Shown: positions 1-64,000 of the stretch, in pieces
Layout of the letters: each line of letters begins with the position of its first letter
Numbering within the stretch: the stretch's first letter is position 1
NCBI GenBank assembly: GCA_963769935.1
Contig: CAVYNY010000011.1
Span: forward strand, 352,001 to 416,000
DNA: 64,000 bases
DNA from: an uncultured delta proteobacterium
GTDB lineage: Bacteria > Desulfobacterota > Desulfobacteria > Desulfobacterales > JAFDCJ01
Direction of reading: 5' to 3'
Notes under the pieces: model-generated
What the model was told of the DNA's origin: nothing
What the model saw: the letters and a program-made list of their open reading frames with translations, nothing else
The model's database searches: none
Made by a program: the position numbers and the translations under genes

Positions 1-90
1 GAGAAAATTGATAGAAAAATATCAAATAACTTGAATAAAGCAAATAACGAATGTCGAACGTTGAAGGTCTGAATCGCTTCGCTTTGCGTC

Positions 91-1758
91 CTAAGCTGCC
101 CGGCTGTGTTTTTTTATCGGCCTGACTTTTCGATATATTTTGCTCAACGCCGCTTTCAGGGTTCTGAAAGAGACAATGTTGCCTTTGGTCAAAATTTCAG
201 CGCGTCTCAGCGGCAGGTTGTGGGCGTGATTCCACAGTCCGAGATACAGCTTGATTTCCTCTTTCCAGCGCCGTCGGTCCCACGGCAGAACATCCCGGCA
301 AATTTTTTGAATGCGGTTTAAATACTGCTTTCCACCTTCCGGTGTCAACATACCGATACGAACCCGTCTCAACAATAGATCGTCGAGATGTCTGATGCTT
401 TCTTTTTCAGCCACATACCGCAGCTCCGCCCAGAGAGTGTGGGTGCCGGGGATTATCCCAAGATCTCTGGAATCTGCTGTTTGCACAATTTCGTGGGCCG
501 CCCTGCCATAGCGGCCATAAAGACGGCGCCAGGTTTGCAGGGGCAGTCCAAAATCGTTTTCCGGCATGGGCGGCATTTCAGCGAATACGGGATCTTTGCG
601 ATGAACGTCGCTGTCGGGAGGCAGGAAAGGTTTGGCCGCTTTAAGGGCATCCCAGGCAAGTCTTCGAAAGGTCGTCAGCTTGCCGCCGGTGACGGTGATC
701 AATCCCTGGTCGACCCACACGACGTGCTCGCGGGATTCCTCCGAAGGTTCGCGCTTGCCCTCGCTGAGAACCGGCCGGATACCGGCAAATGCAGATATGC
801 AGTCACGCAGGGTGATGTCCAAAGATGGAAAGATTGCCTGAACGCCTTCCATCAGGTAGGTCACTTCATCTTCGGTAATATGCGGAACCACCGCCAGGTC
901 TTCGGTGTGATCGAGATCCGTTGTGCCGACCAGTACCGCCCCTTCCCAGGGGACGGCAAATACCGCACGTCCGTCCCGCGGGTGGATGAAACTGAATCCC
1001 TCTTTCAACGGCAGTATTTCAGCCGGAAATACCAGATGGCTGCCGCGCAAGGGTCGCAGATGACGGTGTGAATCGGGTGACGGATGCAGTTTTTCAGCCC
1101 AGCATCCGGTGGCATTGAAGACGGCATCTGTAAACAATCGGCCGTCTTCACCGGTTTCGACATCTTCGATATCGATTCCGAGCACGTTCCCCTCACTGCT
1201 GCGGATGATTCTATTGACCCGTGTGTAATTTAAAGCCCGCGCGCCGGAATCCACCGATTCGTTGATCAGCCTTAAAACCAGTCGGGAGTCATCGACCTGG
1301 GCATCATAGTAATGAAATCCGCCTAAAAGACCGGCCGGATTTATGAAAGGCAGCTTTTCAAGGATTTCATCGGGTTTTAAAAACCGGTGTTGCCGTTCGC
1401 GGGCCATGATATCGTAAATGGTCAGACCGACTTTTAGTAATTTTCTGCCCGGCTTCTGTTCTTCGTAGACCGGCAGCATAAACCCCAGCGGTTCGACCAA
1501 ACCGGGCGCTTCGGCAAGCAGTCGATCCCGCTCCTCCACCGAAATTTTGGTCAGCAGCAAATGGCCTTCCTTGATATACCGCAAGCCGCCGTGCACCAGC
1601 TTGGATGAGCGGCTGGAGGTGCCCCAGGCAAAATCTTCCTGTTCGATGAGAATGGCCTGCAACCCCATGCGGGCAGCTTCCCGCAGGATGCCGGCACCGG
1701 TGATGCCGCCACCGATGACAATTAAATCCCAGGTTTTGGGGAGATTTTTGAAGCTCAT
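91..1758 (-). CDS. glpD: FAD-dependent glycerol-3-phosphate dehydrogenase/oxidase
   Basis: IGGGITGAG FAD motif, GTSSRSSKLVHGGLRY and GGKLTTFR motifs; start set at ATG 1758 because the longer ORF runs through intergenic repeats. Confidence 0.9.
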   Translation of the reverse strand: MSFKNLPKTWDLIVIGGGITGAGILREAARMGLQAILIEQEDFAWGTSSRSSKLVHGGLRYIKEGHLLLTKISVEERDRLLAEAPGLVEPLGFMLPVYEEQKPGRKLLKVGLTIYDIMARERQHRFLKPDEILEKLPFINPAGLLGGFHYYDAQVDDSRLVLRLINESVDSGARALNYTRVNRIIRSSEGNVLGIDIEDVETGEDGRLFTDAVFNATGCWAEKLHPSPDSHRHLRPLRGSHLVFPAEILPLKEGFSFIHPRDGRAVFAVPWEGAVLVGTTDLDHTEDLAVVPHITEDEVTYLMEGVQAIFPSLDITLRDCISAFAGIRPVLSEGKREPSEESREHVVWVDQGLITVTGGKLTTFRRLAWDALKAAKPFLPPDSDVHRKDPVFAEMPPMPENDFGLPLQTWRRLYGRYGRAAHEIVQTADSRDLGIIPGTHTLWAELRYVAEKESIRHLDDLLLRRVRIGMLTPEGGKQYLNRIQKICRDVLPWDRRRWKEEIKLYLGLWNHAHNLPLRRAEILTKGNIVSFRTLKAALSKIYRKVRPIKKHSRAA

Positions 1759-1789
1759 GGGTTCGTCCAGGAACCGAATAATGAATTTA

Positions 1790-1915
1790 GGTTTCAAGGT
1801 TAGGGTGTCAGGTGTCAGTAGCACCGCTGAAACCTTAAACCTTATTCAAACCAATAACTAATAACGGTGGACTTTTTCTCTCCTCAGTCCTCAGTCCTCT
1901 GTCTTCCGTCCTCTG
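1790..1915. repeat. Stacked heptamer repeat tracts (GGTGTCA/TGAAACC, AATAACY, TCCTCAG)
   Basis: Read directly in the gap between the oxidoreductase gene and glpD. Confidence 0.75.
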
Positions 1916-1919
1916 ATCA

Positions 1920-3515
1920 TCAAGGCAACAACTTGTCCGGATTCATGCGCTGATCGGGATCAACATGTTTAAAAACTTCCCGCAGGGTGCTGATGCCGAG
2001 GACTCCTTTTTCGAATGATAAATACGGCCGGTGGTCCCGGCCTACCCCGTGCTGGTGGGAAATAGTTCCGCCGGCGGCAACGATCGCCCGGCTGGCCGCA
2101 TCTTTTATGCGTTGCCAGGCTTCTAAAGTTTGCTCCGGCGATTCCGACAAGTGAAAAATAAAGGTTGTATAGATGCTGGAGCCGCTCGGGTAGACATGTG
2201 ACAGATGCGAAAAAACGTGCCCCCTTTGATTGCCTGCCTGCAATGCTTCGTGGATCGATTTTTCAATGGAATGCATGGCCGGCGTCACTTTATCCCAGGT
2301 GAGGGCCGTCTCCAGTGTATCCACGGCGTAGCCCCGATCCCAGAGCGAATTTCGCAAATACGCTGAGCGAAAGCGGTTTTTTTTCCAGGCCCGGCCCATG
2401 GGCCTTCCGACCCAAACCCCCTTGTGATGCCGAATGATGGTTAACGCGGCGCCGCGAGCGGCAGTTGTTATACGCCGGGAGCCGGTAAAGCCGATCAGGC
2501 ACATGCAAAACTTTCCGTCGACAAGGCCGCGCAGGCCCAGATATCGCCTGAGCAGAGAAATTTGCCTTGCGCTGCCGGCCAGAGCCAGATTGGTCGTTGT
2601 CTCGAGCGGGTTGCTCAGCCGCATCATTGAAAAAGAGATATCCGTTCCCGCGATGCGCTGCACCGCCTTTCGGCCTTCTTCCCACGACGGAAAGAAGACC
2701 CCGTAAACATTGTCTCTTTCCGGCAGAGGGGAGATTCTGACGATTACGTTGGTCAGGATCCCCATTTTGCCCTCCGAACCTAGCACGATCTGGCGCAGGT
2801 CGGGACCGGCGGCTGATGCCGGAAAGGGCGGTAAATTCATAGATCCGCGGGGTGTGAGGATTTCGCCGCCGGCAAAAAGGTCTTCAATTCGGCCGTAGTG
2901 TCCGGACTGCTGGCCGCTGGACCGGGTGACCACCCATCCGCCGAGGGAAGAATATTCGAAGGACTGGGGGTAATGACCGAGGGTGAAGCCACCGCCATTC
3001 AGGTGCTGTTCGAGTTGCGGACCGCGAATTCCGGCTTCAAAGACCGCCAGTCGATTATCGGTTTCCAGGGCGACGAGACGGTTGAGCCGCTCAAGAGACA
3101 GGCTCAGAACCGGGCGTTCGGTTTGCGGCACCGCCAGGTGGCCGACCACGCTGGTGCCGCCGCCGTAGGGGATAACGATGACACCTTGTGCGGCGCAAAA
3201 TTTCAAAAGTTCCCGGACTTCGGCCCCATTGGCCGGTCGGGCCACACCATCCGGAAATCGCTGCAGCGTTCCGCCGCGCAGACCAATCCAGTCGGGCAGA
3301 CTTTGGCCATGGGCGTGGTCAAGTCGTAATCGGGCGTCGAATGAAATCAGGGGATGCGGGGTCAGACGCGATTGCGGTACCCGATCGATAAACTTTGCCA
3401 GGGGATAGTCCGACCGGACCTGTCCGGTTCCTATCAGATCCTGCAAAATTCCAAGAGCTTGCGGCGGAAGATCCATTTTTACATTTTCATCGCCCCAGCC
3501 GTTCCAGCTTTGCAT
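1920..3515 (-). CDS. FAD-binding oxidoreductase, alkyldihydroxyacetonephosphate synthase-like (VAO/PCMH family)
   Basis: IPYGGGTSVVG, GHYPQSFEYSSLGGW, GSEGKMGI and SHQHGVG motifs; AAGGAG RBS upstream. Confidence 0.85.
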   Translation of the reverse strand: MQSWNGWGDENVKMDLPPQALGILQDLIGTGQVRSDYPLAKFIDRVPQSRLTPHPLISFDARLRLDHAHGQSLPDWIGLRGGTLQRFPDGVARPANGAEVRELLKFCAAQGVIVIPYGGGTSVVGHLAVPQTERPVLSLSLERLNRLVALETDNRLAVFEAGIRGPQLEQHLNGGGFTLGHYPQSFEYSSLGGWVVTRSSGQQSGHYGRIEDLFAGGEILTPRGSMNLPPFPASAAGPDLRQIVLGSEGKMGILTNVIVRISPLPERDNVYGVFFPSWEEGRKAVQRIAGTDISFSMMRLSNPLETTTNLALAGSARQISLLRRYLGLRGLVDGKFCMCLIGFTGSRRITTAARGAALTIIRHHKGVWVGRPMGRAWKKNRFRSAYLRNSLWDRGYAVDTLETALTWDKVTPAMHSIEKSIHEALQAGNQRGHVFSHLSHVYPSGSSIYTTFIFHLSESPEQTLEAWQRIKDAASRAIVAAGGTISHQHGVGRDHRPYLSFEKGVLGISTLREVFKHVDPDQRMNPDKLLP

Positions 3516-3696
3516 GGTCTTACTCCTTAATTAATCCGCCCTGAAAGATGTCACTTTCAGGGTTGAAAATTGTTCTTTGAAAATTGAAAAAAGAAGTTAG
3601 ATCGAAGGTCCGGCGGATTAATTATCTTATGCTGCGCATTTAGATTTTCGCTGAAATCTGTTAAATTCATTTTGATGCATCCTCGTATGAAACTTC

Positions 3697-3909
3697 ACCT
3701 GAACGAAACAGCGAACCGCAGAACAGCAGAATAACGAACCGCAGAATTTCGAAGGGTGGTTTCGCTACGCTCAGTCTTTTTTATAAAAAAGATAGAATAC
3801 CTTCCCTCGATATTCGATATTCGATATTCATTATTCGCTTTTAAAGAGTTTCCTCTTTCGATCAGACTGGCCGTTTTTTTGGCCGGCGGCTGGGCTGACA
3901 CCTGAAACC
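3697..3909. repeat. Composite intergenic element with CGATATT heptamers and a CTGACAC/CTGAAAC end
   Basis: GAACCGCAGAA repeated, (CGATATT)3, and a 3' part homologous to 36738-36800 in opposite orientation. Confidence 0.7.
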
Positions 3910-3921
3910 CACACTGGTCAT

Positions 3922-4104
3922 TTATTCCCCCCGCTCCGCCTGACGGGACTTGCCCTCTTGCCAGATAGTAATACTCTGCTCCATGGCCTTTTTGACGATC
4001 GGTTCGACGGTCCCGGGGTCTGTTTCAATCGCCTGGCCAAGTTCCCGATAATATGCGCGTGAAGCCCGGCGGGCGGATTTGTCACTGAAATAAATAATAG
4101 CCAT
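3922..4104 (-). pseudogene. C-terminal fragment of a FadR-like (GntR family) regulator
   Basis: YFSDKSARRASRAYYREL...AMEQSITIWQ resembles the FadR C-terminal helices; an in-frame stop lies just upstream and there is no HTH. Confidence 0.45.
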
Positions 4105-4278
4105 ATTATTGTCAAGTTAGTTTCTTTACAACGTATAAAGCGTGATTAAATTTTAGACGAATTGTGTTCAAACTCGGATAAGCTCTTAAAGCAATTAGAA
4201 ATTTCAATAATTATACGGGCCCATAACCAACACGATGATTATCCATAGCCAGGCTGAGATAAATCAACGGGGGGGAGC

Positions 4279-4932
4279 ATGAACGAGATGATGACGCTGG
4301 TGATTGCTTCGCGCAATCCGGGGAAAACCGCCGAGATCGGAGATTTGCTGGCAGATTTTCCTATCACTATTAGAAATCTTGAAGACTTCGGTCCGATTCC
4401 GCCGGTGGAAGAGGACGGGGAGACCTTTGACGATAACGCTTATAAAAAAGCCAGCTTCGTTTCAAAGGTGCTGGGTCTGCCGGCCCTGGCGGATGACTCC
4501 GGGCTGGTGGTGGAGGCTCTGGGCGGTGCTCCCGGGGTTTACTCGGCCCGTTATGCCGGCGACAATGCCACCGATGAACAGCGCTTTACCAAGCTGCTCG
4601 AGGAGATGAAGGGCCAAACCAACCGTAGAGCCGCTTTTGAATGCGTAATTTCAATTGCGGTCCCCCCGGGACCGGCTTTAACCTATGAGGCCCGCTGCGA
4701 AGGATTGATTGCCGAGAAACCGGCTGGAAAAAGCGGTTTCGGCTATGACCCGGTCTTTTACTATCCTCCCTTCAAAAAGACCTTCGGCCAGTTGACGCGT
4801 GAAGAAAAGAGCCGGGTCAGCCACCGGGGAAAGGCGCTGCGGGAGCTGAAAGAAGAATTTGACAAGGTTTTAATCTGGATCCGTCAGAATATGCCGGTTC
4901 AGGAGAGGTTCGGCTGCCAGCATGATCAATAA
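4279..4932 (+). CDS. rdgB: XTP/dITP diphosphatase (HAM1 family)
   Basis: ADDSGL, GAPGVYSARY, GFGYDPVF and SHRGKAL motifs. Confidence 0.95.
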   Translation: MNEMMTLVIASRNPGKTAEIGDLLADFPITIRNLEDFGPIPPVEEDGETFDDNAYKKASFVSKVLGLPALADDSGLVVEALGGAPGVYSARYAGDNATDEQRFTKLLEEMKGQTNRRAAFECVISIAVPPGPALTYEARCEGLIAEKPAGKSGFGYDPVFYYPPFKKTFGQLTREEKSRVSHRGKALRELKEEFDKVLIWIRQNMPVQERFGCQHDQ

Positions 4933-5082
4933 TTAAGATTAATTTTTGACCCCGGCTTCATATAATGATAGGCTGAAAGGGATAAATAGATTAGAGACAG
5001 ATCCTGCCGGACCATAGGCTAAATGCCAAAGATTTTGAGCTTATATTTATCGATCGGTTAATTTACAAAGGGGGAATTACAA

Positions 5083-7053
5083 ATGGGACTAAAAAAGGAT
5101 GTCCTCGACATCGTGACTGAACTGGGCGGAATCAGGACTGCGCAAGCCGCAGATAAACTATTCGAACAACGCGTGGCAGCGGATCAACTTGCTAAATTAA
5201 ACCGGGTAAAAAACGAGGCCGTGCGGCTGAAAATAGCCAACGCCATCGTTCTTTGCGACCCGGACAGTGTGTTTGTCGATACCGGCTCAAATGAAGACCG
5301 TCAATCAATCATAAGCCTGTCCCTTGAAAAAGGCGAGGAAAAAACCCTTGCCATGGAGAACCACACCATCCACTTTGACCTCAAGCAGGAGCAGGGCCGG
5401 ATTATCGACCGCACATTTTACATCAGCAATAAAGGCGAAGAGGTCAATTCCCTGGCTAAAGCCATGGAGCGCAGTGAAGCCGTCAAAGATATCCGGGAGA
5501 AAATGGCGGGCATCATGCGGGGAAAAACAATGATGATCGGCTTTTATCTGCGCGGTCCGGTGGGGGCGCCGGCCTCGAATCCGGCGGTTGAAATTACCAG
5601 CTCAACCTATGTCATGCACAGTGCCGATATTCTGTATCGCAATGTCTATGCGGCTTTTGACCAGGAGGTCGAAAAGCTGGAACATTTTTATACCAACATT
5701 CACAGCGAAGGGTTGAATCGGCCCGAAGATCTTCCCAATGCCAGGGTATTCATGGATCGCAGCCATCTGACCACCTACAGCTTCAATTGCACCTATGCCG
5801 GCAATACGTTGCTGATGAAAAAAGGAAATCACCGCTTCTCCGTCGACCGTGCGGTCTACGAGAAAAGGGCCGAGCAGTTGGCCGAGCACATGTTTATCAC
5901 CGGCATCGAAGGACCCGGCGGACGGACAACCTGGATGATCGGCGCGGCCCCGAGCGGATGCGGCAAGACCACGTCGGCCATGGCCGGAGATCATTTTGTG
6001 GGTGATGACCTGGCGCAGTGCTGGATAGCCGCAGACGGTTCCATTCGATCCATCAATCCGGAGAAAGGCATCTTCGGCATTGTTGAGGATGTGAATTGGG
6101 AGGGCGATCCGAAACTGATGGAATGTCTGCGCAAACCGGGTACCGAGGTCATTTGGTCCAACGTATTGATCGATGAAAACGGGGTGCCCCAGTGGGTCGG
6201 CAACGGTGAGGAGCCGCCGCCCCAAACGGGCGTCAATTTCCAGGGGCCGTGGGAGCAGGGCATGGTGGACGAAAACGGCAAAAAGATACCCATGTCCCAT
6301 CCGAATTCGCGCTGTACCCTGGACAACAGGGCGCTGGGTAATTATTCCGATGAGAATGAAAACGGCGCGGGCGTTGAAACCCGCATCATCACTTACAGCG
6401 GCCGCGACAGTGATACCATGCCGCCCGTATGGGTTGCCAAGACCCCGGATGAAGGCGTTGTCATCGGCGCCTGCATTGTGTCGGCCGCCACTGCCACGGA
6501 AGTCGGCGCTACCGGTGTTCGCCGCCAACCCTGGGCCAATGCCCCGTTTATACCGGGATCTCTGGGAGACTACATGGCTTCGCAATTTGAATTTTTCAAC
6601 AGCAGCAAAATCGCGCCGGACAAACAGCCCATTTTGGCCGGACTAAATTACTTCCTGACCCATGAAGCCCGGGGCGGAGATTCCAAGAAGCTGCTCGGCG
6701 AGAAAAAGGATGTCAAGGCCTGGATGGCCTGGCTGGAGCGACGGGCCCACCGCGAAGTCGATGCGCTCGATACGCCCATCGGGTATTTGCCCAAGTATGA
6801 AGATTTAAAGCAATTGTTCAAGTCTAAAATCGATAAACAGTATCCCGCAGACCTTTATGAAAAGCAGTTTTCGCTTTATATCGACAAGATCATCAATAGA
6901 ATCGATATGCAGGTTGAAGCTTACGGCAAGGAGAAGAATATTCCCCCAAGGCTTTTCGACATTTTGAAGCAACAGCGGCAGGAGCTTGAAATTTTAAAGG
7001 ATAAATATGGTCCGATCGTTGCCCCGAAGCAGTTGGCAGCGGCAGATCTTTGA
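5083..7053 (+). CDS. pckG: Phosphoenolpyruvate carboxykinase (GTP)
   Basis: YAGN, PSGCGKT, VGDDLA, INPEKGIFG and HPNSR motifs. Confidence 0.92.
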   Translation: MGLKKDVLDIVTELGGIRTAQAADKLFEQRVAADQLAKLNRVKNEAVRLKIANAIVLCDPDSVFVDTGSNEDRQSIISLSLEKGEEKTLAMENHTIHFDLKQEQGRIIDRTFYISNKGEEVNSLAKAMERSEAVKDIREKMAGIMRGKTMMIGFYLRGPVGAPASNPAVEITSSTYVMHSADILYRNVYAAFDQEVEKLEHFYTNIHSEGLNRPEDLPNARVFMDRSHLTTYSFNCTYAGNTLLMKKGNHRFSVDRAVYEKRAEQLAEHMFITGIEGPGGRTTWMIGAAPSGCGKTTSAMAGDHFVGDDLAQCWIAADGSIRSINPEKGIFGIVEDVNWEGDPKLMECLRKPGTEVIWSNVLIDENGVPQWVGNGEEPPPQTGVNFQGPWEQGMVDENGKKIPMSHPNSRCTLDNRALGNYSDENENGAGVETRIITYSGRDSDTMPPVWVAKTPDEGVVIGACIVSAATATEVGATGVRRQPWANAPFIPGSLGDYMASQFEFFNSSKIAPDKQPILAGLNYFLTHEARGGDSKKLLGEKKDVKAWMAWLERRAHREVDALDTPIGYLPKYEDLKQLFKSKIDKQYPADLYEKQFSLYIDKIINRIDMQVEAYGKEKNIPPRLFDILKQQRQELEILKDKYGPIVAPKQLAAADL

Positions 7054-7056
7054 AAC

Positions 7057-7233
7057 GCCGGGACGCTGGGAGGCTGGGAAGCTGGGAGGCACGGTCAACG
7101 TAAAACGTTTTTTCCAGCGGCTTTCCATCTCGGCAATTTTCTGCTGCAAGATATTTATCCTGCGGGGGCAGAGGCCTAATTTAACACACCGGTGCCTTGG
7201 CCTCCAGGCTTTCCAGCTTCCAAGCCTCCCGGC
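7057..7233. repeat. Inverted octamer arrays (GCTGGGAG)n ... (GCCTCCCA-like)n
   Basis: Four units per arm, mutually complementary, around a ~110-bp core. Confidence 0.8.
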
Positions 7234-7296
7234 ATTTTTAGAAATTCGATAAATTAATCTTCCCTTAAACCACATTCACGATCTCGCGAGGATTGC

Positions 7297-8553
7297 TTGC
7301 CGCCTGAATACCGCAAATCCATTATTAAAGTGATTTTAAGCCGCCGTATGTTGGTGGCTTTTATGATGGGGTTTTCCGCCGGTCTTCCCCTTCTTTTGAC
7401 CATGGGGGTGCTGCAGGCCTGGATGAAAGAAAAAGGCGTTGATCTGACCTGGATCGGCATGATCGCCCTGGTTCAGCTTCCCTATACCTGGAAATTTATC
7501 TGGGCGCCGGTGCTGGACCGGTTTACCCTGCCTTTCTTGGGACGACGCCGGGGATGGCTGCTGGTGGCGCAACTGGCATTGATCGGCGCCATCGTACTGC
7601 TGGGATATTCCGACCCGGTAGAAAATGTGCCCATGATGGTTGCGGCCGCCATCCTGGTGGCTTTTTTCAGCGCTAGCCAGGATATCGTCATTGATGCCTA
7701 TCGCCGGGAAGATCTGGCGGATGAAGAATTGGGACTGGGTTCGTCCATGTATATTTACGGCTATCGCCTGGGAATGCTGCTGGCCGGCGGCGGCGGCATG
7801 ATCCTGGCGGATCGCATGGCATTTGCCAGCGTATATCTGATCATGGCCGCCTGCATGCTGCCGGGGGTTCTCACTACGCTGTTGACGCCGGAACCCGATA
7901 TAAGTACCGGCCCACCCCGGACCATGAAAGAGGCGATCGTCAATCCGCTGGTTGAGTATTTCAGCCGCCATAATGCGGTCTGGATACTTGTATTTATATT
8001 GCTTTATAAAATCGGCGACACCATGGCGGGTGCCATTACCACCCCTTTTTATCTGGACATTGGCTTTACTAAAACCGACATCGGCGCCGTTGTTAAAGTA
8101 TTCGGCACCGGTGCCACCCTGGCTGGAGCTTTTTTGGGCGGTATCATCCTGCTGAAGGTTGGAATAAACCGCAGTCTTTGGATCTTTGGTGTTCTGCAGG
8201 CCTTGTCGACGGCCTGCTTTGCCATCCTGGCGCAAATCGGTTTCAGCATCCCGGCTTTGTCCGGTGTGATTGCATTTGAGAACTTGAGCAGCGGTATGGG
8301 GACCGCGGCCTTCGTAGCCTTTATGGCCAGCATCACCAACAAAAAATTTACCGCCACCCAGTATGCCTTGCTGACCAGTCTCATCGGGATACCCAGGGCG
8401 CTGGCATCCGCCGTGACCGGTTTAATGGTCAAGCACCTCGGGTGGGTAAACTTTTTTATCTTCTGTGCTCTGGTGGCAATTCCCGGCATGCTGCTGTTGT
8501 TCAAATTTGCACCCTGGAATTCCAGGGCTGTAATTGATGGCGAAACATTATAG
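7297..8553 (+). CDS. ampG: AmpG-family muropeptide MFS transporter
   Basis: GFSAGLP, KFIWAPVLD, GRRRGW, SASQDIVIDAYR and ATQYALL motifs. Confidence 0.9.
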   Translation: MPPEYRKSIIKVILSRRMLVAFMMGFSAGLPLLLTMGVLQAWMKEKGVDLTWIGMIALVQLPYTWKFIWAPVLDRFTLPFLGRRRGWLLVAQLALIGAIVLLGYSDPVENVPMMVAAAILVAFFSASQDIVIDAYRREDLADEELGLGSSMYIYGYRLGMLLAGGGGMILADRMAFASVYLIMAACMLPGVLTTLLTPEPDISTGPPRTMKEAIVNPLVEYFSRHNAVWILVFILLYKIGDTMAGAITTPFYLDIGFTKTDIGAVVKVFGTGATLAGAFLGGIILLKVGINRSLWIFGVLQALSTACFAILAQIGFSIPALSGVIAFENLSSGMGTAAFVAFMASITNKKFTATQYALLTSLIGIPRALASAVTGLMVKHLGWVNFFIFCALVAIPGMLLLFKFAPWNSRAVIDGETL

Positions 8554-8574
8554 GAATTAGGACACGGATCAACA

Positions 8575-10323
8575 ATGACCGATAATAAACCGGATAAAAA
8601 GGCCATAGCGCGCTTTTACTCGCTGCAGGAAAAACGGCGGCAACTCATGGCGTTGGATTCCAAAGAAGCCATGGTGCGGATTTTAGAGGATCCACAGCCG
8701 GTGGCCCTGGTGCATTCATTTCCCGAACAGGATTTCTATTTTTTAGTTCACGACATCGGACCTGACGATGCGCTGCCACTGTTGTCCCTGGCATCCAACC
8801 GGCAGTGGGATCATCTGGTCGATCTGGATGCCTGGCAGAGGGATCAAATTGATATCCGGGCTGTGTCGCGCTGGTTGGATCTGCTGCTCGAGGCCGATCC
8901 CAAACGTTTCATAAGCTGGTTTCTGAATGAAAAACTGGAATTTGTCGAATTCTATCTGTCCAAAAACATCGAAGTCCGGGTAAGAGAGCACGACCAGGAT
9001 CCGTCCGAGTTCGGTGAGGATTTTTTTTCGCTGGACAATACCTATTTCATACGATTTATCGATCAGCCGACGGATGGCGGACAAAATGAGGTCACCGAGG
9101 AACAGCGGAAAAAGTTTATTGTCAAATTGGCAGAGAACCTGTCGGAATTGGATTTCCGTATGTTCCAGGGAGTTCTGCAGGAAGCCGCTCACGTAATTCC
9201 GGCTGAATCGGAGGAAGAATGCTACCGCATGCGCAACGTGCGCCTGGCTGAAAAAGGCTTTTTACCGTTCGATGAGGCCGTCGGTATTTACCAGCCCGTC
9301 AAACCGCAGGATCTTACCAAGCAAAGTGCTAAATTTTTGCCGCCGGCGTCGGACCCGTCGTCCCTGTATCCCGTACCGCTATACCCCATCCGGATGCTTG
9401 CGGAAGACAATCACTTTACCCGCGCCCTGACTGCAATTGAACCGGAAAATGTGTTGGCCCATATCCAGGCTGAATTTGCCAATTTGTGCAACCGGATTAT
9501 CGTGGCCGATCATAAAACCATCCAGGAGCGGGATCAATTGCGGGACATCGTCAAAAAGGCCTGTGGCTATCTCAGCATCGGCCTGGAGCGCCTGTCCGGG
9601 AACAGACAAAAACTTGATCCCGGCCGCAACGCCGCCTTGATTGCCCGGCATCCGCTGCAGGAAATTTTCAGGGTGGGATTCGGCGCAGCACTGAAACTGA
9701 AATGGCGCGCCGAGAAATGGCTCGATCACTGCTGGTTTGCAGGCAACGGACTGCGGCTGACTTTCTGGGGCGAGCACTGGCTGGGGGTGCTGGGCGGATT
9801 GTTGATCAAAAAGCCGCTTTTCTATGACAACTACAAAACCGGGGTGCTTTATCGGGAGTTTGCTTCCCTGGAGGAAATCGACTCAACCGAAGAAATTTTC
9901 AATCAGATCCAGGCAGTTGATGATCTGCTGTCTTTGATGACGATCGACATCGATCGTCCGGCGTCCCATGGATTCCTGACTTACAAAAACCTGATCCTTA
10001 CCCTGTGGTCCGCGTACTATCTCAAATTGCCGGCGCACAAACCAAAGCCTGTGAAATTAAAAAAATTCCTGCCGTTTTTTAAAGAACTGCTGCCCGGCGA
10101 AGCGACACCCGGCGCCGATAAACCGCGCACTATCCCGCAGGCGCTGAAAGACCACTTTTTGAAGTGGCTGGCAGCCGACACCGGCCTCAAGGACTTCGAA
10201 TTATCCCGGCGGCTCGGTCAAACCCTGGAAAATCTTTTTGAAGAGATCGAGGTCGAATTGGGCCGGGTCCGCGCCGAAGATCTTGATCCGAAATATGTGC
10301 AGTTGTTTTTGCTTGAGAAATAA
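8575..10323 (+). CDS. Conserved hypothetical protein (DUF6178-like)
   Basis: 582-aa ORF; FPEQDFYFLVHDIG and RLAEKGFLPFDEA segments recalled as typical of this deltaproteobacterial family. Confidence 0.6.
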   Translation: MTDNKPDKKAIARFYSLQEKRRQLMALDSKEAMVRILEDPQPVALVHSFPEQDFYFLVHDIGPDDALPLLSLASNRQWDHLVDLDAWQRDQIDIRAVSRWLDLLLEADPKRFISWFLNEKLEFVEFYLSKNIEVRVREHDQDPSEFGEDFFSLDNTYFIRFIDQPTDGGQNEVTEEQRKKFIVKLAENLSELDFRMFQGVLQEAAHVIPAESEEECYRMRNVRLAEKGFLPFDEAVGIYQPVKPQDLTKQSAKFLPPASDPSSLYPVPLYPIRMLAEDNHFTRALTAIEPENVLAHIQAEFANLCNRIIVADHKTIQERDQLRDIVKKACGYLSIGLERLSGNRQKLDPGRNAALIARHPLQEIFRVGFGAALKLKWRAEKWLDHCWFAGNGLRLTFWGEHWLGVLGGLLIKKPLFYDNYKTGVLYREFASLEEIDSTEEIFNQIQAVDDLLSLMTIDIDRPASHGFLTYKNLILTLWSAYYLKLPAHKPKPVKLKKFLPFFKELLPGEATPGADKPRTIPQALKDHFLKWLAADTGLKDFELSRRLGQTLENLFEEIEVELGRVRAEDLDPKYVQLFLLEK

Positions 10324-10370
10324 AGTCTTAAATTTTGAGGAATGGATTCTTATTTAAAAGAAAATAATTG

Positions 10371-10528
10371 GACAGGATCAACAGGATCGTTAGGATAAGG
10401 CGGTCTTCGGCCGAAAGGACCCTCGCCGCAGGCGAAAAATTTCCTGATAATCCTGCGTGCCAGGGCGAAGCTTCTGCGAAGACTGGCGTGCCAGGGCGAA
10501 GCTTCTGCGAAGACTGGTTGATCCTGTC
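10371..10528. repeat. 9-mer-type inverted repeat whose right arm carries two tandem 31-bp inserts
   Basis: GACAGGATCAACAGGAT ... ATCCT[31 bp x2]GTTGATCCTGTC. Confidence 0.85.
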
Positions 10529-10583
10529 TAAATAAAAATAAAAATCGAATCCATTCCGCATCCCTCCAGAAATTTCCCACGAG

Positions 10584-12137
10584 TTATTTTGTCCAAACTT
10601 TCACAGATGGAAACAGGGACATATCCGTATGCGGTATAAATCTGGCGGCACTGAAGCGGTTCATGAACTCCTGATTGACGTTGAGCTCCAGGTAGGTGAC
10701 CCGGTCCCGGATCCGGTCGATTTCTGCCAGGCTGCCCGCCGATGTCAGCGCCAGGGCGGCACCGCCCAGAGAGCTGTTGCCGACCGGTTTGTAGCAATCC
10801 AAAGGCAAATCCGGCACCATGCCGATGGTGATGGCCGATCGCGGATCAATGAAGGCACCGAAAGTTCCCGCCATATAAAAATCGGTCAAATCTCTCAGCT
10901 GAATTCCAACCGACAGGGTAATGGTCTCCAAAATTGTGTACATGGCGGCTTTGGACCGGATCAGGCTGTCGAGATCCGCCTGGCTGACCGTTAGATCGGA
11001 ACCGACGGCGGATTGTGCGGCCGGCACCACCACCAGATGATTTAACCCATCAATTTGCTTCAGCCGGTTGCCGCAATGCGCCGGGATCAATTTGCCGCGG
11101 ATATCAATCATACCGGCCAGGAAAAGTTGGGCCGCCAGATCGATAACCCCGGAGCCGCATATACCCCGGGGCGGTTTCCCTTCAATGGTGTGCAGATTAA
11201 ACTCGCGGCTTTGCGGGTCGATCGCTATTTTATCAATAACTCCGGGTCCTGCCATCATTCCCATTTTCGTCACCCCGCCTTCCAGGGCCGGCCCGGCCGC
11301 TCCGGCACAGGCGATCAGCCAGCTTTGATTGCCGACCACCACTTCGGCGTTGGTTCCCACGTCAACTAAAAGGGCCGTGTCCGATGCGGTACAAAGTCCC
11401 GTGTAGAGAATACCGGCAATAAGATCACCGCCGAAATAACTGCCGATGTTCGGGAATATCAGCATTTCGGCCGCAGGATTGACCTGCAGGCCGAGCTCAG
11501 CGGCTTTTAAAATTTCGGGTTTGTTGACCACCGGGATATACGGTTCGCGAATAATCCAGCGCGGATTGATCCCTAGAAACAAATGGGTCATCGCCGTATT
11601 GCCGGCCACGGCCAGGGCATAGATGTCTGTCGGCTCAATCCGGCTCGATCGGCACACAGTATCGATGGCGTGGTTCAGACTGCCGATGATGAGCTCATTC
11701 AGTCCAGCCAGCCCGCCGGCGGATTCCGTAAAATGAATGCGGGTGAGGATGTCCGGGCCGACGGTTAACTGGGGATTGTCAAAACCGGACTCGGCCAGGA
11801 TGTGACCGTCGGCCAGATCCAGCAGCCGCAGCATGACCCGTGATGTTCCAAGATCAACCGCCAGGCCGGCGACCGGCCGTAAGTCGTCGGCAGCTCTGAT
11901 GTCAAGCACGGACCAGTGCCGGCGGTTTCTAAACAATATGCATTGGATGTTAAAATCATACTTTCGCAATAAATCCGGGAGTTTTTTTAACACCTTCAGG
12001 TCGATATAAACGGCATCATCGGTTTGAAGGACAGCTTTGAGCGTCGAGACAAGCCGGTCGGCGTCGGCAATGTTGTTCTGCAAAGAAGGCGGGGGTAAAG
12101 AAACCGTGAGCAGCCATGGAGTTTTTGTAATGTGCAT
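10584..12137 (-). CDS. ASKHA-type ATPase, reductive activator of corrinoid proteins (RACo/DUF4445), lacking the N-terminal 2Fe-2S domain
   Basis: AVDLGTS, AGNTAMTHLFLG, GGDLIAG, DVGTNAE, AGPALEG, GICGSG and AGTFG motifs. Confidence 0.88.
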   Translation of the reverse strand: MHITKTPWLLTVSLPPPSLQNNIADADRLVSTLKAVLQTDDAVYIDLKVLKKLPDLLRKYDFNIQCILFRNRRHWSVLDIRAADDLRPVAGLAVDLGTSRVMLRLLDLADGHILAESGFDNPQLTVGPDILTRIHFTESAGGLAGLNELIIGSLNHAIDTVCRSSRIEPTDIYALAVAGNTAMTHLFLGINPRWIIREPYIPVVNKPEILKAAELGLQVNPAAEMLIFPNIGSYFGGDLIAGILYTGLCTASDTALLVDVGTNAEVVVGNQSWLIACAGAAGPALEGGVTKMGMMAGPGVIDKIAIDPQSREFNLHTIEGKPPRGICGSGVIDLAAQLFLAGMIDIRGKLIPAHCGNRLKQIDGLNHLVVVPAAQSAVGSDLTVSQADLDSLIRSKAAMYTILETITLSVGIQLRDLTDFYMAGTFGAFIDPRSAITIGMVPDLPLDCYKPVGNSSLGGAALALTSAGSLAEIDRIRDRVTYLELNVNQEFMNRFSAARFIPHTDMSLFPSVKVWTK

Positions 12138-12152
12138 GCTTTATAAAAAACG

Positions 12153-12239
12153 AGTTGGCCGGTTGGCCCGTTTGCCGGTTAGCCGGTTTACCGAAACCGT
12201 TCCCCGGGTCAACGGGCTAACGGGCAAACCGGCTCAACT
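12153..12239. repeat. Inverted octamer arrays (GGTTRGCC)n ... (GGCWAACS)n
   Basis: Five plus four units; overlaps the cobB stop codon. Confidence 0.8.
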
Positions 12240-12983
12240 TCTCAATTTATCCATCTCCGCTATTATCCGATTCATGACTTCGCCGGCTTCACCCATGATC
12301 AGATAGTCGCTGATTTCGCCGGTCAGCGGTGTTCTCTGCGGATTGATTTCCACAACTTTGGCACCGGTTTGCTTGGCGTAGACCGGCATCAGGCTTGCCG
12401 GTTGAACGATGGCGGATGTCCCGATCACCAGCATCAGGTCACAATCGGAAGCGGCCTGCCTGGAGCGCCACATGGCGTCCGTGGAAATCATTTCACCGAA
12501 AAAGACGGCATCCGGACGCAAAATACCGCCGCAGGTGCAAAGGGGGGGAATCACGCTGACGTCCACTTTACGGGATTCATATTTTTGACCGCAATTCATG
12601 CAGCGCTGCCAGGCAAAGTTTCCGTGAAACTCAATCACATCGGTGCTGCCCGCGGCCTGGTGGAGTCCGTCGACATTCTGAGTGATGACGGTTTTTAATT
12701 TTCCCATTTCTTCCAGTTTTACCAGTCCCTTGTGGCCGTCATTGGGCAGGGCGGAATCCACGATGGCCTTCATTTCCTTGACAAGGACGTTCCAGACTTT
12801 GGCCGGATTCCGCATAAAGGCGTCGATATGGGCAATCTCCATGGGGTCGAACCGCTCCCACAGCCCCCCTTTCCCTCGAAAAGGCGGAATTCCGCTCTCA
12901 ATAGAGATCCCGGCACCGGTCAGCGCAACCACATACTTGGCGGACGCCAGATCCTCAGCGGCTTTTTTTATGAGTTTATCCAT
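12234..12983 (-). CDS. cobB: NAD-dependent protein deacylase (Sir2/CobB)
   Basis: GAGISIESGIPPFRG, TQNVDGLH, HGN, CxxC..CxC Zn site and GTS motifs; start ATG 12983. Confidence 0.92.
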   Translation of the reverse strand: MDKLIKKAAEDLASAKYVVALTGAGISIESGIPPFRGKGGLWERFDPMEIAHIDAFMRNPAKVWNVLVKEMKAIVDSALPNDGHKGLVKLEEMGKLKTVITQNVDGLHQAAGSTDVIEFHGNFAWQRCMNCGQKYESRKVDVSVIPPLCTCGGILRPDAVFFGEMISTDAMWRSRQAASDCDLMLVIGTSAIVQPASLMPVYAKQTGAKVVEINPQRTPLTGEISDYLIMGEAGEVMNRIIAEMDKLRS

Positions 12984-13000
12984 GGATACATTACACCTGA

Positions 13001-13042
13001 AACCCATAACCCGCACCGTGCAACCCGTACCCCGCAACCCGT
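13001..13042. repeat. Heptamer array (AACCCGY-like) x6
   Basis: AACCCAT AACCCGC ACCGTGC AACCCGT ACCCCGC AACCCGT. Confidence 0.75.
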
Positions 13043-13881
13043 TACAGTTCAAACTCCATCTCACCGCTCACGCCGACACATTCCAGGTTGAGACTCCGGC
13101 CATCGATCCAATCCCGGCATTCTTTGACTATCTTATCCATCTCTTCGTCGGTGCGTTCCTGGTTTAGATGAAACAATCCCAGTTTTTTTACGGCAGCCTT
13201 AACGGCCAGATCAAGGGCATCGGTGTAGACGGAGTGCCCCCAGTCCATGTAGAATTTATATTCTTCGGGGGTGTATTCGGCATCATGGATAAGAAGATCC
13301 ACACCATCGGCAAATTTCAGATAATCGTTAAAGGCAAGACCGCCGGGGTGAATATATCCCAGTTCATTGTCGGTTAAAAAAACAAATTTTTTCCCGTCTT
13401 CAATAAATTTATATCCGCTGCCGCCGTTGGGATGGCTGATCGCAATGGGAACAACGGTGACCGAACCGATTTCAAACTCCATTGGACATGCATCCAGATA
13501 AGATATTTGAGCGGTAATATCCGAATATTTAATCGGGAAGTTCGGGGGAGCCATTATTTTGGACAAAATGGTTTCAACGAATTTACTGTGGAAGGGGCAG
13601 CGGTGCATGTGAATGGTGAATTCCTCAAAATAAAGCGGTTTGAAGAATGGAAACCCCATCAAATGGTCCCAGTGGGCATGGGTGAAAATAAAATTGATAT
13701 CGCAGCATTTTTCCCTGGCCAGTTTATTGCCGAGTCTTCGAATCCCGGTTCCGGCGTCAATGACAATGGTTTCACCGCTTTTTGTCAGAATTTCCACACA
13801 GGTCGTGTCACCGCCGTACTTTAAATATTCCTTTCCTGAAACCGGGATGGATCCTCTTGAGCCCCAGATTTTGATGTTCAT
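13042..13881 (-). CDS. MBL-fold metallo-hydrolase
   Basis: WGSRGSIP, DAGTG, HAHWDH and WGHS motifs. Confidence 0.88.
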   Translation of the reverse strand: MNIKIWGSRGSIPVSGKEYLKYGGDTTCVEILTKSGETIVIDAGTGIRRLGNKLAREKCCDINFIFTHAHWDHLMGFPFFKPLYFEEFTIHMHRCPFHSKFVETILSKIMAPPNFPIKYSDITAQISYLDACPMEFEIGSVTVVPIAISHPNGGSGYKFIEDGKKFVFLTDNELGYIHPGGLAFNDYLKFADGVDLLIHDAEYTPEEYKFYMDWGHSVYTDALDLAVKAAVKKLGLFHLNQERTDEEMDKIVKECRDWIDGRSLNLECVGVSGEMEFEL

Positions 13882-13986
13882 GCTTACCCTTTTAAATCTC
13901 TATAGGCGGATAGTCAGGCTGCGCTTCAGTAGTTTATAGAAAAAACAAATCACGGATTTATCGCAACTTACGGGTTTTGGATTGTT

Positions 13987-14465
13987 CTAAGATCCCTTTT
14001 GCTCCGTCTTTCCATAAAACGTATGCCAGATGCCCTCCTGAGACCATTGCCTGAGGATTTTAACCGGCTGGCGGGCCAGCCGGTCGACTACATCTTTCGC
14101 CTCGCTGCGCATAAGGCCGGAAAGAATAAAGTGCTTTTTGGCCAGAAAACCACTGGAATTTATCAGATGCTGCATTACATCGTAGTGATGCGAAAATTTC
14201 CGTGTTCGAAAGTGTTGAATACTTCGCCCAGCCACTGATGGTATGTCATGTGATAGGTATCGACATAGTGTAATTGCGGCCGGCGCTGCAAAAGACTTTC
14301 GATTTGCCGGTCGGCCGCACTGGAGAAAAACAGAATCGACTCGTTTTCTTCTTCCCAGTTGCCGATAAAGTTTTCCGGTAACATCCGGTTTTCCGGTTTC
14401 AGGCGGCCGGTGAGATAGTAGATATAGAGATCCTCATAGGGACCGCTACCGGCGTTTGGGCGCAT
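13987..14465 (-). pseudogene. Internally deleted PrmA-like (L11 methyltransferase) gene
   Basis: N-terminal part (PYEDLYIYYL..FIGNWEEE) joined out of frame near 14185 to a methyltransferase C-terminus (HYDVM..FILSGLMRS); the SAM-binding core is absent. Confidence 0.55.
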
Positions 14466-14477
14466 GCTGAACAGTTT

Positions 14478-15182
14478 TCATTCGTCAATCGTTATTTTTT
14501 TTTCTGCGGACGGCTCATTTTTAGGCAACTGGTCAAGATACCACTCCATAGGATCGAGCAAAGTAAATCCCAAATTCTTCAGTTTCTTCTTCACATGGGC
14601 AATATTCTGGGTCAAAAGATAGGGGAATACGGCGCGTTTATCTTTATCCCAGTATCGGGCTACCAAAACACTGCCGAAGGAGATGTTCTCTTCGGTGATT
14701 GCATCGACAATTCTTTTCAGCTGCCCGATTTTTTCTTCCACCAGAACACACAGCAGGGTGCCGGGCTGCCCGATGCCCAGAACGTTGATGAAGGTCCGCA
14801 GAAGATCGCGCACCGAAATGATCCCTGTAAGCCGGTTGTTGTCATCCACCACCGGCAGGGCACCGATTTTGGAATTCTGGATCATCAGCAAGGCATCCGG
14901 AATTGTATAAGCCGGAGAGATTGAAATGGGATCTTTGGTCATGATATCTTTTACTTTGATCGCGGAGATTTTTTCTTTTTCGCCGGGCGACATATCAAAA
15001 AATCGATAGGGCAGTGCACTTCTGATATCCCTGTCGGTAACGATGCCGATGAGGTGCTGCTCTTGATCGACGATCGGCAGGTGGCGGATATTGTTGTGTG
15101 CCATGAGTTCCTGGGCGTCAAAAATACTTTCTTCCTGATCCACCGTGATGACCTTGCGAGTCATCGATCTGGAGACAAACAT
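14478..15182 (-). CDS. CBS-pair plus ACT-like domain protein (AcuB-like)
   Basis: IRHLPIVD..GIVTDRD and IGALPVVD..GIISVRD CBS repeats; GGAGGGG RBS before ATG 15182. Confidence 0.88.
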   Translation of the reverse strand: MFVSRSMTRKVITVDQEESIFDAQELMAHNNIRHLPIVDQEQHLIGIVTDRDIRSALPYRFFDMSPGEKEKISAIKVKDIMTKDPISISPAYTIPDALLMIQNSKIGALPVVDDNNRLTGIISVRDLLRTFINVLGIGQPGTLLCVLVEEKIGQLKRIVDAITEENISFGSVLVARYWDKDKRAVFPYLLTQNIAHVKKKLKNLGFTLLDPMEWYLDQLPKNEPSAEKKITIDE

Positions 15183-15225
15183 ATTACCCCCTCCGTTTTG
15201 GTTGAATAGTTGATTGGTTGACTGG

Positions 15226-16185
15226 TCAACCAAGTTGCGCGTTTAATAGAATTTTTAGGTGATTTGCCGCCAATTCGGGCAGACGCTTCAGCGCATATCC
15301 GCCTTCCAGGATGGAGACAACTCTTCCTTTTGAATATTGCCGGGCCATTGCGACGACATTTTGCATAATCCAGGAGAAGGCCTCAGTTGACAGCTTAATA
15401 TCAGACATCTCATCGTCCACGTGGGCGTCAAATCCGGCCGAAACCAGAATGACTTCCGGTTTGAATGCGTCGAATGCCGGAATCAGGTCTTTTTGAATCA
15501 GTTGTTTGTACTCCGCATCTCCCTGGCCCGGCAGCACCGGTGTGTTTTTTGTGTAACCATACCCGAAATCCCTGCCGTTTTCAAATTCACGGCCGGTTCC
15601 GGGATATGCAAAAGAGGGATGCTCATGGATTGAGTAATAGAATACCGTTGAGTCTCCCTCGAAGATGTGCTGGGTACCGTTGCCGTGATGGACATCGAAA
15701 TCGACGATTCCTACCCGTACGATGCCGTAGCGGTTTTGCAGATAGCGGGCGGCGATGGCCACGTTGTTAAAGTAGCAAAATCCCATGGCTTTGTTCACTT
15801 CGGCATGGTGTCCCGGCGGGCGGACCGCGCAAAAGGCGTTGTCCAATTTTCCTGCCATCAGCCGGTCGACCACATCCAGGATGCCGCCAACCGCCAGTAA
15901 GGCGATTTCATAAGTTTGCGGGCACATCTGATTGTCCGGACTGTCAAACGTGCTCTCCCCGTTCCGGCAGGCTGCTTCAAATCGCTGGACATACGGCCTG
16001 TCGTGAACCAGCTCGATCCATTTCATCTCCGCCGGGCTGGCTTCGATCAGGATGAGATTCGAAAGCAATCCGGCGTCTTTGATGCCCTGATAGATGCGGG
16101 AAAGCCTCTCAGGAACTTCCGGATGGTAGCGGCCGGTCTTGTGCAGCTGATACCTCTCGTCGTGTAAAAATCCTGTTTTGTTCAT
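15226..16185 (-). CDS. Zn-dependent histone-deacetylase-family protein (AcuC/AphA-like)
   Basis: HPE..RL, RPPGHHA, GFCYFNN, DFDVHHGNGTQ, SAGFDAH and LEGGY motifs. Confidence 0.93.
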   Translation of the reverse strand: MNKTGFLHDERYQLHKTGRYHPEVPERLSRIYQGIKDAGLLSNLILIEASPAEMKWIELVHDRPYVQRFEAACRNGESTFDSPDNQMCPQTYEIALLAVGGILDVVDRLMAGKLDNAFCAVRPPGHHAEVNKAMGFCYFNNVAIAARYLQNRYGIVRVGIVDFDVHHGNGTQHIFEGDSTVFYYSIHEHPSFAYPGTGREFENGRDFGYGYTKNTPVLPGQGDAEYKQLIQKDLIPAFDAFKPEVILVSAGFDAHVDDEMSDIKLSTEAFSWIMQNVVAMARQYSKGRVVSILEGGYALKRLPELAANHLKILLNAQLG

Positions 16186-16937
16186 GAGATTGCCAGTATC
16201 TTATCAAATATGCCGAAGGCGGCCTGAACCGACGGGCTGTCTTCGGGCATTTCGATGGTTGGACGACCGTTCAAGTCAAATTCATATATGGTATCGTCTT
16301 CCGGTACGGTACCGGCCAGCTCGAGCCCGCCGGCTTTGACTATCTCAAGCGCCTTTTCAGAAAGCGCGTCTTTTACCTGGTTGATGACCACATAACTTTT
16401 GCCGACGCCGATATTCAGACAGCGGGCAAGATCATCAATTCGCAGAGCGGCCTGCAGGCCGCGTCGGGAGGTATCCGCCACGATCAGGAGTATATCCACA
16501 TTTTTGGTGGTCAAGCGGCTGATGTGTTCCATACCCGCTTCGTTGTCCATGACGATATAGGGATAATTGTTTGCCAGCCGCTCCATAAATCCGACCAGCA
16601 GCGTATTGGCGGCACAGTAGCAGCCGGCACCTTCGGGTTGCCCCATTACCACCAGGTCAAATCCGGGCGCTTCCACCAGGGCTTCTTCCAGCTTCATTTC
16701 CATAAATATATCTTTGGTCATGCTTCCGGGAACGACCCCTTTTTTCATTTCTTCCCGGGCGTTGCCCAGCGTGTCCCTGATTTTCAGGCCGAGGACTTCA
16801 TTTAAGTTCGCATTGCAATCGGCATCGACGGCCAGGACCGGCGTCTTGTTCTTTTTGACTAAATATTTGATCAACAGGCCGGCCAGGGTAGTTTTTCCGC
16901 TTCCCCCCTTGCCGGCCAAGGCAACAGTATAAGGCAT
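16182..16937 (-). CDS. cooC: CooC/AcsF-type Ni-insertion ATPase (CODH/ACS accessory protein)
   Basis: GKGGSGKTT, VDAD, GCYC and DNEAGMEH motifs. Confidence 0.88.
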   Translation of the reverse strand: MPYTVALAGKGGSGKTTLAGLLIKYLVKKNKTPVLAVDADCNANLNEVLGLKIRDTLGNAREEMKKGVVPGSMTKDIFMEMKLEEALVEAPGFDLVVMGQPEGAGCYCAANTLLVGFMERLANNYPYIVMDNEAGMEHISRLTTKNVDILLIVADTSRRGLQAALRIDDLARCLNIGVGKSYVVINQVKDALSEKALEIVKAGGLELAGTVPEDDTIYEFDLNGRPTIEMPEDSPSVQAAFGIFDKILAIS

Positions 16938-17410
16938 GGATGCAATATTCCTTTCTATAAGTGAGCGTTCGAAGGTTTAAGTGTATCAATCCAATTCCGT
17001 TATGTCCAGTGCGGCTGGTCCACGCTTCACAACAATTAAGTCAGTTTAAGTCAACAGTCAAGAAACTTTTGGCGGCAGCAGAAATCTTGCCTGAATTGCC
17101 GGCCGGCTATATCTTTTCTAAACGATCTACAGTTCGGATTTGACATGCAGCGGTTTCAAACCCCTTGCAAAGGCCTGAGCCTTGTGTTAATCCCAACCAG
17201 AATAATTGATGGTTGAATATTGTCGGATCCATATTGGTTGAATTCTGCCGGTTATTATTCCAAATCGGATTCTTTGAGCCTTTATTCCACCATCTCATTA
17301 TTTCATAGAGTTTATGACGGCCAAAACCACCCTATTGGGGTAAAGTCAAAGCCTGGACCTTTGGGCCAGGATTCTTTGCTTTTCCGAAAAATTATGCTGG
17401 AGGAATAAGT

Positions 17411-18565
17411 ATGGATTTTGAACTCACGAAATCGCAAAAAGAAATTCAAAAAGCTGCAAAGGAATTTGCCAAAGGAGAATTCGACAAGGATATGGCCCTT
17501 GAACTGGATCGTAAACATGAATTTCCCACTCAAATCTGGAAAAAAGCTGCTGAGCTGGGATTTATCGGGATCCATTATCCGGAAAAGTATTCCGGGCAGG
17601 GACTCGGCGTATTGGAGAACATCATTATCGCCGATGAGTTCTGTGCCCAGGATTCTACCATCGGGAGCGCCGTTGTTCTTGCCAGTTTTGCCAGTGAATG
17701 CATTTTGCGGTTCGGCAGCGAGAAATTGAAGCAAAAATACCTGCCGGCTGTTGCCGAAGGCGAAATGCTTTCCGCCGGTTCATTTACCGAACCGGGTCAT
17801 GGCTCGGATATTACCTCACTGGACACAACCGCCGTGCAGGATGGGGAAGAATGGGTGATCAACGGAACCAAAACATTTATTACCAACGGCGGAATGGCCG
17901 GCTTTTACTGCACCATGTGCCAGACCGACACTGCGATTCAGCCTTCGTACCGGGGCATCAGTTTGATCCTGGTGGAGGCCGACCGCGAAGGTTTGACCAC
18001 TACCGATGTTGGTGAAAAGATGGGCATTCACATGATGTCCACCGCCGAGGTCAATTATAAGGATGTGCGGGTGCCGGTTGAAAATACGATCGGCGAAGCA
18101 GGCAAGGGGTTTTACCAGGTGCTTGAATTTTTCGACGAAAGCCGGATTCTCGTGGCGGCCCAGGCGCTGGGCATCGCCCAGGGCGCCTACAATCGCGCGC
18201 TGGCCTACGTCAAACAAAGAGAACAATTCGGTCGTAAAATCGCCCAATTCCAGGTCACCCAGCACAAGCTGGCCGACATGGCGACCAAGATTGAACTTGC
18301 CAGATTAGTCACTTACAAAGCTGCCTGGAATTTCGACCAAGGCCGCATTGATCCAAAACTGACTTCCATGGCCAAAATGTATGCCGCGCGCACCGCCGTC
18401 GAGGTGGCCGATGAAGCCATCCAGCTGTTGGGAGGCTACGGCTACATGACCGAATACGAAGTCGAGCGGTTTTATCGTGATGCCAAAATTACCGAAATTT
18501 ATGAGGGAACCAAGGAGATTCAGAAAAATACGATTGCCAGTGCGGTCCTGGGCAAAATTAAGTAA
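17411..18565 (+). CDS. Acyl-CoA dehydrogenase
   Basis: TEPGHGSD, NGTKTFITN, REQFG, GGYGY and IYEGT motifs. Confidence 0.95.
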   Translation: MDFELTKSQKEIQKAAKEFAKGEFDKDMALELDRKHEFPTQIWKKAAELGFIGIHYPEKYSGQGLGVLENIIIADEFCAQDSTIGSAVVLASFASECILRFGSEKLKQKYLPAVAEGEMLSAGSFTEPGHGSDITSLDTTAVQDGEEWVINGTKTFITNGGMAGFYCTMCQTDTAIQPSYRGISLILVEADREGLTTTDVGEKMGIHMMSTAEVNYKDVRVPVENTIGEAGKGFYQVLEFFDESRILVAAQALGIAQGAYNRALAYVKQREQFGRKIAQFQVTQHKLADMATKIELARLVTYKAAWNFDQGRIDPKLTSMAKMYAARTAVEVADEAIQLLGGYGYMTEYEVERFYRDAKITEIYEGTKEIQKNTIASAVLGKIK

Positions 18566-18585
18566 ATTAATGAAAGGAGCATGAA

Positions 18586-18924
18586 ATGCCAGATATTATC
18601 AAAGACATGCCGGATCTCATCAAAAAGACGATGCTGGCAGGCGTAGGCCTGGCGCTGAAAACCTGGGATGAGGTGGAAGATATGACCAGGGAACTGGTCG
18701 AAAGAGGCAAAATGGGTGAAAAGGAAGGCAATAAATTTTTAAAAGATCTGCAGCACCGGTATGACGATACCCAGAAAAAACTGGAGGCGCGGGTCGAAAA
18801 AACCGTGAAGGAATTTTTGCGAAAGGCCAATGTGGTTACCACCGATGAATTAAAGGCCGTAAAAAAAGAGATCCGGGAACTAAAGAAGATGATCAGCAGC
18901 GAGAGCGAGAAGGAGAAGCCCTAG
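18586..18924 (+). CDS. Phasin-family (PhaF/PhaI-like) coiled-coil protein
   Basis: LAGVGLA..LVERGKM pattern; typical position upstream of an ABC1 kinase. Confidence 0.7.
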   Translation: MPDIIKDMPDLIKKTMLAGVGLALKTWDEVEDMTRELVERGKMGEKEGNKFLKDLQHRYDDTQKKLEARVEKTVKEFLRKANVVTTDELKAVKKEIRELKKMISSESEKEKP

Positions 18925-19027
18925 CCTACAGTTCCAAAGCAGAACTCGCTGTTGATAGTCCATTAGGGCGTTTTTTTATTATAAAGGTTTCAGGTTTCAG
19001 CACCTAACTTTTGCGTCACCTAACAGC

Positions 19028-20725
19028 ATGCTCAGTATCAGAAAAATCGGCGTTATCGGCCGAACCTACAGGCATCTTAACCGCTATCGTCAGATCCTGA
19101 CCATACTATTTAAATATGGTTTCGGGGATCTGCTGGAGATGCTGAAGATCGATCAATATATCGAGGTCGGTCTTCAATTGATATCCAAAAGGCGTGAAGT
19201 GCGATTCGAACGCCTGACCAAACCGCAAGGCTTGAGAATGGCTTTTGAAGAGCTTGGTCCCACTTATATCAAACTCGGTCAAATACTTTCCACCCGGCCG
19301 GACCTGATTCCCATGGAGTTTATTGAAGAACTGTCGAAGCTGCAGGACCATGTGCCGGCCTTCGCTTTTGCCGAGGTCCGCAAGGTAATCGAATCCGAGT
19401 TCGGCCTGCCGGCTGAGGATGTATTTGAGCAACTCGACGAGGAACCGCTGGCGTCGGCATCCATCGGACAGGTGCACCGGGCGGTCTTGAAGGACGGCGA
19501 AATTGTTGCGGTTAAGTTCCAGCGACCCGGCATTCGCAAGATAATTGAAGTTGATCTTGAAATCATGCTGCATCTGGCGATCCTTGCTGAACGTCATATA
19601 GAGGAACTGTCCCTGCATCGGCCGGTAAAGATCGTTGAGGAGTTCGCCCGCACCCTGGAAAAAGAAATCGACTATAAAAATGAGGCCACCAATATGGAGC
19701 GGGCGTCGCGCTACTTCATCGATGATCCGCATGTTTACATTCCCAAGGTCTATCGGGAGGTTACCACGTCGCGCATACTGACCACCGAATTTATTGACGG
19801 AATCAAAATTTCTCATATTGAAAAGCTCGACGCCGCCGGACTTGATCGAAAGGTTATCACCGCCCGGGGTGCGGATCTGGTGCTCAAGCAGGTCTTCGAG
19901 CACTGTTTTTTTCATGCCGACCCGCATCCAGGCAATATTTTTGTGCTGCCCGATAATGTCATCTGCCTGGTGGATTTTGGCATGGCCGGTGTTGTTGATC
20001 GCCAGACCCGGGATGATTTTGTCGATTTGGTGGAGAGTATTGTCAACCGGAACGAAGTGCAGGCCGCCCAGGTGCTTTTGAAATTAACCCACCACGAACA
20101 GGAGCCGGACAGGCGGCAGTTTGAACGCGAGGTGGCGGATTTTATGGGGCGCCACCTTTACAAACCGCTCAAGGATATTCAGCTCGGCAAGCTGCTGCAG
20201 CATCTGCTGGAACTGGCCACCAGCTTCAGGCTGCGGATTCCGCCGGATATTTTTCTGATGATGAAAGCGCTGAGCACCGTCGAAGGCGTGGGCCGCATGC
20301 TTGATCCGGAATTTGATATGTTTGCCCGGGCCAAGCCCTTTATCACCCGGGTCAAGCTCGAACGGTTTAAGCCCGAACGAATCGCCAGCGATTTGTATGA
20401 GCTGGGGTCCCACCTGCTTCGATTTTTGCGTCAGTTTCCCGATCAGCTGCTCGAAATGGCCAATCTGATGCGCCAGGAAAAACTGTGCCTTCAGATTGAA
20501 CACCGGGGTCTTGAAAACATGCTGGCCACCCATGACCGGATTTCCAACCGGATTTCATTTTCCATTCTTATTGCGGCGCTGATCATCGGATCCGCGTTGA
20601 TTGTGATATCAGAAACCCCGCCGTTGGTCTACGGCATCTCCCTTATAGGGATCCTGCTGTTTTTTGCCGCTGCAATCATGGGCATCTGGCTGCTGGTGGC
20701 CATCCTTAAAAAAGGAAAGCTTTAG
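19028..20725 (+). CDS. ubiB: AarF/UbiB/ABC1-family atypical kinase
   Basis: [34 protein letters not shown] and DFG motifs; C-terminal TM helices. Confidence 0.9.
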
Positions 20726-20876
20726 GGGCTATTAGTTATTGGTTATTAGTCATTGGTTCCTTGGTGATTTCAGATAATATTAAAAATCTTTCCTGATAAA
20801 CTGACTTTTATTGATTTTTTAAAGTATAGAAATCGAAAACCAGAAAGCGCTGAGAAAGACGGTTGATAGAGACATC

Positions 20877-22272
20877 ATGAAAATCCTTTTATATAATTCG
20901 CTGAATCGACAGAAGGAAGAATTTATCCCGCTGCACGAGGGGCAGGTCGGACTTTACACCTGCGGACCGACCGTTTACAACTTTGCCCACATCGGCAACC
21001 TGCGAACTTATATCTTTGAAGATATTTTAAAGCGGGTTTTGCGGTACAACGACTACCGGGTTAAGCATGTTATGAATATTACCGATGTCGGCCACTTAAC
21101 CGGTGATCGGGACATGGGCGAAGACAAAATGGAAAAAGGCGCCGCAGCGCGAAGGCCGCAGCGCCTGGGAAATCGCCGAATTTTACACCCGGGCCTTTAA
21201 GGAGGACCTCGCCCGGCTGAATATTCTGCCGCCGGATATCTGGGTCAAGGCCACCGATACGATCGAGGATCAGATTGCGCTGATCAAAACGCTGGAAGAA
21301 AAAGGCTACACGTATCAAACCAGCGACGGAATCTATTTTGATACTTCCAAGTTTGCGGACTACACCAAGCTTTCCCATCAGGATATCGAATCCCTGCAGG
21401 AAGGCGCGCGGGTGGAAAAAAATCCGGAAAAACGCAACCCGACCGATTTTGCCCTGTGGAAATTTTCGCCCGCCGACATCCGGCGCCAGATGGAGTGGGC
21501 ATCTCCCTGGGGGATTGGGTTTCCGGGCTGGCATATCGAATGTTCGGCCATGAGTATGAAATATTTGGGCGATCAACTCGATATTCACTGCGGCGGCACC
21601 GACCATATCAATATCCATCATACCAATGAAATCGCCCAATCCGAGGCTGCCACCGGCAAGAAGTTTTTTAATTTCTGGATGCACGGCGCCTTTTTGATTA
21701 TCGCCGGCGGCAAGAAGATGGCCAAAAGCGAAGAAAACTTTCTGACGCTGGAAAGCGCCTTTCTTAGGCAAAATTTAAATCCACTGGTCTACCGTTTCGC
21801 GACCTTTCAAACCCACTACCGGAAACCCATGGAGTACAGCGAAGAAAGCGTCCAGGCCTCCCGCAACGGGTTGCAGCATCTGCAAAACCAGGTGCGGCAG
21901 GTGACCCAAAACAGCGCCGGCCGGGACGGAACCATCAATGAAGCCTATAAAAACAAATTTCAGGAAGCGGTTAACGATGATCTGAACATGCCCCGGACCA
22001 TGGCAGTCGTGCAGGAGATGTTGAAAAGCACTATCAGTGATGCTGAAAAACATGCAACCATTATGGATTATGACCGGGTGCTGGGTCTCAGCCTCGATCA
22101 GGTCGCCGCACCGCAAGCACTGCCGGCTGAAGTTCAAAAACTGGTTGAAGACCGCAGCGCAGCCCGGGCCGCCAAGGACTGGTCCGGATCCGACCGGCTG
22201 CGCGATGCGATCCAGGATTTGGGTTACACCGTGCAGGATACGAAAGAGGGTATGAAGGTCATTAAAAAATAA
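20877..22272 (+). CDS. cysS: Cysteine--tRNA ligase, one +1 frameshift near 21143 (probable sequence error)
   Basis: CGPTVY and HIGN in ORF 20877..21200; [16 protein letters not shown] and KMAKS in ORF 21103..22272. Confidence 0.93.
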
Positions 22273-22397
22273 TGCGTGGCTTTCGAAAATAGCATTTTTG
22301 CAATTCGTGCCGCAATCCGGAAAAAATGATGGATTTGCCGGAGAACGATCCTTTCTTATCTGATTGAAATCCTGTCCGCTTTTTTTCACCAAGGGCA

Positions 22398-22431
22398 TTG
22401 ACAAACCCAATTCGATGCAACAAATTTGCAT
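22398..22431 (+). promoter_or_regulatory. sigma70 -35 (TTGACA) with overlapping Zur-type operator ATGCAA-N5-TTGCAT
   Basis: TTGACA at 22398-22403; palindrome ATGCAACAAATTTGCAT at 22415-22431 resembles the deltaproteobacterial Zur box and lies upstream of znuA. Confidence 0.7.
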
Positions 22432-22546
22432 AAAGTTAGTTATTGTTGAATGAATTTTCTATCGGCCAGGAGCTGTCGAATGGCGCAGGGTGTTATGCTG
22501 TCAGCGACCGTTAATTTATTGGATCCCGACCAGAAAGGCATAAAAC

Positions 22547-23482
22547 ATGAAGCCGGCAGGCATAAAACTAATCGTATTTTGTTCCTTCATTATCGGAACC
22601 TGGGCCGTTGCGGGCAGCGCCTGGGGTAAAGTTGCTGTTTTCGTCAGCATAGCGCCCCAAAAATATTTTGTGCAACATATTGGCAAAGATTTTGTGGATG
22701 TCCAAGTCATGGTCCCTCCCGGAGCCGATCCCCACATCTACGAACCCAAACCCAAACAAATGGTGGCCCTCGCCAGGGCCCAACTTTATTTTGCAATCGG
22801 AGTTGAGTTCGAAAAGACCATGCTAAAAAAAATTTCCTCGGCCAACCCGCAAATGAAGGTGATTTACACCGATCAGGGAATCCGGAAAATTCCGATGCCG
22901 GCCTATCAACACCGCGCTGAAGAAAAAAACGATGAAAACGGCAAGCACCAAACCGATACTGAATTAAAATCCGGCCATGAGCAGCATGCGCACGGTGGTC
23001 TCGATCCCCACATCTGGTTGTCTCCGCCCCTGGTGATGAAACAGGCTAAAACCATACTTGCGGCGCTTCAGGAGGCCGATCCGGTTCACCATTCCATTTA
23101 TGAGGCCAATTACGAAGCTTTTTCCACAGAGATTGCAGATTTGAACACGGAGCTCAGAAACATTTTTGCCGGCAAGCAGGGACTTCAATTTATCGTTTTC
23201 CACCCGGCCTGGGGTTATTTTGCGCAGGCATATGGGCTGGAACAGATCCCGGTAGAAATCGAAGGTAAAAACCCGAAACCGGCTCAACTCAAAGAACTGA
23301 TCGAAAATGCGCAAGAAAAAAATATTAAGGTCATCTTCGTGCAGCCGCAGTTCTCAGCTAAGAGCGCTGAGCTGATTGCCAGGGAGATTGACGGGCAGGT
23401 GGTAACAGCTGATCCGCTGGCGGAAGATTGGGCCAATAATTTGCGTGCCGTTGCCAACAAGTTTAAAGCCGCTTTGAGATAA
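22547..23482 (+). CDS. znuA: Zinc ABC transporter substrate-binding protein
   Basis: Signal peptide, DPHIYEP, His-rich loop, DPHIWLSP and HPAWGYF motifs. Confidence 0.9.
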   Translation: MKPAGIKLIVFCSFIIGTWAVAGSAWGKVAVFVSIAPQKYFVQHIGKDFVDVQVMVPPGADPHIYEPKPKQMVALARAQLYFAIGVEFEKTMLKKISSANPQMKVIYTDQGIRKIPMPAYQHRAEEKNDENGKHQTDTELKSGHEQHAHGGLDPHIWLSPPLVMKQAKTILAALQEADPVHHSIYEANYEAFSTEIADLNTELRNIFAGKQGLQFIVFHPAWGYFAQAYGLEQIPVEIEGKNPKPAQLKELIENAQEKNIKVIFVQPQFSAKSAELIAREIDGQVVTADPLAEDWANNLRAVANKFKAALR

Positions 23483-23562
23483 CATCCAACCCAAATCAGA
23501 CGCGGCATAATAGACAGACCTATTTCTGACTAAAACCTAACCCGGCTAAACCGGAACAAAAT

Positions 23563-23637
23563 GCCACCAAGACACAAAGACACAAAGGGAAACTTTTGAT
23601 TTAATGTTTCAGCTTTGCGTCTTTGTGTCTTGGTGGC
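23563..23637. repeat. 25-bp inverted repeat of 8-mer units (GACACAAA)
   Basis: GCCACCAAGACACAAAGACACAAAG / CTTTGCGTCTTTGTGTCTTGGTGGC, one mismatch. Confidence 0.85.
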
Positions 23638-23705
23638 GAAAATGATTTTTCATAATACGCAGTGAAAATATGATTAGCACTAAATACTTTTATTAAGGAA
23701 AAACC

Positions 23706-24485
23706 ATGGGCGATACCATCATTGATATCCGGGATTTAAATTTTTCCTATAATCAGCAACCCGTGCTGATAGACGTCGACCTGACCGTTCAAGCCGGTGA
23801 ATTTATCGCCATGATCGGCCCCAATGGCGGTGGGAAGACGACATTGCTGAAATTGATGCTGGGTCTGATTAATCCGGAATCGGGCCGGATTCGAATTTTT
23901 GGTAAAATACCGCAGGACGTATCTCACCGGATCGGTTATGTACCGCAAGACGTTCACATCAATAAAAATTTTCCAATTTCGGCATTGGATGTCGTCCTGA
24001 TGGGAAAATTAAAGCCCGGCCCGGGGCGGTCACGGCATTCAGAAACGGACCGGCGGGAAGCTTTGCATGCTTTGGAACAGGTAGACATGGAAAAATTTTG
24101 CAACCAACGCATCGGTGAGCTCTCGGGCGGACAAAAACAGCGCGTTTTTGTTGCCCGGGCATTGGTGACGGACCCGGAGCTCCTCTTCCTGGATGAGCCG
24201 ACCGCCAGCATCGACGCCAAGGGCCAAAATGAATTTTACCGCCTTTTGAATGAATTGAATGCAAGAATCACCATCATCGTTGTCAGTCATGATCTAATGG
24301 TCGTATCAGGTTACATCAAATCGGTGGTTTGTGTGAACCGACGTCTCTATTACCACGGTCATGCCGAACTTACCGGAGAAATGATTGAAATGATGTATGA
24401 TTGCACGGTCCAAGAAACCTGCCCCGTCGAGTTAATTGCCCATGGGTTGCCGCATCGGGTGTTGCACACCCATGGTGATGAGTAG
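23706..24485 (+). CDS. znuC: Metal ABC transporter ATP-binding protein
   Basis: [23 protein letters not shown] and VSHD motifs. Confidence 0.92.
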
Positions 24486-24570
24486 AAAATAAATTTTGGT
24501 ATCAGGTGTCAGTTTTCAATTATCTGACGGAGTTGTAGAATTTTTTATTAGTGAAGATCATTAGCTCAAA

Positions 24571-24702
24571 AAATTACAAGCACCAAATAACAAAAAACAA
24601 ATAATGTCCAAATTCCAAATTTCAATGACCGAAAAAAGTTTTGAATTTTGGTCATTGTGATTTGAGATTTATTTGGAATTTGAGTTTTGTGATTTGGAAT
24701 TT
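24571..24702. repeat. Inverted heptamer arrays (CAAATWM)n ... (KWATTTG)n
   Basis: Same family as 56928-57195. Confidence 0.8.
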
Positions 24703-24782
24703 CGTTGGCCATAATTTAGCAAGGAAAAGTATTCAGCCTCAAATCAAGGTTTCTGAGGCTAAACAAGTTAAGCGAAACGACT

Positions 24783-25625
24783 ATGCTCGAAGCTCTTCAA
24801 TTTGAATTCATGCGAAATGCCTTGCTGGCCGGATTGCTGGCCAGCATCATCTGCGGCATTATGGGAACCCTGGTGGTCGTCAACCGGATAGTTTTTCTCT
24901 CGGGAGGAATTGCCCATTCGGCTTTCGGCGGTATCGGTCTGGCATTTTTTTTGGGCTGGCATTACATGGTGGGGACGATCGGGTTTGCTCTTGTGGCGGC
25001 CGTAATCATGGCCGCCATTACGCTGAAAGCCAAACATCGTGCCGATACGGTCATTGGGGTGATCTGGGCTGTCGGAATGGCCATTGGAATTATTCTGCTG
25101 GATTTAACGCCGGGCTATAATGTGGACTTGATGAGCTACCTTTTCGGCAGCATCCTGACGGTACCCAATTCGGATATCTGGATGATGCTGGGGACCGGTG
25201 CCGCCATCACCGGGATTGTATTTTTTTTCTATAATGACTACCTGGCCCTGTCCTACGATGAAGAATTTGCCCAAATTCGCGGCGTCCATGTGAAGTCTCT
25301 GTATTTTCTGATGATTGTCATGCTGGCGGTAGGAATTGTCATGATTATTCAGGTGGTCGGATTAATTCTGGTGATCGCGCTGCTGACAATTCCGCCCTAT
25401 ATTGCCGAGAAATATTCGCGGTCCTTAATTAAAATGATGTTTATATCCATCATGCTGAGTGCCGTTTTTACCCTGACGGGCTTGTGGCTTTCCTATGCTT
25501 TAAACCTGACTTCCGGTGCTACGATTATATTGGTTGCAGGCCTTGGTTTTCTGATATCTTTCGGCATTGATCGCCTGAGGTCGTACATTTCCGCAAGATC
25601 GTACAGGCTAATTAGGACAAAGTAG
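24783..25625 (+). CDS. znuB: Metal ABC transporter permease
   Basis: Hydrophobic; IAHSAFGG, YLFGSIL and VGLILVIALL motifs. Confidence 0.92.
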   Translation: MLEALQFEFMRNALLAGLLASIICGIMGTLVVVNRIVFLSGGIAHSAFGGIGLAFFLGWHYMVGTIGFALVAAVIMAAITLKAKHRADTVIGVIWAVGMAIGIILLDLTPGYNVDLMSYLFGSILTVPNSDIWMMLGTGAAITGIVFFFYNDYLALSYDEEFAQIRGVHVKSLYFLMIVMLAVGIVMIIQVVGLILVIALLTIPPYIAEKYSRSLIKMMFISIMLSAVFTLTGLWLSYALNLTSGATIILVAGLGFLISFGIDRLRSYISARSYRLIRTK

Positions 25626-25648
25626 AATTCGACAAGGGAAGGAAAATT

Positions 25649-26080
25649 ATGTGTCATCACTGTGATTATTCAGGCTTGTTGGAAGAATCCGGCCTGGGTC
25701 ATACAACCAACCGTCACCGCGTATTGGAAGTGATCGGCAATAGCAGCCGTCCGCTGAGTGCCCAGCAAATTTTTGACACCCTCAACCGCACCGCTGACAT
25801 CAACCGGGTAACCGTCTACCGAATTTTGGATCTTCTGGTGGAAAAGGGGCTGGTCGACCGTATCAGCGGCGGCGGTCGATCGTTTGTCTACGGTCTGGCA
25901 CCCAATGACAACCATCCGGCCCATCCCCACTTTTACTGCAAAACCTGCGGCCGTCTGGAATGCTTAAACCCGCACAGCCTGAGCGTCGATCTTCAATCCA
26001 TGCGCCGCACTTTTCCGGGGTTGATCGAAAATGTCGCAGTAAGAGTGGACGGCGTGTGCAAGAATTGTTTGAAAATTTAA
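25649..26080 (+). CDS. zur: Fur-family regulator, probably Zur
   Basis: TVYRILD, HPHFYCKTCG and C-terminal CKNC; located in the znu operon. Confidence 0.8.
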   Translation: MCHHCDYSGLLEESGLGHTTNRHRVLEVIGNSSRPLSAQQIFDTLNRTADINRVTVYRILDLLVEKGLVDRISGGGRSFVYGLAPNDNHPAHPHFYCKTCGRLECLNPHSLSVDLQSMRRTFPGLIENVAVRVDGVCKNCLKI

Positions 26081-26814
26081 AAGAACAAATACCGTTTTTC
26101 AGGCGGCGGTATTGGAATCAACTGGACGCGGTCGGCCGCAATGCTTGATACCCCCCTGCCATTTATCGTGGCGGTATTGAAAATACCTTCCACCCGGACC
26201 CAAGCATCATTTGACGGGGTTTCGCCTTCATGGCCCCTTACTATAAAAGAAATCGGCAATGCATCAGCCGCACAGCAGACAATGCCGAAGCGAAATAACT
26301 TAAAGCTGTTTTTGTCCATCTTTCCGCTGCGATAAACCATGCCTTCAACCGCCACGCGTCGACCGGTGTAATTTTCGGAATCCATAAACAGGTTTAACAG
26401 GGTTATGCCCGTATCAGCGCCTTTTTTTAATTTTGATTTTTGCCAGTAAGGATCTTCAATCGAAATGTTGGGGCCAGCATTGCCAACCCTTTTTGCAAAC
26501 GCATCTGAACCGAGACTTTGCCCATAGAGCGTCCAGAGAAACAGGACCGGCAAAAAAAGAATTGCTGACTTTAACCAGGCATCAATTTGAAGGGGATTTT
26601 TTAATTGTAATGAAAAACGGGAGATACAAGCGGCGGTATACGCCAGCACCAGCAGCATGGCCAGGACCAAAAGCGGCCAAAGCTTTGGTTGAATAAAGGC
26701 CTGGTAATGTCCGCCTTTGAGCAGCCAGTAATAGGCATGGAGCCAGATGATGAAGGTAAAAGCTGGAAGACCAGCCGTCAAAAAGGCGGCGGACCGTTTG
26801 AATCTTTCTTTCAT
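26077..26814 (-). CDS. TIGR03943/DUF1980-like membrane protein (permease partner)
   Basis: N-terminal TMs; RFGIVCCAADA and W.RVEG motifs. Confidence 0.75.
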   Translation of the reverse strand: MKERFKRSAAFLTAGLPAFTFIIWLHAYYWLLKGGHYQAFIQPKLWPLLVLAMLLVLAYTAACISRFSLQLKNPLQIDAWLKSAILFLPVLFLWTLYGQSLGSDAFAKRVGNAGPNISIEDPYWQKSKLKKGADTGITLLNLFMDSENYTGRRVAVEGMVYRSGKMDKNSFKLFRFGIVCCAADALPISFIVRGHEGETPSNDAWVRVEGIFNTATINGRGVSSIAADRVQLIPIPPPEKRYLFF

Positions 26815-27818
26815 ATGAATACCGTACTGACAAAAACCGCCAAAAACGTGAGCACCGCCAACGCTGCAATCATACGTACCCGGAAGACTTTAACATACAT
26901 GATTATCAGTTTGATGTCCAGCATGGGGCCCAGTATCATAAATGCCAGCTGCGCAGAAACGGGCACCTGGCTTGAGCGAAAAGAGGCCGCCACAAAGGCA
27001 TCTGCTTCACTGCACAGGTTCAACACTACGGCCATGATCATCATGATCAGAATTGACAGGGCCGGGATACCCAGCACCGAGGTCAGGAACTGGCGCGGAA
27101 TCAGGGTCTGCAAAACGGCGGCAATAAAAGCCCCCCCTATCAGAAACCGCCCGATATCAAAAAAATCTTCGGCGGCATGGCTGACGGCCAGGCCTATTTT
27201 TTCACCGGGAGCAGCGGGTTTGACATGCCCAGAAATCCCGGCATCACTCAGATGATCCATGTCCGAGAAGACGTCGCTGCGAACCGCTTTTACTTTTGTA
27301 AATATCAGATTGATTAGAAAGCCGACGGCCACGGCAATCAGATAGCCGAAAAACATACGGCGCATCACGACAGACCAGTCCGCGAAATAGGCCACTGCGG
27401 TCGAAGCAGCCACCAGTGGATTAACGATCGGCCCCCCCAATAAAAAAGCAACGGCTGCGCCCAGCGGAACCCCTTTTTGAAGCAGTCTGCGGACTATCGG
27501 AACAATGGCACATTCGCAAACCGGAAACAGCAAGCCAATACCGGCCCCGATGAATATAGTCCACCAGCGTCCTTCGGGCAGCCAGCGGGTAATTTTTTCA
27601 CGGGGCAGAAAGACTTCAATGAATCCTCCGATAAGGGTGCCCAGCAGCATAAACGGCAGGGCTTCCAGCACGATTGAGACAAAGATGATTCCCAGGGTTT
27701 GGAATTGGGCCCGCTCGCGGAAAAACACTAACAGGCCCAGGGCAAGCAGCACGAACAGCAGCTGGGCCAACAGAGCCCATCTGTCGCTTTTTTGATGAAA
27801 AAGATTGGGACGGTCCAA
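26811..27818 (-). CDS. DUF318/ArsP-like permease
   Basis: EALPF, PVCEC, P.VNP, LCSEADAFVA and GPMLDIK motifs. Confidence 0.82.
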   Translation of the reverse strand: MDRPNLFHQKSDRWALLAQLLFVLLALGLLVFFRERAQFQTLGIIFVSIVLEALPFMLLGTLIGGFIEVFLPREKITRWLPEGRWWTIFIGAGIGLLFPVCECAIVPIVRRLLQKGVPLGAAVAFLLGGPIVNPLVAASTAVAYFADWSVVMRRMFFGYLIAVAVGFLINLIFTKVKAVRSDVFSDMDHLSDAGISGHVKPAAPGEKIGLAVSHAAEDFFDIGRFLIGGAFIAAVLQTLIPRQFLTSVLGIPALSILIMMIMAVVLNLCSEADAFVAASFRSSQVPVSAQLAFMILGPMLDIKLIIMYVKVFRVRMIAALAVLTFLAVFVSTVFI

Positions 27819-27994
27819 AAGTTTCGCCTAATTTTTATCGCGGCGGAAAGCCGCTCTCACACATTCTTATATCGAGTCCTTAAATAATTACATCTCAGTG
27901 CCCTCTGTGCCTCTCTGTGGTGAAAACAGTATTTTGTCAATAGTTCGGCGCTATTCTAATACATTAGCGTATTTCCGAATACTTGTACTTAGTG

Positions 27995-28027
27995 AAAAAG
28001 CAGAATCTGACACCGATTCTGCTTTTT
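27995..28027. terminator. Intrinsic terminator hairpin downstream of nrdJ
   Basis: AAAAAGCAGAATC-tgacacc-GATTCTGCTTTTT perfect stem with A/T tails. Confidence 0.75.
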
Positions 28028-28057
28028 GATATTTTTACTTTGGAAAAGAAAAAATTT

Positions 28058-30552
28058 TTAGCCGCATTTATTAAAACCACAGAAGTGACACATCATACAG
28101 CCTTCTTCAAAACTGATGGTTTGGCCGCATTCCGGGCACTTTTCTCCCATCAGGCTGTACTCGGTTTTGTGATTTTTCTTTAAGTTTTCTCCCGTCATGT
28201 AGCGTCTTTCCAGCACCCGGGCAATGGCATCCGGAATGGACAGCACCAGCCCGCCGTCTTGAAAAATTGGGTACTCGCCACCAATTCCCTTCAGTTGATT
28301 GACAATCTTATCAACCGTCACCCCGGATCTCAAGGCCAGGGATACCAGACGACCGATGGCTTCGGTTTTGGCGGTGGTGGAGCGGCCCGATTTGCCGATG
28401 GTGGCAAAAACTTCAAACGGCTGACTTTCATATTCGGTTACGGTTACATAGAGGTGGCCGTAGCCGGTTCTGATTTTGGTGGTGAAACCGCTCAGGGTTT
28501 CAGGCCGTTCTTTGACGGCCCGCATAAAGCCGCTTTCCGCTTTTTCATCTTTGCGGGCCAACGAGAGGACCTGGTTTTCCTTGCTGCCGTCCCGGTAAAT
28601 GGTAACGCCTTTACAGCCCAGTTCATAGGCCAGATTATAAACTTTTTTTACATCTTCCACACCGGCATCCTGGGGCAGGTTGACGGTTTTGGAAACGGCA
28701 TTGTCGGTAAATTTTTGAAAAGCAGCCTGCATCCGGATATGCCACTCGGGCAATACATCATGGGCTGTTACAAACACCTGCCGGACATCTTCGGGTATTT
28801 CCTCAAGGTTTTTAATACTGCCCTGTTTGGCAATCGTATCCATCAGATCATGGCTGTAAAAACCTCTTTCCCGGGCCTTTTTCTCAAAGATGGGATTGAC
28901 CTCCAGCAGCTTATCGTTATCCATGACATTGCGTACAAAACTCAGCGCGAACAAGGGCTCGATCCCGCTGGAGCATCCGGCCAGGATGCTTAACGTGCCG
29001 GTGGGCGCAATGGTGGTGGTGGTCGCATTGCGATACTTTAGGCCCTGGTCTTTGAAAATACTTTTGTCGTAGTTTTCAAAGACGCCTCGCTCCTCTGCCA
29101 GTCTGCTGGAAGCATCATGGGCCGCTTCCTGGATGAAGCGCATGATGTTTTCGGCAGTCTCGAGCGCTGCTTCAGTATTATAGGGTATGTTTAACTGGTA
29201 GAGCATATCTGCAAACCCCATGATCCCCAGGCCGATTTTGCGGTTGCCGCGGACCATAGCGGTAATCTCCGGCAGCGGATATTGGGACATTTCAATGGTA
29301 TTGTCGAGAAAACGAACTGCCAGATCGACAAGGTGCTTTAAGCCTTCATAGTCAATCATGGGCCCTTCACCGTTTTCCGTCACAAATTTGGCCAGATTGA
29401 TCGAGCCCAGATTGCAGGCTTCCATGGGCAGCAGCGGCTGTTCACCGCAGGGATTGGTGCTCTCAATTTCACCCAGAGCCGGCGTGGGGTTGTCACGGTT
29501 GATGCGATCCAGAAAGATGATTCCCGGATCACCGTTCTTCCAGGCCTGTTTGACCAGGGTATCATAGACATTCGCGCGCATTCAATTTGCCGACCGTTGT
29601 GTGAAACCGGGGATCGACCAGTTCATATTCCGTTTTCGTCGGCAACTGCCTGCATGAAATCGTCGGTAACGCCTACCGAGATATTGAAATTATTCAGATC
29701 GCGGTTTTCCCTTTTGCTGTGGATAAATTCCATAATATCCGGGTGATCCACTTTTAATATGGCCATGTTGGCCCCCCGGCGGGTACCGCCCTGTTTAACC
29801 TGCTCGGTGGCGGTATTGAAAATTTTCATAAACGAAACCGGACCCGAGGCCACGCCGCCCGTGGTGCCCACCGTGCTGTTCTTCGGGCGCAGCCGGGAGA
29901 AGGCAAAACCGGTCCCGCCTCCTGATTTATGAATGAGGGCGGCGTTGCGCAGCGCACCGAAAATTCCTTCCATGCTGTCTTCAACCGGCAGCACAAAACA
30001 GGCGGCCAGCTGGCCCAGCCTGCGTCCGGCATTCATAAGGGTCGGGGAGTTGGGCAAAAATTTAAACTCGGTCATAATCTGGTAAAACAGTTTTTGCAAT
30101 TCCTTGACCCGCTTCTCATCGCCGCCGAATTTTTTTTCGGCTTTGGCAATGTGGTGGGCGACCCGCCGAAACATCTGCTCCGGTGTTTCGATGACGTTGC
30201 CCTGGCTGTCTTTTTTCAGATATCTTCTTCTGAGAACCCTTCGGGCATTCTCTGAAAGATTCAAATTCCCCTGAACAAAGATTGACTGATCCAGCCGGAT
30301 CGGGGAGGGTTTTGTCAAGCCGTACTCCATCAACTTCGATTCGATCATTTTTTCTATAAACGACATGGTGATGGTTTGAAACTCCATGCGCGTGATTTCT
30401 TCCCGCAGCGAGCGACTGATACCCATCGCCTGGTCCGTATCAATGGGGTTGTCCCTTACCAGGAGATCCGAAAACAGCTGATCATCCCACATATAGGTGC
30501 CCAAATCGAAACGCCCTTCATTTGTAACTAAAAATTTACCTTTCTGCCCCAT
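28058..30552 (-). CDS. nrdJ: Class II (B12-dependent) ribonucleotide reductase with N-terminal cone-like and C-terminal TSCPD/Zn-ribbon regions; two +1 frameshifts near 29633 and 29575
   Basis: [19 protein letters not shown] and QGG.RRGA in the first ORF; TNPCGEQ, CNLGS, APTGT and YRDGS in the second; bridging frame EYELVDPR between them. Confidence 0.9.
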
Positions 30553-30965
30553 TGAACTTCTCCTGTTCTAGATACTGGTAATTTGAAAATACGTTTTCTG
30601 CCGGCCGGAACGATCCGTTTGAATTAAGCGAAGTCAAAAACAATTCGGCTTTATGGAAAATACACCTTTTTCCAGAATTTTCAACCCAGGATGGTGACTT
30701 AGATCAAAAGGGCACCGAATACACGGCTTTTCAACCAATTGCGGATCGGTCTTTGAATCGCTTATATAAAGACAACCCAAATCAGAATAAAATTCGCAGA
30801 GCGCTGTGTATGTATGCGCAATGATTTATGTCGTTTTTATAATACAACTTCTCAGCAGTAGGATTTGAACGACAGCGAACGAGGAAAAAACATCGTTCGG
30901 AATGCGATCTATTTATTCGGTGCCGATAGAACGTGTCAGGCATCAGAGGCAGGCCGATTAATTGC

Positions 30966-31012
30966 ATACAACATATTGTATGTCAACAAAAAAATACCCC
31001 TATATATGTGAC
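30966..31012. promoter_or_regulatory. Tandem NrdR boxes upstream of nrdJ
   Basis: ATACAACATATTGTAT (30966-30981) and a weaker CCCCTATATATGTGAC (30997-31012), 31 bp apart; minus-strand TTGACA at 30986-30981. Confidence 0.7.
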
Positions 31013-31158
31013 TATAGAATTCCACACAGGTATTTTGCTGTCATTGCCCAGGCTGAAAAACGAACTAACCGTGAAGGGAAAGCGAGGATTCCCGGCTTTA
31101 GGCGAAGGACCATCCTCTCTGCTAAAGGCGACAGCGGTCGGTTCCCGAACAGGCTTTG

Positions 31159-31587
31159 CTATTGCTCGCCAACCGCAGAATTTTCCGGGTGTTGCTTTTG
31201 TTCACGGTCGGCTATATCAAGATCCGACAGGATGGTTTGAACCAGATCGATCATGTCTTCGCCGGTCCAGTCATCTTTTGGCACCAGGTGCTCAATCCCT
31301 GATTCCGCGGCTGCTTCCTGATATTCCGGTATATCATAGCTCGTCAAGATGACGACAATAATATCAGGATGAGCGCTTTTAATGCGGCGGGCTAAATCAA
31401 GGCCGCTTTCTGAAGGCAGGTGGAGCTCGAGAAAAAGTAAATTCGGTCTGAAGTCCGGCACCATTGCCGAAGCGTCGCCGGTGTCGGAGGCTTCCCGGAT
31501 GTCGACAAATGGAAACCGGTTAATCAGGATCTTCTTTAATGATCGGCGAAAGGGACCATTGGGATCGACGATTAAAATTTTAAACAT
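31159..31587 (-). CDS. Single-domain response regulator (receiver)
   Basis: KILIVD..., SGLDLARRIK, ILTSYD; the phospho-acceptor position reads E (LFLEL). Confidence 0.8.
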   Translation of the reverse strand: MFKILIVDPNGPFRRSLKKILINRFPFVDIREASDTGDASAMVPDFRPNLLFLELHLPSESGLDLARRIKSAHPDIIVVILTSYDIPEYQEAAAESGIEHLVPKDDWTGEDMIDLVQTILSDLDIADREQKQHPENSAVGEQ

Positions 31588-31791
31588 TTACAAATTTCCA
31601 TAGGATTGTTAGTTCCAAACTGGATGCAAACGCAGGATGCAAGATCGGGGGCTGGGTTTTCACTTAAAGAGATAACCTTGTTTACTATATAATGGGAGCG
31701 TGATAAATAAAGTAAACACTGTATATTTAACTCAATTTGGCTGTATTTTTCTTCTGTTTCAAGTGGGTGCCGGTATACGGAAGAGGAGAGC

Positions 31792-32448
31792 ATGGCTGAT
31801 AAACTGAGCATTGTGCTGGCCGACGACCATACGATTCTGCGGGAGGGCTTGCGGGCGCTTCTAACGGCTGATCCTGACTTCAAGGTTGTGGACGAGGCCC
31901 GGGACGGCCGTGAAGCTGTTCGCTGCGTTGAAAAGCTGGAGCCGGATCTTTTGCTGATGGATCTTTCGATGCCTCGCATGAGCGGGATGGACGCCATTCG
32001 GGAAATAAAAAAACGCTATCCGAATACCAAGATTATTGCTCTGACCGTGCACAAAACAGAGGAATATATTCTGACAACCCTTCAAGCCGGAGCCGACGGA
32101 TATGTCCTTAAAGACGCCACCCAGGACGAACTCGTCATGGCGATCAGGAACGTAATGGCGGGTAAATCTTATCTGAGCCCCGGTATTTCGGAAAAAGTGA
32201 TCGAAGGCTACCTGGAGGGCAAAGAAAGCAACCGGTCATTATCAGCCTGGGAAACTCTCTCGCAGCGCGAGCGGGAGGTATTGAAGCTGATCGCCGAAGG
32301 CTACAAGAACAGGGAAATTGCCGAGGATCTGTGCATCAGCTTAAAAACCGTGGAAAAACATCGAGCCAACCTGATGAAAAAGCTCGATCTCCACAACGCG
32401 GCGGCATTGACGGTATATGCGGTGGAAAGAGGATTGGTTAACCAATAG
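31792..32448 (+). CDS. NarL/LuxR-family response regulator
   Basis: ADDH, MDLSMP, GYVLKD and LSQREREVLKLIAEG..KTVEKHRANLM motifs. Confidence 0.95.
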   Translation: MADKLSIVLADDHTILREGLRALLTADPDFKVVDEARDGREAVRCVEKLEPDLLLMDLSMPRMSGMDAIREIKKRYPNTKIIALTVHKTEEYILTTLQAGADGYVLKDATQDELVMAIRNVMAGKSYLSPGISEKVIEGYLEGKESNRSLSAWETLSQREREVLKLIAEGYKNREIAEDLCISLKTVEKHRANLMKKLDLHNAAALTVYAVERGLVNQ

Positions 32449-32597
32449 AATTGAATATTGAAAATTGGTGGAATTCTGTCCTTTTAATTTTTTGCAAAGA
32501 TCCGGTCTTCTTTCCCATTTGCCGTATTCAGTTTAGGCACTTAAAATTATCGATAGCATACCTTAAATATTCAATTTTCAATCGACAATATTCATTC
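32448..32597. repeat. ATTGAAT/ATTCAAT inverted heptamer element
   Basis: Same family as 43105-43213 and 44609-44748. Confidence 0.7.
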
Positions 32598-32599
32598 CC

Positions 32600-34216
32600 C
32601 TACACCTCCCACCTCAGCCGAACAGTCGTGCCCTTGCCGGCCGAGGAATCGATTGTGAATACCCCCCCTGACAGCTCGGCTCTCTCACGCATACTGGCCA
32701 ATCCGAATCCCCGCCGGGAGGCCTTTAAGGATATCGCCTTTCTGAAATCGAAGCCCCGGCCGTTATCGTGCACTTTCAACTCGATCCTGCTGTTTTTTCT
32801 CTTCAGCCCGAGTTGAACCGCGTCGGCCCGGCTGTGCTTGGCAATATTGTTCAGGGCTTCCTGCAAAATCCGGTAGATGACCGTTTTCAGCGGGGAGGGG
32901 ATGTCTTTTTCCCGGATGTCGATATCTTTTTTTATTTCGATGTTCGCGTAGACTTTCTGGAATTCCCGGCAAAACCAGGTGATGGTGGCCAGAATCCCCA
33001 GATCATCGAGGATAGCGGGCCGCAGATCCTTTACGATTCTGCGCACTTCCTCAATTGTCTTTTGCGTCAGCGGGATGATGGCTTCCAGCGGCTTTAATTC
33101 CGAACGATTCGGACGATTGCGCAATTCTCTTAACGAATTTTCCACGCTGAATTTAATGGCACTCAACGCCTGGCCGATTCCATCGTGCAGTTCACGGGCG
33201 ATTCGTTTCCTTTCTTTTTCTTCCGTCGACAGCAGCTGGTTGGAAAGTATCCGCAGTTCCTTGTCTGATTCCCGCAGGGCGTCCTCAACCAGGCGGCGTT
33301 TGGTCATATCCTGCACGATTCCCGAAATGGCGGGGCCGTCTTTGTAATTAATCAAGGAGAGGCTTCGCAGGACCCAGATCACATCCCCATTTTTCTTCAA
33401 ACCCCGGATCTCGTACTCCGAGGGAACCTTTTCACCCTTCAGCCGTTTTTCCCGCAATTCGTCTACCAGCAGTCGATCTATCGGGTGAACGAGAATAGAG
33501 GAATCCAGGCCGATTAACGCTTCTTTTTTATAGCCGTATATCTCAGCGAATTTATCGTTGGCAAATTCGATTTTTCCGTCCTTTATGATATATACGCCGA
33601 CTAGAGCGTCTTCGACCAGCGTGCCGTATTTTTGTTCGGATTCGCGCAGCGCAGCTTCGGCATATTCACATTCGGCAATCTGCCGGCGCAATTTCCGGTT
33701 GGTTTTTTCGAGTTCAGCGGTGCGTTCGGCCACCCGCTCCGACAGTTCGCGGCGGACTTCAAGCAGCGCTTCTTCCGCCGCTTTGCGATGGGTAATTTCT
33801 TTGATTACCGATCGAAATTGATCCCGGTTTTTCGATGCTGCGCGCACCACCACACTTTCAAGCTGGACCCAGGGTAGAGGCTTTCTTTTTGAGACAAGTC
33901 TGACGTCGCAGGTCTGTTTTTGCCGAGTTTCAAAAAGCAGCCGGTGGTGGGAATCAAAAACCGGTTTCGAATCAGGGGTGATATAAGCCGAGAGGGGTTT
34001 ACCCAGTAGATTGTCCCGGTCCGTTCCCAGCAGCAGCGCGCCGGTGGAATTAACATCCAAAATGTTGCCGCCCCGATCGAAGGTAAAATAGCCGACCGGG
34101 GCAAAGTCAAAATAATCCGCGTATCGACGTTTAAGGTCCCGGGACTTCGGTTGATTTGCTTCGTCGCCTGAATTATTTTTATCTTCATGTGGTGGCGGCA
34201 ATTGGCTTACAGTCAT
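32600..34216 (-). CDS. PAS-PAS sensor histidine kinase (HisKA_3)
   Basis: ERKRIARELHDGIGQ, QEALNNIAKHS, DNGRGF and GFGL motifs; GGAGGTG RBS before 34216. Confidence 0.93.
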   Translation of the reverse strand: MTVSQLPPPHEDKNNSGDEANQPKSRDLKRRYADYFDFAPVGYFTFDRGGNILDVNSTGALLLGTDRDNLLGKPLSAYITPDSKPVFDSHHRLLFETRQKQTCDVRLVSKRKPLPWVQLESVVVRAASKNRDQFRSVIKEITHRKAAEEALLEVRRELSERVAERTAELEKTNRKLRRQIAECEYAEAALRESEQKYGTLVEDALVGVYIIKDGKIEFANDKFAEIYGYKKEALIGLDSSILVHPIDRLLVDELREKRLKGEKVPSEYEIRGLKKNGDVIWVLRSLSLINYKDGPAISGIVQDMTKRRLVEDALRESDKELRILSNQLLSTEEKERKRIARELHDGIGQALSAIKFSVENSLRELRNRPNRSELKPLEAIIPLTQKTIEEVRRIVKDLRPAILDDLGILATITWFCREFQKVYANIEIKKDIDIREKDIPSPLKTVIYRILQEALNNIAKHSRADAVQLGLKRKNSRIELKVHDNGRGFDFRKAISLKASRRGFGLASMRERAELSGGVFTIDSSAGKGTTVRLRWEV

Positions 34217-34441
34217 AAACACCTCCGGCGCGAACGTCCCCACCCGGTTGCAGGATGAATTAATCAGGGCAGCATCAAATGACTTATCTCATTTATTGTT
34301 TCAATTTTCAATAATTTGCAATATAAAATGTGATCGCGCAGAATTGTGCGGTGTCAATGGTCCGTTAATCTCCGTCCGCAGTTAAAAACGGATTTTTATC
34401 CCGCTCTGAATTCTATTCGCTGCGGGTGAATATTTTGATTA

Positions 34442-34960
34442 ATGATTAAAAAAAATGGCAAAAATATTGTACTCATTGGAATGCCGGGGGTGGGCAAGAG
34501 CACCGCGGGGGTCCTGCTGGCCAAGCGGGTTGGTTATTCCTTTCTGGATACGGATATTTATATCCAGACCCAGGAAGGCAAAAGCCTTCAGGCGCTGATC
34601 CGGCAGCATGGAACATCCGGTTTTTGCGATATCGAAGCGCGCTATATGACTTCGATCTCCGTGAAAGCGCATGTGCTTGCCACCGGCGGCAGTGTGATAT
34701 ACCGGCCCAAGGCCATGAAACATTTTAAAACCACCGGTGTCGTGATCCACCTTGATATCGAATTGGCCAGGCTAAAAAAAAGACTGGATGACCTAGACGG
34801 CCGGGGCGTCGTGATCGCCCCCGGCCTGACCCTTGATGAGCTTTACGCTGAGCGGCAACCGTTATACGCCAAATACGCCGATGTTACCATCAAGACCGAC
34901 GTCTTGAGCCCTGATCAAGTTGTGCGGGAATTGTCTGATATTCTAATTGGGGGCTACTGA
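34442..34960 (+). CDS. aroK: Shikimate kinase
   Basis: IGMPGVGKST, DTD, ATGGS and ER.PLY motifs. Confidence 0.92.
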   Translation: MIKKNGKNIVLIGMPGVGKSTAGVLLAKRVGYSFLDTDIYIQTQEGKSLQALIRQHGTSGFCDIEARYMTSISVKAHVLATGGSVIYRPKAMKHFKTTGVVIHLDIELARLKKRLDDLDGRGVVIAPGLTLDELYAERQPLYAKYADVTIKTDVLSPDQVVRELSDILIGGY

Positions 34961-34961
34961 C

Positions 34962-35513
34962 ATGATACACGCCAGCGGATATTCAAGCATCGTCATCACC
35001 ATATTAATCGGTATATTGGTGCTGACCTTCGGCCGCAAACTCTTCTGGCTGTTCGTCGGCTGTCTGGGCTTTGCAGTCGGCTTTAACTATGCACCCTACG
35101 TATGGCCGGTTCAATCAACTTTGTTCCTGCTGATACTGGCAACGATCACAGGCATCATCGGCGCCGTGCTGGCGCTTTTTTTCCAGAAGATCGCCATCGG
35201 ACTGGCCGGCTTTGCCGGCGGCGGCTACATTGCCTTGAACCTGCTGAATTTATTTGGAATCAGGCTGGAGCAAACAATCTGGCTGCCTTACCTGATCGGC
35301 GGCATCATCGGCGCGCTGCTGCTGTTTTGCATCTTTGACTGGGCCTTGATATTCGTTTCATCTCTGACCGGCGCTACGATGATTACGCAAGCAACAACGT
35401 TATCCCCGGGGGTGGAACTGATTTTGTATGTTGGTTTGGTGATTACAGGTGTCGTCATCCAAACCGCGCTGTACCGCAAAACCTCACCCCGTCAAGGGGA
35501 ATTTCATGGATAA
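34962..35513 (+). CDS. DUF4203/TMEM198-like membrane protein
   Basis: Gly-rich multi-TM protein; FGRKLFW and SSLTGA segments. Confidence 0.7.
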   Translation: MIHASGYSSIVITILIGILVLTFGRKLFWLFVGCLGFAVGFNYAPYVWPVQSTLFLLILATITGIIGAVLALFFQKIAIGLAGFAGGGYIALNLLNLFGIRLEQTIWLPYLIGGIIGALLLFCIFDWALIFVSSLTGATMITQATTLSPGVELILYVGLVITGVVIQTALYRKTSPRQGEFHG

Positions 35514-35526
35514 TCGGTTTCCTGCA

Positions 35527-36684
35527 TCAATCATCCGATAACGATGCGCGCTTAATGGCATCCTTGCCGAATTTTTTAGTGATGGTTTCCAGCGTGCGGT
35601 CCACCTTGCTCCAGCTCTTGTCGCCGGCGGTGTCTCTGTCAAAAAGATCCAGCTGTACCGGCAGACCGGCTGGTTTGAATCCCGAAGTGCCGACGCCGAT
35701 CAGTCTTATTTTCCCAGTCAACCGATAGTCCTCCAACAGACGGACAGCGTGCCGGTAAAGGGTTTTTGACGATTGGGTCGGGATGGCGATGGTTTTGCTG
35801 CGGGTTACCTGTTTAAAGTCGGCATGTTTCAGCTTGAGGGTGACGGTGCCGGCCTTAACGTTTGCCTTTCTGAGTTGGCGGGCGACTTCTTCAGCCTGTT
35901 TAAGAAGATGGTTTTTAAGAAGTTCTATATCATCGGTATCTTCGGCCAGGGTGCGTTCACTGCTGACAGACTTGGGAGACGCGTAAGGCGTCACTGTGGA
36001 ACTATCCCGACCGGACGAAAGTTCAAACAGGCGCGCCCCCAATTTGCCCAGCCGATCCAACAGCATTTTCTCAGGGAACTTTTGAATGTCGCCCAGGGTT
36101 TTAATGCCCAGCGACGCTAAATATGGCAGCGTTTTTTTGCCGATACCCGATACGGCGTGAACGGGAAGCGCTGCGATGAAAGACGGCATATCTTCCGGCC
36201 GGATAATGGTGAGCCCGTCCGGCTTGTTCATGTCCGAGGCCACTTTGGCCAGAAATTTGACGGGAGCCACCCCCACCGAGCAGGTCAGTCCCAGCTCATC
36301 TTTAATTTTCTTTTTGATGGCAAGGGCCATTTTCTCAGGATCACCGTGGAGCCGTTCGCACCCGGCAAGGTCCATGAAAGCCTCGTCGATGGAGACCGCC
36401 TCCACCCGGGGGGCAAACTCATTGAGGATGGTCATAACCTTTTGGGAAACTTCCCGGTAGCGATTCATCCTGGGCGGGATGAATATTCCCTGCGGGCATT
36501 TCTCACGCGCCTGAAATATCGGCATGGCCGAGTGCACACCGAACCTGCGGGCTTCATAACTTGCGGCGGAGACGACGCCGCGATTGGATGTTCCCCCCAC
36601 GATCACGCATTTACCTCTGAGCCAGGGGTTGTCCAACTGCTCAACGGAGGCGTAAAATGCATCCATGTCGATGTGTAAGATCAT
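35527..36684 (-). CDS. dinB: DNA polymerase IV
   Basis: HIDMDAFYASVE, AASYEAR, SIDEAF and SDMNKPDG motifs. Confidence 0.96.
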   Translation of the reverse strand: MILHIDMDAFYASVEQLDNPWLRGKCVIVGGTSNRGVVSAASYEARRFGVHSAMPIFQAREKCPQGIFIPPRMNRYREVSQKVMTILNEFAPRVEAVSIDEAFMDLAGCERLHGDPEKMALAIKKKIKDELGLTCSVGVAPVKFLAKVASDMNKPDGLTIIRPEDMPSFIAALPVHAVSGIGKKTLPYLASLGIKTLGDIQKFPEKMLLDRLGKLGARLFELSSGRDSSTVTPYASPKSVSSERTLAEDTDDIELLKNHLLKQAEEVARQLRKANVKAGTVTLKLKHADFKQVTRSKTIAIPTQSSKTLYRHAVRLLEDYRLTGKIRLIGVGTSGFKPAGLPVQLDLFDRDTAGDKSWSKVDRTLETITKKFGKDAIKRASLSDD

Positions 36685-36831
36685 AGAGTCGCGGTGCGCG
36701 CGTCACGGGTTGTGGGTTACAGGATACAAAGACCAAAGGTGTCCGGCGTCAGCCAATTTGCTGGCCGCGGAGCAGCCGGCCTGATAGAAGCGTAAACTCC
36801 TTTAGAACATAAAAATGATATTAAGCCTAAT

Positions 36832-37077
36832 TCAACACCCTATGCAACTGAGATCAATCTTGTCAATGACCACCCTGATTTTTGGCCGAAAAGCTCGGGC
36901 AACCCTCGCGATGTCTCCGACATAGGTGCCGGTTTCAGGACTGGTATGGAGCAGCTGCATCACCTCCTGTTCTTCAACATCCTTTCCCCAGTAGCTCAGA
37001 ACGGCCTGGAGGGCTGATGCGCCGCAGGAGTACACGGTGCTCTGGCGGGTACTGGTAAGCAACGGAAATCTCTTCAT
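36832..37077 (-). pseudogene. Truncated C39-like cysteine peptidase
   Basis: RQSTVYSCGASAL..VLSYWG catalytic-Cys motif; similarity ends after about 63 aa and the catalytic His half is missing; GGAGG RBS. Confidence 0.6.
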
Positions 37078-37120
37078 GGATAATAATACCTCCCTTGCAA
37101 AGAGTTGCGATAGTATTGAA

Positions 37121-38230
37121 CTACTTAACCTGAATATAAGCGGCCAGGAACCGGAATACGGACCAGATATCGTCGACTTTGATCCATTCGTCGGTCGTGT
37201 GCGCGTCCCGGTACCCGATCGAAATTTCGACCGCTTTAATCTGTTTCTCCGCCCACACGTTGGCGTCGCTCGCGCCGCACGATTCCTCCCAGGCGACCGT
37301 CCAGCCGTGCGCGGTCATCGCCGCTTTTAATTCTTTGATGAGCGGGTCCTTCTTGTCGTAGCGGTAGCCGCGGCAGGCAAGCGTGCTGCTGAAGGAGAGC
37401 TTTGCCCCGCGCCGCCGCCGCACTGCCCGCTTAAACGCGCGGTTGATGATTTCGATCTGGGCCAGAGCGCTCTTCTGGGAATGGCTGCGCGTTTCAGCGT
37501 GCATCACCGCCTCGGCCGGGATGCTGTTGCTGGCTGAACCGGCGGCCAGGGTGCCGATGTTGGCGGTGGTCTGGCGGTCGATCCGACCGAGCTTCAGTTC
37601 GCTGATCGCATCGGCCGCGATGGCGAGCGCGTTGATCCCCTTCTGCGGCTCGACCCCGGCATGCGCCGCCCGCCCTTTAACCTGGATATCGATATTGTAA
37701 ATATACGGCGCGGCGATCGTGATCCGGCCGGGATCGTCGGACCCGTCCAGGATGAAGCCCTCGCGCGCCCGAATCCGGCTCCAGTCCAGATTGTGCACCC
37801 CGTCGAGGTCCGTCTCTTCCTGGCGCGTGAAGACGAGTTCAAGCGGCCGGATGCGCCAGCCCTGGCCAACGGCTTCTTGCGCGACGGCGATCGCAGCCGC
37901 CAAGCCGGCTTTGTCGTCGGCGCCGAGGATGGTCCGCCCGTCCGAACGGACCACGCCGTTGCGGACCACCGGTTTCACCGCCCGTCCCGGCTCGACTGTA
38001 TCGAGATGGGCCGAAAGCACCAGCGGCTTGCCTTCGCCTGCGACCTTGGCGATCACGTTGCCGTAAGCATCGCGACCGGCCCTGATCTTGTGGCGGGCAA
38101 AATGCTCGATGACATAGTCCCCGACCGACTTCTCTTCGCCGGACGGTGAGTCGATCCGGCACAGATTGACGAAGAGCTCCAGCAGTTCAGACTTTTTCAT
38201 AGTCAATTTAGGATCTGTGGGTGAGGTCAT
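37121..38230 (-). CDS. M20 family peptidase T-like metallopeptidase
   Basis: SAHLDTV, LGADDKAG, QEE, GRAAHAG and HTTDE motifs; visibly GC-richer than neighbours. Confidence 0.9.
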   Translation of the reverse strand: MTSPTDPKLTMKKSELLELFVNLCRIDSPSGEEKSVGDYVIEHFARHKIRAGRDAYGNVIAKVAGEGKPLVLSAHLDTVEPGRAVKPVVRNGVVRSDGRTILGADDKAGLAAAIAVAQEAVGQGWRIRPLELVFTRQEETDLDGVHNLDWSRIRAREGFILDGSDDPGRITIAAPYIYNIDIQVKGRAAHAGVEPQKGINALAIAADAISELKLGRIDRQTTANIGTLAAGSASNSIPAEAVMHAETRSHSQKSALAQIEIINRAFKRAVRRRRGAKLSFSSTLACRGYRYDKKDPLIKELKAAMTAHGWTVAWEESCGASDANVWAEKQIKAVEISIGYRDAHTTDEWIKVDDIWSVFRFLAAYIQVK

Positions 38231-38471
38231 AAGAACTCCCTTGTTCGCTGTGCTATATGGAACTCACCTCTAAATCCACCTGTGTTTCTGTTCCGATATG
38301 ATATGTGTTTTTATCGATTCCGTGAGGCAGGTCACATCCGAATCTCCTGATGGAACCATCCCATATATGAATTCAAGCGATTTCTCTCTATAAACGGGTA
38401 AGGTCAGAGCGTAATATGCAGAATATAGGAATTGTAAATAAAAAAGATATGGGACCTTGGTCCAATAGTAA

Positions 38472-38624
38472 GGGCTCACTCAAAAATAACTTCACATTTT
38501 ATACGCCGATGCATCTCCTGCGGCTGCGTTGCGAAAGCTCGGAATATCCAGATATTCCTGCGTTTTCACGCCTTGCCGCCAGAGCGCCTCAACTAAAACT
38601 GTGAATTAATTTCTTCGTGAACCC
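38472..38624. mobile_element. Non-autonomous MITE (153 bp) with imperfect ~30-bp terminal inverted repeats and TAA flanks
   Basis: GGGCTCACTCAAAAATAACTTCACATTTTA ... TAAAACTGTGAATTAATTTCTTCGTGAACCC, flanked by TAA at 38469-38471 and 38625-38627. Confidence 0.65.
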
Positions 38625-38630
38625 TAAGGG

Positions 38631-39025
38631 TCAGGCAGCCGGGGATCGGATGCCGAGTTTTTCGGCAAAGCGGACCAGGTCCGCAAAGGACTGGGCGTGC
38701 ATCTTTTCCATCACACGCGCCCGGTGCACCTTGATGGTCTTCTCGCCAATCCCAAGTTCGAAGGCAACCTGCTTGTTCAGCATACCGCTCCAAAATCCAT
38801 TAGGTGCCGTCTTTACTGCGGTAACGATTTTCGAAATGGATGACTTCCTGCTGCGAAAACGGGTGCCTTGGTTTCAAAGGAATGCAGGACCGGAACGTTC
38901 TTTGCATCCGGGGCGCTTTGAGACTGGGCCTAGACAACGCCGATGGAAAGCGCATAGATGAGCGGCATAAAGAAAAGGCAGGCGTAACGGAATGGTATCC
39001 ATCTGATTCGGCAAGCAGGCGTCAT
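38631..39025 (-). pseudogene. Collapsed remnant of a sensor kinase plus FixJ-type regulator
   Basis: Signal-peptide-like start ..AKNVPVLHSFE, PAC fragment FENRYRSKDGT*, then SGMLNKQVAFELGIGEKTIKVHRARVMEKM HTH. Confidence 0.65.
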
Positions 39026-39331
39026 CACTGATTCCCGCATTAATGCAGAATACTTTGCAGCACAGGTTTTGCCCATGTGTCTCGTGCTCATAGCCACTGC
39101 GTATTGGCGAAATGCGTCTTTAGGCCAGCGGCTGATAAGATTACCTTGTAGCGGATAGACCTGAAAAAAGCAAGGCCGCGTTTATCATACGCCCGGTGCG
39201 CCAGGCGGGATGCGATTTAATTGTTTGCTTTAATCTGTATATCTGATATTTAATACAAAACTGTATTTATTTTAATCGATTTCAACAAATTCGTAATTTA
39301 TTACCTAAAATATTGGGACAAAATTTTATCC

Positions 39332-40855
39332 ATGGAACCGATTGAAGAAGTTACCCTGTTGTATGAAATCACTACGGCGCTCAATGAGCATCTGGATTTA
39401 AAAAAATCCCTTTACAAGGTGATGGACCTGTTGTCCAACTCTATGAATATGGTGCGGGGAACTATAACCATTTTAAACCCCTTGAGCAACGAGATCAACA
39501 TCGAGGTGGCCCACGGCCTGCCCCTGAATGCCATGGAAAGGGTAAAATACAAACTGGGGGAAGGGGTTACCGGGCGGGTGATTGAAACCGGCAAGGCGGT
39601 GGCCATACCCAAAATCAGCGAGGAACCTCTTTTCCTGGATCGCACCGGTTCGCGCCGGAAGAAAACGGGCCAGGAACTATCTTTTATCTGCGTGCCCGTC
39701 AAAAAGGGCAAACAGGTTATCGGCGCTTTAAGCGTCGATAAGCCCTTTGACAGTGCCTATCCCTTAAAAAGCGGGCAGAAGCTGCTATCCGTTATTGCCA
39801 CCATGCTCGCCAGCCATGTGATCAAGCTGGAAACAATCCGGATGGAAAAGGAGCGGCTGAAAGAGGAGAACCGGCGGCTGCAGAACGTGCTCAAAGACAA
39901 GTACAGCATCGGCAACATCATCGGCAACAGCAACAAAATGCGCGAAGTCTTTCAGATGGTCTCGCAGGTATCCCGAAGCAACGCCACGGTTTTGATCCGG
40001 GGCGAAAGCGGCACCGGCAAGGAACTGGTGGCCAACTCCATCCACTATAACAGCCACCGGGAGAAAAATCCGTTCGTCAAAGTAAACTGTGCCGCTTTGC
40101 CGACCACTCTGATCGAAAGCGAGCTTTTCGGCCATGAAAAAGGCGCTTTTACCGGCGCCATTAAACAGAAGATCGGCAAATTCGAATTGGCCCACAAGGG
40201 GACGATATTTCTGGATGAAATCGGATCCCTCGACCTGGAGGTTCAGGCCAATCTGCTGCGCATCCTGCAGGAAAAAGAATTCGAGCGGGTGGGAGGCCAT
40301 CGCACGATTAAAACCGATGTCAGGATTATTGCCGCCACCAATAAGAATCTGGAGCGCGCCGTGGAGGATGAAACCTTTCGGGGGGACCTTTATTACCGCT
40401 TGAATGTGTTTCCGATTTATCTGCCGCCGCTAAGGGAGCGCAAGACCGATATGCTGCTGTTGGCCGATTATTTTCTGGAGAAATATGCCGCGGAAAACGG
40501 CAAGGACATCAAGCGGCTGTCAACACCGGCCATCGATATGCTCATGGAATATCACTGGCCCGGCAATGTGCGGGAGCTGGAAAACTGCATCGAACGTGCC
40601 GTGCTGCTGTGCGAGGAGGGCGTCATTCACAGCTACCATCTGCCGCCGACCCTTCAGACCGGCCGGGAATCCGATACCGTGCCGTCCCTGTCGCTGGAGG
40701 ATGCCATCGCCAACCTGGAGCGGGAAATGATCATCGATGCCCTGAAAAATACCCGGGGCAATATCACGACTGCCGCCAAAATACTGCAGACCACGGTCAG
40801 AAAGTTTACGTACAAGGCACAGAGATATGGCGTGGACTATAAATACTACCGTTAA
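39332..40855 (+). CDS. NifA-like sigma-54-dependent activator (GAF-AAA+-HTH)
   Basis: GAF ([14 protein letters not shown]), [33 protein letters not shown] and C-terminal Fis-type HTH. Confidence 0.92.
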
Positions 40856-40940
40856 AACCGGTTTCTTAAATTCCTTGGGGTCTGATAATATTGAGAGCTT
40901 TTTTGATTTTCCGGTGGATTCGAGAAAAAGGGGGGGCCAA

Positions 40941-40970
40941 CAGCCGCCCGCCGAAAACGACGGGCGGCTG
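40941..40970 (-). terminator. GC-rich hairpin after glnA
   Basis: CAGCCGCCCG-ccgaaaacga-CGGGCGGCTG between convergent genes. Confidence 0.65.
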
Positions 40971-40984
40971 CTTGCGGGGCCGGG

Positions 40985-42397
40985 TTAAATGTCGTAGTAG
41001 AGATAGAACTCATGGGGATGGGGACGCAGCCGGACATCGTTGATTTCGTTTTCCGTCTTGTAGTCAATCCACATGTCGATGGCGTCCCTGGTGAAGACAT
41101 CGCCTTTCAGCAGATATTCCTGATCGGCCTTCAGAGCTGCCAGGGCTTCATCCAGCGACCCCGGCGCGGAAGGAATTTCGGCCAGCTCTTCCGGGGGCAG
41201 ATTGTAGATGTTTTTGTCCAGCGGATCCCCCGGATCGATTTTGTTCTGAATGCCGTCGATGACCGCCATCACCATAGCGGAAAAAGCCAGGTAACCGTTG
41301 CAGGAGGGATCGGGGGTTCTGAACTCGATCCGTTTGGCCTTGGGCGAAGTGGAGTACATCGGAATCCGGATAGCCGCGCTGCGGTTGCGGCTGGAATAGG
41401 CCAGGTTGACCGGCGCCTCGAAACCCGGCACCAGACGCTTGTAAGAGTTGGTGGTGGGGTTGCTAAAGGCGCACAGAGACTTGCAGTGCTTCAAAATACC
41501 GCCGATGGCATACAACGCCTCCTGGGAGACGCCGGCGTATTTGTCGCCGGCAAACAGCGGTTTGCCTTCTTTCCAGATGCTGATGTGGGTGTGCATGCCG
41601 CTGCCGTTATCTTCAAAGATCGGTTTGGGCATAAACGTAACCGTGTGGTTGTGGCGGTAGGCCACGTTTTTGAGCACGTATTTAAACCACATGAGCTGAT
41701 CGGCCATCTGCACCAGCGGTTTAAAGCGCATGTCGATTTCGGCCTGACCGGCCGTGGCGACTTCATGATGCTGGGCCTCGATTTCGATGCCCAGCTGCTC
41801 CAGGGTCAGAACCATCTCAGACCTCAAATCCTGAAACTTGTCCATGGGCGGGACCGGAAAATAGCCTTCTTTGGGCCGCGGCTTGTACCCCAGGTTGGGT
41901 CCCTCATCGCGACCGGTGTTCCAGGAGCCCTCGATGGAGTCGATCTCGTAGAATGCGCCGAAGCGATTGGATTCAAATCGGATATCGTCAAAGATAAAAA
42001 ACTCCGCTTCGGGACCGATGTATACCACATCCCCAATGCCGGTGTTTTTCAAATAGGCATCGGCTTTGCGAGCGATGTTCCGGGGATCGCGGCTATAGGC
42101 TTCGCGGGTGACCGGGTCAACGATATTGCAGATTAACACCAGGGTCGGTGTGGTATAAAAGGGATCCATTCTGGCGGAATCGGCGTCCGGGATAACCAGC
42201 ATGTCACTGGCATGAATCGGCTGCCAGCCGCGAATACTGGATCCGTCAAAGCCGAAGCCGTCTTCAAAGCTGGATTCTTCCAACTCCCTGATAGGTACGC
42301 TGAAGTGCTGCCAAAGCCCCGGATAATCCATAAACCGTAAATCGACCATTTTTGCGTCGTTTTCCTTTGCCATGTCCAATACTTCTTTGGGGGTCAT
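40985..42397 (-). CDS. glnA: Type I glutamine synthetase
   Basis: [34 protein letters not shown] and NRSAAIRIP motifs; adenylylation site NIYNLPP. Confidence 0.97.
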
Positions 42398-42416
42398 TTT
42401 TTTTCTCCTTTGATTT

Positions 42417-42740
42417 TAGTTAATAGTTGATAGTTAGTAGTTGATAGTTAGTAGTTGATAGCAGATAGTTCATAGTTGATAGGTAAAAGGCTAAAGGCTA
42501 AAGGTAAAAGGTTAAAGGCAAATGGTATTACTTTACGGTATGCGCTTTGCTCTATGCTCCTTACCCGCTCACCTTCCCAAATTCTTATCTTCTTCTTATC
42601 CTCTCTCCTTTCCGCCTTCCTACCCTCTCACTTTCTGATCTTCTTATCTTCTAACCTTCCCACCATCTTATCTTCTCGCCTTCTCTCTTTTATCGTCTGT
42701 CCTCTGACCTCTGTCTTCTATATCTATACTATGCCCTTTG
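42417..42740. repeat. Stack of at least five short-period arrays between glnB and glnA
   Basis: (TAGTTGA/TAGTTAG)~9, (GYWAAAG)5, TATGCKC, TCTTATCT-type 8-mers, (TCTGWCY)3. Confidence 0.85.
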
Positions 42741-42742
42741 CT

Positions 42743-43096
<354 letters not shown>

Positions 43097-43104
43097 CTAT
43101 GTTA

Positions 43105-43213
43105 TTGAATATTCAAGATTGCAAATTGAATATTTGTGGATGTCGCCTTGCTCTGTCCTTTTTAAAATGGAAACGATCCTTAAATATTCAATATTCAACC
43201 TAAAATATTCAAT
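43105..43213. repeat. ATTGAAT/ATTCAAT inverted heptamer element
   Basis: ATTGAATATTCAAGATTGCAAATTGAATATTT ... AAATATTCAATATTCAACCTAAAATATTCAAT. Confidence 0.8.
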
Positions 43214-43284
43214 TGTTACCGGATCTTAATCACATTTCTATAGATTTTTTTGCCACAAAATACACAAAAATAAAAACTAAATTC

Positions 43285-44583
43285 CTATGATGCCTGTATC
43301 TCAAAGGCGCGTTCACCGTGGATGGAATTGTCGAGCCCGATGATTTCACTTTCTTCCTCCACCCGCAGACCTCCGGTTATAAATTTGGTTAGATAGGTGA
43401 CTATCAGGGTGCCGACGGCGGTGAACCCCGCCGTAGCGATGATTGACACGACTTGAAACCAGAGTTGTTTCGGATTGCCGTAAAACAACCCGCGTCCCGC
43501 CTCATTTATGGCCGGGCTGGCAAATAATCCGGTAGCCAACGCCCCCCATATGCCGCACATGCCGTGGACGCCGAACGCATCCAGCGAATCGTCATAGCCG
43601 ATTTTCTGTTTGATTTTGGCGACACTATAAAAGCCAAGCAAGCCGGCGCCGAGACCGATGAGCAAAGCGGCCGGCATATTGACAAACCCGGCGGCCGGCG
43701 TGATGGCTACCAGCCCGGCGACGATGCCGGAGGCCAGGCCCAGCACCGTCGGCTTTTTTTCCACCACCCACTCGGCAAACATCCAGGCCAACGCGCCCAT
43801 GGCGGCCGAAGTGTTGGTAACCAGAAAGGCCGAGCCGGCAATTCCGTCCGCCGCCAGCTGACTGCCGGCATTAAAGCCGAACCAACCGAACCACAACAGG
43901 GCGGCTCCCAGCGCCGTCAACGCAATACTGGAGGGAAACATGGCTTCCCTGCCGTAACCGATTCTTTTGCCCAGCACCAGCGACAGCACCAATCCCCCTA
44001 CGCCGGCATTTATATGAACAACCGTACCGCCGGCAAAATCCAGAGCGCCCATGCGGCCCATCCAGCCGCCGCCCCATACCCAGTGAGCGATCGGGCAGTA
44101 TATGAACGTAACCCAGAGTACCGTAAATACGATCCAGGAGGAAAACTTCATCCGGTCCACGATCGAACCCAGCACCAGCGCCACGGTGATGCAGGCAAAC
44201 GTCATTTGAAACAGGGCAAACACATAGGTCGGTATCGTGCCCGAAAGACTGGCCACGCCGATGCCGGCCATAAAAACGTTTGACAAACCGCCGATGATGC
44301 CCGCCTTGTCCGGTCCGAAAGACAGCGTATATCCCCACATCATCCAGATGACGCTCGCCAGGCAGTAAGCCACCATGGTCATGGCAAATGTATTCAGCAG
44401 GTTCTTATAGCGGGACATGCCGCCGTAAAACAATGCCAAACCGGCCGGAGTCATCATCATGACCAGCGCGGTCGATACAATCATCCAGGCCGTATCACCG
44501 GAATTCAAACCGTCGGCAGCCAACGCCGGGGAGACAGGTACGGCAAGCAAAACCGCAGCGGTCGGCAAACATTTCAGATTCAT
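43285..44583 (-). CDS. amtB: Ammonium transporter
   Basis: GLALFYGG, FQMTFA, HWVWGGG, DFAGGTVVH, WFGWFGFNAGS and DDSLDAFGVHG motifs. Confidence 0.96.
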   Translation of the reverse strand: MNLKCLPTAAVLLAVPVSPALAADGLNSGDTAWMIVSTALVMMMTPAGLALFYGGMSRYKNLLNTFAMTMVAYCLASVIWMMWGYTLSFGPDKAGIIGGLSNVFMAGIGVASLSGTIPTYVFALFQMTFACITVALVLGSIVDRMKFSSWIVFTVLWVTFIYCPIAHWVWGGGWMGRMGALDFAGGTVVHINAGVGGLVLSLVLGKRIGYGREAMFPSSIALTALGAALLWFGWFGFNAGSQLAADGIAGSAFLVTNTSAAMGALAWMFAEWVVEKKPTVLGLASGIVAGLVAITPAAGFVNMPAALLIGLGAGLLGFYSVAKIKQKIGYDDSLDAFGVHGMCGIWGALATGLFASPAINEAGRGLFYGNPKQLWFQVVSIIATAGFTAVGTLIVTYLTKFITGGLRVEEESEIIGLDNSIHGERAFEIQAS

Positions 44584-44608
44584 TTTTTTAATTTCTCCCC
44601 CCCTCTTC

Positions 44609-44748
44609 GATTGAATATTGAAGATTGTCAATTGAATATTTAAGGTATTCTATCGATTTATTTTTCTTCCCTTAACTCCACTTTTAGAAGATTTGAATCA
44701 GATTAAAAATCCTTAATTCGTCATTCGACAATTGTCATTTGTCATTCC
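44609..44748. repeat. Heptamer element with an ATTGAAT left arm and a GTCATTY right arm
   Basis: Fills the glnD-amtB gap. Confidence 0.7.
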
Positions 44749-44750
44749 AT

Positions 44751-47390
44751 TTATATGCTCGGCAGCCTTTCAAGGACAGCCGACTTTATATGCGCTACCT
44801 GATCCTCCGAATCCACTTTTTGGCCGTGGAGATCCCAGACATAAAATACATCTACCACCTGGTCGGCTTTGGTCGCTATTTTGGCGACCCAGATGTTCAG
44901 ATCGCAGTTAAACAGGGCATCCGTGATGCTGAAAAGCAAACCGGGAAAATCATACGTAAAAACTTCGACAATGGTAAAAAAACTGGAGCTGTTATTGTCC
45001 ACTTTCACACGATGGGGTAAGCGACGCATGCCGTTTTTGATTTGGCGGTAAGCGGACATTTTTTTTCTGACGGCCGCTGCCAGGCTTAACTCTCCGGATA
45101 AGGCCGCAGAAAGATGGCCTGCGGTCCGCTGCCATTTCTCATCTTCCATTATTTGATCCGGCGGCGGATTGACCTCAAAAATATCCAGAGCGATGTTGTT
45201 GCGCCAAGTGAACACCTGGACATCGAGAATGTCGATGTTATTTAAGGTAAATACCCCGGCAATTTTTGAAATCAGCCCGGGGCGGTCTTTGGCGCAGATG
45301 GTGACCGAGCGGGTGTTCGCGTCGGCTGAGCGTTTGACATCCCACAGGAAGTCGGCGTCGCCAAGTTGGCGATAAAGCGCAATATGTTCCAGGATTGACT
45401 TGGCCGGCATGTAAAGACGGTAGCGCGGAGACATTTTGTCGAACAGAGCGGAAGTGGCCTGGGCTTCAAGGGAGGGGACGGAACCGAGGATTATTTTTCT
45501 TTTCTGCTCAATGACATTGACGGCCTCTTCGGTGGCCAGTTCTCCTTTCTCCAGTACGTTTAGAACTTTGAGAAAAAAATCCCGCAGCAAAGCGGCCGTC
45601 CAGTCGTTCCATGCCGTCGGGCCGGTTGAGATGGAGTCGGACACGGTCAGCAGATACAGCATTTTCAACCGTTCAATATCTTTAATTTTTCTGGCACTGG
45701 AAATGGCTGTTTCTTCATCATTAATATCCCGGCGGGTGGCGGTTTTGATCAAGTGGAGGTGATGCCGGACGAGAAAAACGACGCTTTCGACGTCCCGGAC
45801 TTTCAGGCCTTTTTTGGTGAGGAGTTTTTCGATGATGGCGGCGCCTTTTTCCGCATGGTCTTCGGTCGCATCCCCTTTGCCGATGTCGTGGAGCAGCGCG
45901 GCCCAGAGCAAAATATGTTTGTTCTTGAGCTCACGGTAGAGCTGGGCGCATAGCGGCTCCAGACTGCTGTCCAAGGTCGTGCCGAATTTTTTGATGGTCT
46001 GGACGGTTCGCAGCAAATGTTTGTCCACCGGGTACAAATGGTATTCATCGTATTGGATGCGGTTTATGACACCGCGAAAGGCCGGCAATAACCGCACCAG
46101 AAATCCGGTGTTCAGCAATTCATTCAACACATTCAGCGGCGCGACCGGAGCTGCCAGAATGCGTTCGAAAGATTGCACCACCGGCTCGGAGTCGCAAAAT
46201 CGTCGATTGGCCAGATGGGAAAATTCTTTGACCAGTCTTTTGGCCTCTGCGCTCAGCGGAATCTGCAATCGGGCGCTTTCTTCAAATATCCTGATTAAAA
46301 GATCCGGAGATTCAATAATTTTTTCGGGGGCCGCAAAATTAAGCATGCCCCATTCGATTACTTCCAGACCGTCGACATCGCTCTTTTTCTGGGATTTCCT
46401 TCTCCTCTGGCGCTTTTTTTCAAGGCCCAGCTCATACAAAAACATCAGATGCTGCTGCTTCAGCGATTCCATGCACCCGTGCAGGTCTCCCAGAAACCGC
46501 TCCACCGGCTGTTGCCCATTGTTGGCTTTATAGTTCAATGTCTCGGCCAGCTTGATCTGGTTTTCAAAGTGCAGCTGATCGCATTTTCGGCCGCAAAGGT
46601 GGTGCAGGTGGTTGCGCACCAGCCAGATAAATTTCAGGCAGCGCCTTAGGGTTCGGTACTCCTCATGGGAGAGCAGTCCGAAGTATTCAAGATCGCGCGG
46701 CTCCTTCAGGTTAAACTCGATCTGTCCGATCCACAACATGGTATGATAGTCCCGCAGGCCGCCCCGCCCCTCCTTAAGGTTGGGTTCGAGAAGATAGGTC
46801 GAATCGCCGAAGTGGCCATGCCGCATTTCATTGTTCTGAACGAGCCAGCTAATAATGGAGCGGGATTTTTTGCGGATAATCTTTTGACGCAACTGCTCCA
46901 TCAGATCAGAAAATAGATGCGACCAGCCGCAGATAAACCGTGCATCCAGGACCGGGGTCAATATGTCGAAATCCCTTCCGCAAAGCTGCAGAGACTCTTT
47001 GAGGGACCGGGTGGCGTAACCGACATCCAGACCGATATCCCACAAAGGATATACAATCTCCCGGATCAGGTTCTCGGCTTGATCCGGCACCCTTTTTTTG
47101 AATAAAAACAACAGGTCGACATCGGAATGAATGCATTGTTCCTGCCGGCCATAGCCGCCCAGGGCAATTATGGCATACGGATTTTTGCTGATATCCATGC
47201 GGGGACCGACCATGCTGGTCTCAAAAGCCTGCCTGAAATAATCATCCAGAATGCGGGCATGCCTTCTAAGAAAGTCAGGCTCTTTGCCGTCTAATAGACG
47301 GTCTATCAGCGCCCCGGTTTTCTGCTGCAGCTCCGCAGATGCATGTTCAAAAATGTTGTCCATATTAATATTCTGGGTAGCCGGTAACAT
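44751..47390 (-). CDS. glnD: [Protein-PII] uridylyltransferase
   Basis: ALGGYGR..SDVDL, EPNLKEG.GGLRD, HD domain (LLHDIGKG) and two ACT domains. Confidence 0.95.
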   Translation of the reverse strand: MLPATQNINMDNIFEHASAELQQKTGALIDRLLDGKEPDFLRRHARILDDYFRQAFETSMVGPRMDISKNPYAIIALGGYGRQEQCIHSDVDLLFLFKKRVPDQAENLIREIVYPLWDIGLDVGYATRSLKESLQLCGRDFDILTPVLDARFICGWSHLFSDLMEQLRQKIIRKKSRSIISWLVQNNEMRHGHFGDSTYLLEPNLKEGRGGLRDYHTMLWIGQIEFNLKEPRDLEYFGLLSHEEYRTLRRCLKFIWLVRNHLHHLCGRKCDQLHFENQIKLAETLNYKANNGQQPVERFLGDLHGCMESLKQQHLMFLYELGLEKKRQRRRKSQKKSDVDGLEVIEWGMLNFAAPEKIIESPDLLIRIFEESARLQIPLSAEAKRLVKEFSHLANRRFCDSEPVVQSFERILAAPVAPLNVLNELLNTGFLVRLLPAFRGVINRIQYDEYHLYPVDKHLLRTVQTIKKFGTTLDSSLEPLCAQLYRELKNKHILLWAALLHDIGKGDATEDHAEKGAAIIEKLLTKKGLKVRDVESVVFLVRHHLHLIKTATRRDINDEETAISSARKIKDIERLKMLYLLTVSDSISTGPTAWNDWTAALLRDFFLKVLNVLEKGELATEEAVNVIEQKRKIILGSVPSLEAQATSALFDKMSPRYRLYMPAKSILEHIALYRQLGDADFLWDVKRSADANTRSVTICAKDRPGLISKIAGVFTLNNIDILDVQVFTWRNNIALDIFEVNPPPDQIMEDEKWQRTAGHLSAALSGELSLAAAVRKKMSAYRQIKNGMRRLPHRVKVDNNSSSFFTIVEVFTYDFPGLLFSITDALFNCDLNIWVAKIATKADQVVDVFYVWDLHGQKVDSEDQVAHIKSAVLERLPSI

Positions 47391-47567
47391 TAAAATTTTC
47401 CCCGCCTGATTACTCCGCCCTGAAAATCAGAGACATCCGGTTTAGAAAACACCAAATGGTCAAATTGAACCTGATGAAAATTTGCACTGTTGCCCGGACG
47501 GATGAATTGCCTTTTTCAAAGAATCCTATCCAATCTCGAACATGCTATCTTTCAGCGCGGATTAATC

Positions 47568-47583
47568 AGCAATATGTGTGCCA
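47568..47583 (-). promoter_or_regulatory. sigma-54 -24/-12 promoter for glnD-amtB-glnB-glnA
   Basis: Minus strand TGGCAC-ACATA-TTGCT, full consensus match. Confidence 0.85.
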
Positions 47584-47719
47584 TGGCATGGCTAGACTCA
47601 GAAAAGGTAATGGTTTCAATGGATAGAACGATTAAACCCAATAAAAAATAAAAATAAGTTATTACAAATTTGCTGAAAATTTGTTAAAAATATTACAAAT
47701 TTGTAATTCCTCTTTTTTA

Positions 47720-50638
47720 TTATTTGCCGTCGAACACGCTTTGCCAGATTTCGGCCACTCTTTGCTGCAGGTGGCTGTATCTTTCCCGCGGGACACTGGA
47801 GGGCTTCTCCTGCAGACTGAGTTGATGCGCGGCGGCGCGGTAGATTAAATAGGCATGTTTGAGCAGGTGAGCGGTATACTCATCCAGCACACCGGTTTCG
47901 CTCAAGGATTGAAGCAGGCGGACATTGTCGGTCCATTTCAGCAGGCCGGGATGTTTGTGGGAATTGAGCAGCACGAGATACTGCACCAGAAACTCAATAT
48001 CCACCATGGCTCCGACGTCCTGTTTGAGGTCAAAAACCTCCGGGGCCGGGTTGAGAAGTTCTTTGCGCATTTTCTCGCGCATCCGCACGACCTCTTCTTT
48101 CAGCCTGGTTTCAGGCCGTGAACGGGCAAGCACTTTTGAGCGTATCGTTTCAAAGCGTTCGGCCAATATTTCATCCCCGCAGATGGGTCGCGCCTTGATC
48201 AGCGCCTGATGTTCCCAGGTCCAGGCCTCGTCGAGCTGGTAATCTCCAAAAGCCTTGATATGGCTGACCAGTATGCCGGAACTGCCGCTGGGCCTCAAAC
48301 GCATGTCGATTTCGTAGGCCTTGCCGGCGCGGGTATGAGCGGTGAGGATGTGAATGACGCGCTGGCCGAGTCGGTTGAAGAACTGCGCGCTGTCGATGGC
48401 ACTCCTGCCGCCCCGGGTTGGCGCGCCGGTTCCCGCGTGCAGAAAAACGAGGTCAAGATCCGACCCATAGCCGAGTTCCAGTCCGCCGAGCTTGCCGTAA
48501 GCGACAACGGCAAAGCCCCGCTGGCAGGCCCTGTTCTCCAGCCGGCAGGCCGGGACACCGTGTTTTGCCACCAGATGATTGAAGGCCAGATCGACCACCT
48601 CTTTAAGAATGGTTTCGGCGATTGCCGAGAGATAATCACTGACCCGCATCAGCGGCAAGGTGCCGGCAACATCGGCCGTCGCCACGCGCAGGACATTGAC
48701 CTGTTTGAAAATGCACAGCTGTTCAATCTGGTATTCCAGGTCGTCAGGCGCTACCAGGTCAAGTCGCCGGCGCAAACCGACCTGCAATTCGCGACTTTCA
48801 GGGGGCAGATAAAGGGTGCGCGCATCCAGCAGTTCATCCAGCAGCACCGGATGGCGCGCCAGAAAAGAGGCAATCCAGGGACTGGCATTCGACAGTTTCA
48901 CCAGATGGGAGAGGGCGGTGGGGTTCTCCAGCAGCAGGGCCAGGTAGCTGGAGCGCCTTTCAATGGTTTTGATCAAATCGACAATGCGGCGCAGGGTGAT
49001 CAGCGGATATTCACAGGCACTGATCTCTTTTAAAAAAAGGGGCATCAATTTATCAAGCCGCCGGCGCCCCCTGGAACTCAACGCCCGGGTTGCCGGATCG
49101 TTTTTTAAATAACCCAAAAGCTGCAGCACTTCATTCGGTTGCTCATAACCCAGTTCGGCAAGCATGCCTGGGGCCTGCCGGTCATCCACCGGATTTTGCC
49201 AGATGCCGTCCAACCGGTCCTCAGTTTTCAGCCGCGGATCCTCGCTGTCACCGGATGCCAGGAGCATCTGGAAATGGTCGTGAACGCTTTTTCGCCGATT
49301 ATTCAATGTCGCATCAAATGCCTGGATCGCCGCAAAACCCATGGAATTCGCCAGGCGCAATTGTCCGATTTCATCGGACGGCAGCTGGTGGGTTTGCTGA
49401 TCGGCGCACTCCTGGAGCCTGTTTTCGGTGCGGCGCAAAAAAATGTAGGCCCCGGTCAGCTCATCGCACACCGCCTGCGGGATTTGCTGTTCATCGGCCA
49501 GCGCTTTTAAAACATTCAAGATGCCGGTCTGCTGAAGAGACGGAACCACGCCGCCGCGGATCAGCTGGAAAATCTGGCCGAAAAATTCGATCTCCCGGAT
49601 TCCGCCCGGTCCCAGCTTGATATCGTTTGCCATGCCTTTACGTTTGACTTCCCGGGTGATCATCTGCTTCATTTCTCTTAGCGACTCAAAGGCGCTGTAA
49701 TCCAGGTATCGGCGGTAAATAAACGGATGAAGCTGTTCAAGCAGATGCGCCCCGGCAGCTTTATCGCCGGCCGCAGTTCTGGCTTTGATCAGGGCATAGC
49801 GCTCCCATTCCCGCCCTTGGTCCTGGTAATAGTGCTCCAAGGCATTAAAATCCATGGCCAACGGACCGCTTTCGCCAAAAGGGCGCAGGCGCAGATCAAC
49901 CCGAAACACAAATCCATCGGCCGTCGGATGGCCGATGACTTTTATCAGGCGGCGGCACAGCCGCGAAAAAAAATCCTCATTGCTCACCGAACTGCCGGCC
50001 CCGCGGGTTTGGCCGGCCTTTGGATAGGCGAAGATTAAGTCGACATCGGAGGAAAAATTGAGTTCACGGGCGCCCAGCTTGCCCAGGCCTAAAACAACCA
50101 GATGCTGTTTTGAGCCGTCGGCGGCCGTCGGCACCCCCAAGGTCGCACACTGCCATTGGTAAAGAACGTCGAGAGTCTGTTCCAGGCAGGCATCCGCAAA
50201 AGCAGACAATTCCGTCATGGTTTCCAACAGATTCGCCCAGCCCGCCAAATCCCGCCAGGCAATGCGGGTCAGCTCGCGACGGCGACAGCGGCGCAGCAGA
50301 CCCATCAACGCTTGTTCATCATTGACACCCGCCGTCAGCTCTTTGAATTTGCGCTGATACTCGTCGGGTTGGAGTCTGCGGATCAAATCACCGCTTGCCA
50401 CAAGGTCGCCCAAGAGGGACGGCTCGCGCGTGCACCCGGCGGACACAAACTCACTGAAGGCCAATACCGGCGCCAGGCTTTTGAGTATTTCGGGATTGGT
50501 GAAGGGGGGGATGCCGGCCGCCGCCGCCGAGGTTTGAAAGGCCCGCCAGCGGATCCGGAAGGCTTCAGCGAGAGGTTGGGGGAGATTGTCGGGAAATGTC
50601 CATTGTCCGTTGTCGGTTGTCCGTTGCATATTATCCAT
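47720..50638 (-). CDS. glnE: Bifunctional glutamine synthetase adenylyltransferase/deadenylylase
   Basis: GKLGARELNFSSDVDL, RVDLRLRPFG, GKLGGLELGYGSDLDL and DMRLRPSG motifs. Confidence 0.96.
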   Translation of the reverse strand: MDNMQRTTDNGQWTFPDNLPQPLAEAFRIRWRAFQTSAAAAGIPPFTNPEILKSLAPVLAFSEFVSAGCTREPSLLGDLVASGDLIRRLQPDEYQRKFKELTAGVNDEQALMGLLRRCRRRELTRIAWRDLAGWANLLETMTELSAFADACLEQTLDVLYQWQCATLGVPTAADGSKQHLVVLGLGKLGARELNFSSDVDLIFAYPKAGQTRGAGSSVSNEDFFSRLCRRLIKVIGHPTADGFVFRVDLRLRPFGESGPLAMDFNALEHYYQDQGREWERYALIKARTAAGDKAAGAHLLEQLHPFIYRRYLDYSAFESLREMKQMITREVKRKGMANDIKLGPGGIREIEFFGQIFQLIRGGVVPSLQQTGILNVLKALADEQQIPQAVCDELTGAYIFLRRTENRLQECADQQTHQLPSDEIGQLRLANSMGFAAIQAFDATLNNRRKSVHDHFQMLLASGDSEDPRLKTEDRLDGIWQNPVDDRQAPGMLAELGYEQPNEVLQLLGYLKNDPATRALSSRGRRRLDKLMPLFLKEISACEYPLITLRRIVDLIKTIERRSSYLALLLENPTALSHLVKLSNASPWIASFLARHPVLLDELLDARTLYLPPESRELQVGLRRRLDLVAPDDLEYQIEQLCIFKQVNVLRVATADVAGTLPLMRVSDYLSAIAETILKEVVDLAFNHLVAKHGVPACRLENRACQRGFAVVAYGKLGGLELGYGSDLDLVFLHAGTGAPTRGGRSAIDSAQFFNRLGQRVIHILTAHTRAGKAYEIDMRLRPSGSSGILVSHIKAFGDYQLDEAWTWEHQALIKARPICGDEILAERFETIRSKVLARSRPETRLKEEVVRMREKMRKELLNPAPEVFDLKQDVGAMVDIEFLVQYLVLLNSHKHPGLLKWTDNVRLLQSLSETGVLDEYTAHLLKHAYLIYRAAAHQLSLQEKPSSVPRERYSHLQQRVAEIWQSVFDGK

Positions 50639-50658
50639 TGTCAGCTAATCCGGATTCC

Positions 50659-51114
50659 CTAATCCGATGACGGCGGCAGCAGCTTATAAATTTCAAGCAA
50701 ACGACTGCCCAAGGTGGCCGCCAGATGCTTAAAGAAAATTATTCCGTTGGCCGGATCTTCTTCCAGCACTTTGCCAAGCTTATTACAATCTGTTACAAGC
50801 AATTTGGTCTGCTCGACACATTCGGCGGAGGCCGAATATGTGTCACGTCCAATTAAGCTGGACCAGCCGAAGGCCTCCCCGTTTTTGCCGATATCGTATA
50901 CCATCCGGCTGCCTTCACCGATGCTCAACTTTACCCTGCCGTTGAGCAGGATGTAAAAAAACCGGGCCGGATCATTTTCACGAAACAGGACGTCACCTTT
51001 TTCATGGGATATCATGCGAGATATTTCCATGATTTTCTTGACGAAATCCATGCTCGTTCCCAATAGAAGATCTGATTGCTTGATATACATGATTTTCACC
51101 GCCTCACCGGACAA
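50659..51114 (-). CDS. Stand-alone cyclic-nucleotide-binding domain protein
   Basis: GDVLFREND..FYILLNGRVK..GEAFGWSSL..SASA; no HTH. Confidence 0.82.
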   Translation of the reverse strand: MSGEAVKIMYIKQSDLLLGTSMDFVKKIMEISRMISHEKGDVLFRENDPARFFYILLNGRVKLSIGEGSRMVYDIGKNGEAFGWSSLIGRDTYSASAECVEQTKLLVTDCNKLGKVLEEDPANGIIFFKHLAATLGSRLLEIYKLLPPSSD

Positions 51115-51305
51115 TCCGATTTGTCTTTAGCCTTATGCGGCTTAATATAAAATCAAGTGTCCGGCATGTCAAAACATAAATTGTTACATTTTTGTAGCTT
51201 GCTGGGCGCTTAAAAAACATTAATGCCATTAAAAATTGACAAAGCGAGCAGCTGCTTTTAAAGTCCGCCGTGGTTTTTGCCTTGAAAAAAGTCCAAAACC
51301 GATTG

Positions 51306-51321
51306 TGGCACGCCTATTGCT
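51306..51321 (+). promoter_or_regulatory. sigma-54 -24/-12 promoter for the glutamate synthase operon
   Basis: TGGCAC-GCCTA-TTGCT, full consensus match. Confidence 0.85.
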
Positions 51322-51668
51322 GCAGTCATGACCATCATGCGAGATTGATGATACCGGGTGCGGCCGGGGCATTAAGGCTCTCAATAAGCGAGTTGTGAAA
51401 TTAATTAATTTTAATATTTTCCTAATCCGAAAAAAGTGATATAAGCTCAGAACCGAATTAGCGAAATTTTTTGATTGGGCTATAATTTGGAATTTTTGAA
51501 ATTTACCTGACTATGCCCGCACGGGCATTTTAAACAGTGTTGGTCGGCAATTGAAAACTCAACATTTTGCCCCGTCCGGCTGCGACGGGTTCCAGCCTAT
51601 TTAATGCCCCGCGTCATTTAAATGCATGCCCGTCGAAATGAATTCCATTCATAAAAGGAGTTGAAAAA

Positions 51669-52799
51669 ATGTGCCGTTTATTTTCAATAACGAGCAGAGA
51701 TCCGCTGTCTCCCATGGTCGCCCTGCAGGCTCTGGATGTCATGCGCGAAGGCCATGACTGTTCCGGTGTCGGGATTTTTTTGCGTGATCTGGCCGGACCG
51801 TTTGAGGAGATCAAAGACGCCCCGATTCTATCCGGTATTTTCAGCGATTCCGGGTTGAGGCGCCTGGATTCCTTTATGATGGATGTCGGCTTTATGACGA
51901 AATATAAAATTTCCATCAAATTGCCTAAAACACCGCCGCCGGGCGTGCCCAAGCGGGATGTCTATTTAATCCGGGCCTACGAGTACCCGGAGGAATGGGA
52001 AGAATTAAGCCGGCAGGAACTGTATGACAGGCTGTTGATGATCCGGCTGCAGCTGAGGGCCATGGGTGAGGAAAAAAACGACATGATCGTCTATTCCTTC
52101 TGGCCGGATGTGATTATGATCAAGGAAATCGGGGATCCCCTGCTGGTGGCGGAGCATTTAAATCTTGACCGCAAAGAACTGCATGCCCGGGTTATCATGG
52201 CCCAGGGCCGGCAGAACACCAACTATGCCATTACGCTTTACGCGTGTCATCCTTTCTTCATTCAGGGCTATTCAACGATGACCAACGGGGAAAACACCGC
52301 CTTTGTTCCGATCAGATCCTATCTCGAATCCCGGGGATTTCCGGGATACTCCGGCTACCAATCGGATTCGGAAGTTTTCACCCACATCCTGCATTATACG
52401 ATCAAAAAGCTTGGCCTGGGAATCGAAACTTACAAGCACGTCATTACGCCGCTGCAGGATGAAGATCTGCAGGATCACCCCAATGCCCATTTCTTAAAAA
52501 ACCTGAAGCAAACCTGCCGGCAGTTAATTATTGACGGCCCCAATTGCGTCATCGGCTGTCTGCCGGACCACAGCGTTTTTATGGTGCAGGACCGCAAGAA
52601 GCTCCGGCCGGGGGTTGTGGGCGGCAGGCCCGGAATGTATGCATTTGCTTCAGAAATTTGCGGCCTGGATGCCGCAATACCGAATCGTGATAAACTCCGG
52701 GACTTTCAGCCGATGTATTTGGATACGGTCGTCGTTGGTCCGGATCGACAGGAGGTGTCGATATGCTCCCAGACAGACCCATTAACCCTTCCACATTAA
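51669..52799 (+). CDS. Glutamate synthase subunit 1 (class II glutamine amidotransferase domain)
   Basis: N-terminal MCR (Ntn nucleophile), RQNTN..ACHPF, NGEN, DSEV and DRKKLRP motifs. Confidence 0.85.
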   Translation: MCRLFSITSRDPLSPMVALQALDVMREGHDCSGVGIFLRDLAGPFEEIKDAPILSGIFSDSGLRRLDSFMMDVGFMTKYKISIKLPKTPPPGVPKRDVYLIRAYEYPEEWEELSRQELYDRLLMIRLQLRAMGEEKNDMIVYSFWPDVIMIKEIGDPLLVAEHLNLDRKELHARVIMAQGRQNTNYAITLYACHPFFIQGYSTMTNGENTAFVPIRSYLESRGFPGYSGYQSDSEVFTHILHYTIKKLGLGIETYKHVITPLQDEDLQDHPNAHFLKNLKQTCRQLIIDGPNCVIGCLPDHSVFMVQDRKKLRPGVVGGRPGMYAFASEICGLDAAIPNRDKLRDFQPMYLDTVVVGPDRQEVSICSQTDPLTLPH

Positions 52800-54400
52800 G
52801 CGTTAAAGACCTGCCGTGGCAGATTGTATGGGCTAAAGATAAATGTACCCTTTGCGGCAAATGCACTGCCGTGTGTCCCGTCAACGCGATTGAATTGGGG
52901 GTGTTTCGCAAACGCGAACTGCAACCGCCGGTGGACGGATTCATAGTGCCGCCCACCAGTGTCTATAAAGCTTACTACGGTATCCGCCAAAGGACCGATC
53001 CGGCCTACAAGTGTGTCGGCTGTGCGATGTGCAACCTGGTCTGTCCCAACGACGCCATCGCGCCGGCGCGGGCCGATGAAACCGACAAATTTCGCTTTCA
53101 TGTCGATCGGGGCGGACAGCCGCGCCGCCGGGGCGGCCGGCGCAATGTGCAGGGCGGAATCCTGGATCGGTTAAAATTTATCCGCATTTCAATGCTGACC
53201 GACCCCGCCCTGGATGCAGGACGCCACGAATTTGAATTGCGCACGCTTCTGGGACGGGTGCTGCCCCCCGAAGAAAACCTGAAGTTCCTGCAGAATAACG
53301 GCTGGATCCCGCCGGTCAGAGAAATCTACCCCCTGATCATCGGCAGCATGTCTTTCGGCGCGCTGTCGCCCACGATGTGGGAAGGGCTTCAAATGGGGGT
53401 GGCCTATCTCAACGAGGAGCTCGGCATGCCGGTGCGTATCTGTACCGGTGAAGGCGGCTGTCCGCCGCGGCTATTGCGCTCGCGGTTTTTGAAGTATGTC
53501 ATTTTACAGATCGCCAGCGGCTATTTCGGCTGGGATGAAATCATTCATGCCCTGCCCGAGATGAAGGAGGATCCCTGCGCCATTGAAATCAAGTACGGCC
53601 AGGGGGCCAAGCCCGGAGACGGGGGCCTGCTGATGTGGTACAAAGTCAACAAGCTGATTGCCGCCATCCGGGGGGTGCCGGCCGGGATCAATCTGCCCAG
53701 TCCGCCGACCCACCAAACCAAGTATTCCATTGAGGAATCCGTTGCCAAAATGATTCAGTCCATGTACATGGCCTGGGGTTTCAGGGTGCCGGTTTATCCA
53801 AAAATATCGGGCACTTCAACCGCTCTGGCGGTTTTAAACAACCTGACCCGCAATCCCTACGCGGCAGGACTCGCGATCGACGGTGAGGACGGCGGTACGG
53901 GCGCCGCATACAACGTATCCATGAATCATATGGGACATCCCATTGCCAGCAACATCCGCGACTGCTACCTGAATCTTGTCAATCTGGGCTTCCAGAATCA
54001 GGTTCCGCTGTTTGCCGGCGGCGGGGTCGGCAAAACCGGAAATCTGGCGGCCAATGCCGCGGCCCTCATCATGCTGGGCGCCAGCGGTATTCAAATCGGC
54101 AAATACATCATGCAGGCGGCGGCCGGATGTCTGGGATCGGAGTCGGATCGCTGCAACATCTGCAATATCGGTCTTTGCCCCAAAGGGATTACCTCCCAGG
54201 ATCCACGCCTGTATCGGCGTCTGAATTCCGAAGATGTGGCCCAGCGGGTGGTGGATGTGTACCTGAGCTTTGATACTGAATTGAGAAAAATAGTGGCCCC
54301 CCTGGGACGCTCCACATCTCTGCCGATCGGGATGTCGGATGCGCTGGGTATCGATGACTATAATGCAGCGGAGAGACTGAAGATTAAGTATGTGGTGTGA
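52763..54400 (+). CDS. Glutamate synthase FMN-binding subunit with 4Fe-4S ferredoxin motifs
   Basis: Two CxxCxxCxxxCP, MSFGALS, TGEGG, EIKYGQGAKPG.GG, GGTGAA and C..GITSQD motifs. Confidence 0.9.
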   Translation: MLPDRPINPSTLSVKDLPWQIVWAKDKCTLCGKCTAVCPVNAIELGVFRKRELQPPVDGFIVPPTSVYKAYYGIRQRTDPAYKCVGCAMCNLVCPNDAIAPARADETDKFRFHVDRGGQPRRRGGRRNVQGGILDRLKFIRISMLTDPALDAGRHEFELRTLLGRVLPPEENLKFLQNNGWIPPVREIYPLIIGSMSFGALSPTMWEGLQMGVAYLNEELGMPVRICTGEGGCPPRLLRSRFLKYVILQIASGYFGWDEIIHALPEMKEDPCAIEIKYGQGAKPGDGGLLMWYKVNKLIAAIRGVPAGINLPSPPTHQTKYSIEESVAKMIQSMYMAWGFRVPVYPKISGTSTALAVLNNLTRNPYAAGLAIDGEDGGTGAAYNVSMNHMGHPIASNIRDCYLNLVNLGFQNQVPLFAGGGVGKTGNLAANAAALIMLGASGIQIGKYIMQAAAGCLGSESDRCNICNIGLCPKGITSQDPRLYRRLNSEDVAQRVVDVYLSFDTELRKIVAPLGRSTSLPIGMSDALGIDDYNAAERLKIKYVV

Positions 54401-54414
54401 GTTGGAGAGAACCC

Positions 54415-56764
54415 ATGTCTAACCGAGAAATAAAAGGCAGCGCAACCTTATACAAGATTTCCGGCCGTGTCGCCGGACAACGTGTTGACTCCAGGATTAT
54501 TGAAGAGCAGATTCAAACGGCGGTGGAACAGGGCCACCGGAGACTGCAGATCGAGGCTTTCGGCCAGCACGGCATTGGGGGACGATTGTGGCGGGCCGGC
54601 AATGAAGCGGTTCACCTTGAAATCGTCGGTCAGCCCGGACAACGGGTCGGATCCATGGGATTTGCCAACACCTCCATCGAGGTCCTCGGACCGGCATCCG
54701 ATGATGTGGGATGGCTCAATGCCGGCGCGGAGATTGTAGTGCACGGCAATGTCGGCAATGGATGTGCCAACGCCATGGCCCAGGGCAAAATTTATGTTGC
54801 CGGCAACCTCGGTGCGCGGGGCATGACCATGACCAAGCACAACCCGCGCTTCGATCCGCCGGAACTCTGGATACTGGGTTCGGTTGGAGATTACTTCGGT
54901 GAATTTATGGCGGGCGGCGTAGCCGTGGTCTGCGGCCATGAAGCTCAAAACAAAGAAAATATTCTCGGCTACCGGCCATTGGTGGGAATGGTCGGCGGCA
55001 AAATATTCTTCCGCGGATCTCACGGGGGGTACAGCGAATCGGATGCCAAGCTGGTTACCATCGGCGATGATGACTGGAACTGGCTGCTTGAAAACCTGCG
55101 GCTCTTCCTGGATCGCATCGGCCGATCCGAGCTGGCGGCTCCGTTTTCAGAGCGCAGCCGCTGGCAGTTGCTTGTCGCCCGCTCCCCTCAGGAAAAAATC
55201 GCCCGTCCGATGCGCTCGTTGCAATCGTTTAATTCGGAAGTCTGGCAAAAGGAACTCGGCCAGGGCGGCCTTATTGGAGATCTCTCCGATCTGGATCGCA
55301 GTCAGATCGCCCTGATCACTTCGGGATATCTGCGGCGGTTTGTTCCGGTTTGGGAAAACCGCAAGTACGCTGCACCCTGCGAGGCGACCTGTCCCACAGG
55401 AATACCGGTGCAGGAACGCTGGCGATTGATTCGCGCAGGCCGGGTCGATGAAGCGGTCGACCTGGCGCTTGCCTACACGCCGTTTCCGGCATCGGTGTGC
55501 GGATACCTGTGTCCCAATTTGTGCATGCAGTCATGCAGCCGCCGGATTGCGGCGATGGCACCCGTGGATACCACCCAGCTGGGCAAGGCCAGCATCAATG
55601 CCAGAGCTGCCGGAACTGCCGCCCGAATCGGACAAGAAAATAGCCGTTATCGGCGGCGGACCGGCCGGTATATCCGTTGCCTGGCAGCTGCGGCTGAAAG
55701 GACACCAGGTTGTGATTTATGAAATGGCGCCGGATATCGGCGGTAAATTCAGCCGCATTATTCCTGCCAGCCGGATTCCCAAAGAAATCATTGCCGCCGA
55801 ACTGCAGCGGGTGAAAGAGGTCTTGCCCCATGTCCATCATCAGAAACCTCTCGCCAAACAGGACATCAAACAACTGCGCGAAGATTTTGATTTTGTGGTG
55901 ATTGCCACCGGCGCCCAAAAGCCCAGAACCTTACCGATACCGGGCAATGAGCGGGCGGTGACGGCGCTGGAATTTCTCCAAAAGGCCAAAGCCGACACGG
56001 CCAAAGTCGGCGAACAGGTGGTTATTATCGGCGCCGGCAATGTCGGCTGCGATGCAGCCACCGAAGCCCAGCGACTCGGTGCCCGGGAGATCACCCTGTT
56101 GGATGTGCAGGAGCCGGCATCTTTCGGCAAGGAAAGACAGGCGGCCGAAGCCATCGGTGCCAAATTCAGATGGCCGGTCTTCACCCGGGAGATTAGCGCC
56201 GATGCGGTCATCCTCAAAACCGGCGAGAAAATTGTCGCCGACACGGTGATCATATCCATCGGCGATGTGCCGGATCTTGAGTTTCTACCCGATGATGTGA
56301 CCACCGAAAAAGGCTTCGTGAAGGTCAACGATCATTTTTTAACCGCCGATCCCAAAATATTTGCCATCGGCGATGTCGTCAGACCCGGACTTTTGACCGA
56401 TGCCATCGGCGCCGGGCGCATCGTCGCCCAGACGATCTGCGATATCTTAGAGGACAAGCCCCCGGAAGTCCGCCGACGTGAAATGATCGATCGCAACCGG
56501 ATTACCCTGGAATATTTTGATCCCCGGATTACCGAATACAGTGATCTGGATCACTGCGGGTCCCAGTGTTCATCCTGCGGCGCCTGCCGCGACTGCGGCA
56601 TCTGCGTGGCGACCTGCCCCCGGCATGCCATCAGCCGGCAAGAATCGGATGGCGCGGATTATGAATATGTGGTAGCTGAAGATCTTTGCATCGGGTGCGG
56701 ATTTTGCGCCGGTGCCTGCCCGTGCGGGGTATGGGACCTGGTGGAAAATACGCCGATCGGATAG
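54415..56764 (+). CDS. Glutamate synthase GXGXG domain fused to a GltD-like FAD/NAD(P)H oxidoreductase and ferredoxin; one +1 frameshift near 55603
   Basis: GQHGIGG and GDYFGEFMAGG, then PCEATCP and CPNLC, then IGGGPAG, GAGNVGCD and C-terminal 2x4Fe-4S motifs. Confidence 0.85.
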
Positions 56765-56819
56765 GCGCCTGCGCCTAATTTTATGCTATAGATACAGAAT
56801 TGTGTTGATTAAATTCGAT

Positions 56820-57243
56820 GGTTTCAGGTGAGGTGTCAGAATCGGCGGCAGTTATCTGGTGTTCCGTGATGGTGGATCAGAAATGCCGGCACGTTTTAAA
56901 TTCAAAAATCAACAAAGGAAAAAGTCCAAATTCCAAGCACCAAATTCCAAATAAATCCCAAATTACAACAATTAATGACCAAAACAGACTAAACCAGGAA
57001 AAGGTCGCTTTTTTATTTATTTTTCCGTGTTTTGGAATTTTGAATCTTGGTCATTGTAATTTGTTTGAGCCCGCCCTGGTGCGACGTGCTTGGGTTACAC
57101 TTTTAACCTGCTCTGGTTTGGGCGTGAATGCAGTAAATACTTCAAGCGGCAAATCGGTCTGGGCCAGGGATTTGTCATTTGGAATTTGTGATTTTTAGCA
57201 GACCCGGCGACGCCGGAGGCGCTGGCACCTGACACATGAAACC
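56820..57243. repeat. Nested repeat elements between the glutamate synthase operon and purF
   Basis: Outer GGTTTCAGG..GGTGTCAG / CTGACACATGAAACC, inner CAAATTC/GAATTTG arms, and a 100-bp insert at 57068-57167. Confidence 0.75.
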
Positions 57244-57305
57244 GATATCTCAGCTCAAGTGCCTGAAATTTTAAAGCATTTCTATATCAGAGGAGTCTAA
57301 ACATT

Positions 57306-58715
57306 ATGACCGATTTTGATAAACCCCGCGAGGCTTGCGGTATCTTTGGTATTTGCGGACATCATGAAGCTGCGCCGATTACCTATTTCGGGCTGTATGC
57401 CTTGCAGCACCGGGGACAGGAAAGCGCCGGCATTGCGGTTTGCCGGGATGAGACGATTGTCGAACATAAAGGCATGGGGCTGGTTTCCGATGTTTTCACC
57501 ATGGACCAGCTGCAAGAGTTGGCCGGCAACTGCGCCATCGGACATGCCCGTTATTCAACAACGGGCAGCTCGGTGCTGACCAATGCCCAGCCTTTTCTGG
57601 TCCGTCATCGACATAAATCTTATGCGGTGGCCCACAATGGGAATATTGTCAATGCCCACACATTGAAAAATGAGCTTGAAGAAGCCGGATCAATTTTCCA
57701 GACCACGATGGACAGCGAAATATTTCTGCATCTCTTCGTAAAAAACCTCATCTACGGTTTCGAAGAGGCGCTGGTGAAAACGGTGTCCAGTCTGCAGGGG
57801 GCATTTTCCTTTGTAATGCTGACCAGCCGGGGTGAAGTTATCGGCATAAAAGATCCTTGCGGTTTCAGACCCCTGGCCCTTGGCAAGTTAAACGGCAATT
57901 ATGTGCTGGCTTCCGAAACCTGTGCGTTTGACCTGGTCGAGGCTGAATTTATACGCGAACTGGATCCCGGCGAAATCGTCATCATCGGACCGGACGGTAT
58001 AAAAAGTATAAAAACACCGACGGTTAACCGGCGCGCATTCTGCATATTTGAATTCATTTATTTTGCCAGACCCGACAGCACCATTTACGGCCGCAATGTG
58101 TATCTGACCCGCAAGGCTTTCGGCCGGCGTCTGGCCCGCGAGGCTCCCGCAGCGGCTGATTTTGTGATGCCGTTTCCTGATTCCGGAACCTATGCCGCCC
58201 TGGGCTACTCCGAGGAATCCGGTATTCCCTTTGAGATGGGGATGATCCGCAACCATTATGTGGGGCGAACCTTTATTCAACCAACCCAGAGTATGCGTGA
58301 TTTTGGTGTCCGCGTCAAACTCAATCCCGTCAAAGAGCTCCTGAAAGGCAAGGACATCATCATCGTCGAAGACTCGATCATCCGCGGAACCACCATTAAA
58401 ACCCGGGTAAAAGCGTTGCGTGAGCTCGGGGTCGGCAAAGTACACATGCGCGTCAGCGGCCCCCCCCATCGCTTCCCGTGCCATTACGGCATCGATTTTT
58501 CAACCCGGGGCGAGCTGATTGCAGCCCGCATGTCCGTGAAAGAGCTGACGGAATATTTAGGGCTGGACTCCCTGTACTATCTCAGCATCGAGGGCCTGCT
58601 GGAAGCCAGCGGAATCGAAAACCCGCGGGAAAATTTCTGCAAAGCCTGCTTTGACGGCTGTTATCCGGTGGATTTCGATCAGGATTTAACCAAAGACTGC
58701 CTTGAGATCGACTGA
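57306..58715 (+). CDS. purF: Amidophosphoribosyltransferase
   Basis: EACGIFG, LQHRGQESAGI, GHARYST, AHNGN, EDSIIRGTT and YGID motifs. Confidence 0.97.
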   Translation: MTDFDKPREACGIFGICGHHEAAPITYFGLYALQHRGQESAGIAVCRDETIVEHKGMGLVSDVFTMDQLQELAGNCAIGHARYSTTGSSVLTNAQPFLVRHRHKSYAVAHNGNIVNAHTLKNELEEAGSIFQTTMDSEIFLHLFVKNLIYGFEEALVKTVSSLQGAFSFVMLTSRGEVIGIKDPCGFRPLALGKLNGNYVLASETCAFDLVEAEFIRELDPGEIVIIGPDGIKSIKTPTVNRRAFCIFEFIYFARPDSTIYGRNVYLTRKAFGRRLAREAPAAADFVMPFPDSGTYAALGYSEESGIPFEMGMIRNHYVGRTFIQPTQSMRDFGVRVKLNPVKELLKGKDIIIVEDSIIRGTTIKTRVKALRELGVGKVHMRVSGPPHRFPCHYGIDFSTRGELIAARMSVKELTEYLGLDSLYYLSIEGLLEASGIENPRENFCKACFDGCYPVDFDQDLTKDCLEID

Positions 58716-58844
58716 AAGATTCCCACTTTACATGAAGATTCGGGTTCAAGCGACATTCGATATTCTTACTGCTTGCCCTTTTAGGAAATGCGGTATAGAA
58801 TTAGATGTTTGATTCTTGGCGATTAACAACGGCCGGAGGACGAT

Positions 58845-59354
58845 ATGCTCGAATCGCGATATCTGAAAGATAATATCGAAAATATTCAAAAGCTTTTGGC
58901 AATTCCCGCCCTTAGAAATTTTGAAACCAAAAGTCTGCAGAAACTGCTCAGGTTAAGCAAAATCAGGGAATACGACGACGGTGAAATGATCATCAAGGAA
59001 GGTGATCTGGATCCGTGGCTTTATTTCATGCTTTCCGGCAAGATCCGGGTCAGCAAAGAAGAAATGGAGATCAACACCATTGACAAGAAGGGTGAAATCT
59101 TCGGTGAGATGCGAATTATCGACAGCCTGAAACGATCGGCTTCGGTTTATGCGGTCGGCAAAACCATCTGCCTGGCTGTTGATACATCTGCCAAAAACCG
59201 GATCTCCGATCAGGATCCCATGGATGAGAAGCTGGATTTTTTGCTCTTATTATACCGCATATTTGCCGAATATATGTCGATCCGTCTGCGGGCCACCAAC
59301 GAAGAACTGATTACCGCCAAAAAGAAAATCAAGCGTCTGCTCACTAAAATATGA
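58845..59354 (+). CDS. Stand-alone cyclic-nucleotide-binding domain protein
   Basis: IIKEGD..LYFMLSG..GEIFGEM..RSASVYA; no HTH. Confidence 0.85.
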   Translation: MLESRYLKDNIENIQKLLAIPALRNFETKSLQKLLRLSKIREYDDGEMIIKEGDLDPWLYFMLSGKIRVSKEEMEINTIDKKGEIFGEMRIIDSLKRSASVYAVGKTICLAVDTSAKNRISDQDPMDEKLDFLLLLYRIFAEYMSIRLRATNEELITAKKKIKRLLTKI

Positions 59355-60370
59355 CCCTGACGAAAACCGTAGCCTTTTCGAAAAATTCCGCCAACCTGTT
59401 TTTCCATATCCTCACAAAATGCAATCTCAAATGCCGCCATTGTTACATCAACCCCGCGCAGCATGGCAAAGACACCCTGCCTCTGGCAACCATTCAAGCC
59501 TGGCTGGAGGTATTTTCGCCTGACAGCGGGTCAAAGAATCTCATATTTCTAGGCGGTGAACCCACTCTGCACCCGGATTTGCCGGCCGCCGTAAAACATG
59601 CCCGCCGCCTGGGATTCGGTTCCATCACGATTGATACCAACGGCTATCTGTTTCATGACATCCTGTCAGAGGTAGCTCCTGAAGAAGTGGATTATTTCAG
59701 CTTCAGCCTGGACGGCGCCACCCGCGAAACCAACGATCGGAATCGGGGGAATGGGTCATACGCTGCCTGTCTTGACGGTATTCGCAGGGCAACTGCGAGG
59801 GGCTTTACGACCAGTTTAATTTACACGGTCAGCCGTTCCAATATCCATGAGCTTGAGATGATGCCTGATTTACTGGATAAATTGGGTGTCGACCGGTTCT
59901 TCATCCAGGTTATCGGTCTGCGGGGAAAATCGGCCCTGACAGAGGATGCATCTGATATTCATAAATCGCCGCAGGTTTCCAGAACCCAATGGCTGGATGT
60001 CGTTTCCAGGACTGCGCAGATGATCGCGGACCGTGGGATTATGGTTACCTATCCGAAAGTGTTCTTAGGTCCGGAAGAAAAATTTGAATGTGCCGGCATC
60101 GTGGCGGACAATTACTTTGTTTTCCCCAACGGCCGGGTGTATCGCTGCCCGCTGTGTGAGGACTTTCCGATCCACAGCCTGTGCTTTCGGGAAAATCAGC
60201 TGCTGCCGACCGCCAAACTCAACGAACAGGATTTTTTTCAACTTGATATTCCTGAAGGCTGCGTCATGAATAAGCTGATCCAACCGTATAATATCCGCTA
60301 CGACGAAGTGGGGCGGCCGGAGTTCAAGATTGCGTGCTGTTTGCTCAAGGAGGAAATTAAGCCTGGGTGA
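59351..60370 (+). CDS. Radical SAM protein with C-terminal Cys cluster
   Basis: CNLKCRHC, GGEP, DTNG and SLDG motifs; C-terminal CAG..YRCPLC..CVMN..CC. Confidence 0.9.
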   Translation: MTLTKTVAFSKNSANLFFHILTKCNLKCRHCYINPAQHGKDTLPLATIQAWLEVFSPDSGSKNLIFLGGEPTLHPDLPAAVKHARRLGFGSITIDTNGYLFHDILSEVAPEEVDYFSFSLDGATRETNDRNRGNGSYAACLDGIRRATARGFTTSLIYTVSRSNIHELEMMPDLLDKLGVDRFFIQVIGLRGKSALTEDASDIHKSPQVSRTQWLDVVSRTAQMIADRGIMVTYPKVFLGPEEKFECAGIVADNYFVFPNGRVYRCPLCEDFPIHSLCFRENQLLPTAKLNEQDFFQLDIPEGCVMNKLIQPYNIRYDEVGRPEFKIACCLLKEEIKPG

Positions 60371-60429
60371 AAAGGGCCTTCATTAAATTTTTTCGATAAA
60401 CAACTTAGGTCTGCTTGATTGCAGATACC

Positions 60430-60490
60430 GGAGTAATGGGGTATTGGAGTGCTGGATTTTTTTCATTACCCCATCACCCCACCACTCCAA
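60430..60490. repeat. Inverted octamer arrays (GGAGTAAT-like)n ... (ATTACYCC-like)n
   Basis: GGAGTAAT GGGGTATT GGAGTGCT GG ... CATTACCC CATCACCC CACCACTC CA. Confidence 0.78.
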
Positions 60491-60500
60491 TCGTCTAAAA

Positions 60501-60788
60501 ATGTCGACCGTTCGCCAGAAAATAATTGCGCTTATATCTGACAGGGAAATGGATGCCCGGGAGCTGTCCCGGGAAGTGGGAATCAAGGAAAAAGAAGTAT
60601 ATGAACATCTGGCCCACATTAAACGTTCATTGGCGGCCAAGGGAATCAAACTTACTATCCGGCCGAGCGAATGCCTCAGCTGCGGATATGTGTTCAAAGA
60701 CCGGCGGCGTTTGACCCGGCCCGGCCGCTGCCCCCGCTGCCGGGAATCACATCTGATAAATCCATCCTTTAAAATACCTGAATTTTGA
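60501..60788 (+). CDS. HTH plus Zn-ribbon transcriptional regulator (COG3357-like)
   Basis: EKEVYEHLAHI, CLSCGYVF and RCPRC motifs; start ATG 60501. Confidence 0.8.
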   Translation: MSTVRQKIIALISDREMDARELSREVGIKEKEVYEHLAHIKRSLAAKGIKLTIRPSECLSCGYVFKDRRRLTRPGRCPRCRESHLINPSFKIPEF

Positions 60789-60975
60789 ACGTAAATCACA
60801 TCTATAACATTCGAAGTCAGATTGTCAGGATTGACTTCGAGCGTTATTCGGTGTTTAAAAAATTCAGGTCTTTATTATATCTTCCTAATATAAATCAGCG
60901 ACCAGCAGCAAAGCGTCCTTCCAGTCCTTTCCAGGGGCCTTTCTCATACTCCCGGCTCTGCTGATGGTCGCTGAT

Positions 60976-61347
60976 TTATTTTTGGTACCACTTGCCGTTG
61001 GCATCCTGCAGCCAATCACCGGCCTGGGCTTTATCGGCGATTTGAACTGCCCGATGCTTGCCGACCACTTCAACCGTGGTTGACTGTTGTTTGGCAATGG
61101 CTTCATAAACCTGCTTGCGGTCGCTGTTCTCAGCCTCGACCACATTCTCCTGCTCTTTCTTTTTGCCGATAAATTCCAGGTACCCCTTGTTATTTTCTCC
61201 GACGAGGCCTTTGTCTTTAAGCGATTTGATAACCGGCAGACGGGCAATCATCCGCTGCTTGATATCCGCGGAAGACGAATGACCATCGGTGATCAGGAAA
61301 CCCAGGATGAAAACAGGCAATATCGCAATGAGTGTTATACGCTTCAT
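60976..61347 (-). CDS. YdbL/DUF1318 family protein
   Basis: GLVGENNKGYL, EN.DR..VY.AIA and GDWLQ..G.W motifs. Confidence 0.85.
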   Translation of the reverse strand: MKRITLIAILPVFILGFLITDGHSSSADIKQRMIARLPVIKSLKDKGLVGENNKGYLEFIGKKKEQENVVEAENSDRKQVYEAIAKQQSTTVEVVGKHRAVQIADKAQAGDWLQDANGKWYQK

Positions 61348-61386
61348 ATGAAATCTCCTCGGTGATCGGATCAGGGTGATCACGCT

Positions 61387-61608
61387 TTATTCGGTGGTTG
61401 ATGGTTTGGGTTCAACCTTCTCTTCAGCCTTGTCAATATCATTGAAGAAGCTATCAAGCGCTCTGTCAACCTTCACATTGACATCAATCGTAATATGGAT
61501 CGGCTTAATTTCCACGGGTGCCACCTCAACTTTATGCTGGGTGCAGCCGGGCGCAGCCAGGAAAAAAATTGCCGCCAGCAGCCAAAACGGTTTTCCTATC
61601 ATGGGCAT
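61387..61608 (-). CDS. YnbE-like lipoprotein
   Basis: Lipobox-like PGC, PIHITIDVNVKVD; lies between ydbH and ydbL. Confidence 0.75.
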   Translation of the reverse strand: MPMIGKPFWLLAAIFFLAAPGCTQHKVEVAPVEIKPIHITIDVNVKVDRALDSFFNDIDKAEEKVEPKPSTTE

Positions 61609-61615
61609 TTGCTCC

Positions 61616-64000
61616 TTAGTCCGATTTTTTCATCATATTCATGAGGCCTTTGTACTGCAGCAGTTTGTTCAGCGGAAGCCGAAAGTTGACATCCAGGCGG
61701 ATGCCCTGAAATTTTGATCCTTCGGCATCCACTTCGACTTTCGCAAATCCGCCGATATCTTTGCGGTAGACAAACGGAAGCGTTTTGGCGGGTTTGCCGT
61801 CCATCTGCATCTGCAGCAGCAACTCTTCTCCCTGCGACGTTATATTCAGTTTGGCCCAGGAATAATCATAGTCTTTTAAGGCTTCACTGGCAAGTTCCAT
61901 TTGAACATACTGGGGCGTATCCGGTGGAATGCCGGCGGTCAGGGTTTCTGATCCGGTGATTCGAATCTTGCCGCCGTCCCCCGGGGTAGAGAATAAAAAT
62001 CCATCATCAAAGCTGATTTGGCCGTTCGCGTAATGCAGCGGAATGCGGCCGTTGACCGTCCCCCGGCCTTCAGCGGCCGCTGCGCCGAACTGTTCCAATA
62101 CCTTTGCCAGGTTAAGACGATCGCAGTAAAACGTTATGCGATAGTCTTCAATGCCGGGGGACAAACGCATTGATTGGGTCTCCACATGGCCGTCACACCA
62201 CAAAAAGTGCATCTTTTCAACCAGAAAAGAGCGGGCGGATTCGATCTGGAAATCAACGCTGCCCTTTTCGGCGGTCAAATCGCCCAGAGAAAATTTGCTG
62301 AACTGGATCTGCTGCTCGGGTGCACTGCGAATTTTGGGTAATTCCGGGAAGTTGAGAGACATACGAATTCCCTCCAGGGCCAGCTTGTTTTGCGGCGAGA
62401 GTAATCGGCCCTCATTGAAATCAGCACGCAGGTTGCCGCTGAACCCACGCCCATCCAGCCTAAAATCACCGTTAAGGTCAAATTTGCCGCTAATATGAAA
62501 TCCTTTGGCCTCCGGCAAGAACGTTCCCAGATCGATCTCCGGTGCACTGCCGGGGCGGGAGAGCTTCACCCGGACGGTCGAACTCGGGGCGGCCACGTTT
62601 AATAATCTGGATTCGCCGGTGAAATCCAGCTTTAAATTCGGCACCAGGGCGCTTTGATGCTGTCCTTCGAAGGCGAAACCGGTCGGGGTTTGGGCAATGC
62701 TGCCTATCATGCCGCCGAGGTTCATATCTTTATATCTCAGTCCGGCGATTGCGAAACTGCCTTTGTCGGTTTTTCCCTCCACCGGCCAGTTAAATGGAAT
62801 CTTGACCCGGGCGCCGTTGAGCCGGGCATTTAAGTCGGAAAATTTGCCGCCGGCGCCGGCAAATTGCACTACGCCGCCCAGCCTTATATGACGCCTATCA
62901 TCCCTATTAAGTTTACCGGAGACAGAAATTTCGGGAATTTTAATTTCAATTCCGTCGGATTTCAGGCCGGTATTCGGCGCCTGCAGATCAAAGGTGATGC
63001 GGGCGGCTGCTCCATCTTTTTCAGCCAGACCGGCCGTGCCTTTTAATACAACCCCTGGTATATAGATGGAGTCGGCTGCCGAGGCGATCCGGACTTCGGG
63101 TGCCGTGAGCGCATAGGCTGCTTCAATTTTGCGGGACGCCGCCTCGGCCGACAGATTAAAATCCGGGGGTGATAATGTTATCGTATACGATTCAACATTT
63201 ATCCGGACAGGTTTGGCGGCTGAGTCCCCGGTTCTGTTATTTGAGATCTCAAATTGCCATTTTGCGGGGTTTTGATACATGGCAGAAAATCGACCCGGCA
63301 TCGGCAAAGGGTCGCGGATTTTTACCGGCCAAGGATTCAATCCGGTTTGGCCGGAAGGATGCAAAACGACGTTAAAATTACCGCTGCTCTCAAACGCAGC
63401 CGCCTTTCTTTTTATGACGGCATCAAAGCCTTCCAGCGTCAGGGGCAGGGGGGCCGCCATCGATATCTTGCCGCAGGAGACCTGCCACTGGTTGTTGTCG
63501 AGTCCGATCAGATCGACCTGCCAGGGAATTTCCCGGCTCTGGGGGGAAATCTCATTTTGAAACTCAAGGCCGCCGGCCGCTATTTTACCGTGTCGCAGGG
63601 TTAGCGACGCATTGAGCGATGCCATGCGCAAAGGCGCCCAAAGCGCTTCGGCTTTTGCATGCAGGCTGACTTCACCGGTCAAAGTCAGGTCGGCAATCCG
63701 GCTGGTAATATCCGCCAAACAGCCCAGGTTCAACCCGGCGGTATCAACATTCACCTCAACCCTGCTTTGAATTCGGTTTACTTTTGCGGCGGCGCTAATT
63801 TTTTGGCCGCAGGGATACAGGCGGGCCTCAATGTTTAAAAGATTAAATTCGGCATCCTGCGGTACGATATCAACTTCAACCGGTATCCTGTAGAGTTGAT
63901 CCTCAAATGAGATGATTACCTGCGAATTGCGTATTGCCAGATACTTCACCGTAACCCAAGGCGCTGTATCACTGTGTGCCGCTTTTGATTTCTCCCCCTG
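61616..64000 (-). CDS. YdbH-domain (AsmA-like) protein, 5' end outside the window
   Basis: Frame open to the window edge; G.VNGRIPL..FDDGFLFS.PG.GG and ALKDYDY motifs; ydbH-ynbE-ydbL order. Confidence 0.78.
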   Translation of the reverse strand, partial: QGEKSKAAHSDTAPWVTVKYLAIRNSQVIISFEDQLYRIPVEVDIVPQDAEFNLLNIEARLYPCGQKISAAAKVNRIQSRVEVNVDTAGLNLGCLADITSRIADLTLTGEVSLHAKAEALWAPLRMASLNASLTLRHGKIAAGGLEFQNEISPQSREIPWQVDLIGLDNNQWQVSCGKISMAAPLPLTLEGFDAVIKRKAAAFESSGNFNVVLHPSGQTGLNPWPVKIRDPLPMPGRFSAMYQNPAKWQFEISNNRTGDSAAKPVRINVESYTITLSPPDFNLSAEAASRKIEAAYALTAPEVRIASAADSIYIPGVVLKGTAGLAEKDGAAARITFDLQAPNTGLKSDGIEIKIPEISVSGKLNRDDRRHIRLGGVVQFAGAGGKFSDLNARLNGARVKIPFNWPVEGKTDKGSFAIAGLRYKDMNLGGMIGSIAQTPTGFAFEGQHQSALVPNLKLDFTGESRLLNVAAPSSTVRVKLSRPGSAPEIDLGTFLPEAKGFHISGKFDLNGDFRLDGRGFSGNLRADFNEGRLLSPQNKLALEGIRMSLNFPELPKIRSAPEQQIQFSKFSLGDLTAEKGSVDFQIESARSFLVEKMHFLWCDGHVETQSMRLSPGIEDYRITFYCDRLNLAKVLEQFGAAAAEGRGTVNGRIPLHYANGQISFDDGFLFSTPGDGGKIRITGSETLTAGIPPDTPQYVQMELASEALKDYDYSWAKLNITSQGEELLLQMQMDGKPAKTLPFVYRKDIGGFAKVEVDAEGSKFQGIRLDVNFRLPLNKLLQYKGLMNMMKKSD

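What the first reader, a model, noticed from the sequence alone, without database searches (positions are those of the whole stretch)
1790..60490. Window-wide set of 7/8/9-bp-period tandem repeats arranged as inverted arms, like empty cassettes
Seen: about 20 intergenic gaps carry short degenerate tandem arrays with different unit sequences (GCTGGGAG, GGTTRGCC, GACACAAA, CAAATTC, ATTGAAT, GGAGTAAT, GACAGGATY, GGTGTCA, AACCCGY, TAGTTGA). Many share one architecture: an array, a 15-150 bp core, then a reverse-complement array, often abutting stop codons or RBSs inside operons. No transposase or cargo gene is present in any of them. Inference: the shared architecture with unrelated units suggests one dispersal mechanism. 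I recall, unverified here, similar arms flanking four-helix-bundle (TIGR02436/Avd-like) and GxxExxY genes, so these may be cargo-less members of a poorly described mobile or RNA-processing system.
Basis: partly seen in the sequence, partly recalled or inferred. Interest (0 to 1): 0.7.

Follow-up and report, generated by a model that had tools for sequence, protein, structure and literature searches.

The report
Emptied gene cassettes with repeat arms
The mirror-image runs of 7-9-base repeats between genes here are the arms of small one-gene DNA cassettes that have lost their gene (two related bacteria still carry such a gene at one of these very spots), and they likely spread as a barely described kind of selfish DNA that would explain the puzzling 7-base repeats of many bacteria.

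Summary
Confirmed. Twenty gaps in the window carry the arrays: 13 with two facing arms, 7 with one. The genome has 1403 arrays against 11 in a shuffle, in about 40 unit families with fixed polarity, outer edge at host stop or start codons. The same arms enclose four-helix-bundle genes (PF05635/TIGR02436): 70 of 95 in the genus and 55 of 76 across 17 phyla, against 10 of 1570 ordinary small genes. They also enclose 16 of 21 GxxExxY genes. The gap at 32449-32599 shows every state among 14 genomes: gene-filled, part-deleted, inverted, another family, bare. Strains 96-98% alike lack several arms or differ by whole units. So these are emptied, eroding cassettes, not plain microsatellites. How they move is not shown. 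There is no clear target duplication, no RNA-strand pairing bias, and no linked RAYT or GIY-YIG gene. My best guess is DNA-hairpin copying aided in trans by the cargo proteins. Ten literature searches found the parts described separately (rRNA intervening sequences, heptamer repeats, REPINs) but not this link. This scan reported the same system before on other DNA (14 or more genomes).

The parts
1786..1848 (.). Two-armed 7-mer cassette with a core of about 10 bp
   Evidence: fold z -2.8; 1764-1922 replaced by 29 nt in an X8 contig
1849..1922 (.). Two solo 7-mer arms of other families; the second abuts the stop codon of gene 1920-3515
3681..3910 (.). Loosely matched 7-mer arms (3707-3746, 3807-3837) inside a longer repeated shell
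7055..7233 (.). Two-armed 8-mer cassette just after the pckG stop codon
   Evidence: same family in 4 relatives, another family in 3, bare in 2; one extra 8-bp unit in X8
10337..10560 (.). Two-armed 9-mer cassette of GxxExxY type with outer inverted ends; a 31-bp tandem duplication interrupts the closing arm
   Evidence: 234 bp missing between 6-bp direct matches in an X5 contig, leaving a short stub
12154..12236 (.). Two-armed 8-mer cassette
   Evidence: fold z -4.4; 18 extra nt in X8; same family flanks the four-helix gene at C11:329909
12994..13042 (-). Solo opening arms of two 7-mer families directly after the stop of gene 13042-13881
   Evidence: absent in X5, X8 and X13 contigs
15198..15226 (.). 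Solo 8-mer arm
18980..19000 (+). Solo 7-mer opening arm
   Evidence: 18958-19027 skipped in an X5 contig
20730..20758 (+). Solo 7-mer arm after the ubiB-like stop codon
   Evidence: partly deleted in X8
23532..23670 (.). Two-armed 8-mer cassette of GxxExxY type (arms 23563-23587, 23613-23637) within a repeated shell
   Evidence: fold z -10.5
24498..24702 (.). Solo 7-mer arm followed by a two-armed 7-mer cassette (24572-24702)
   Evidence: fold z -5.1
27893..27919 (.). Solo 9-mer arm; by eye the unit resembles those around GxxExxY genes L124 and L136
   Evidence: no blastn match to filled loci
32449..32599 (.). Two-armed 7-mer cassette in the convergent regulator-kinase gap; the orthologous gap holds a four-helix-bundle gene in G022 and G005
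36690..36727 (.). Degenerate solo 7-mer arm before the dinB start codon
42417..42720 (.). Stack of arms from several families in the glnB-glnA gap, all opening arms on one side and closing arms on the other
   Evidence: two 7-bp units fewer in an X2 contig
43104..43213 (.). Two-armed 7-mer cassette of the commonest family (F01) in the amtB-glnB gap
   Evidence: fold z -7.1
44610..44747 (.). Mixed cassette: arms of two related 7-mer families around a shared type of core, abutting the glnD stop codon
50597..50626 (.). Solo 7-mer arm near the start of glnE
56820..57243 (.). Nested: degenerate outer 7-mer arms (56820-56839, 57222-57243) around an inner cassette (56919-57196) whose closing arm is split by a 101-bp insert
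60430..60489 (.). Two-armed 8-mer cassette with almost no core; the same family flanks the four-helix gene at C9:239319
   Evidence: fold z -4.5

Best explanation
These arrays are the arms of small palindromic cassettes that elsewhere enclose one four-helix-bundle or GxxExxY gene and here have lost it, and they likely spread as DNA hairpins copied into gene junctions with help from those cargo proteins. Shown: each cargo lineage has its own arm unit. The cargo is lost by internal deletion, and cores can flip between the arms. Arms gain and lose whole units, and cassettes are deleted imprecisely, leaving solo arms. Different families occupy the same junction in different genomes, and arms in one gap are ordered opening-then-closing, almost never side by side. 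Inferred: the ring-forming four-helix protein would bind its own unit repeats, and the GxxExxY nuclease would cut its own. Copies would then be written in by host recombination or repair rather than by a classic transposase, landing just past a stop codon or inside an older cassette and overwriting its interior. Filled copies would be expressed by read-through from the host operon. I put the origin from filled cassettes at about 0.9 and this route of spread at about 0.4.
For: Arms enclose 70 of 95 genus four-helix genes (96 of 164 matches examined) against 10 of 1570 ordinary small genes. Across 17 named phyla they enclose 55 of 76, with a mismatched-flank control of 2-3. They enclose 16 of 21 GxxExxY genes, with periods 8-10, against period 7 in 53 of 70 four-helix cassettes. 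At gap 32449-32599 among 14 genomes: 2 filled, 3 remnants of the filled type (one lacks 356 bp, two match in reverse), 5 empties of two other families including the window's, 4 bare. Empties match filled copies over the arm and inner border, then drop to one hit inside the gene. Gene geometry is independent of how polarity was defined: opening arm after a same-direction stop 293 against 16, closing arm before a start 157 against 20. Arm order close-then-open is seen 6 times against a shuffle mean of 93. Strain-level losses and unit changes appear. Some cargo clades sit at several unrelated loci with the same unit. Cargo points the same way as the upstream gene in 18 of 19. No strand bias for RNA pairing in empties: G-T 346 against A-C 316, p=0.26.
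Against: No binding, cutting or insertion event was shown, and no young insertion with a clean empty site was found: the one strain change I could polarise (12994-13042) is a loss. Most same-clade filled copies sit at orthologous loci, so the unit-follows-tree pattern is partly plain vertical descent. This genome has many empties of families whose cargo gene it lacks. Most empties are old: only 24 of 289 have another copy at 90% or more. No replication-strand bias was seen (20 against 19, weak skew). Whether inner arms are younger than outer ones was inconclusive (16 against 9, p=0.23). The four-helix protein has no known catalytic activity.
Confidence: 0.5

Rival explanations
1. The cassettes act and move as RNA. 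The arms pair in the operon transcript like a 23S rRNA intervening sequence and are cut by RNase III. The Avd-like four-helix ring would bind that RNA and borrow a reverse transcriptase to reinsert it.
For: PF05635 is reported homologous to the DGR protein Avd (PMC10053308, passages). The S23p-bearing IVS is cut out by RNase III (PMC4990558, passages). Stems have a median of 46 bp at 77% pairing. The genome has 10 reverse-transcriptase matches. Arms abut stop codons. Filled copies in the broad set show a weak G-T excess, 738 against 656, p=0.03.
Against: Empties show no G-T excess and no sense-strand folding advantage (80 of 142). The genus filled set shows none either (623 against 627, noisy alignments). 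Core orientation is random relative to transcription (23 against 29). No window or tested locus lies in rRNA.
Confidence: 0.2
2. The cargo proteins do nothing for spread. Cassettes ride on ordinary insertion sequences and MITEs, swap between strains by homologous recombination at conserved junctions, and then decay.
For: G007 has 6 PF05635 matches with identical scores; the 4 fetched share a 99.8%-alike unit ahead of an IS91-family transposase. The youngest empties share sequence beyond the arms. Mixed-family pairs are common.
Against: The IS91 link was absent from 5 of 5 other IS91 loci checked. No transposase lies inside any cassette listed. Passive riding does not explain why 55 of 76 four-helix genes across phyla keep matched arms, or why the period depends on the cargo family.
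Confidence: 0.17
3. The arms are host regulatory elements (terminators, processing sites or binding sites of a translational regulator) kept by selection at operon junctions.
For: Tight placement at stop and start codons. Strong hairpins at six of eight folded sites. Such a role was proposed for Beggiatoaceae heptamers (PMC4679880, abstract and summary section).
Against: The same junction holds different families or nothing in relatives, and strains 96-98% alike lack arms. About 40 unrelated units share the design.
Confidence: 0.1
4. Ordinary slippage microsatellites whose inverted arrangement is chance.
For: Unit-number changes at 42424, 7090 and 12171 in close strains.
Against: Fixed polarity, partners on one side 404 against 5. 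Shared non-repetitive cores and shells. Cargo genes lie between the same arms.
Confidence: 0.03

Closest known systems
ORF-bearing 23S rRNA intervening sequences (Coxiella, Leptospira; S23p, PF05635; PMC4990558, passages read)
   Same: The same protein family sits between terminal inverted repeats, is patchily distributed, and carries no transposase.
   Different: Here the cassettes lie in mRNA operon junctions, not rRNA. The arms are built of tandem units specific to each cargo lineage, hundreds of gene-less copies exist, and a second cargo family (GxxExxY) uses the same design.
REPIN / RAYT (PMC3116915, passages read)
   Same: Many gene-less hairpin doublets plus singlets lie in extragenic DNA, with a rare single gene flanked by the same repeat and several classes per genome.
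   Different: The partner is not a Y1 tyrosine transposase: 8 of 11 Y1 loci inspected lack these arms. The arms are degenerate tandem arrays with frayed outer ends, in nested rather than serial order.
Ssn nucleases with NTS/SRM hairpins (PMC11893778, abstract and Discussion read)
   Same: A small gene is flanked by its own cognate repeat, hundreds of free repeat copies exist, and many protein-repeat pairs occur across bacteria.
   Different: The proteins differ: 4 of 7 GIY-YIG loci inspected are not enclosed by these arms. The repeats are tandem arrays, and no activity has been shown.
Intergenic heptamer repeats of Xanthomonas and Nostoc (PMC4692102, passages read) and Beggiatoaceae (PMC4679880, abstract, passages and summary section read)
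   Same: PMC4692102 reports the same geometry: about four units, just after a stop on the sense strand or before a start on the antisense strand, with inverted pairs.
   Different: In the parts I read, those papers treat one unit per organism, propose G-quadruplex or translational roles, and do not link the repeats to a cargo gene.

Membership tests
23S rRNA intervening sequence (S23p type) | Lies within an rRNA gene | tested here: not met
   No Rfam match in the window or in 20 of the 80 broad loci; neighbours are protein genes
23S rRNA intervening sequence (S23p type) | Terminal inverted repeats forming a long stem | tested here: met
23S rRNA intervening sequence (S23p type) | Encloses a PF05635/TIGR02436 gene | tested here: inconclusive
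   Not in the window; yes in the G022 and G005 alleles of gap 32449-32599
23S rRNA intervening sequence (S23p type) | Excised from RNA by RNase III | not testable with these tools
   Only contigs were available for the RNA runs
REPIN / RAYT | Inverted doublets forming hairpins in extragenic DNA, over-represented | tested here: met
REPIN / RAYT | The repeat flanks a RAYT (Y1) transposase gene | tested here: not met
   8 of 11 PF01797 loci inspected by eye, none with these arms
Ssn / SRM | Single-domain GIY-YIG gene flanked by the cognate repeat | tested here: not met
   4 of 7 PF01541 loci inspected, none enclosed by a pair of arms; one broken locus has an element next to it
Ssn / SRM | Site-specific single-stranded DNA cleavage | not testable with these tools
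   Needs purified protein
Classical MITE | Terminal inverted repeats, non-autonomous, multicopy | tested here: met
Classical MITE | Target-site duplication and sharp ends (feature recalled, not from a call) | tested here: inconclusive
   Flank matches in 263 cassettes follow the shuffled control except 10 against 4.2 at 7 bp or more; ends are frayed and some true ends lie beyond the arms, so power is limited
Classical MITE | Parent element encodes a transposase between the same ends (feature recalled) | tested here: not met
   Filled copies hold four-helix or GxxExxY genes
Simple sequence repeat (slippage locus) | Unit number varies between strains | tested here: met
Simple sequence repeat (slippage locus) | Arises locally, with no partner arm or shared flanking sequence | tested here: not met
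Diversity-generating retroelement (Avd) | Reverse transcriptase with template and variable repeats beside the Avd gene | not tested
   No RT in the window; none of the 10 RT matches lies near the 7 four-helix genes by coordinates; template and variable repeats were not searched

The most novel reading that the evidence does not exclude
A pan-bacterial class of transposase-free selfish DNA in which each four-helix-bundle ring or GxxExxY nuclease reads its own 7-10-base unit, homes to the DNA just past stop codons and overwrites older cassettes. It would be the common source of the unexplained heptamer repeats of bacteria and a natural library of protein-repeat specificity pairs.
Probability: 0.3. 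Interest if true: 0.85.

Novelty: new variant of a known kind. Interest (0 to 1): 0.63.

Why it matters
It ties two large protein families of unknown function (PF05635/TIGR02436 and GxxExxY) to intergenic heptamer repeats, whose origin the papers I read leave open. It also makes the link testable, because each protein comes with a predicted cognate unit. In this genome the arms alone cover 52 kb and reshape hundreds of operon junctions, including glnD-amtB-glnB-glnA. This window adds one junction that shows the full series from filled to bare.

Tried and rejected
Target-site duplication: no clear signal. RNA-strand pairing bias: none in 142 empties; the test on filled copies used over-long alignments (median about 190 nt, 67% paired) and is inconclusive. 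Replication-strand bias: none, but GC skew is weak in this assembly. Inner arms younger than outer: inconclusive. Shared promoter in cargo leaders, suggested by earlier notes: no 7- or 8-mer was shared by 10 or more of the leaders, and several arms abut the start directly; competence genes themselves were not compared. RAYT-like, GIY-YIG and DUF559 genes as partners: not enclosed by these arms in the loci inspected; DUF559 genes have hairpins of their own. IS91 as a general carrier: seen only in G007. Rfam: nothing. Unit-follows-tree as proof of co-evolution: weakened, because most clade mates are orthologous loci. My families F14, F24, F27 and F39 merge units of opposite polarity and were left out. 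The empty NCBIfam result for L129 came from the wrong strand and is not used. Sequencing runs with small shares (X11-X20) were not used as evidence of habitat. The X5 joint 56889-57286 has a 35-nt side at 85% likeness and is only a hint. The RNA runs are contigs: they cross some cassettes (X8, 5737-7368) but cannot show cuts or strand. No complex or structure prediction was run.
Full report
Setting. The window is G000:C11:352001-416000 of an 8.0-Mb, 41-contig genome. It holds housekeeping genes: pckG, cysS, a zinc ABC transporter, ribonucleotide reductase, glnA-glnB-amtB-glnD-glnE and glutamate synthase.

Observation. TRF, the inverted-repeat finder and direct reading give 20 gaps with arrays: 13 two-armed and 7 solo. 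Genome-wide, period 7/8/9 arrays number 1177/576/334 against 23/34/6 in a block shuffle. A second finder gives 1403 against 11, of which 1322 lie outside genes called by my own simple caller, which covers 74% of the genome. Six of eight window sites folded beat at least 199 of 200 shuffles. The two weaker ones are 32449-32598 and the mixed pair at 44606-44750.

Grammar of the arms. The arrays fall into about 40 unit families; 170 of 1403 were unassigned. Among 1193 arrays, the inverted partner lay on the family's majority side 404 times and on the other side 5 times. That side is defined from the same data, but gene geometry is an independent check: opening arms follow a same-direction stop codon 293 times against 16, and closing arms precede a start 157 times against 20. 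The outer edge lies within 10 bp of a stop in 205 of 559 cases, the inner edge in 7 of 431. First partners lie within 350 bp (365 against 3 on the wrong side) or at 350-700 bp (22 against 4), with no consistent excess beyond. In gaps with several arms, neighbours read open-close 158, open-open 66, close-close 68 and close-open only 6, against a shuffle mean of 93. So cassettes are nested or overwritten rather than lined up. This order would also follow from polarity towards the nearest gene, and the test of whether inner arms are younger was inconclusive.

Cargo. The genome has 7 PF05635 genes and one intact plus one broken GxxExxY gene, with arrays of window families beside them, each a different unit. 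Of 164 PF05635 matches in the genus I examined 96; 95 yielded an ORF and 70 have inverted arms. The same test passes 10 of 1570 ordinary genes of 95-200 codons. In 80 loci from GTDB genomes, 4 were dropped for short flanks; 55 of 76 have arms, 49 of them period 7, in 17 named phyla, and mismatched flanks pass 2-3 times. Of 28 GxxExxY matches in the genus, 21 near full length were tested and 16 have arms, of period 8-10. The window arms at 10365 and 23563 match GxxExxY loci, and most 7-mer arms match four-helix loci. The G022 cargo scores above the TIGR02436 cut-off and matches PDB 2RLD; a profile also finds 2GSC, described as a homopentamer (PMC4990558, passages).

Filled versus empty at one junction. 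The convergent gap 32449-32599 was resolved in 14 genomes. G022 and G005 carry a four-helix gene between 7-mer arms. G010 is that allele with 356 bp removed and the 3' end of the gene kept, while G004 and G009 match it better in reverse orientation. The window and G015 hold another family, G012, G017 and G003 a third, and four genomes have bare gaps of 13-34 bp. The window's own family is therefore a replacement or independent arrival, not the direct remnant of the G022 allele. The same turnover appears at seven other early gaps, in the gln operon, and at 56765-57305, where by eye 16 of 18 genomes hold assorted inserts and 2 are bare. Filled cassettes blasted against this genome hit up to about 170 places over the arms and inner borders and only one or two inside the gene, with a few part-deleted intermediates.

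Strain level. Contigs of public runs, 96-98% alike in the long pieces, lack 234 bp of the 10337 cassette between 6-bp direct matches. They also lack the arms at 12994 (three runs) and 18980, and gain 8 and 18 nt of units at 7090 and 12171. A near-identical contig lacks two 7-bp units at 42424. The 12994 arms are shared with G022, so that change is a loss. Solo arms are best read as relics of imprecise deletion.

Mechanism. No clear target duplication was found. Empties show no RNA-strand signature and no replication-strand bias (weak test). Cargo points with the upstream gene in 18 of 19 loci with long flanks, and leaders share no motif, so read-through expression is inferred. The tree groups proteins by arm unit (69 rows, few columns), but most clade mates share flanking genes. 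Only some clades occur at several unrelated loci, which is the better evidence that filled cassettes move. RAYT-like, GIY-YIG and DUF559 genes are not the partners in the loci inspected. One genome carries a four-helix gene ahead of an IS91-family transposase in several near-identical copies, but 5 of 5 other IS91 loci do not. I therefore commit to DNA-hairpin copying aided in trans by the cargo proteins and finished by host recombination or repair. The origin is shown; the route of spread is inferred.

Literature. Ten full-text searches returned no paper linking these protein families to tandem-repeat arms. The library lacks most subscription journals, and I read no supplements, which could hold such a link. 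Seen: PMC4679880 (abstract, passages, summary section), PMC11893778 (abstract, Discussion), and PMC4990558, PMC4692102, PMC3116915 and PMC10053308 (passages). PMC4692102 reports the same placement relative to stop and start codons for a Xanthomonas heptamer, without cargo in the passages read. Earlier AI notes of this scan describe the same system in at least 14 other genomes; the counts above are my own tests.

Verdict. The feature is real and not an ordinary microsatellite set. It works like a REPIN/RAYT or Ssn/SRM partnership built on the intervening-sequence protein, but fails the membership tests for each. I class it as a new variant of a known kind, interest 0.63.

Noticed in passing
window 38469-38627: About 160-bp element with short terminal inverted repeats and about 80 genome hits, best 98% alike: a conventional, recently active MITE unrelated to the arms.
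   Followed up: no
window 3528-3640: MITE-like element with terminal inverted repeats and about 90 genome hits; 3540-3651 is skipped in an X5 contig. A related copy lies near 47406-47523.
   Followed up: partly
window 3681-3700 and 3835-3910: A repeated shell (about 100 hits on its right part) that elsewhere encloses 9-mer cassettes and itself sits inside 7-mer arms; some of the youngest copies (97%) share it.
   Followed up: partly
window 57068-57169: 101-bp insert splitting a closing arm; about 6 genome hits, absent from other copies of the cassette.
   Followed up: partly
window 55605: One base more than in X2, X5 and X8 contigs; it splits the gene 54397-56764 into two overlapping ORFs, probably an assembly error.
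   Followed up: partly
window 20877-22272 and 28058-30552: cysS and the ribonucleotide reductase gene are each split into two ORFs, probably frameshift errors.
   Followed up: no
window 13967-14390: 422 bp skipped in X5 and X8 contigs, removing part of the ORF 14175-14465.
   Followed up: no
window 60884-60985: Non-periodic 31-bp inverted repeat, 87% complementary, with 2-3 genome hits.
   Followed up: no
L307:2002-3300 (G007): Four-helix gene with an opening arm only, directly upstream of an IS91-family transposase; 4 fetched copies share the unit at 99.8%.
   Followed up: yes
G000 C8:93859-94173 and C8:104603-104932: DUF559 endonuclease genes flanked by their own G/C-rich hairpins, which recur nearby.
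   Followed up: no
G000, 14 arrays inside called genes (e.g. C10:579889, C18:284593-284738): Arms of the same families lie within long ORFs, apparently read in frame.
   Followed up: no
L048, L064, L068, L071 versus L036: The same upstream host gene is followed by four-helix cassettes of two different clades and units in different genomes: replacement of a filled cassette.
   Followed up: partly

Follow-up and report, generated by a model that had tools for sequence, protein, structure and literature searches.

What activates nitrogen-assimilation genes with sigma-54 promoters in a bacterium in which no NtrC can be detected? The question is raised by a 64,000-nucleotide stretch of DNA from an uncultured delta proteobacterium of the order Desulfobacterales, a bacterium of the sulfate-reducer type; we refer to the whole stretch that was analysed as the window. 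Its minus strand carries a glnD-amt-glnB-glnA operon, led by glnD (44751..47390; P-II uridylyltransferase, TIGR01693 over cut-off) and continuing with amt (43285..44631; ammonium transporter, TIGR00836 over cut-off, true start probably at 44583), glnB (42743..43081; P-II protein, PF00543, with Tyr51 located by alignment) and glnA (40985..42397; type I glutamine synthetase, TIGR00653 over cut-off). On the same strand are glnE (47720..50638; glutamine synthetase adenylyltransferase, NF008292 over cut-off) and, upstream of it, a stand-alone cNMP-binding-domain protein (50659..51114; PF00027) that is at most a candidate member of the system. The original prediction, made from this DNA alone, had placed a GAF-AAA+-HTH activator beside glnA, glnB, amt, glnD and glnE, and the NCBIfam and Pfam assignments bear this out.

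A split glutamate synthase had been named as well. It lies on the plus strand, and its second and third genes are supported by their domains: a ferredoxin and FMN (Glu_synthase) subunit (52763..54400; PF01645) and a GXGXG and Fe-S/FAD oxidoreductase subunit (54397..56764), which is two ORFs as assembled. The first gene (51669..52799) had no family match in the NCBIfam or Pfam searches; its N-terminal Cys and operon position point to a putative glutamine-amidotransferase role, and orthologs were present in 39 of the 60 other order-level genomes. The third gene is divided by a one-base frameshift at 55605. This base is missing from the contigs of all four public runs that were aligned (at full depth in three, at about one-third in the fourth), and the frameshift is therefore probably an assembly error.

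The activator gene (39332..40855, plus strand) encodes a 507-residue one-component protein of the DVU1949/Nlh1-like type. It consists of GAF, sigma-54 AAA+ (PF00158, E 7.9e-75) and HTH_8 (PF02954) domains, and its GAFTGA loop is intact, as expected of a sigma-54 enhancer-binding protein; the genome also carries rpoN above cut-off. The recognition helix reads T-x-R-x-x-x-Y-K, and the GAF domain, whose nearest solved structure is that of Aquifex aeolicus Nlh1 (PDB 4G3K, 4G3W; E 1.6e-25), has a single cysteine, C120. The top NCBIfam match was nifA (TIGR01817), at 520 bits and thus below the cut-off of 528.85. In our careful tree, a chosen subset of 31 rows without the named DVU1949 and Nlh1 sequences (a 78-row version served as a quick tree), the protein fell with the homolog L141 into one clade (support 99/98), which includes paralogs; proteobacterial NifA branched separately, and so did the pDV nif regulator. 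It is the only member of this clade in its genome. The activator at C16:59746 (64% AAA+ identity) was considered as a clade paralog and dropped; its gene is frameshifted and sits within a pilus/type II secretion cluster. Homologs adjoin amt, glnB, glnA or glt across many unrelated gene orders, and some clade members (L116, L147) adjoin nif clusters.

The strict sigma-54 pattern matched only twice in the window, as the -24/-12 promoters of the glnD operon (TGGCACACATATTGCT, 47568..47583, minus strand) and the glt operon (TGGCACGCCTATTGCT, 51306..51321, plus strand). Exact TACA-N4-TGTA occurs three times in the window (39254, 47694 and 51185), whereas dinucleotide shuffles gave a mean of 0.22 copies and 0 of 100 reached three; the whole genome holds 24 copies in 7.99 Mb. 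Two of the three are predicted enhancer sites, at 47694..47705 with a gap of 110 nt to the glnD promoter and at 51185..51196 with a gap of 109 nt to the glt promoter, so that promoter positions and gaps agree with the original prediction. Between the distal exact glnD site and its promoter is a proximal, degenerate predicted enhancer site (47663..47674; gap 79 nt, 31 bp from the main site, matrix score 12.9). The third exact copy (39254..39265), upstream of the activator gene, has no sigma-54 promoter and is likely an autoregulatory, repressing site; a weak, degenerate partner, AACAAATTCGTA (39284..39295), was picked out by eye 30 bp away. A sigma-70-like promoter of the cNMP-glnE genes (51144..51172, minus strand) lies 12 nt from the glt enhancer site and is proposed purely from its 11/12 consensus match, of which the region holds 13 against 11.4 expected.

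The motif was conserved in orthologous glnD, glt and activator promoters, as the original prediction implied. In 15 of 19 relatives the glnD promoter has a site, frequently two of them spaced by about 30 bp; in the remaining four, glnD is internal to an amt-glnB-glnD operon. A sigma-54 element was present in 12 of the 19 glnD upstream regions, in 11 of them with a site upstream of it, at a gap of 108-110 nt in 8/19 and of 78-80 nt in 7/19. These gaps and a second pair, 119-121 and 89-91 nt, recur between families. In the operon-internal glnA control a site was seen in 3/27. Upstream of the activator gene, close orthologs have the site (at most one mismatch) in 60/79 cases and a sigma-54 site in 0/79; distant homologs have it in 22/55 (shuffles 0.9) and lack it in 33/55. 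The motif matrix was trained on the relatives' glnD and activator promoters only, and the glt promoters served as an independent set: 13/27 had a matrix site (shuffles 0.5), 14/27 had none, and 16/27 had a sigma-54 promoter. The matrix matched 1/134 in the coding control and 9/9 glnB2 upstream regions, beside sigma-54 in 8/9.

A genome scan found four sigma-54 sites with the motif 70-120 nt upstream and none with it downstream; with a looser range (40-300 nt) the counts were six upstream versus three downstream. The four promoters precede glnD, glt, a second glnB-amt-gltB operon and an unannotated 63-residue protein with four cysteines, so that three of the four belong to nitrogen operons. A por-like operon was discarded as the fourth target, since the sigma-54 site faces the opposite way, toward the small ORF. 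The 63-residue protein had no Pfam match above threshold; its sub-threshold matches were to zinc-ribbon and RING families.

The original prediction had found no nif or ntrBC genes in the window. A search of the whole genome returned no nifH or nifDK and no NtrC over cut-off; at 96.7% completeness and 5.4% contamination, these absences are not proven. We rejected the best NtrC-like gene (C13:231940), which scored 498 bits against a cut-off of 558.6, lacks the RNTL helix (present in 0 of the genome's 61 activators) and adjoins a kinase and a DASS transporter. Canonical NtrC sites numbered zero in the window at one mismatch, and GnfM-like sites gave one loose match among five promoters. A canonical NifA site (TGT-N10-ACA) is present in the window's glnD promoter but in only 1/19 relatives' glnD upstream regions, and was set aside because it is not conserved. 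In a sample of 200 phylum genomes, 85 had an activator ortholog and 23 had NtrC/GnfM. The activator does not follow nifH, which is absent from 60 of the 85 ortholog-bearing genomes. The ortholog occurred in none of the 23 NtrC/GnfM genomes, where 9.8 were expected, a count that overstates independence because the genomes are kin.

Our main reading is based directly on the sites with their conservation and fixed spacing, the intact activator domains, rpoN and the lack of detectable nif and NtrC genes: the 507-residue GAF-AAA+-HTH protein is likely the main nitrogen-assimilation activator, a predicted binder of the conserved TACA-W4-TGTA sites, in the role of NtrC (probability roughly 0.78). The interpretation originally put forward is supported, since the refutations that could be computed failed. 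Conservation, the nif and NtrC absences and the exclusion all favor an activator in NtrC's place; the word "master" remains incomplete, because only about half of the glt promoters (13/27) keep the site. The motif alone cannot pick out one protein, because the plasmid nif regulator DVUA0143 was assigned the same one, and alternatives have to be weighed.

With about 60 other sigma-54 activators in the genome, another enhancer-binding protein could be the sole or dominant driver of these promoters, with the window activator secondary. We regard this as improbable. The candidates are a GAF activator (G000:C10:147818-149380) divergent from glnB2-amt2-gltB; a two-component regulator (C31:11837-13243) with a similar recognition helix, which is the runner-up to the clade HTH profile (50 bits versus 91); and a response regulator like D. 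vulgaris DVU3220, a two-component regulator also listed for amt-glnB-glnD (PMC4641369). Yet in 60/79 orthologs the motif lies ahead of the gene for the window activator itself, the C10 protein is found at only 2/19 relatives' amt2 loci (1.5 kb flanks) while the motif is at most of them, C31 is surrounded by non-nitrogen genes, and the best NtrC-like gene has the score, neighbors and helix described above. Less probable still, the palindrome could serve as operator for some unrelated regulator, such as a repressor of a divergent dinB or cNMP-glnE promoter, with the sigma-54 proximity incidental. Many close relatives do have dinB divergent from the activator, and the 51185 site is close to a strong sigma-70-like -35 box (12 nt). 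The site upstream of the activator is nevertheless kept in 40/57 loci without dinB, on which ground we rejected a dinB/SOS explanation; the fixed gaps to sigma-54 elements recur between families, and a member of the same protein family, AnfA, binds such sites (PMC7294313).

We give least credence to a true NifA retained after nif loss (or one whose nif genes the assembly lacks), for which the assimilation genes would be secondary targets. Its best NCBIfam match is nifA, if below cut-off, L116 and L147 adjoin nif clusters, and the nif regulator DVUA0143 was assigned the same motif (PMC4641369); against this stand the 60/85 carriers without nifH, the separation of the protein in the tree from proteobacterial NifA as well as from the pDV regulator, and the near absence of TGT-N10-ACA from relatives' glnD upstream regions. 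The distribution largely refutes this explanation.

If the 507-residue protein is the main activator, it would occupy TACA-W4-TGTA sites some 80-120 nt ahead of the four sigma-54 promoters, its dimers binding in tandem with three helical turns (about 30 bp) from site to site. When nitrogen is short, the GAF domain would let go of the ATPase, by analogy with Aquifex Nlh1, and the ATPase ring would reach sigma-54 through DNA looping. This would turn on glnD-amt-glnB-glnA, the split glutamate synthase, the second glnB-amt-gltB operon and the 63-residue four-cysteine protein, while the sites at its own gene, where there is no sigma-54 promoter, would mediate repression. Analogy makes us lean toward a signal that reaches the activator through the GlnD/P-II uridylylation state; that 2-oxoglutarate or glutamine is sensed directly is a more tentative option. 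Modelling a GAF dimer together with ATP and a P-II trimer produced no usable answer (score 0.00, mark 0.32), and this was counted neither way. A broader proposal seems rather doubtful to us: that most Desulfobacterota use a kinase-free GAF activator, routinely mislabelled NifA, as a strict alternative to NtrBC, and that the regulon in this lineage adds the hitherto unnoticed 63-residue zinc-finger-like protein as a novel effector of nitrogen control at the post-translational level, which might tune glutamine synthetase or the 2-oxoacid:ferredoxin oxidoreductase transcribed divergently from it.

The idea itself is not new, because Kazakov et al. in 2015 predicted computationally a nitrogen metabolism and transport regulon with the same motif for DVU1949 of Desulfovibrio vulgaris Hildenborough and for other Desulfovibrionales; the ammonium-transporter operon DVU1231-1233 is among the predicted targets, as is the regulator's own operon (PMC4641369). 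We found no bench test of this regulator type or motif in the searchable literature. Both proteins are one-component sigma-54 activators with GAFTGA. Among places 1-30 and 88-117 of the 117 in supplement 3, the sites listed for DVU1949, such as ATTACAAAATTGTAAT and TTTACAATTATGTAAC, share by eye their core with the sites here, and our matrix, compared by eye with those listed sites, fits their T/GACA-W4-TGTA/C type (PMC4641369). We compared DVU1949 through a proxy, the iorA-iorB-linked L141, which is 47% identical to the activator and in the same clade (99/98). The targets shared with the DVU1949 type are amt/P-II/glnD, glnA, glutamate synthase and the activator's own gene. We take DVU3392 to be glnA, and DVU3290-3292 and DVU1823-1821 to be glutamate synthases. 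Supplement 4 has no rows for DVU3290-3292, DVU1823 or DVU1952 (PMC4641369). The system here differs in that it belongs to another order, the activator is within a nitrogen cluster rather than behind iorAB, and the sites are nearer to a perfect palindrome with fixed spacing. Co-transcription with iorAB, seen in four genomes of that study and not universal (PMC4641369), does not occur here, the ior genes being on other contigs of G000. In the DNA-binding-domain table of supplement 2 (PMC4641369), the row DVU1949 matches by eye the plasmid-encoded protein and the row DVU0569 matches L141; the first three labels look rotated.

Other known systems share part of this design. Rhodobacter capsulatus AnfA has experimentally mapped paired sites, TAC-N6-GTA, both needed for full activation (PMC7294313). 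AnfA and VnfA have the GAF-AAA+-HTH order, and their motif includes TACA-N4-TGTA, which is likewise paired here; they differ in controlling alternative nitrogenases and in having GAF cysteine motifs, as opposed to one GAF cysteine and no nitrogenase found. Nlh1, the source of the closest solved GAF domain, is speculated in a passage of one review to govern nitrogen assimilation rather than fixation, via an unknown ligand (PMC9866876). Enterobacterial NtrB/NtrC and GnfL/GnfM of Geobacter sulfurreducens (PMC2995071) have the job predicted here: acting from paired upstream sites, they switch on glnB/glnA and amt operons with sigma-54. As two-component systems they combine a partner kinase with a regulator that has a receiver domain and an RNTL helix and uses TGC-N11-GCA-type sites, whereas here a GAF domain replaces the receiver, the helix is T-x-R-x-x-x-Y-K, the site is another, and the two did not co-occur in 200 genomes. 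NifA (TIGR01817) and DVUA0143, the D. vulgaris plasmid nif regulator with predicted CTACA-W4-TGTAG sites (PMC4641369), share the domain order at 40-41% identity; the protein here scores below the TIGR01817 cut-off, belongs to a separate clade, has no nif genes and no conserved TGT-N10-ACA.

Because this regulon type has been predicted in print since 2015, our analysis is of value for confirming and extending it and for one uncharacterised small target rather than for any new mechanism. Two points are new: that this activator type and NtrC exclude each other, and that a small protein is among the predicted targets. The exclusion of NtrC/GnfM suggests two alternative master systems divided by lineage. 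An annotation as "nifA" is no marker for nitrogen fixation in this phylum, as 60 of the 85 carriers have no nifH. For sulfate reducers without NtrBC, one activator, a defined site, a fixed geometry and four named promoters offer a testable answer to how nitrogen may be sensed.

The genes, the two sigma-54 promoters (47583-47568, minus; 51306-51321, plus) and the two TACA-N4-TGTA palindromes named in the original prediction are all present at the coordinates claimed, with palindrome-to-promoter gaps of 110 and 109 nt for the glnD-amt-glnB-glnA and split glutamate synthase (glt) operons, respectively. A third exact palindrome lies at 39254-39265, upstream of the gene for the GAF-AAA+-HTH activator (39332-40855, plus). 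Against an expectation of 0.22, the window holds three exact palindromes, a number that 0 of 100 shuffles reached; the whole genome holds 24 in 7.99 Mb. To scan this genome, we used a matrix of 80 unique sites taken solely from glnD and activator promoters of relatives. Only 4 of 897 sigma-54-like elements carried a matrix site 70-120 nt upstream and none carried one downstream, whereas in a 40-300 nt interval the counts were 6 upstream versus 3 downstream. The four promoters are those of glnD, glt, a second glnB-amt-gltB operon on contig C10 and one on contig C14. A perfect IHF-type match lies between site and promoter at one promoter and at neither of the two others checked.

The predicted conservation of the motif in orthologous promoters held for glnD and the activator gene and in part for glt. 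Among 19 fetched loci with a glnD at least 50% identical and sufficient flank, the 500 nt upstream of glnD contained an exact TACA-W4-TGTA in 9, an exact or one-mismatch site in 15, a sigma-54 element in 12 and a site upstream of that element in 11. Two site-to-promoter distances recur, 108-110 nt in 8 loci and 78-80 nt in 7, and paired sites are spaced 29-31 bp apart in 9 cases. In all four loci without a site, glnD is internal to an amt-glnB-glnD operon; as a control, operon-internal glnA had a site in 3/27. Upstream of the activator gene, the site was found in 60 of 79 orthologs (40/57 where no dinB neighbors it) and a sigma-54 element in none. At glt promoters, a matrix site was found in 13/27 (0.5 in shuffles), followed by a sigma-54 element in 10/27, and none in the remaining 14. 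More distant activator homologs had an upstream matrix site in 22/55 (0.9 in shuffles), versus 1/134 coding-sequence controls.

The second nitrogen operon, glnB2-amt2-gltB (C10, 147818-156586), has paired sites at gaps of 121 and 91 nt from its sigma-54 promoter. Relatives keep the sites upstream of glnB2 in 9/9 cases, with sigma-54 in 8/9, and both elements occur at 6 of 10 further amt2 loci. Its gltB encodes a full-length glutamate synthase, and the genome thus holds both split and full-length types. An unrelated GAF activator is divergent from this operon, and a branched-chain-type ABC transporter is close by. The C14 promoter, with paired sites at gaps of 100 and 131 nt, points to an unannotated 63-amino-acid ORF (106205-106396, minus) with two CxxC pairs; a por-like 2-oxoacid:ferredoxin oxidoreductase operon is transcribed divergently from it. 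The encoded protein reached the cut-off of no Pfam family, and it was found in 8/201 order-level genomes including this one. By pattern match, its distinct homologous loci have the site in 8/12 and a sigma-54-like element in 7/12; ORF and promoter are conserved in the genus, as well as in a few families beyond it.

The original prediction cast a NifA-like protein in the role of NtrC. A search of the genome (96.7% complete, 5.4% contaminated, rpoN found) returned no nifH, nifDK or NtrC over cut-off; the top NtrC score was 498 versus 558.6 bits, for a gene adjoining a DASS transporter. The RNTL helix of NtrC/GnfM is absent from all 61 activators of the genome, which has about 60 enhancer-binding proteins, many activators being usual in Desulfobacteria (PMC12316311). 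The window protein is the sole member of its clade there (HTH profile, 91 versus 50 bits for the next protein; GAF, 269 versus 101). Another sigma-54 activator, frameshifted and with a membrane-like N-terminus, lies in a pilus/type II secretion cluster (C16, 59376-60711). Across 200 genomes of the phylum, an ortholog (E 1e-170 or better) occurs in 85, 60 of which are missing nifH, and an NtrC/GnfM-type gene in 23 genomes of 16 family codes (RNTL in 21, the other two unreadable by script). None of the 23 has both, versus 9.8 expected, a count over kin, non-independent genomes that bears no p-value; nor does any of the 122 in the wider homolog set (E 1e-125 or better), which includes nif-type proteins. 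In 60 loci across the identity range, many homologs adjoin amt, glnB, glnA or glt in varied orders, and some adjoin nif. The activator's closest relatives (70-92% identical) are mostly labelled Desulfobacterales. One relative carries a tandem activator pair, 75% and 76% identical to ours (L068, 9956-13342).

Kazakov et al. (2015; PMC4641369) predicted a nitrogen regulon and autoregulation for the one-component activator DVU1949, whose predicted sites share the core of our motif. An iorA-iorB-linked protein, L141, stood in for DVU1949; it shares 47% identity with the window protein and falls in a common clade with it (99/98; tree of 31 of 146 extracted proteins), outside which lie the plasmid nif regulator (41% identical) and proteobacterial NifA. 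In the DNA-binding-domain table of that paper's supplement 2, the first three labels seem rotated, the "DVU1949" row being a plasmid-encoded protein. Binding of AnfA to paired TAC-N6-GTA sites has been shown both in vivo and in vitro (PMC7294313). The Geobacter regulator GnfM is of the NtrC type, with a receiver domain, and its sites follow TGC-N11-GCA (PMC2995071). Judged by the features that define NifA and AnfA, the activator is neither. Our literature search, short on subscription journals and without bioRxiv supplements, turned up a single paper that names DVU1949 and no experiments on DVU1949 or on the regulon in Desulfobacterales.

Other regulators could act at these promoters. Nif-type paralogs use the motif too, and Kazakov et al. 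assign a near-identical one to the nif regulator DVUA0143; the same source lists DVU3220 as a second regulator of D. vulgaris amt-glnB-glnD. The motif is missing from about half of glt promoters, and a GAF activator adjoins the second operon. We put the probability that the window activator acts on the predicted sites at roughly 0.78.

Under this assignment, activator dimers would occupy tandem sites three helical turns apart, form an ATPase ring upon release of the GAF domain and act on sigma-54 polymerase via looping to switch it on. Through the sites that precede its gene, the activator would repress itself. Our first guess for the signal would be P-II control, because the regulon includes glnD and a Tyr51-bearing P-II and because P-II proteins regulate AnfA (PMC12093980) and Azospirillum NifA (PMC9866876). 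Alternatively, the activator may sense a ligand directly; such sensing has been proposed for Nlh1, whose GAF domain is the closest one with a solved structure. Within 51144-51196, a strong sigma-70-like promoter of the cNMP-domain gene and glnE lies 12 nt off the glt enhancer site, which may affect glnE too. No terminator-like match was found between glnE and glnD, and read-through from glnE could provide basal glnD-glnA expression.

The third glt gene is interrupted by an extra base at 55605; contigs from 4/4 public runs leave this base out, which makes an assembly error the probable cause. Contigs of three RNA-library runs skip ~224 nt within the cNMP-domain gene (50663-50888), which suggests a strain with a deletion there. 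The spacers at 42400-42740, 43090-43280, 44600-44750 and 56800-57300 are full of short degenerate repeats (ACTATCA-like and TCAAT-like units, for example) that recur elsewhere in public contigs.

In one diazotroph, the nifH sigma-54 promoter, beside a clade member, has a pair of TACA-W4-TGTA sites upstream, spaced by 30 bp (L116, 15331-15507); thus, the activator family can serve nif genes too. The activator-site system appears real, conserved and well supported. The activator would work in an NtrC-like manner, yet it is not NtrC, and the system is best filed under the predicted DVU1949-type regulon, as a new member.
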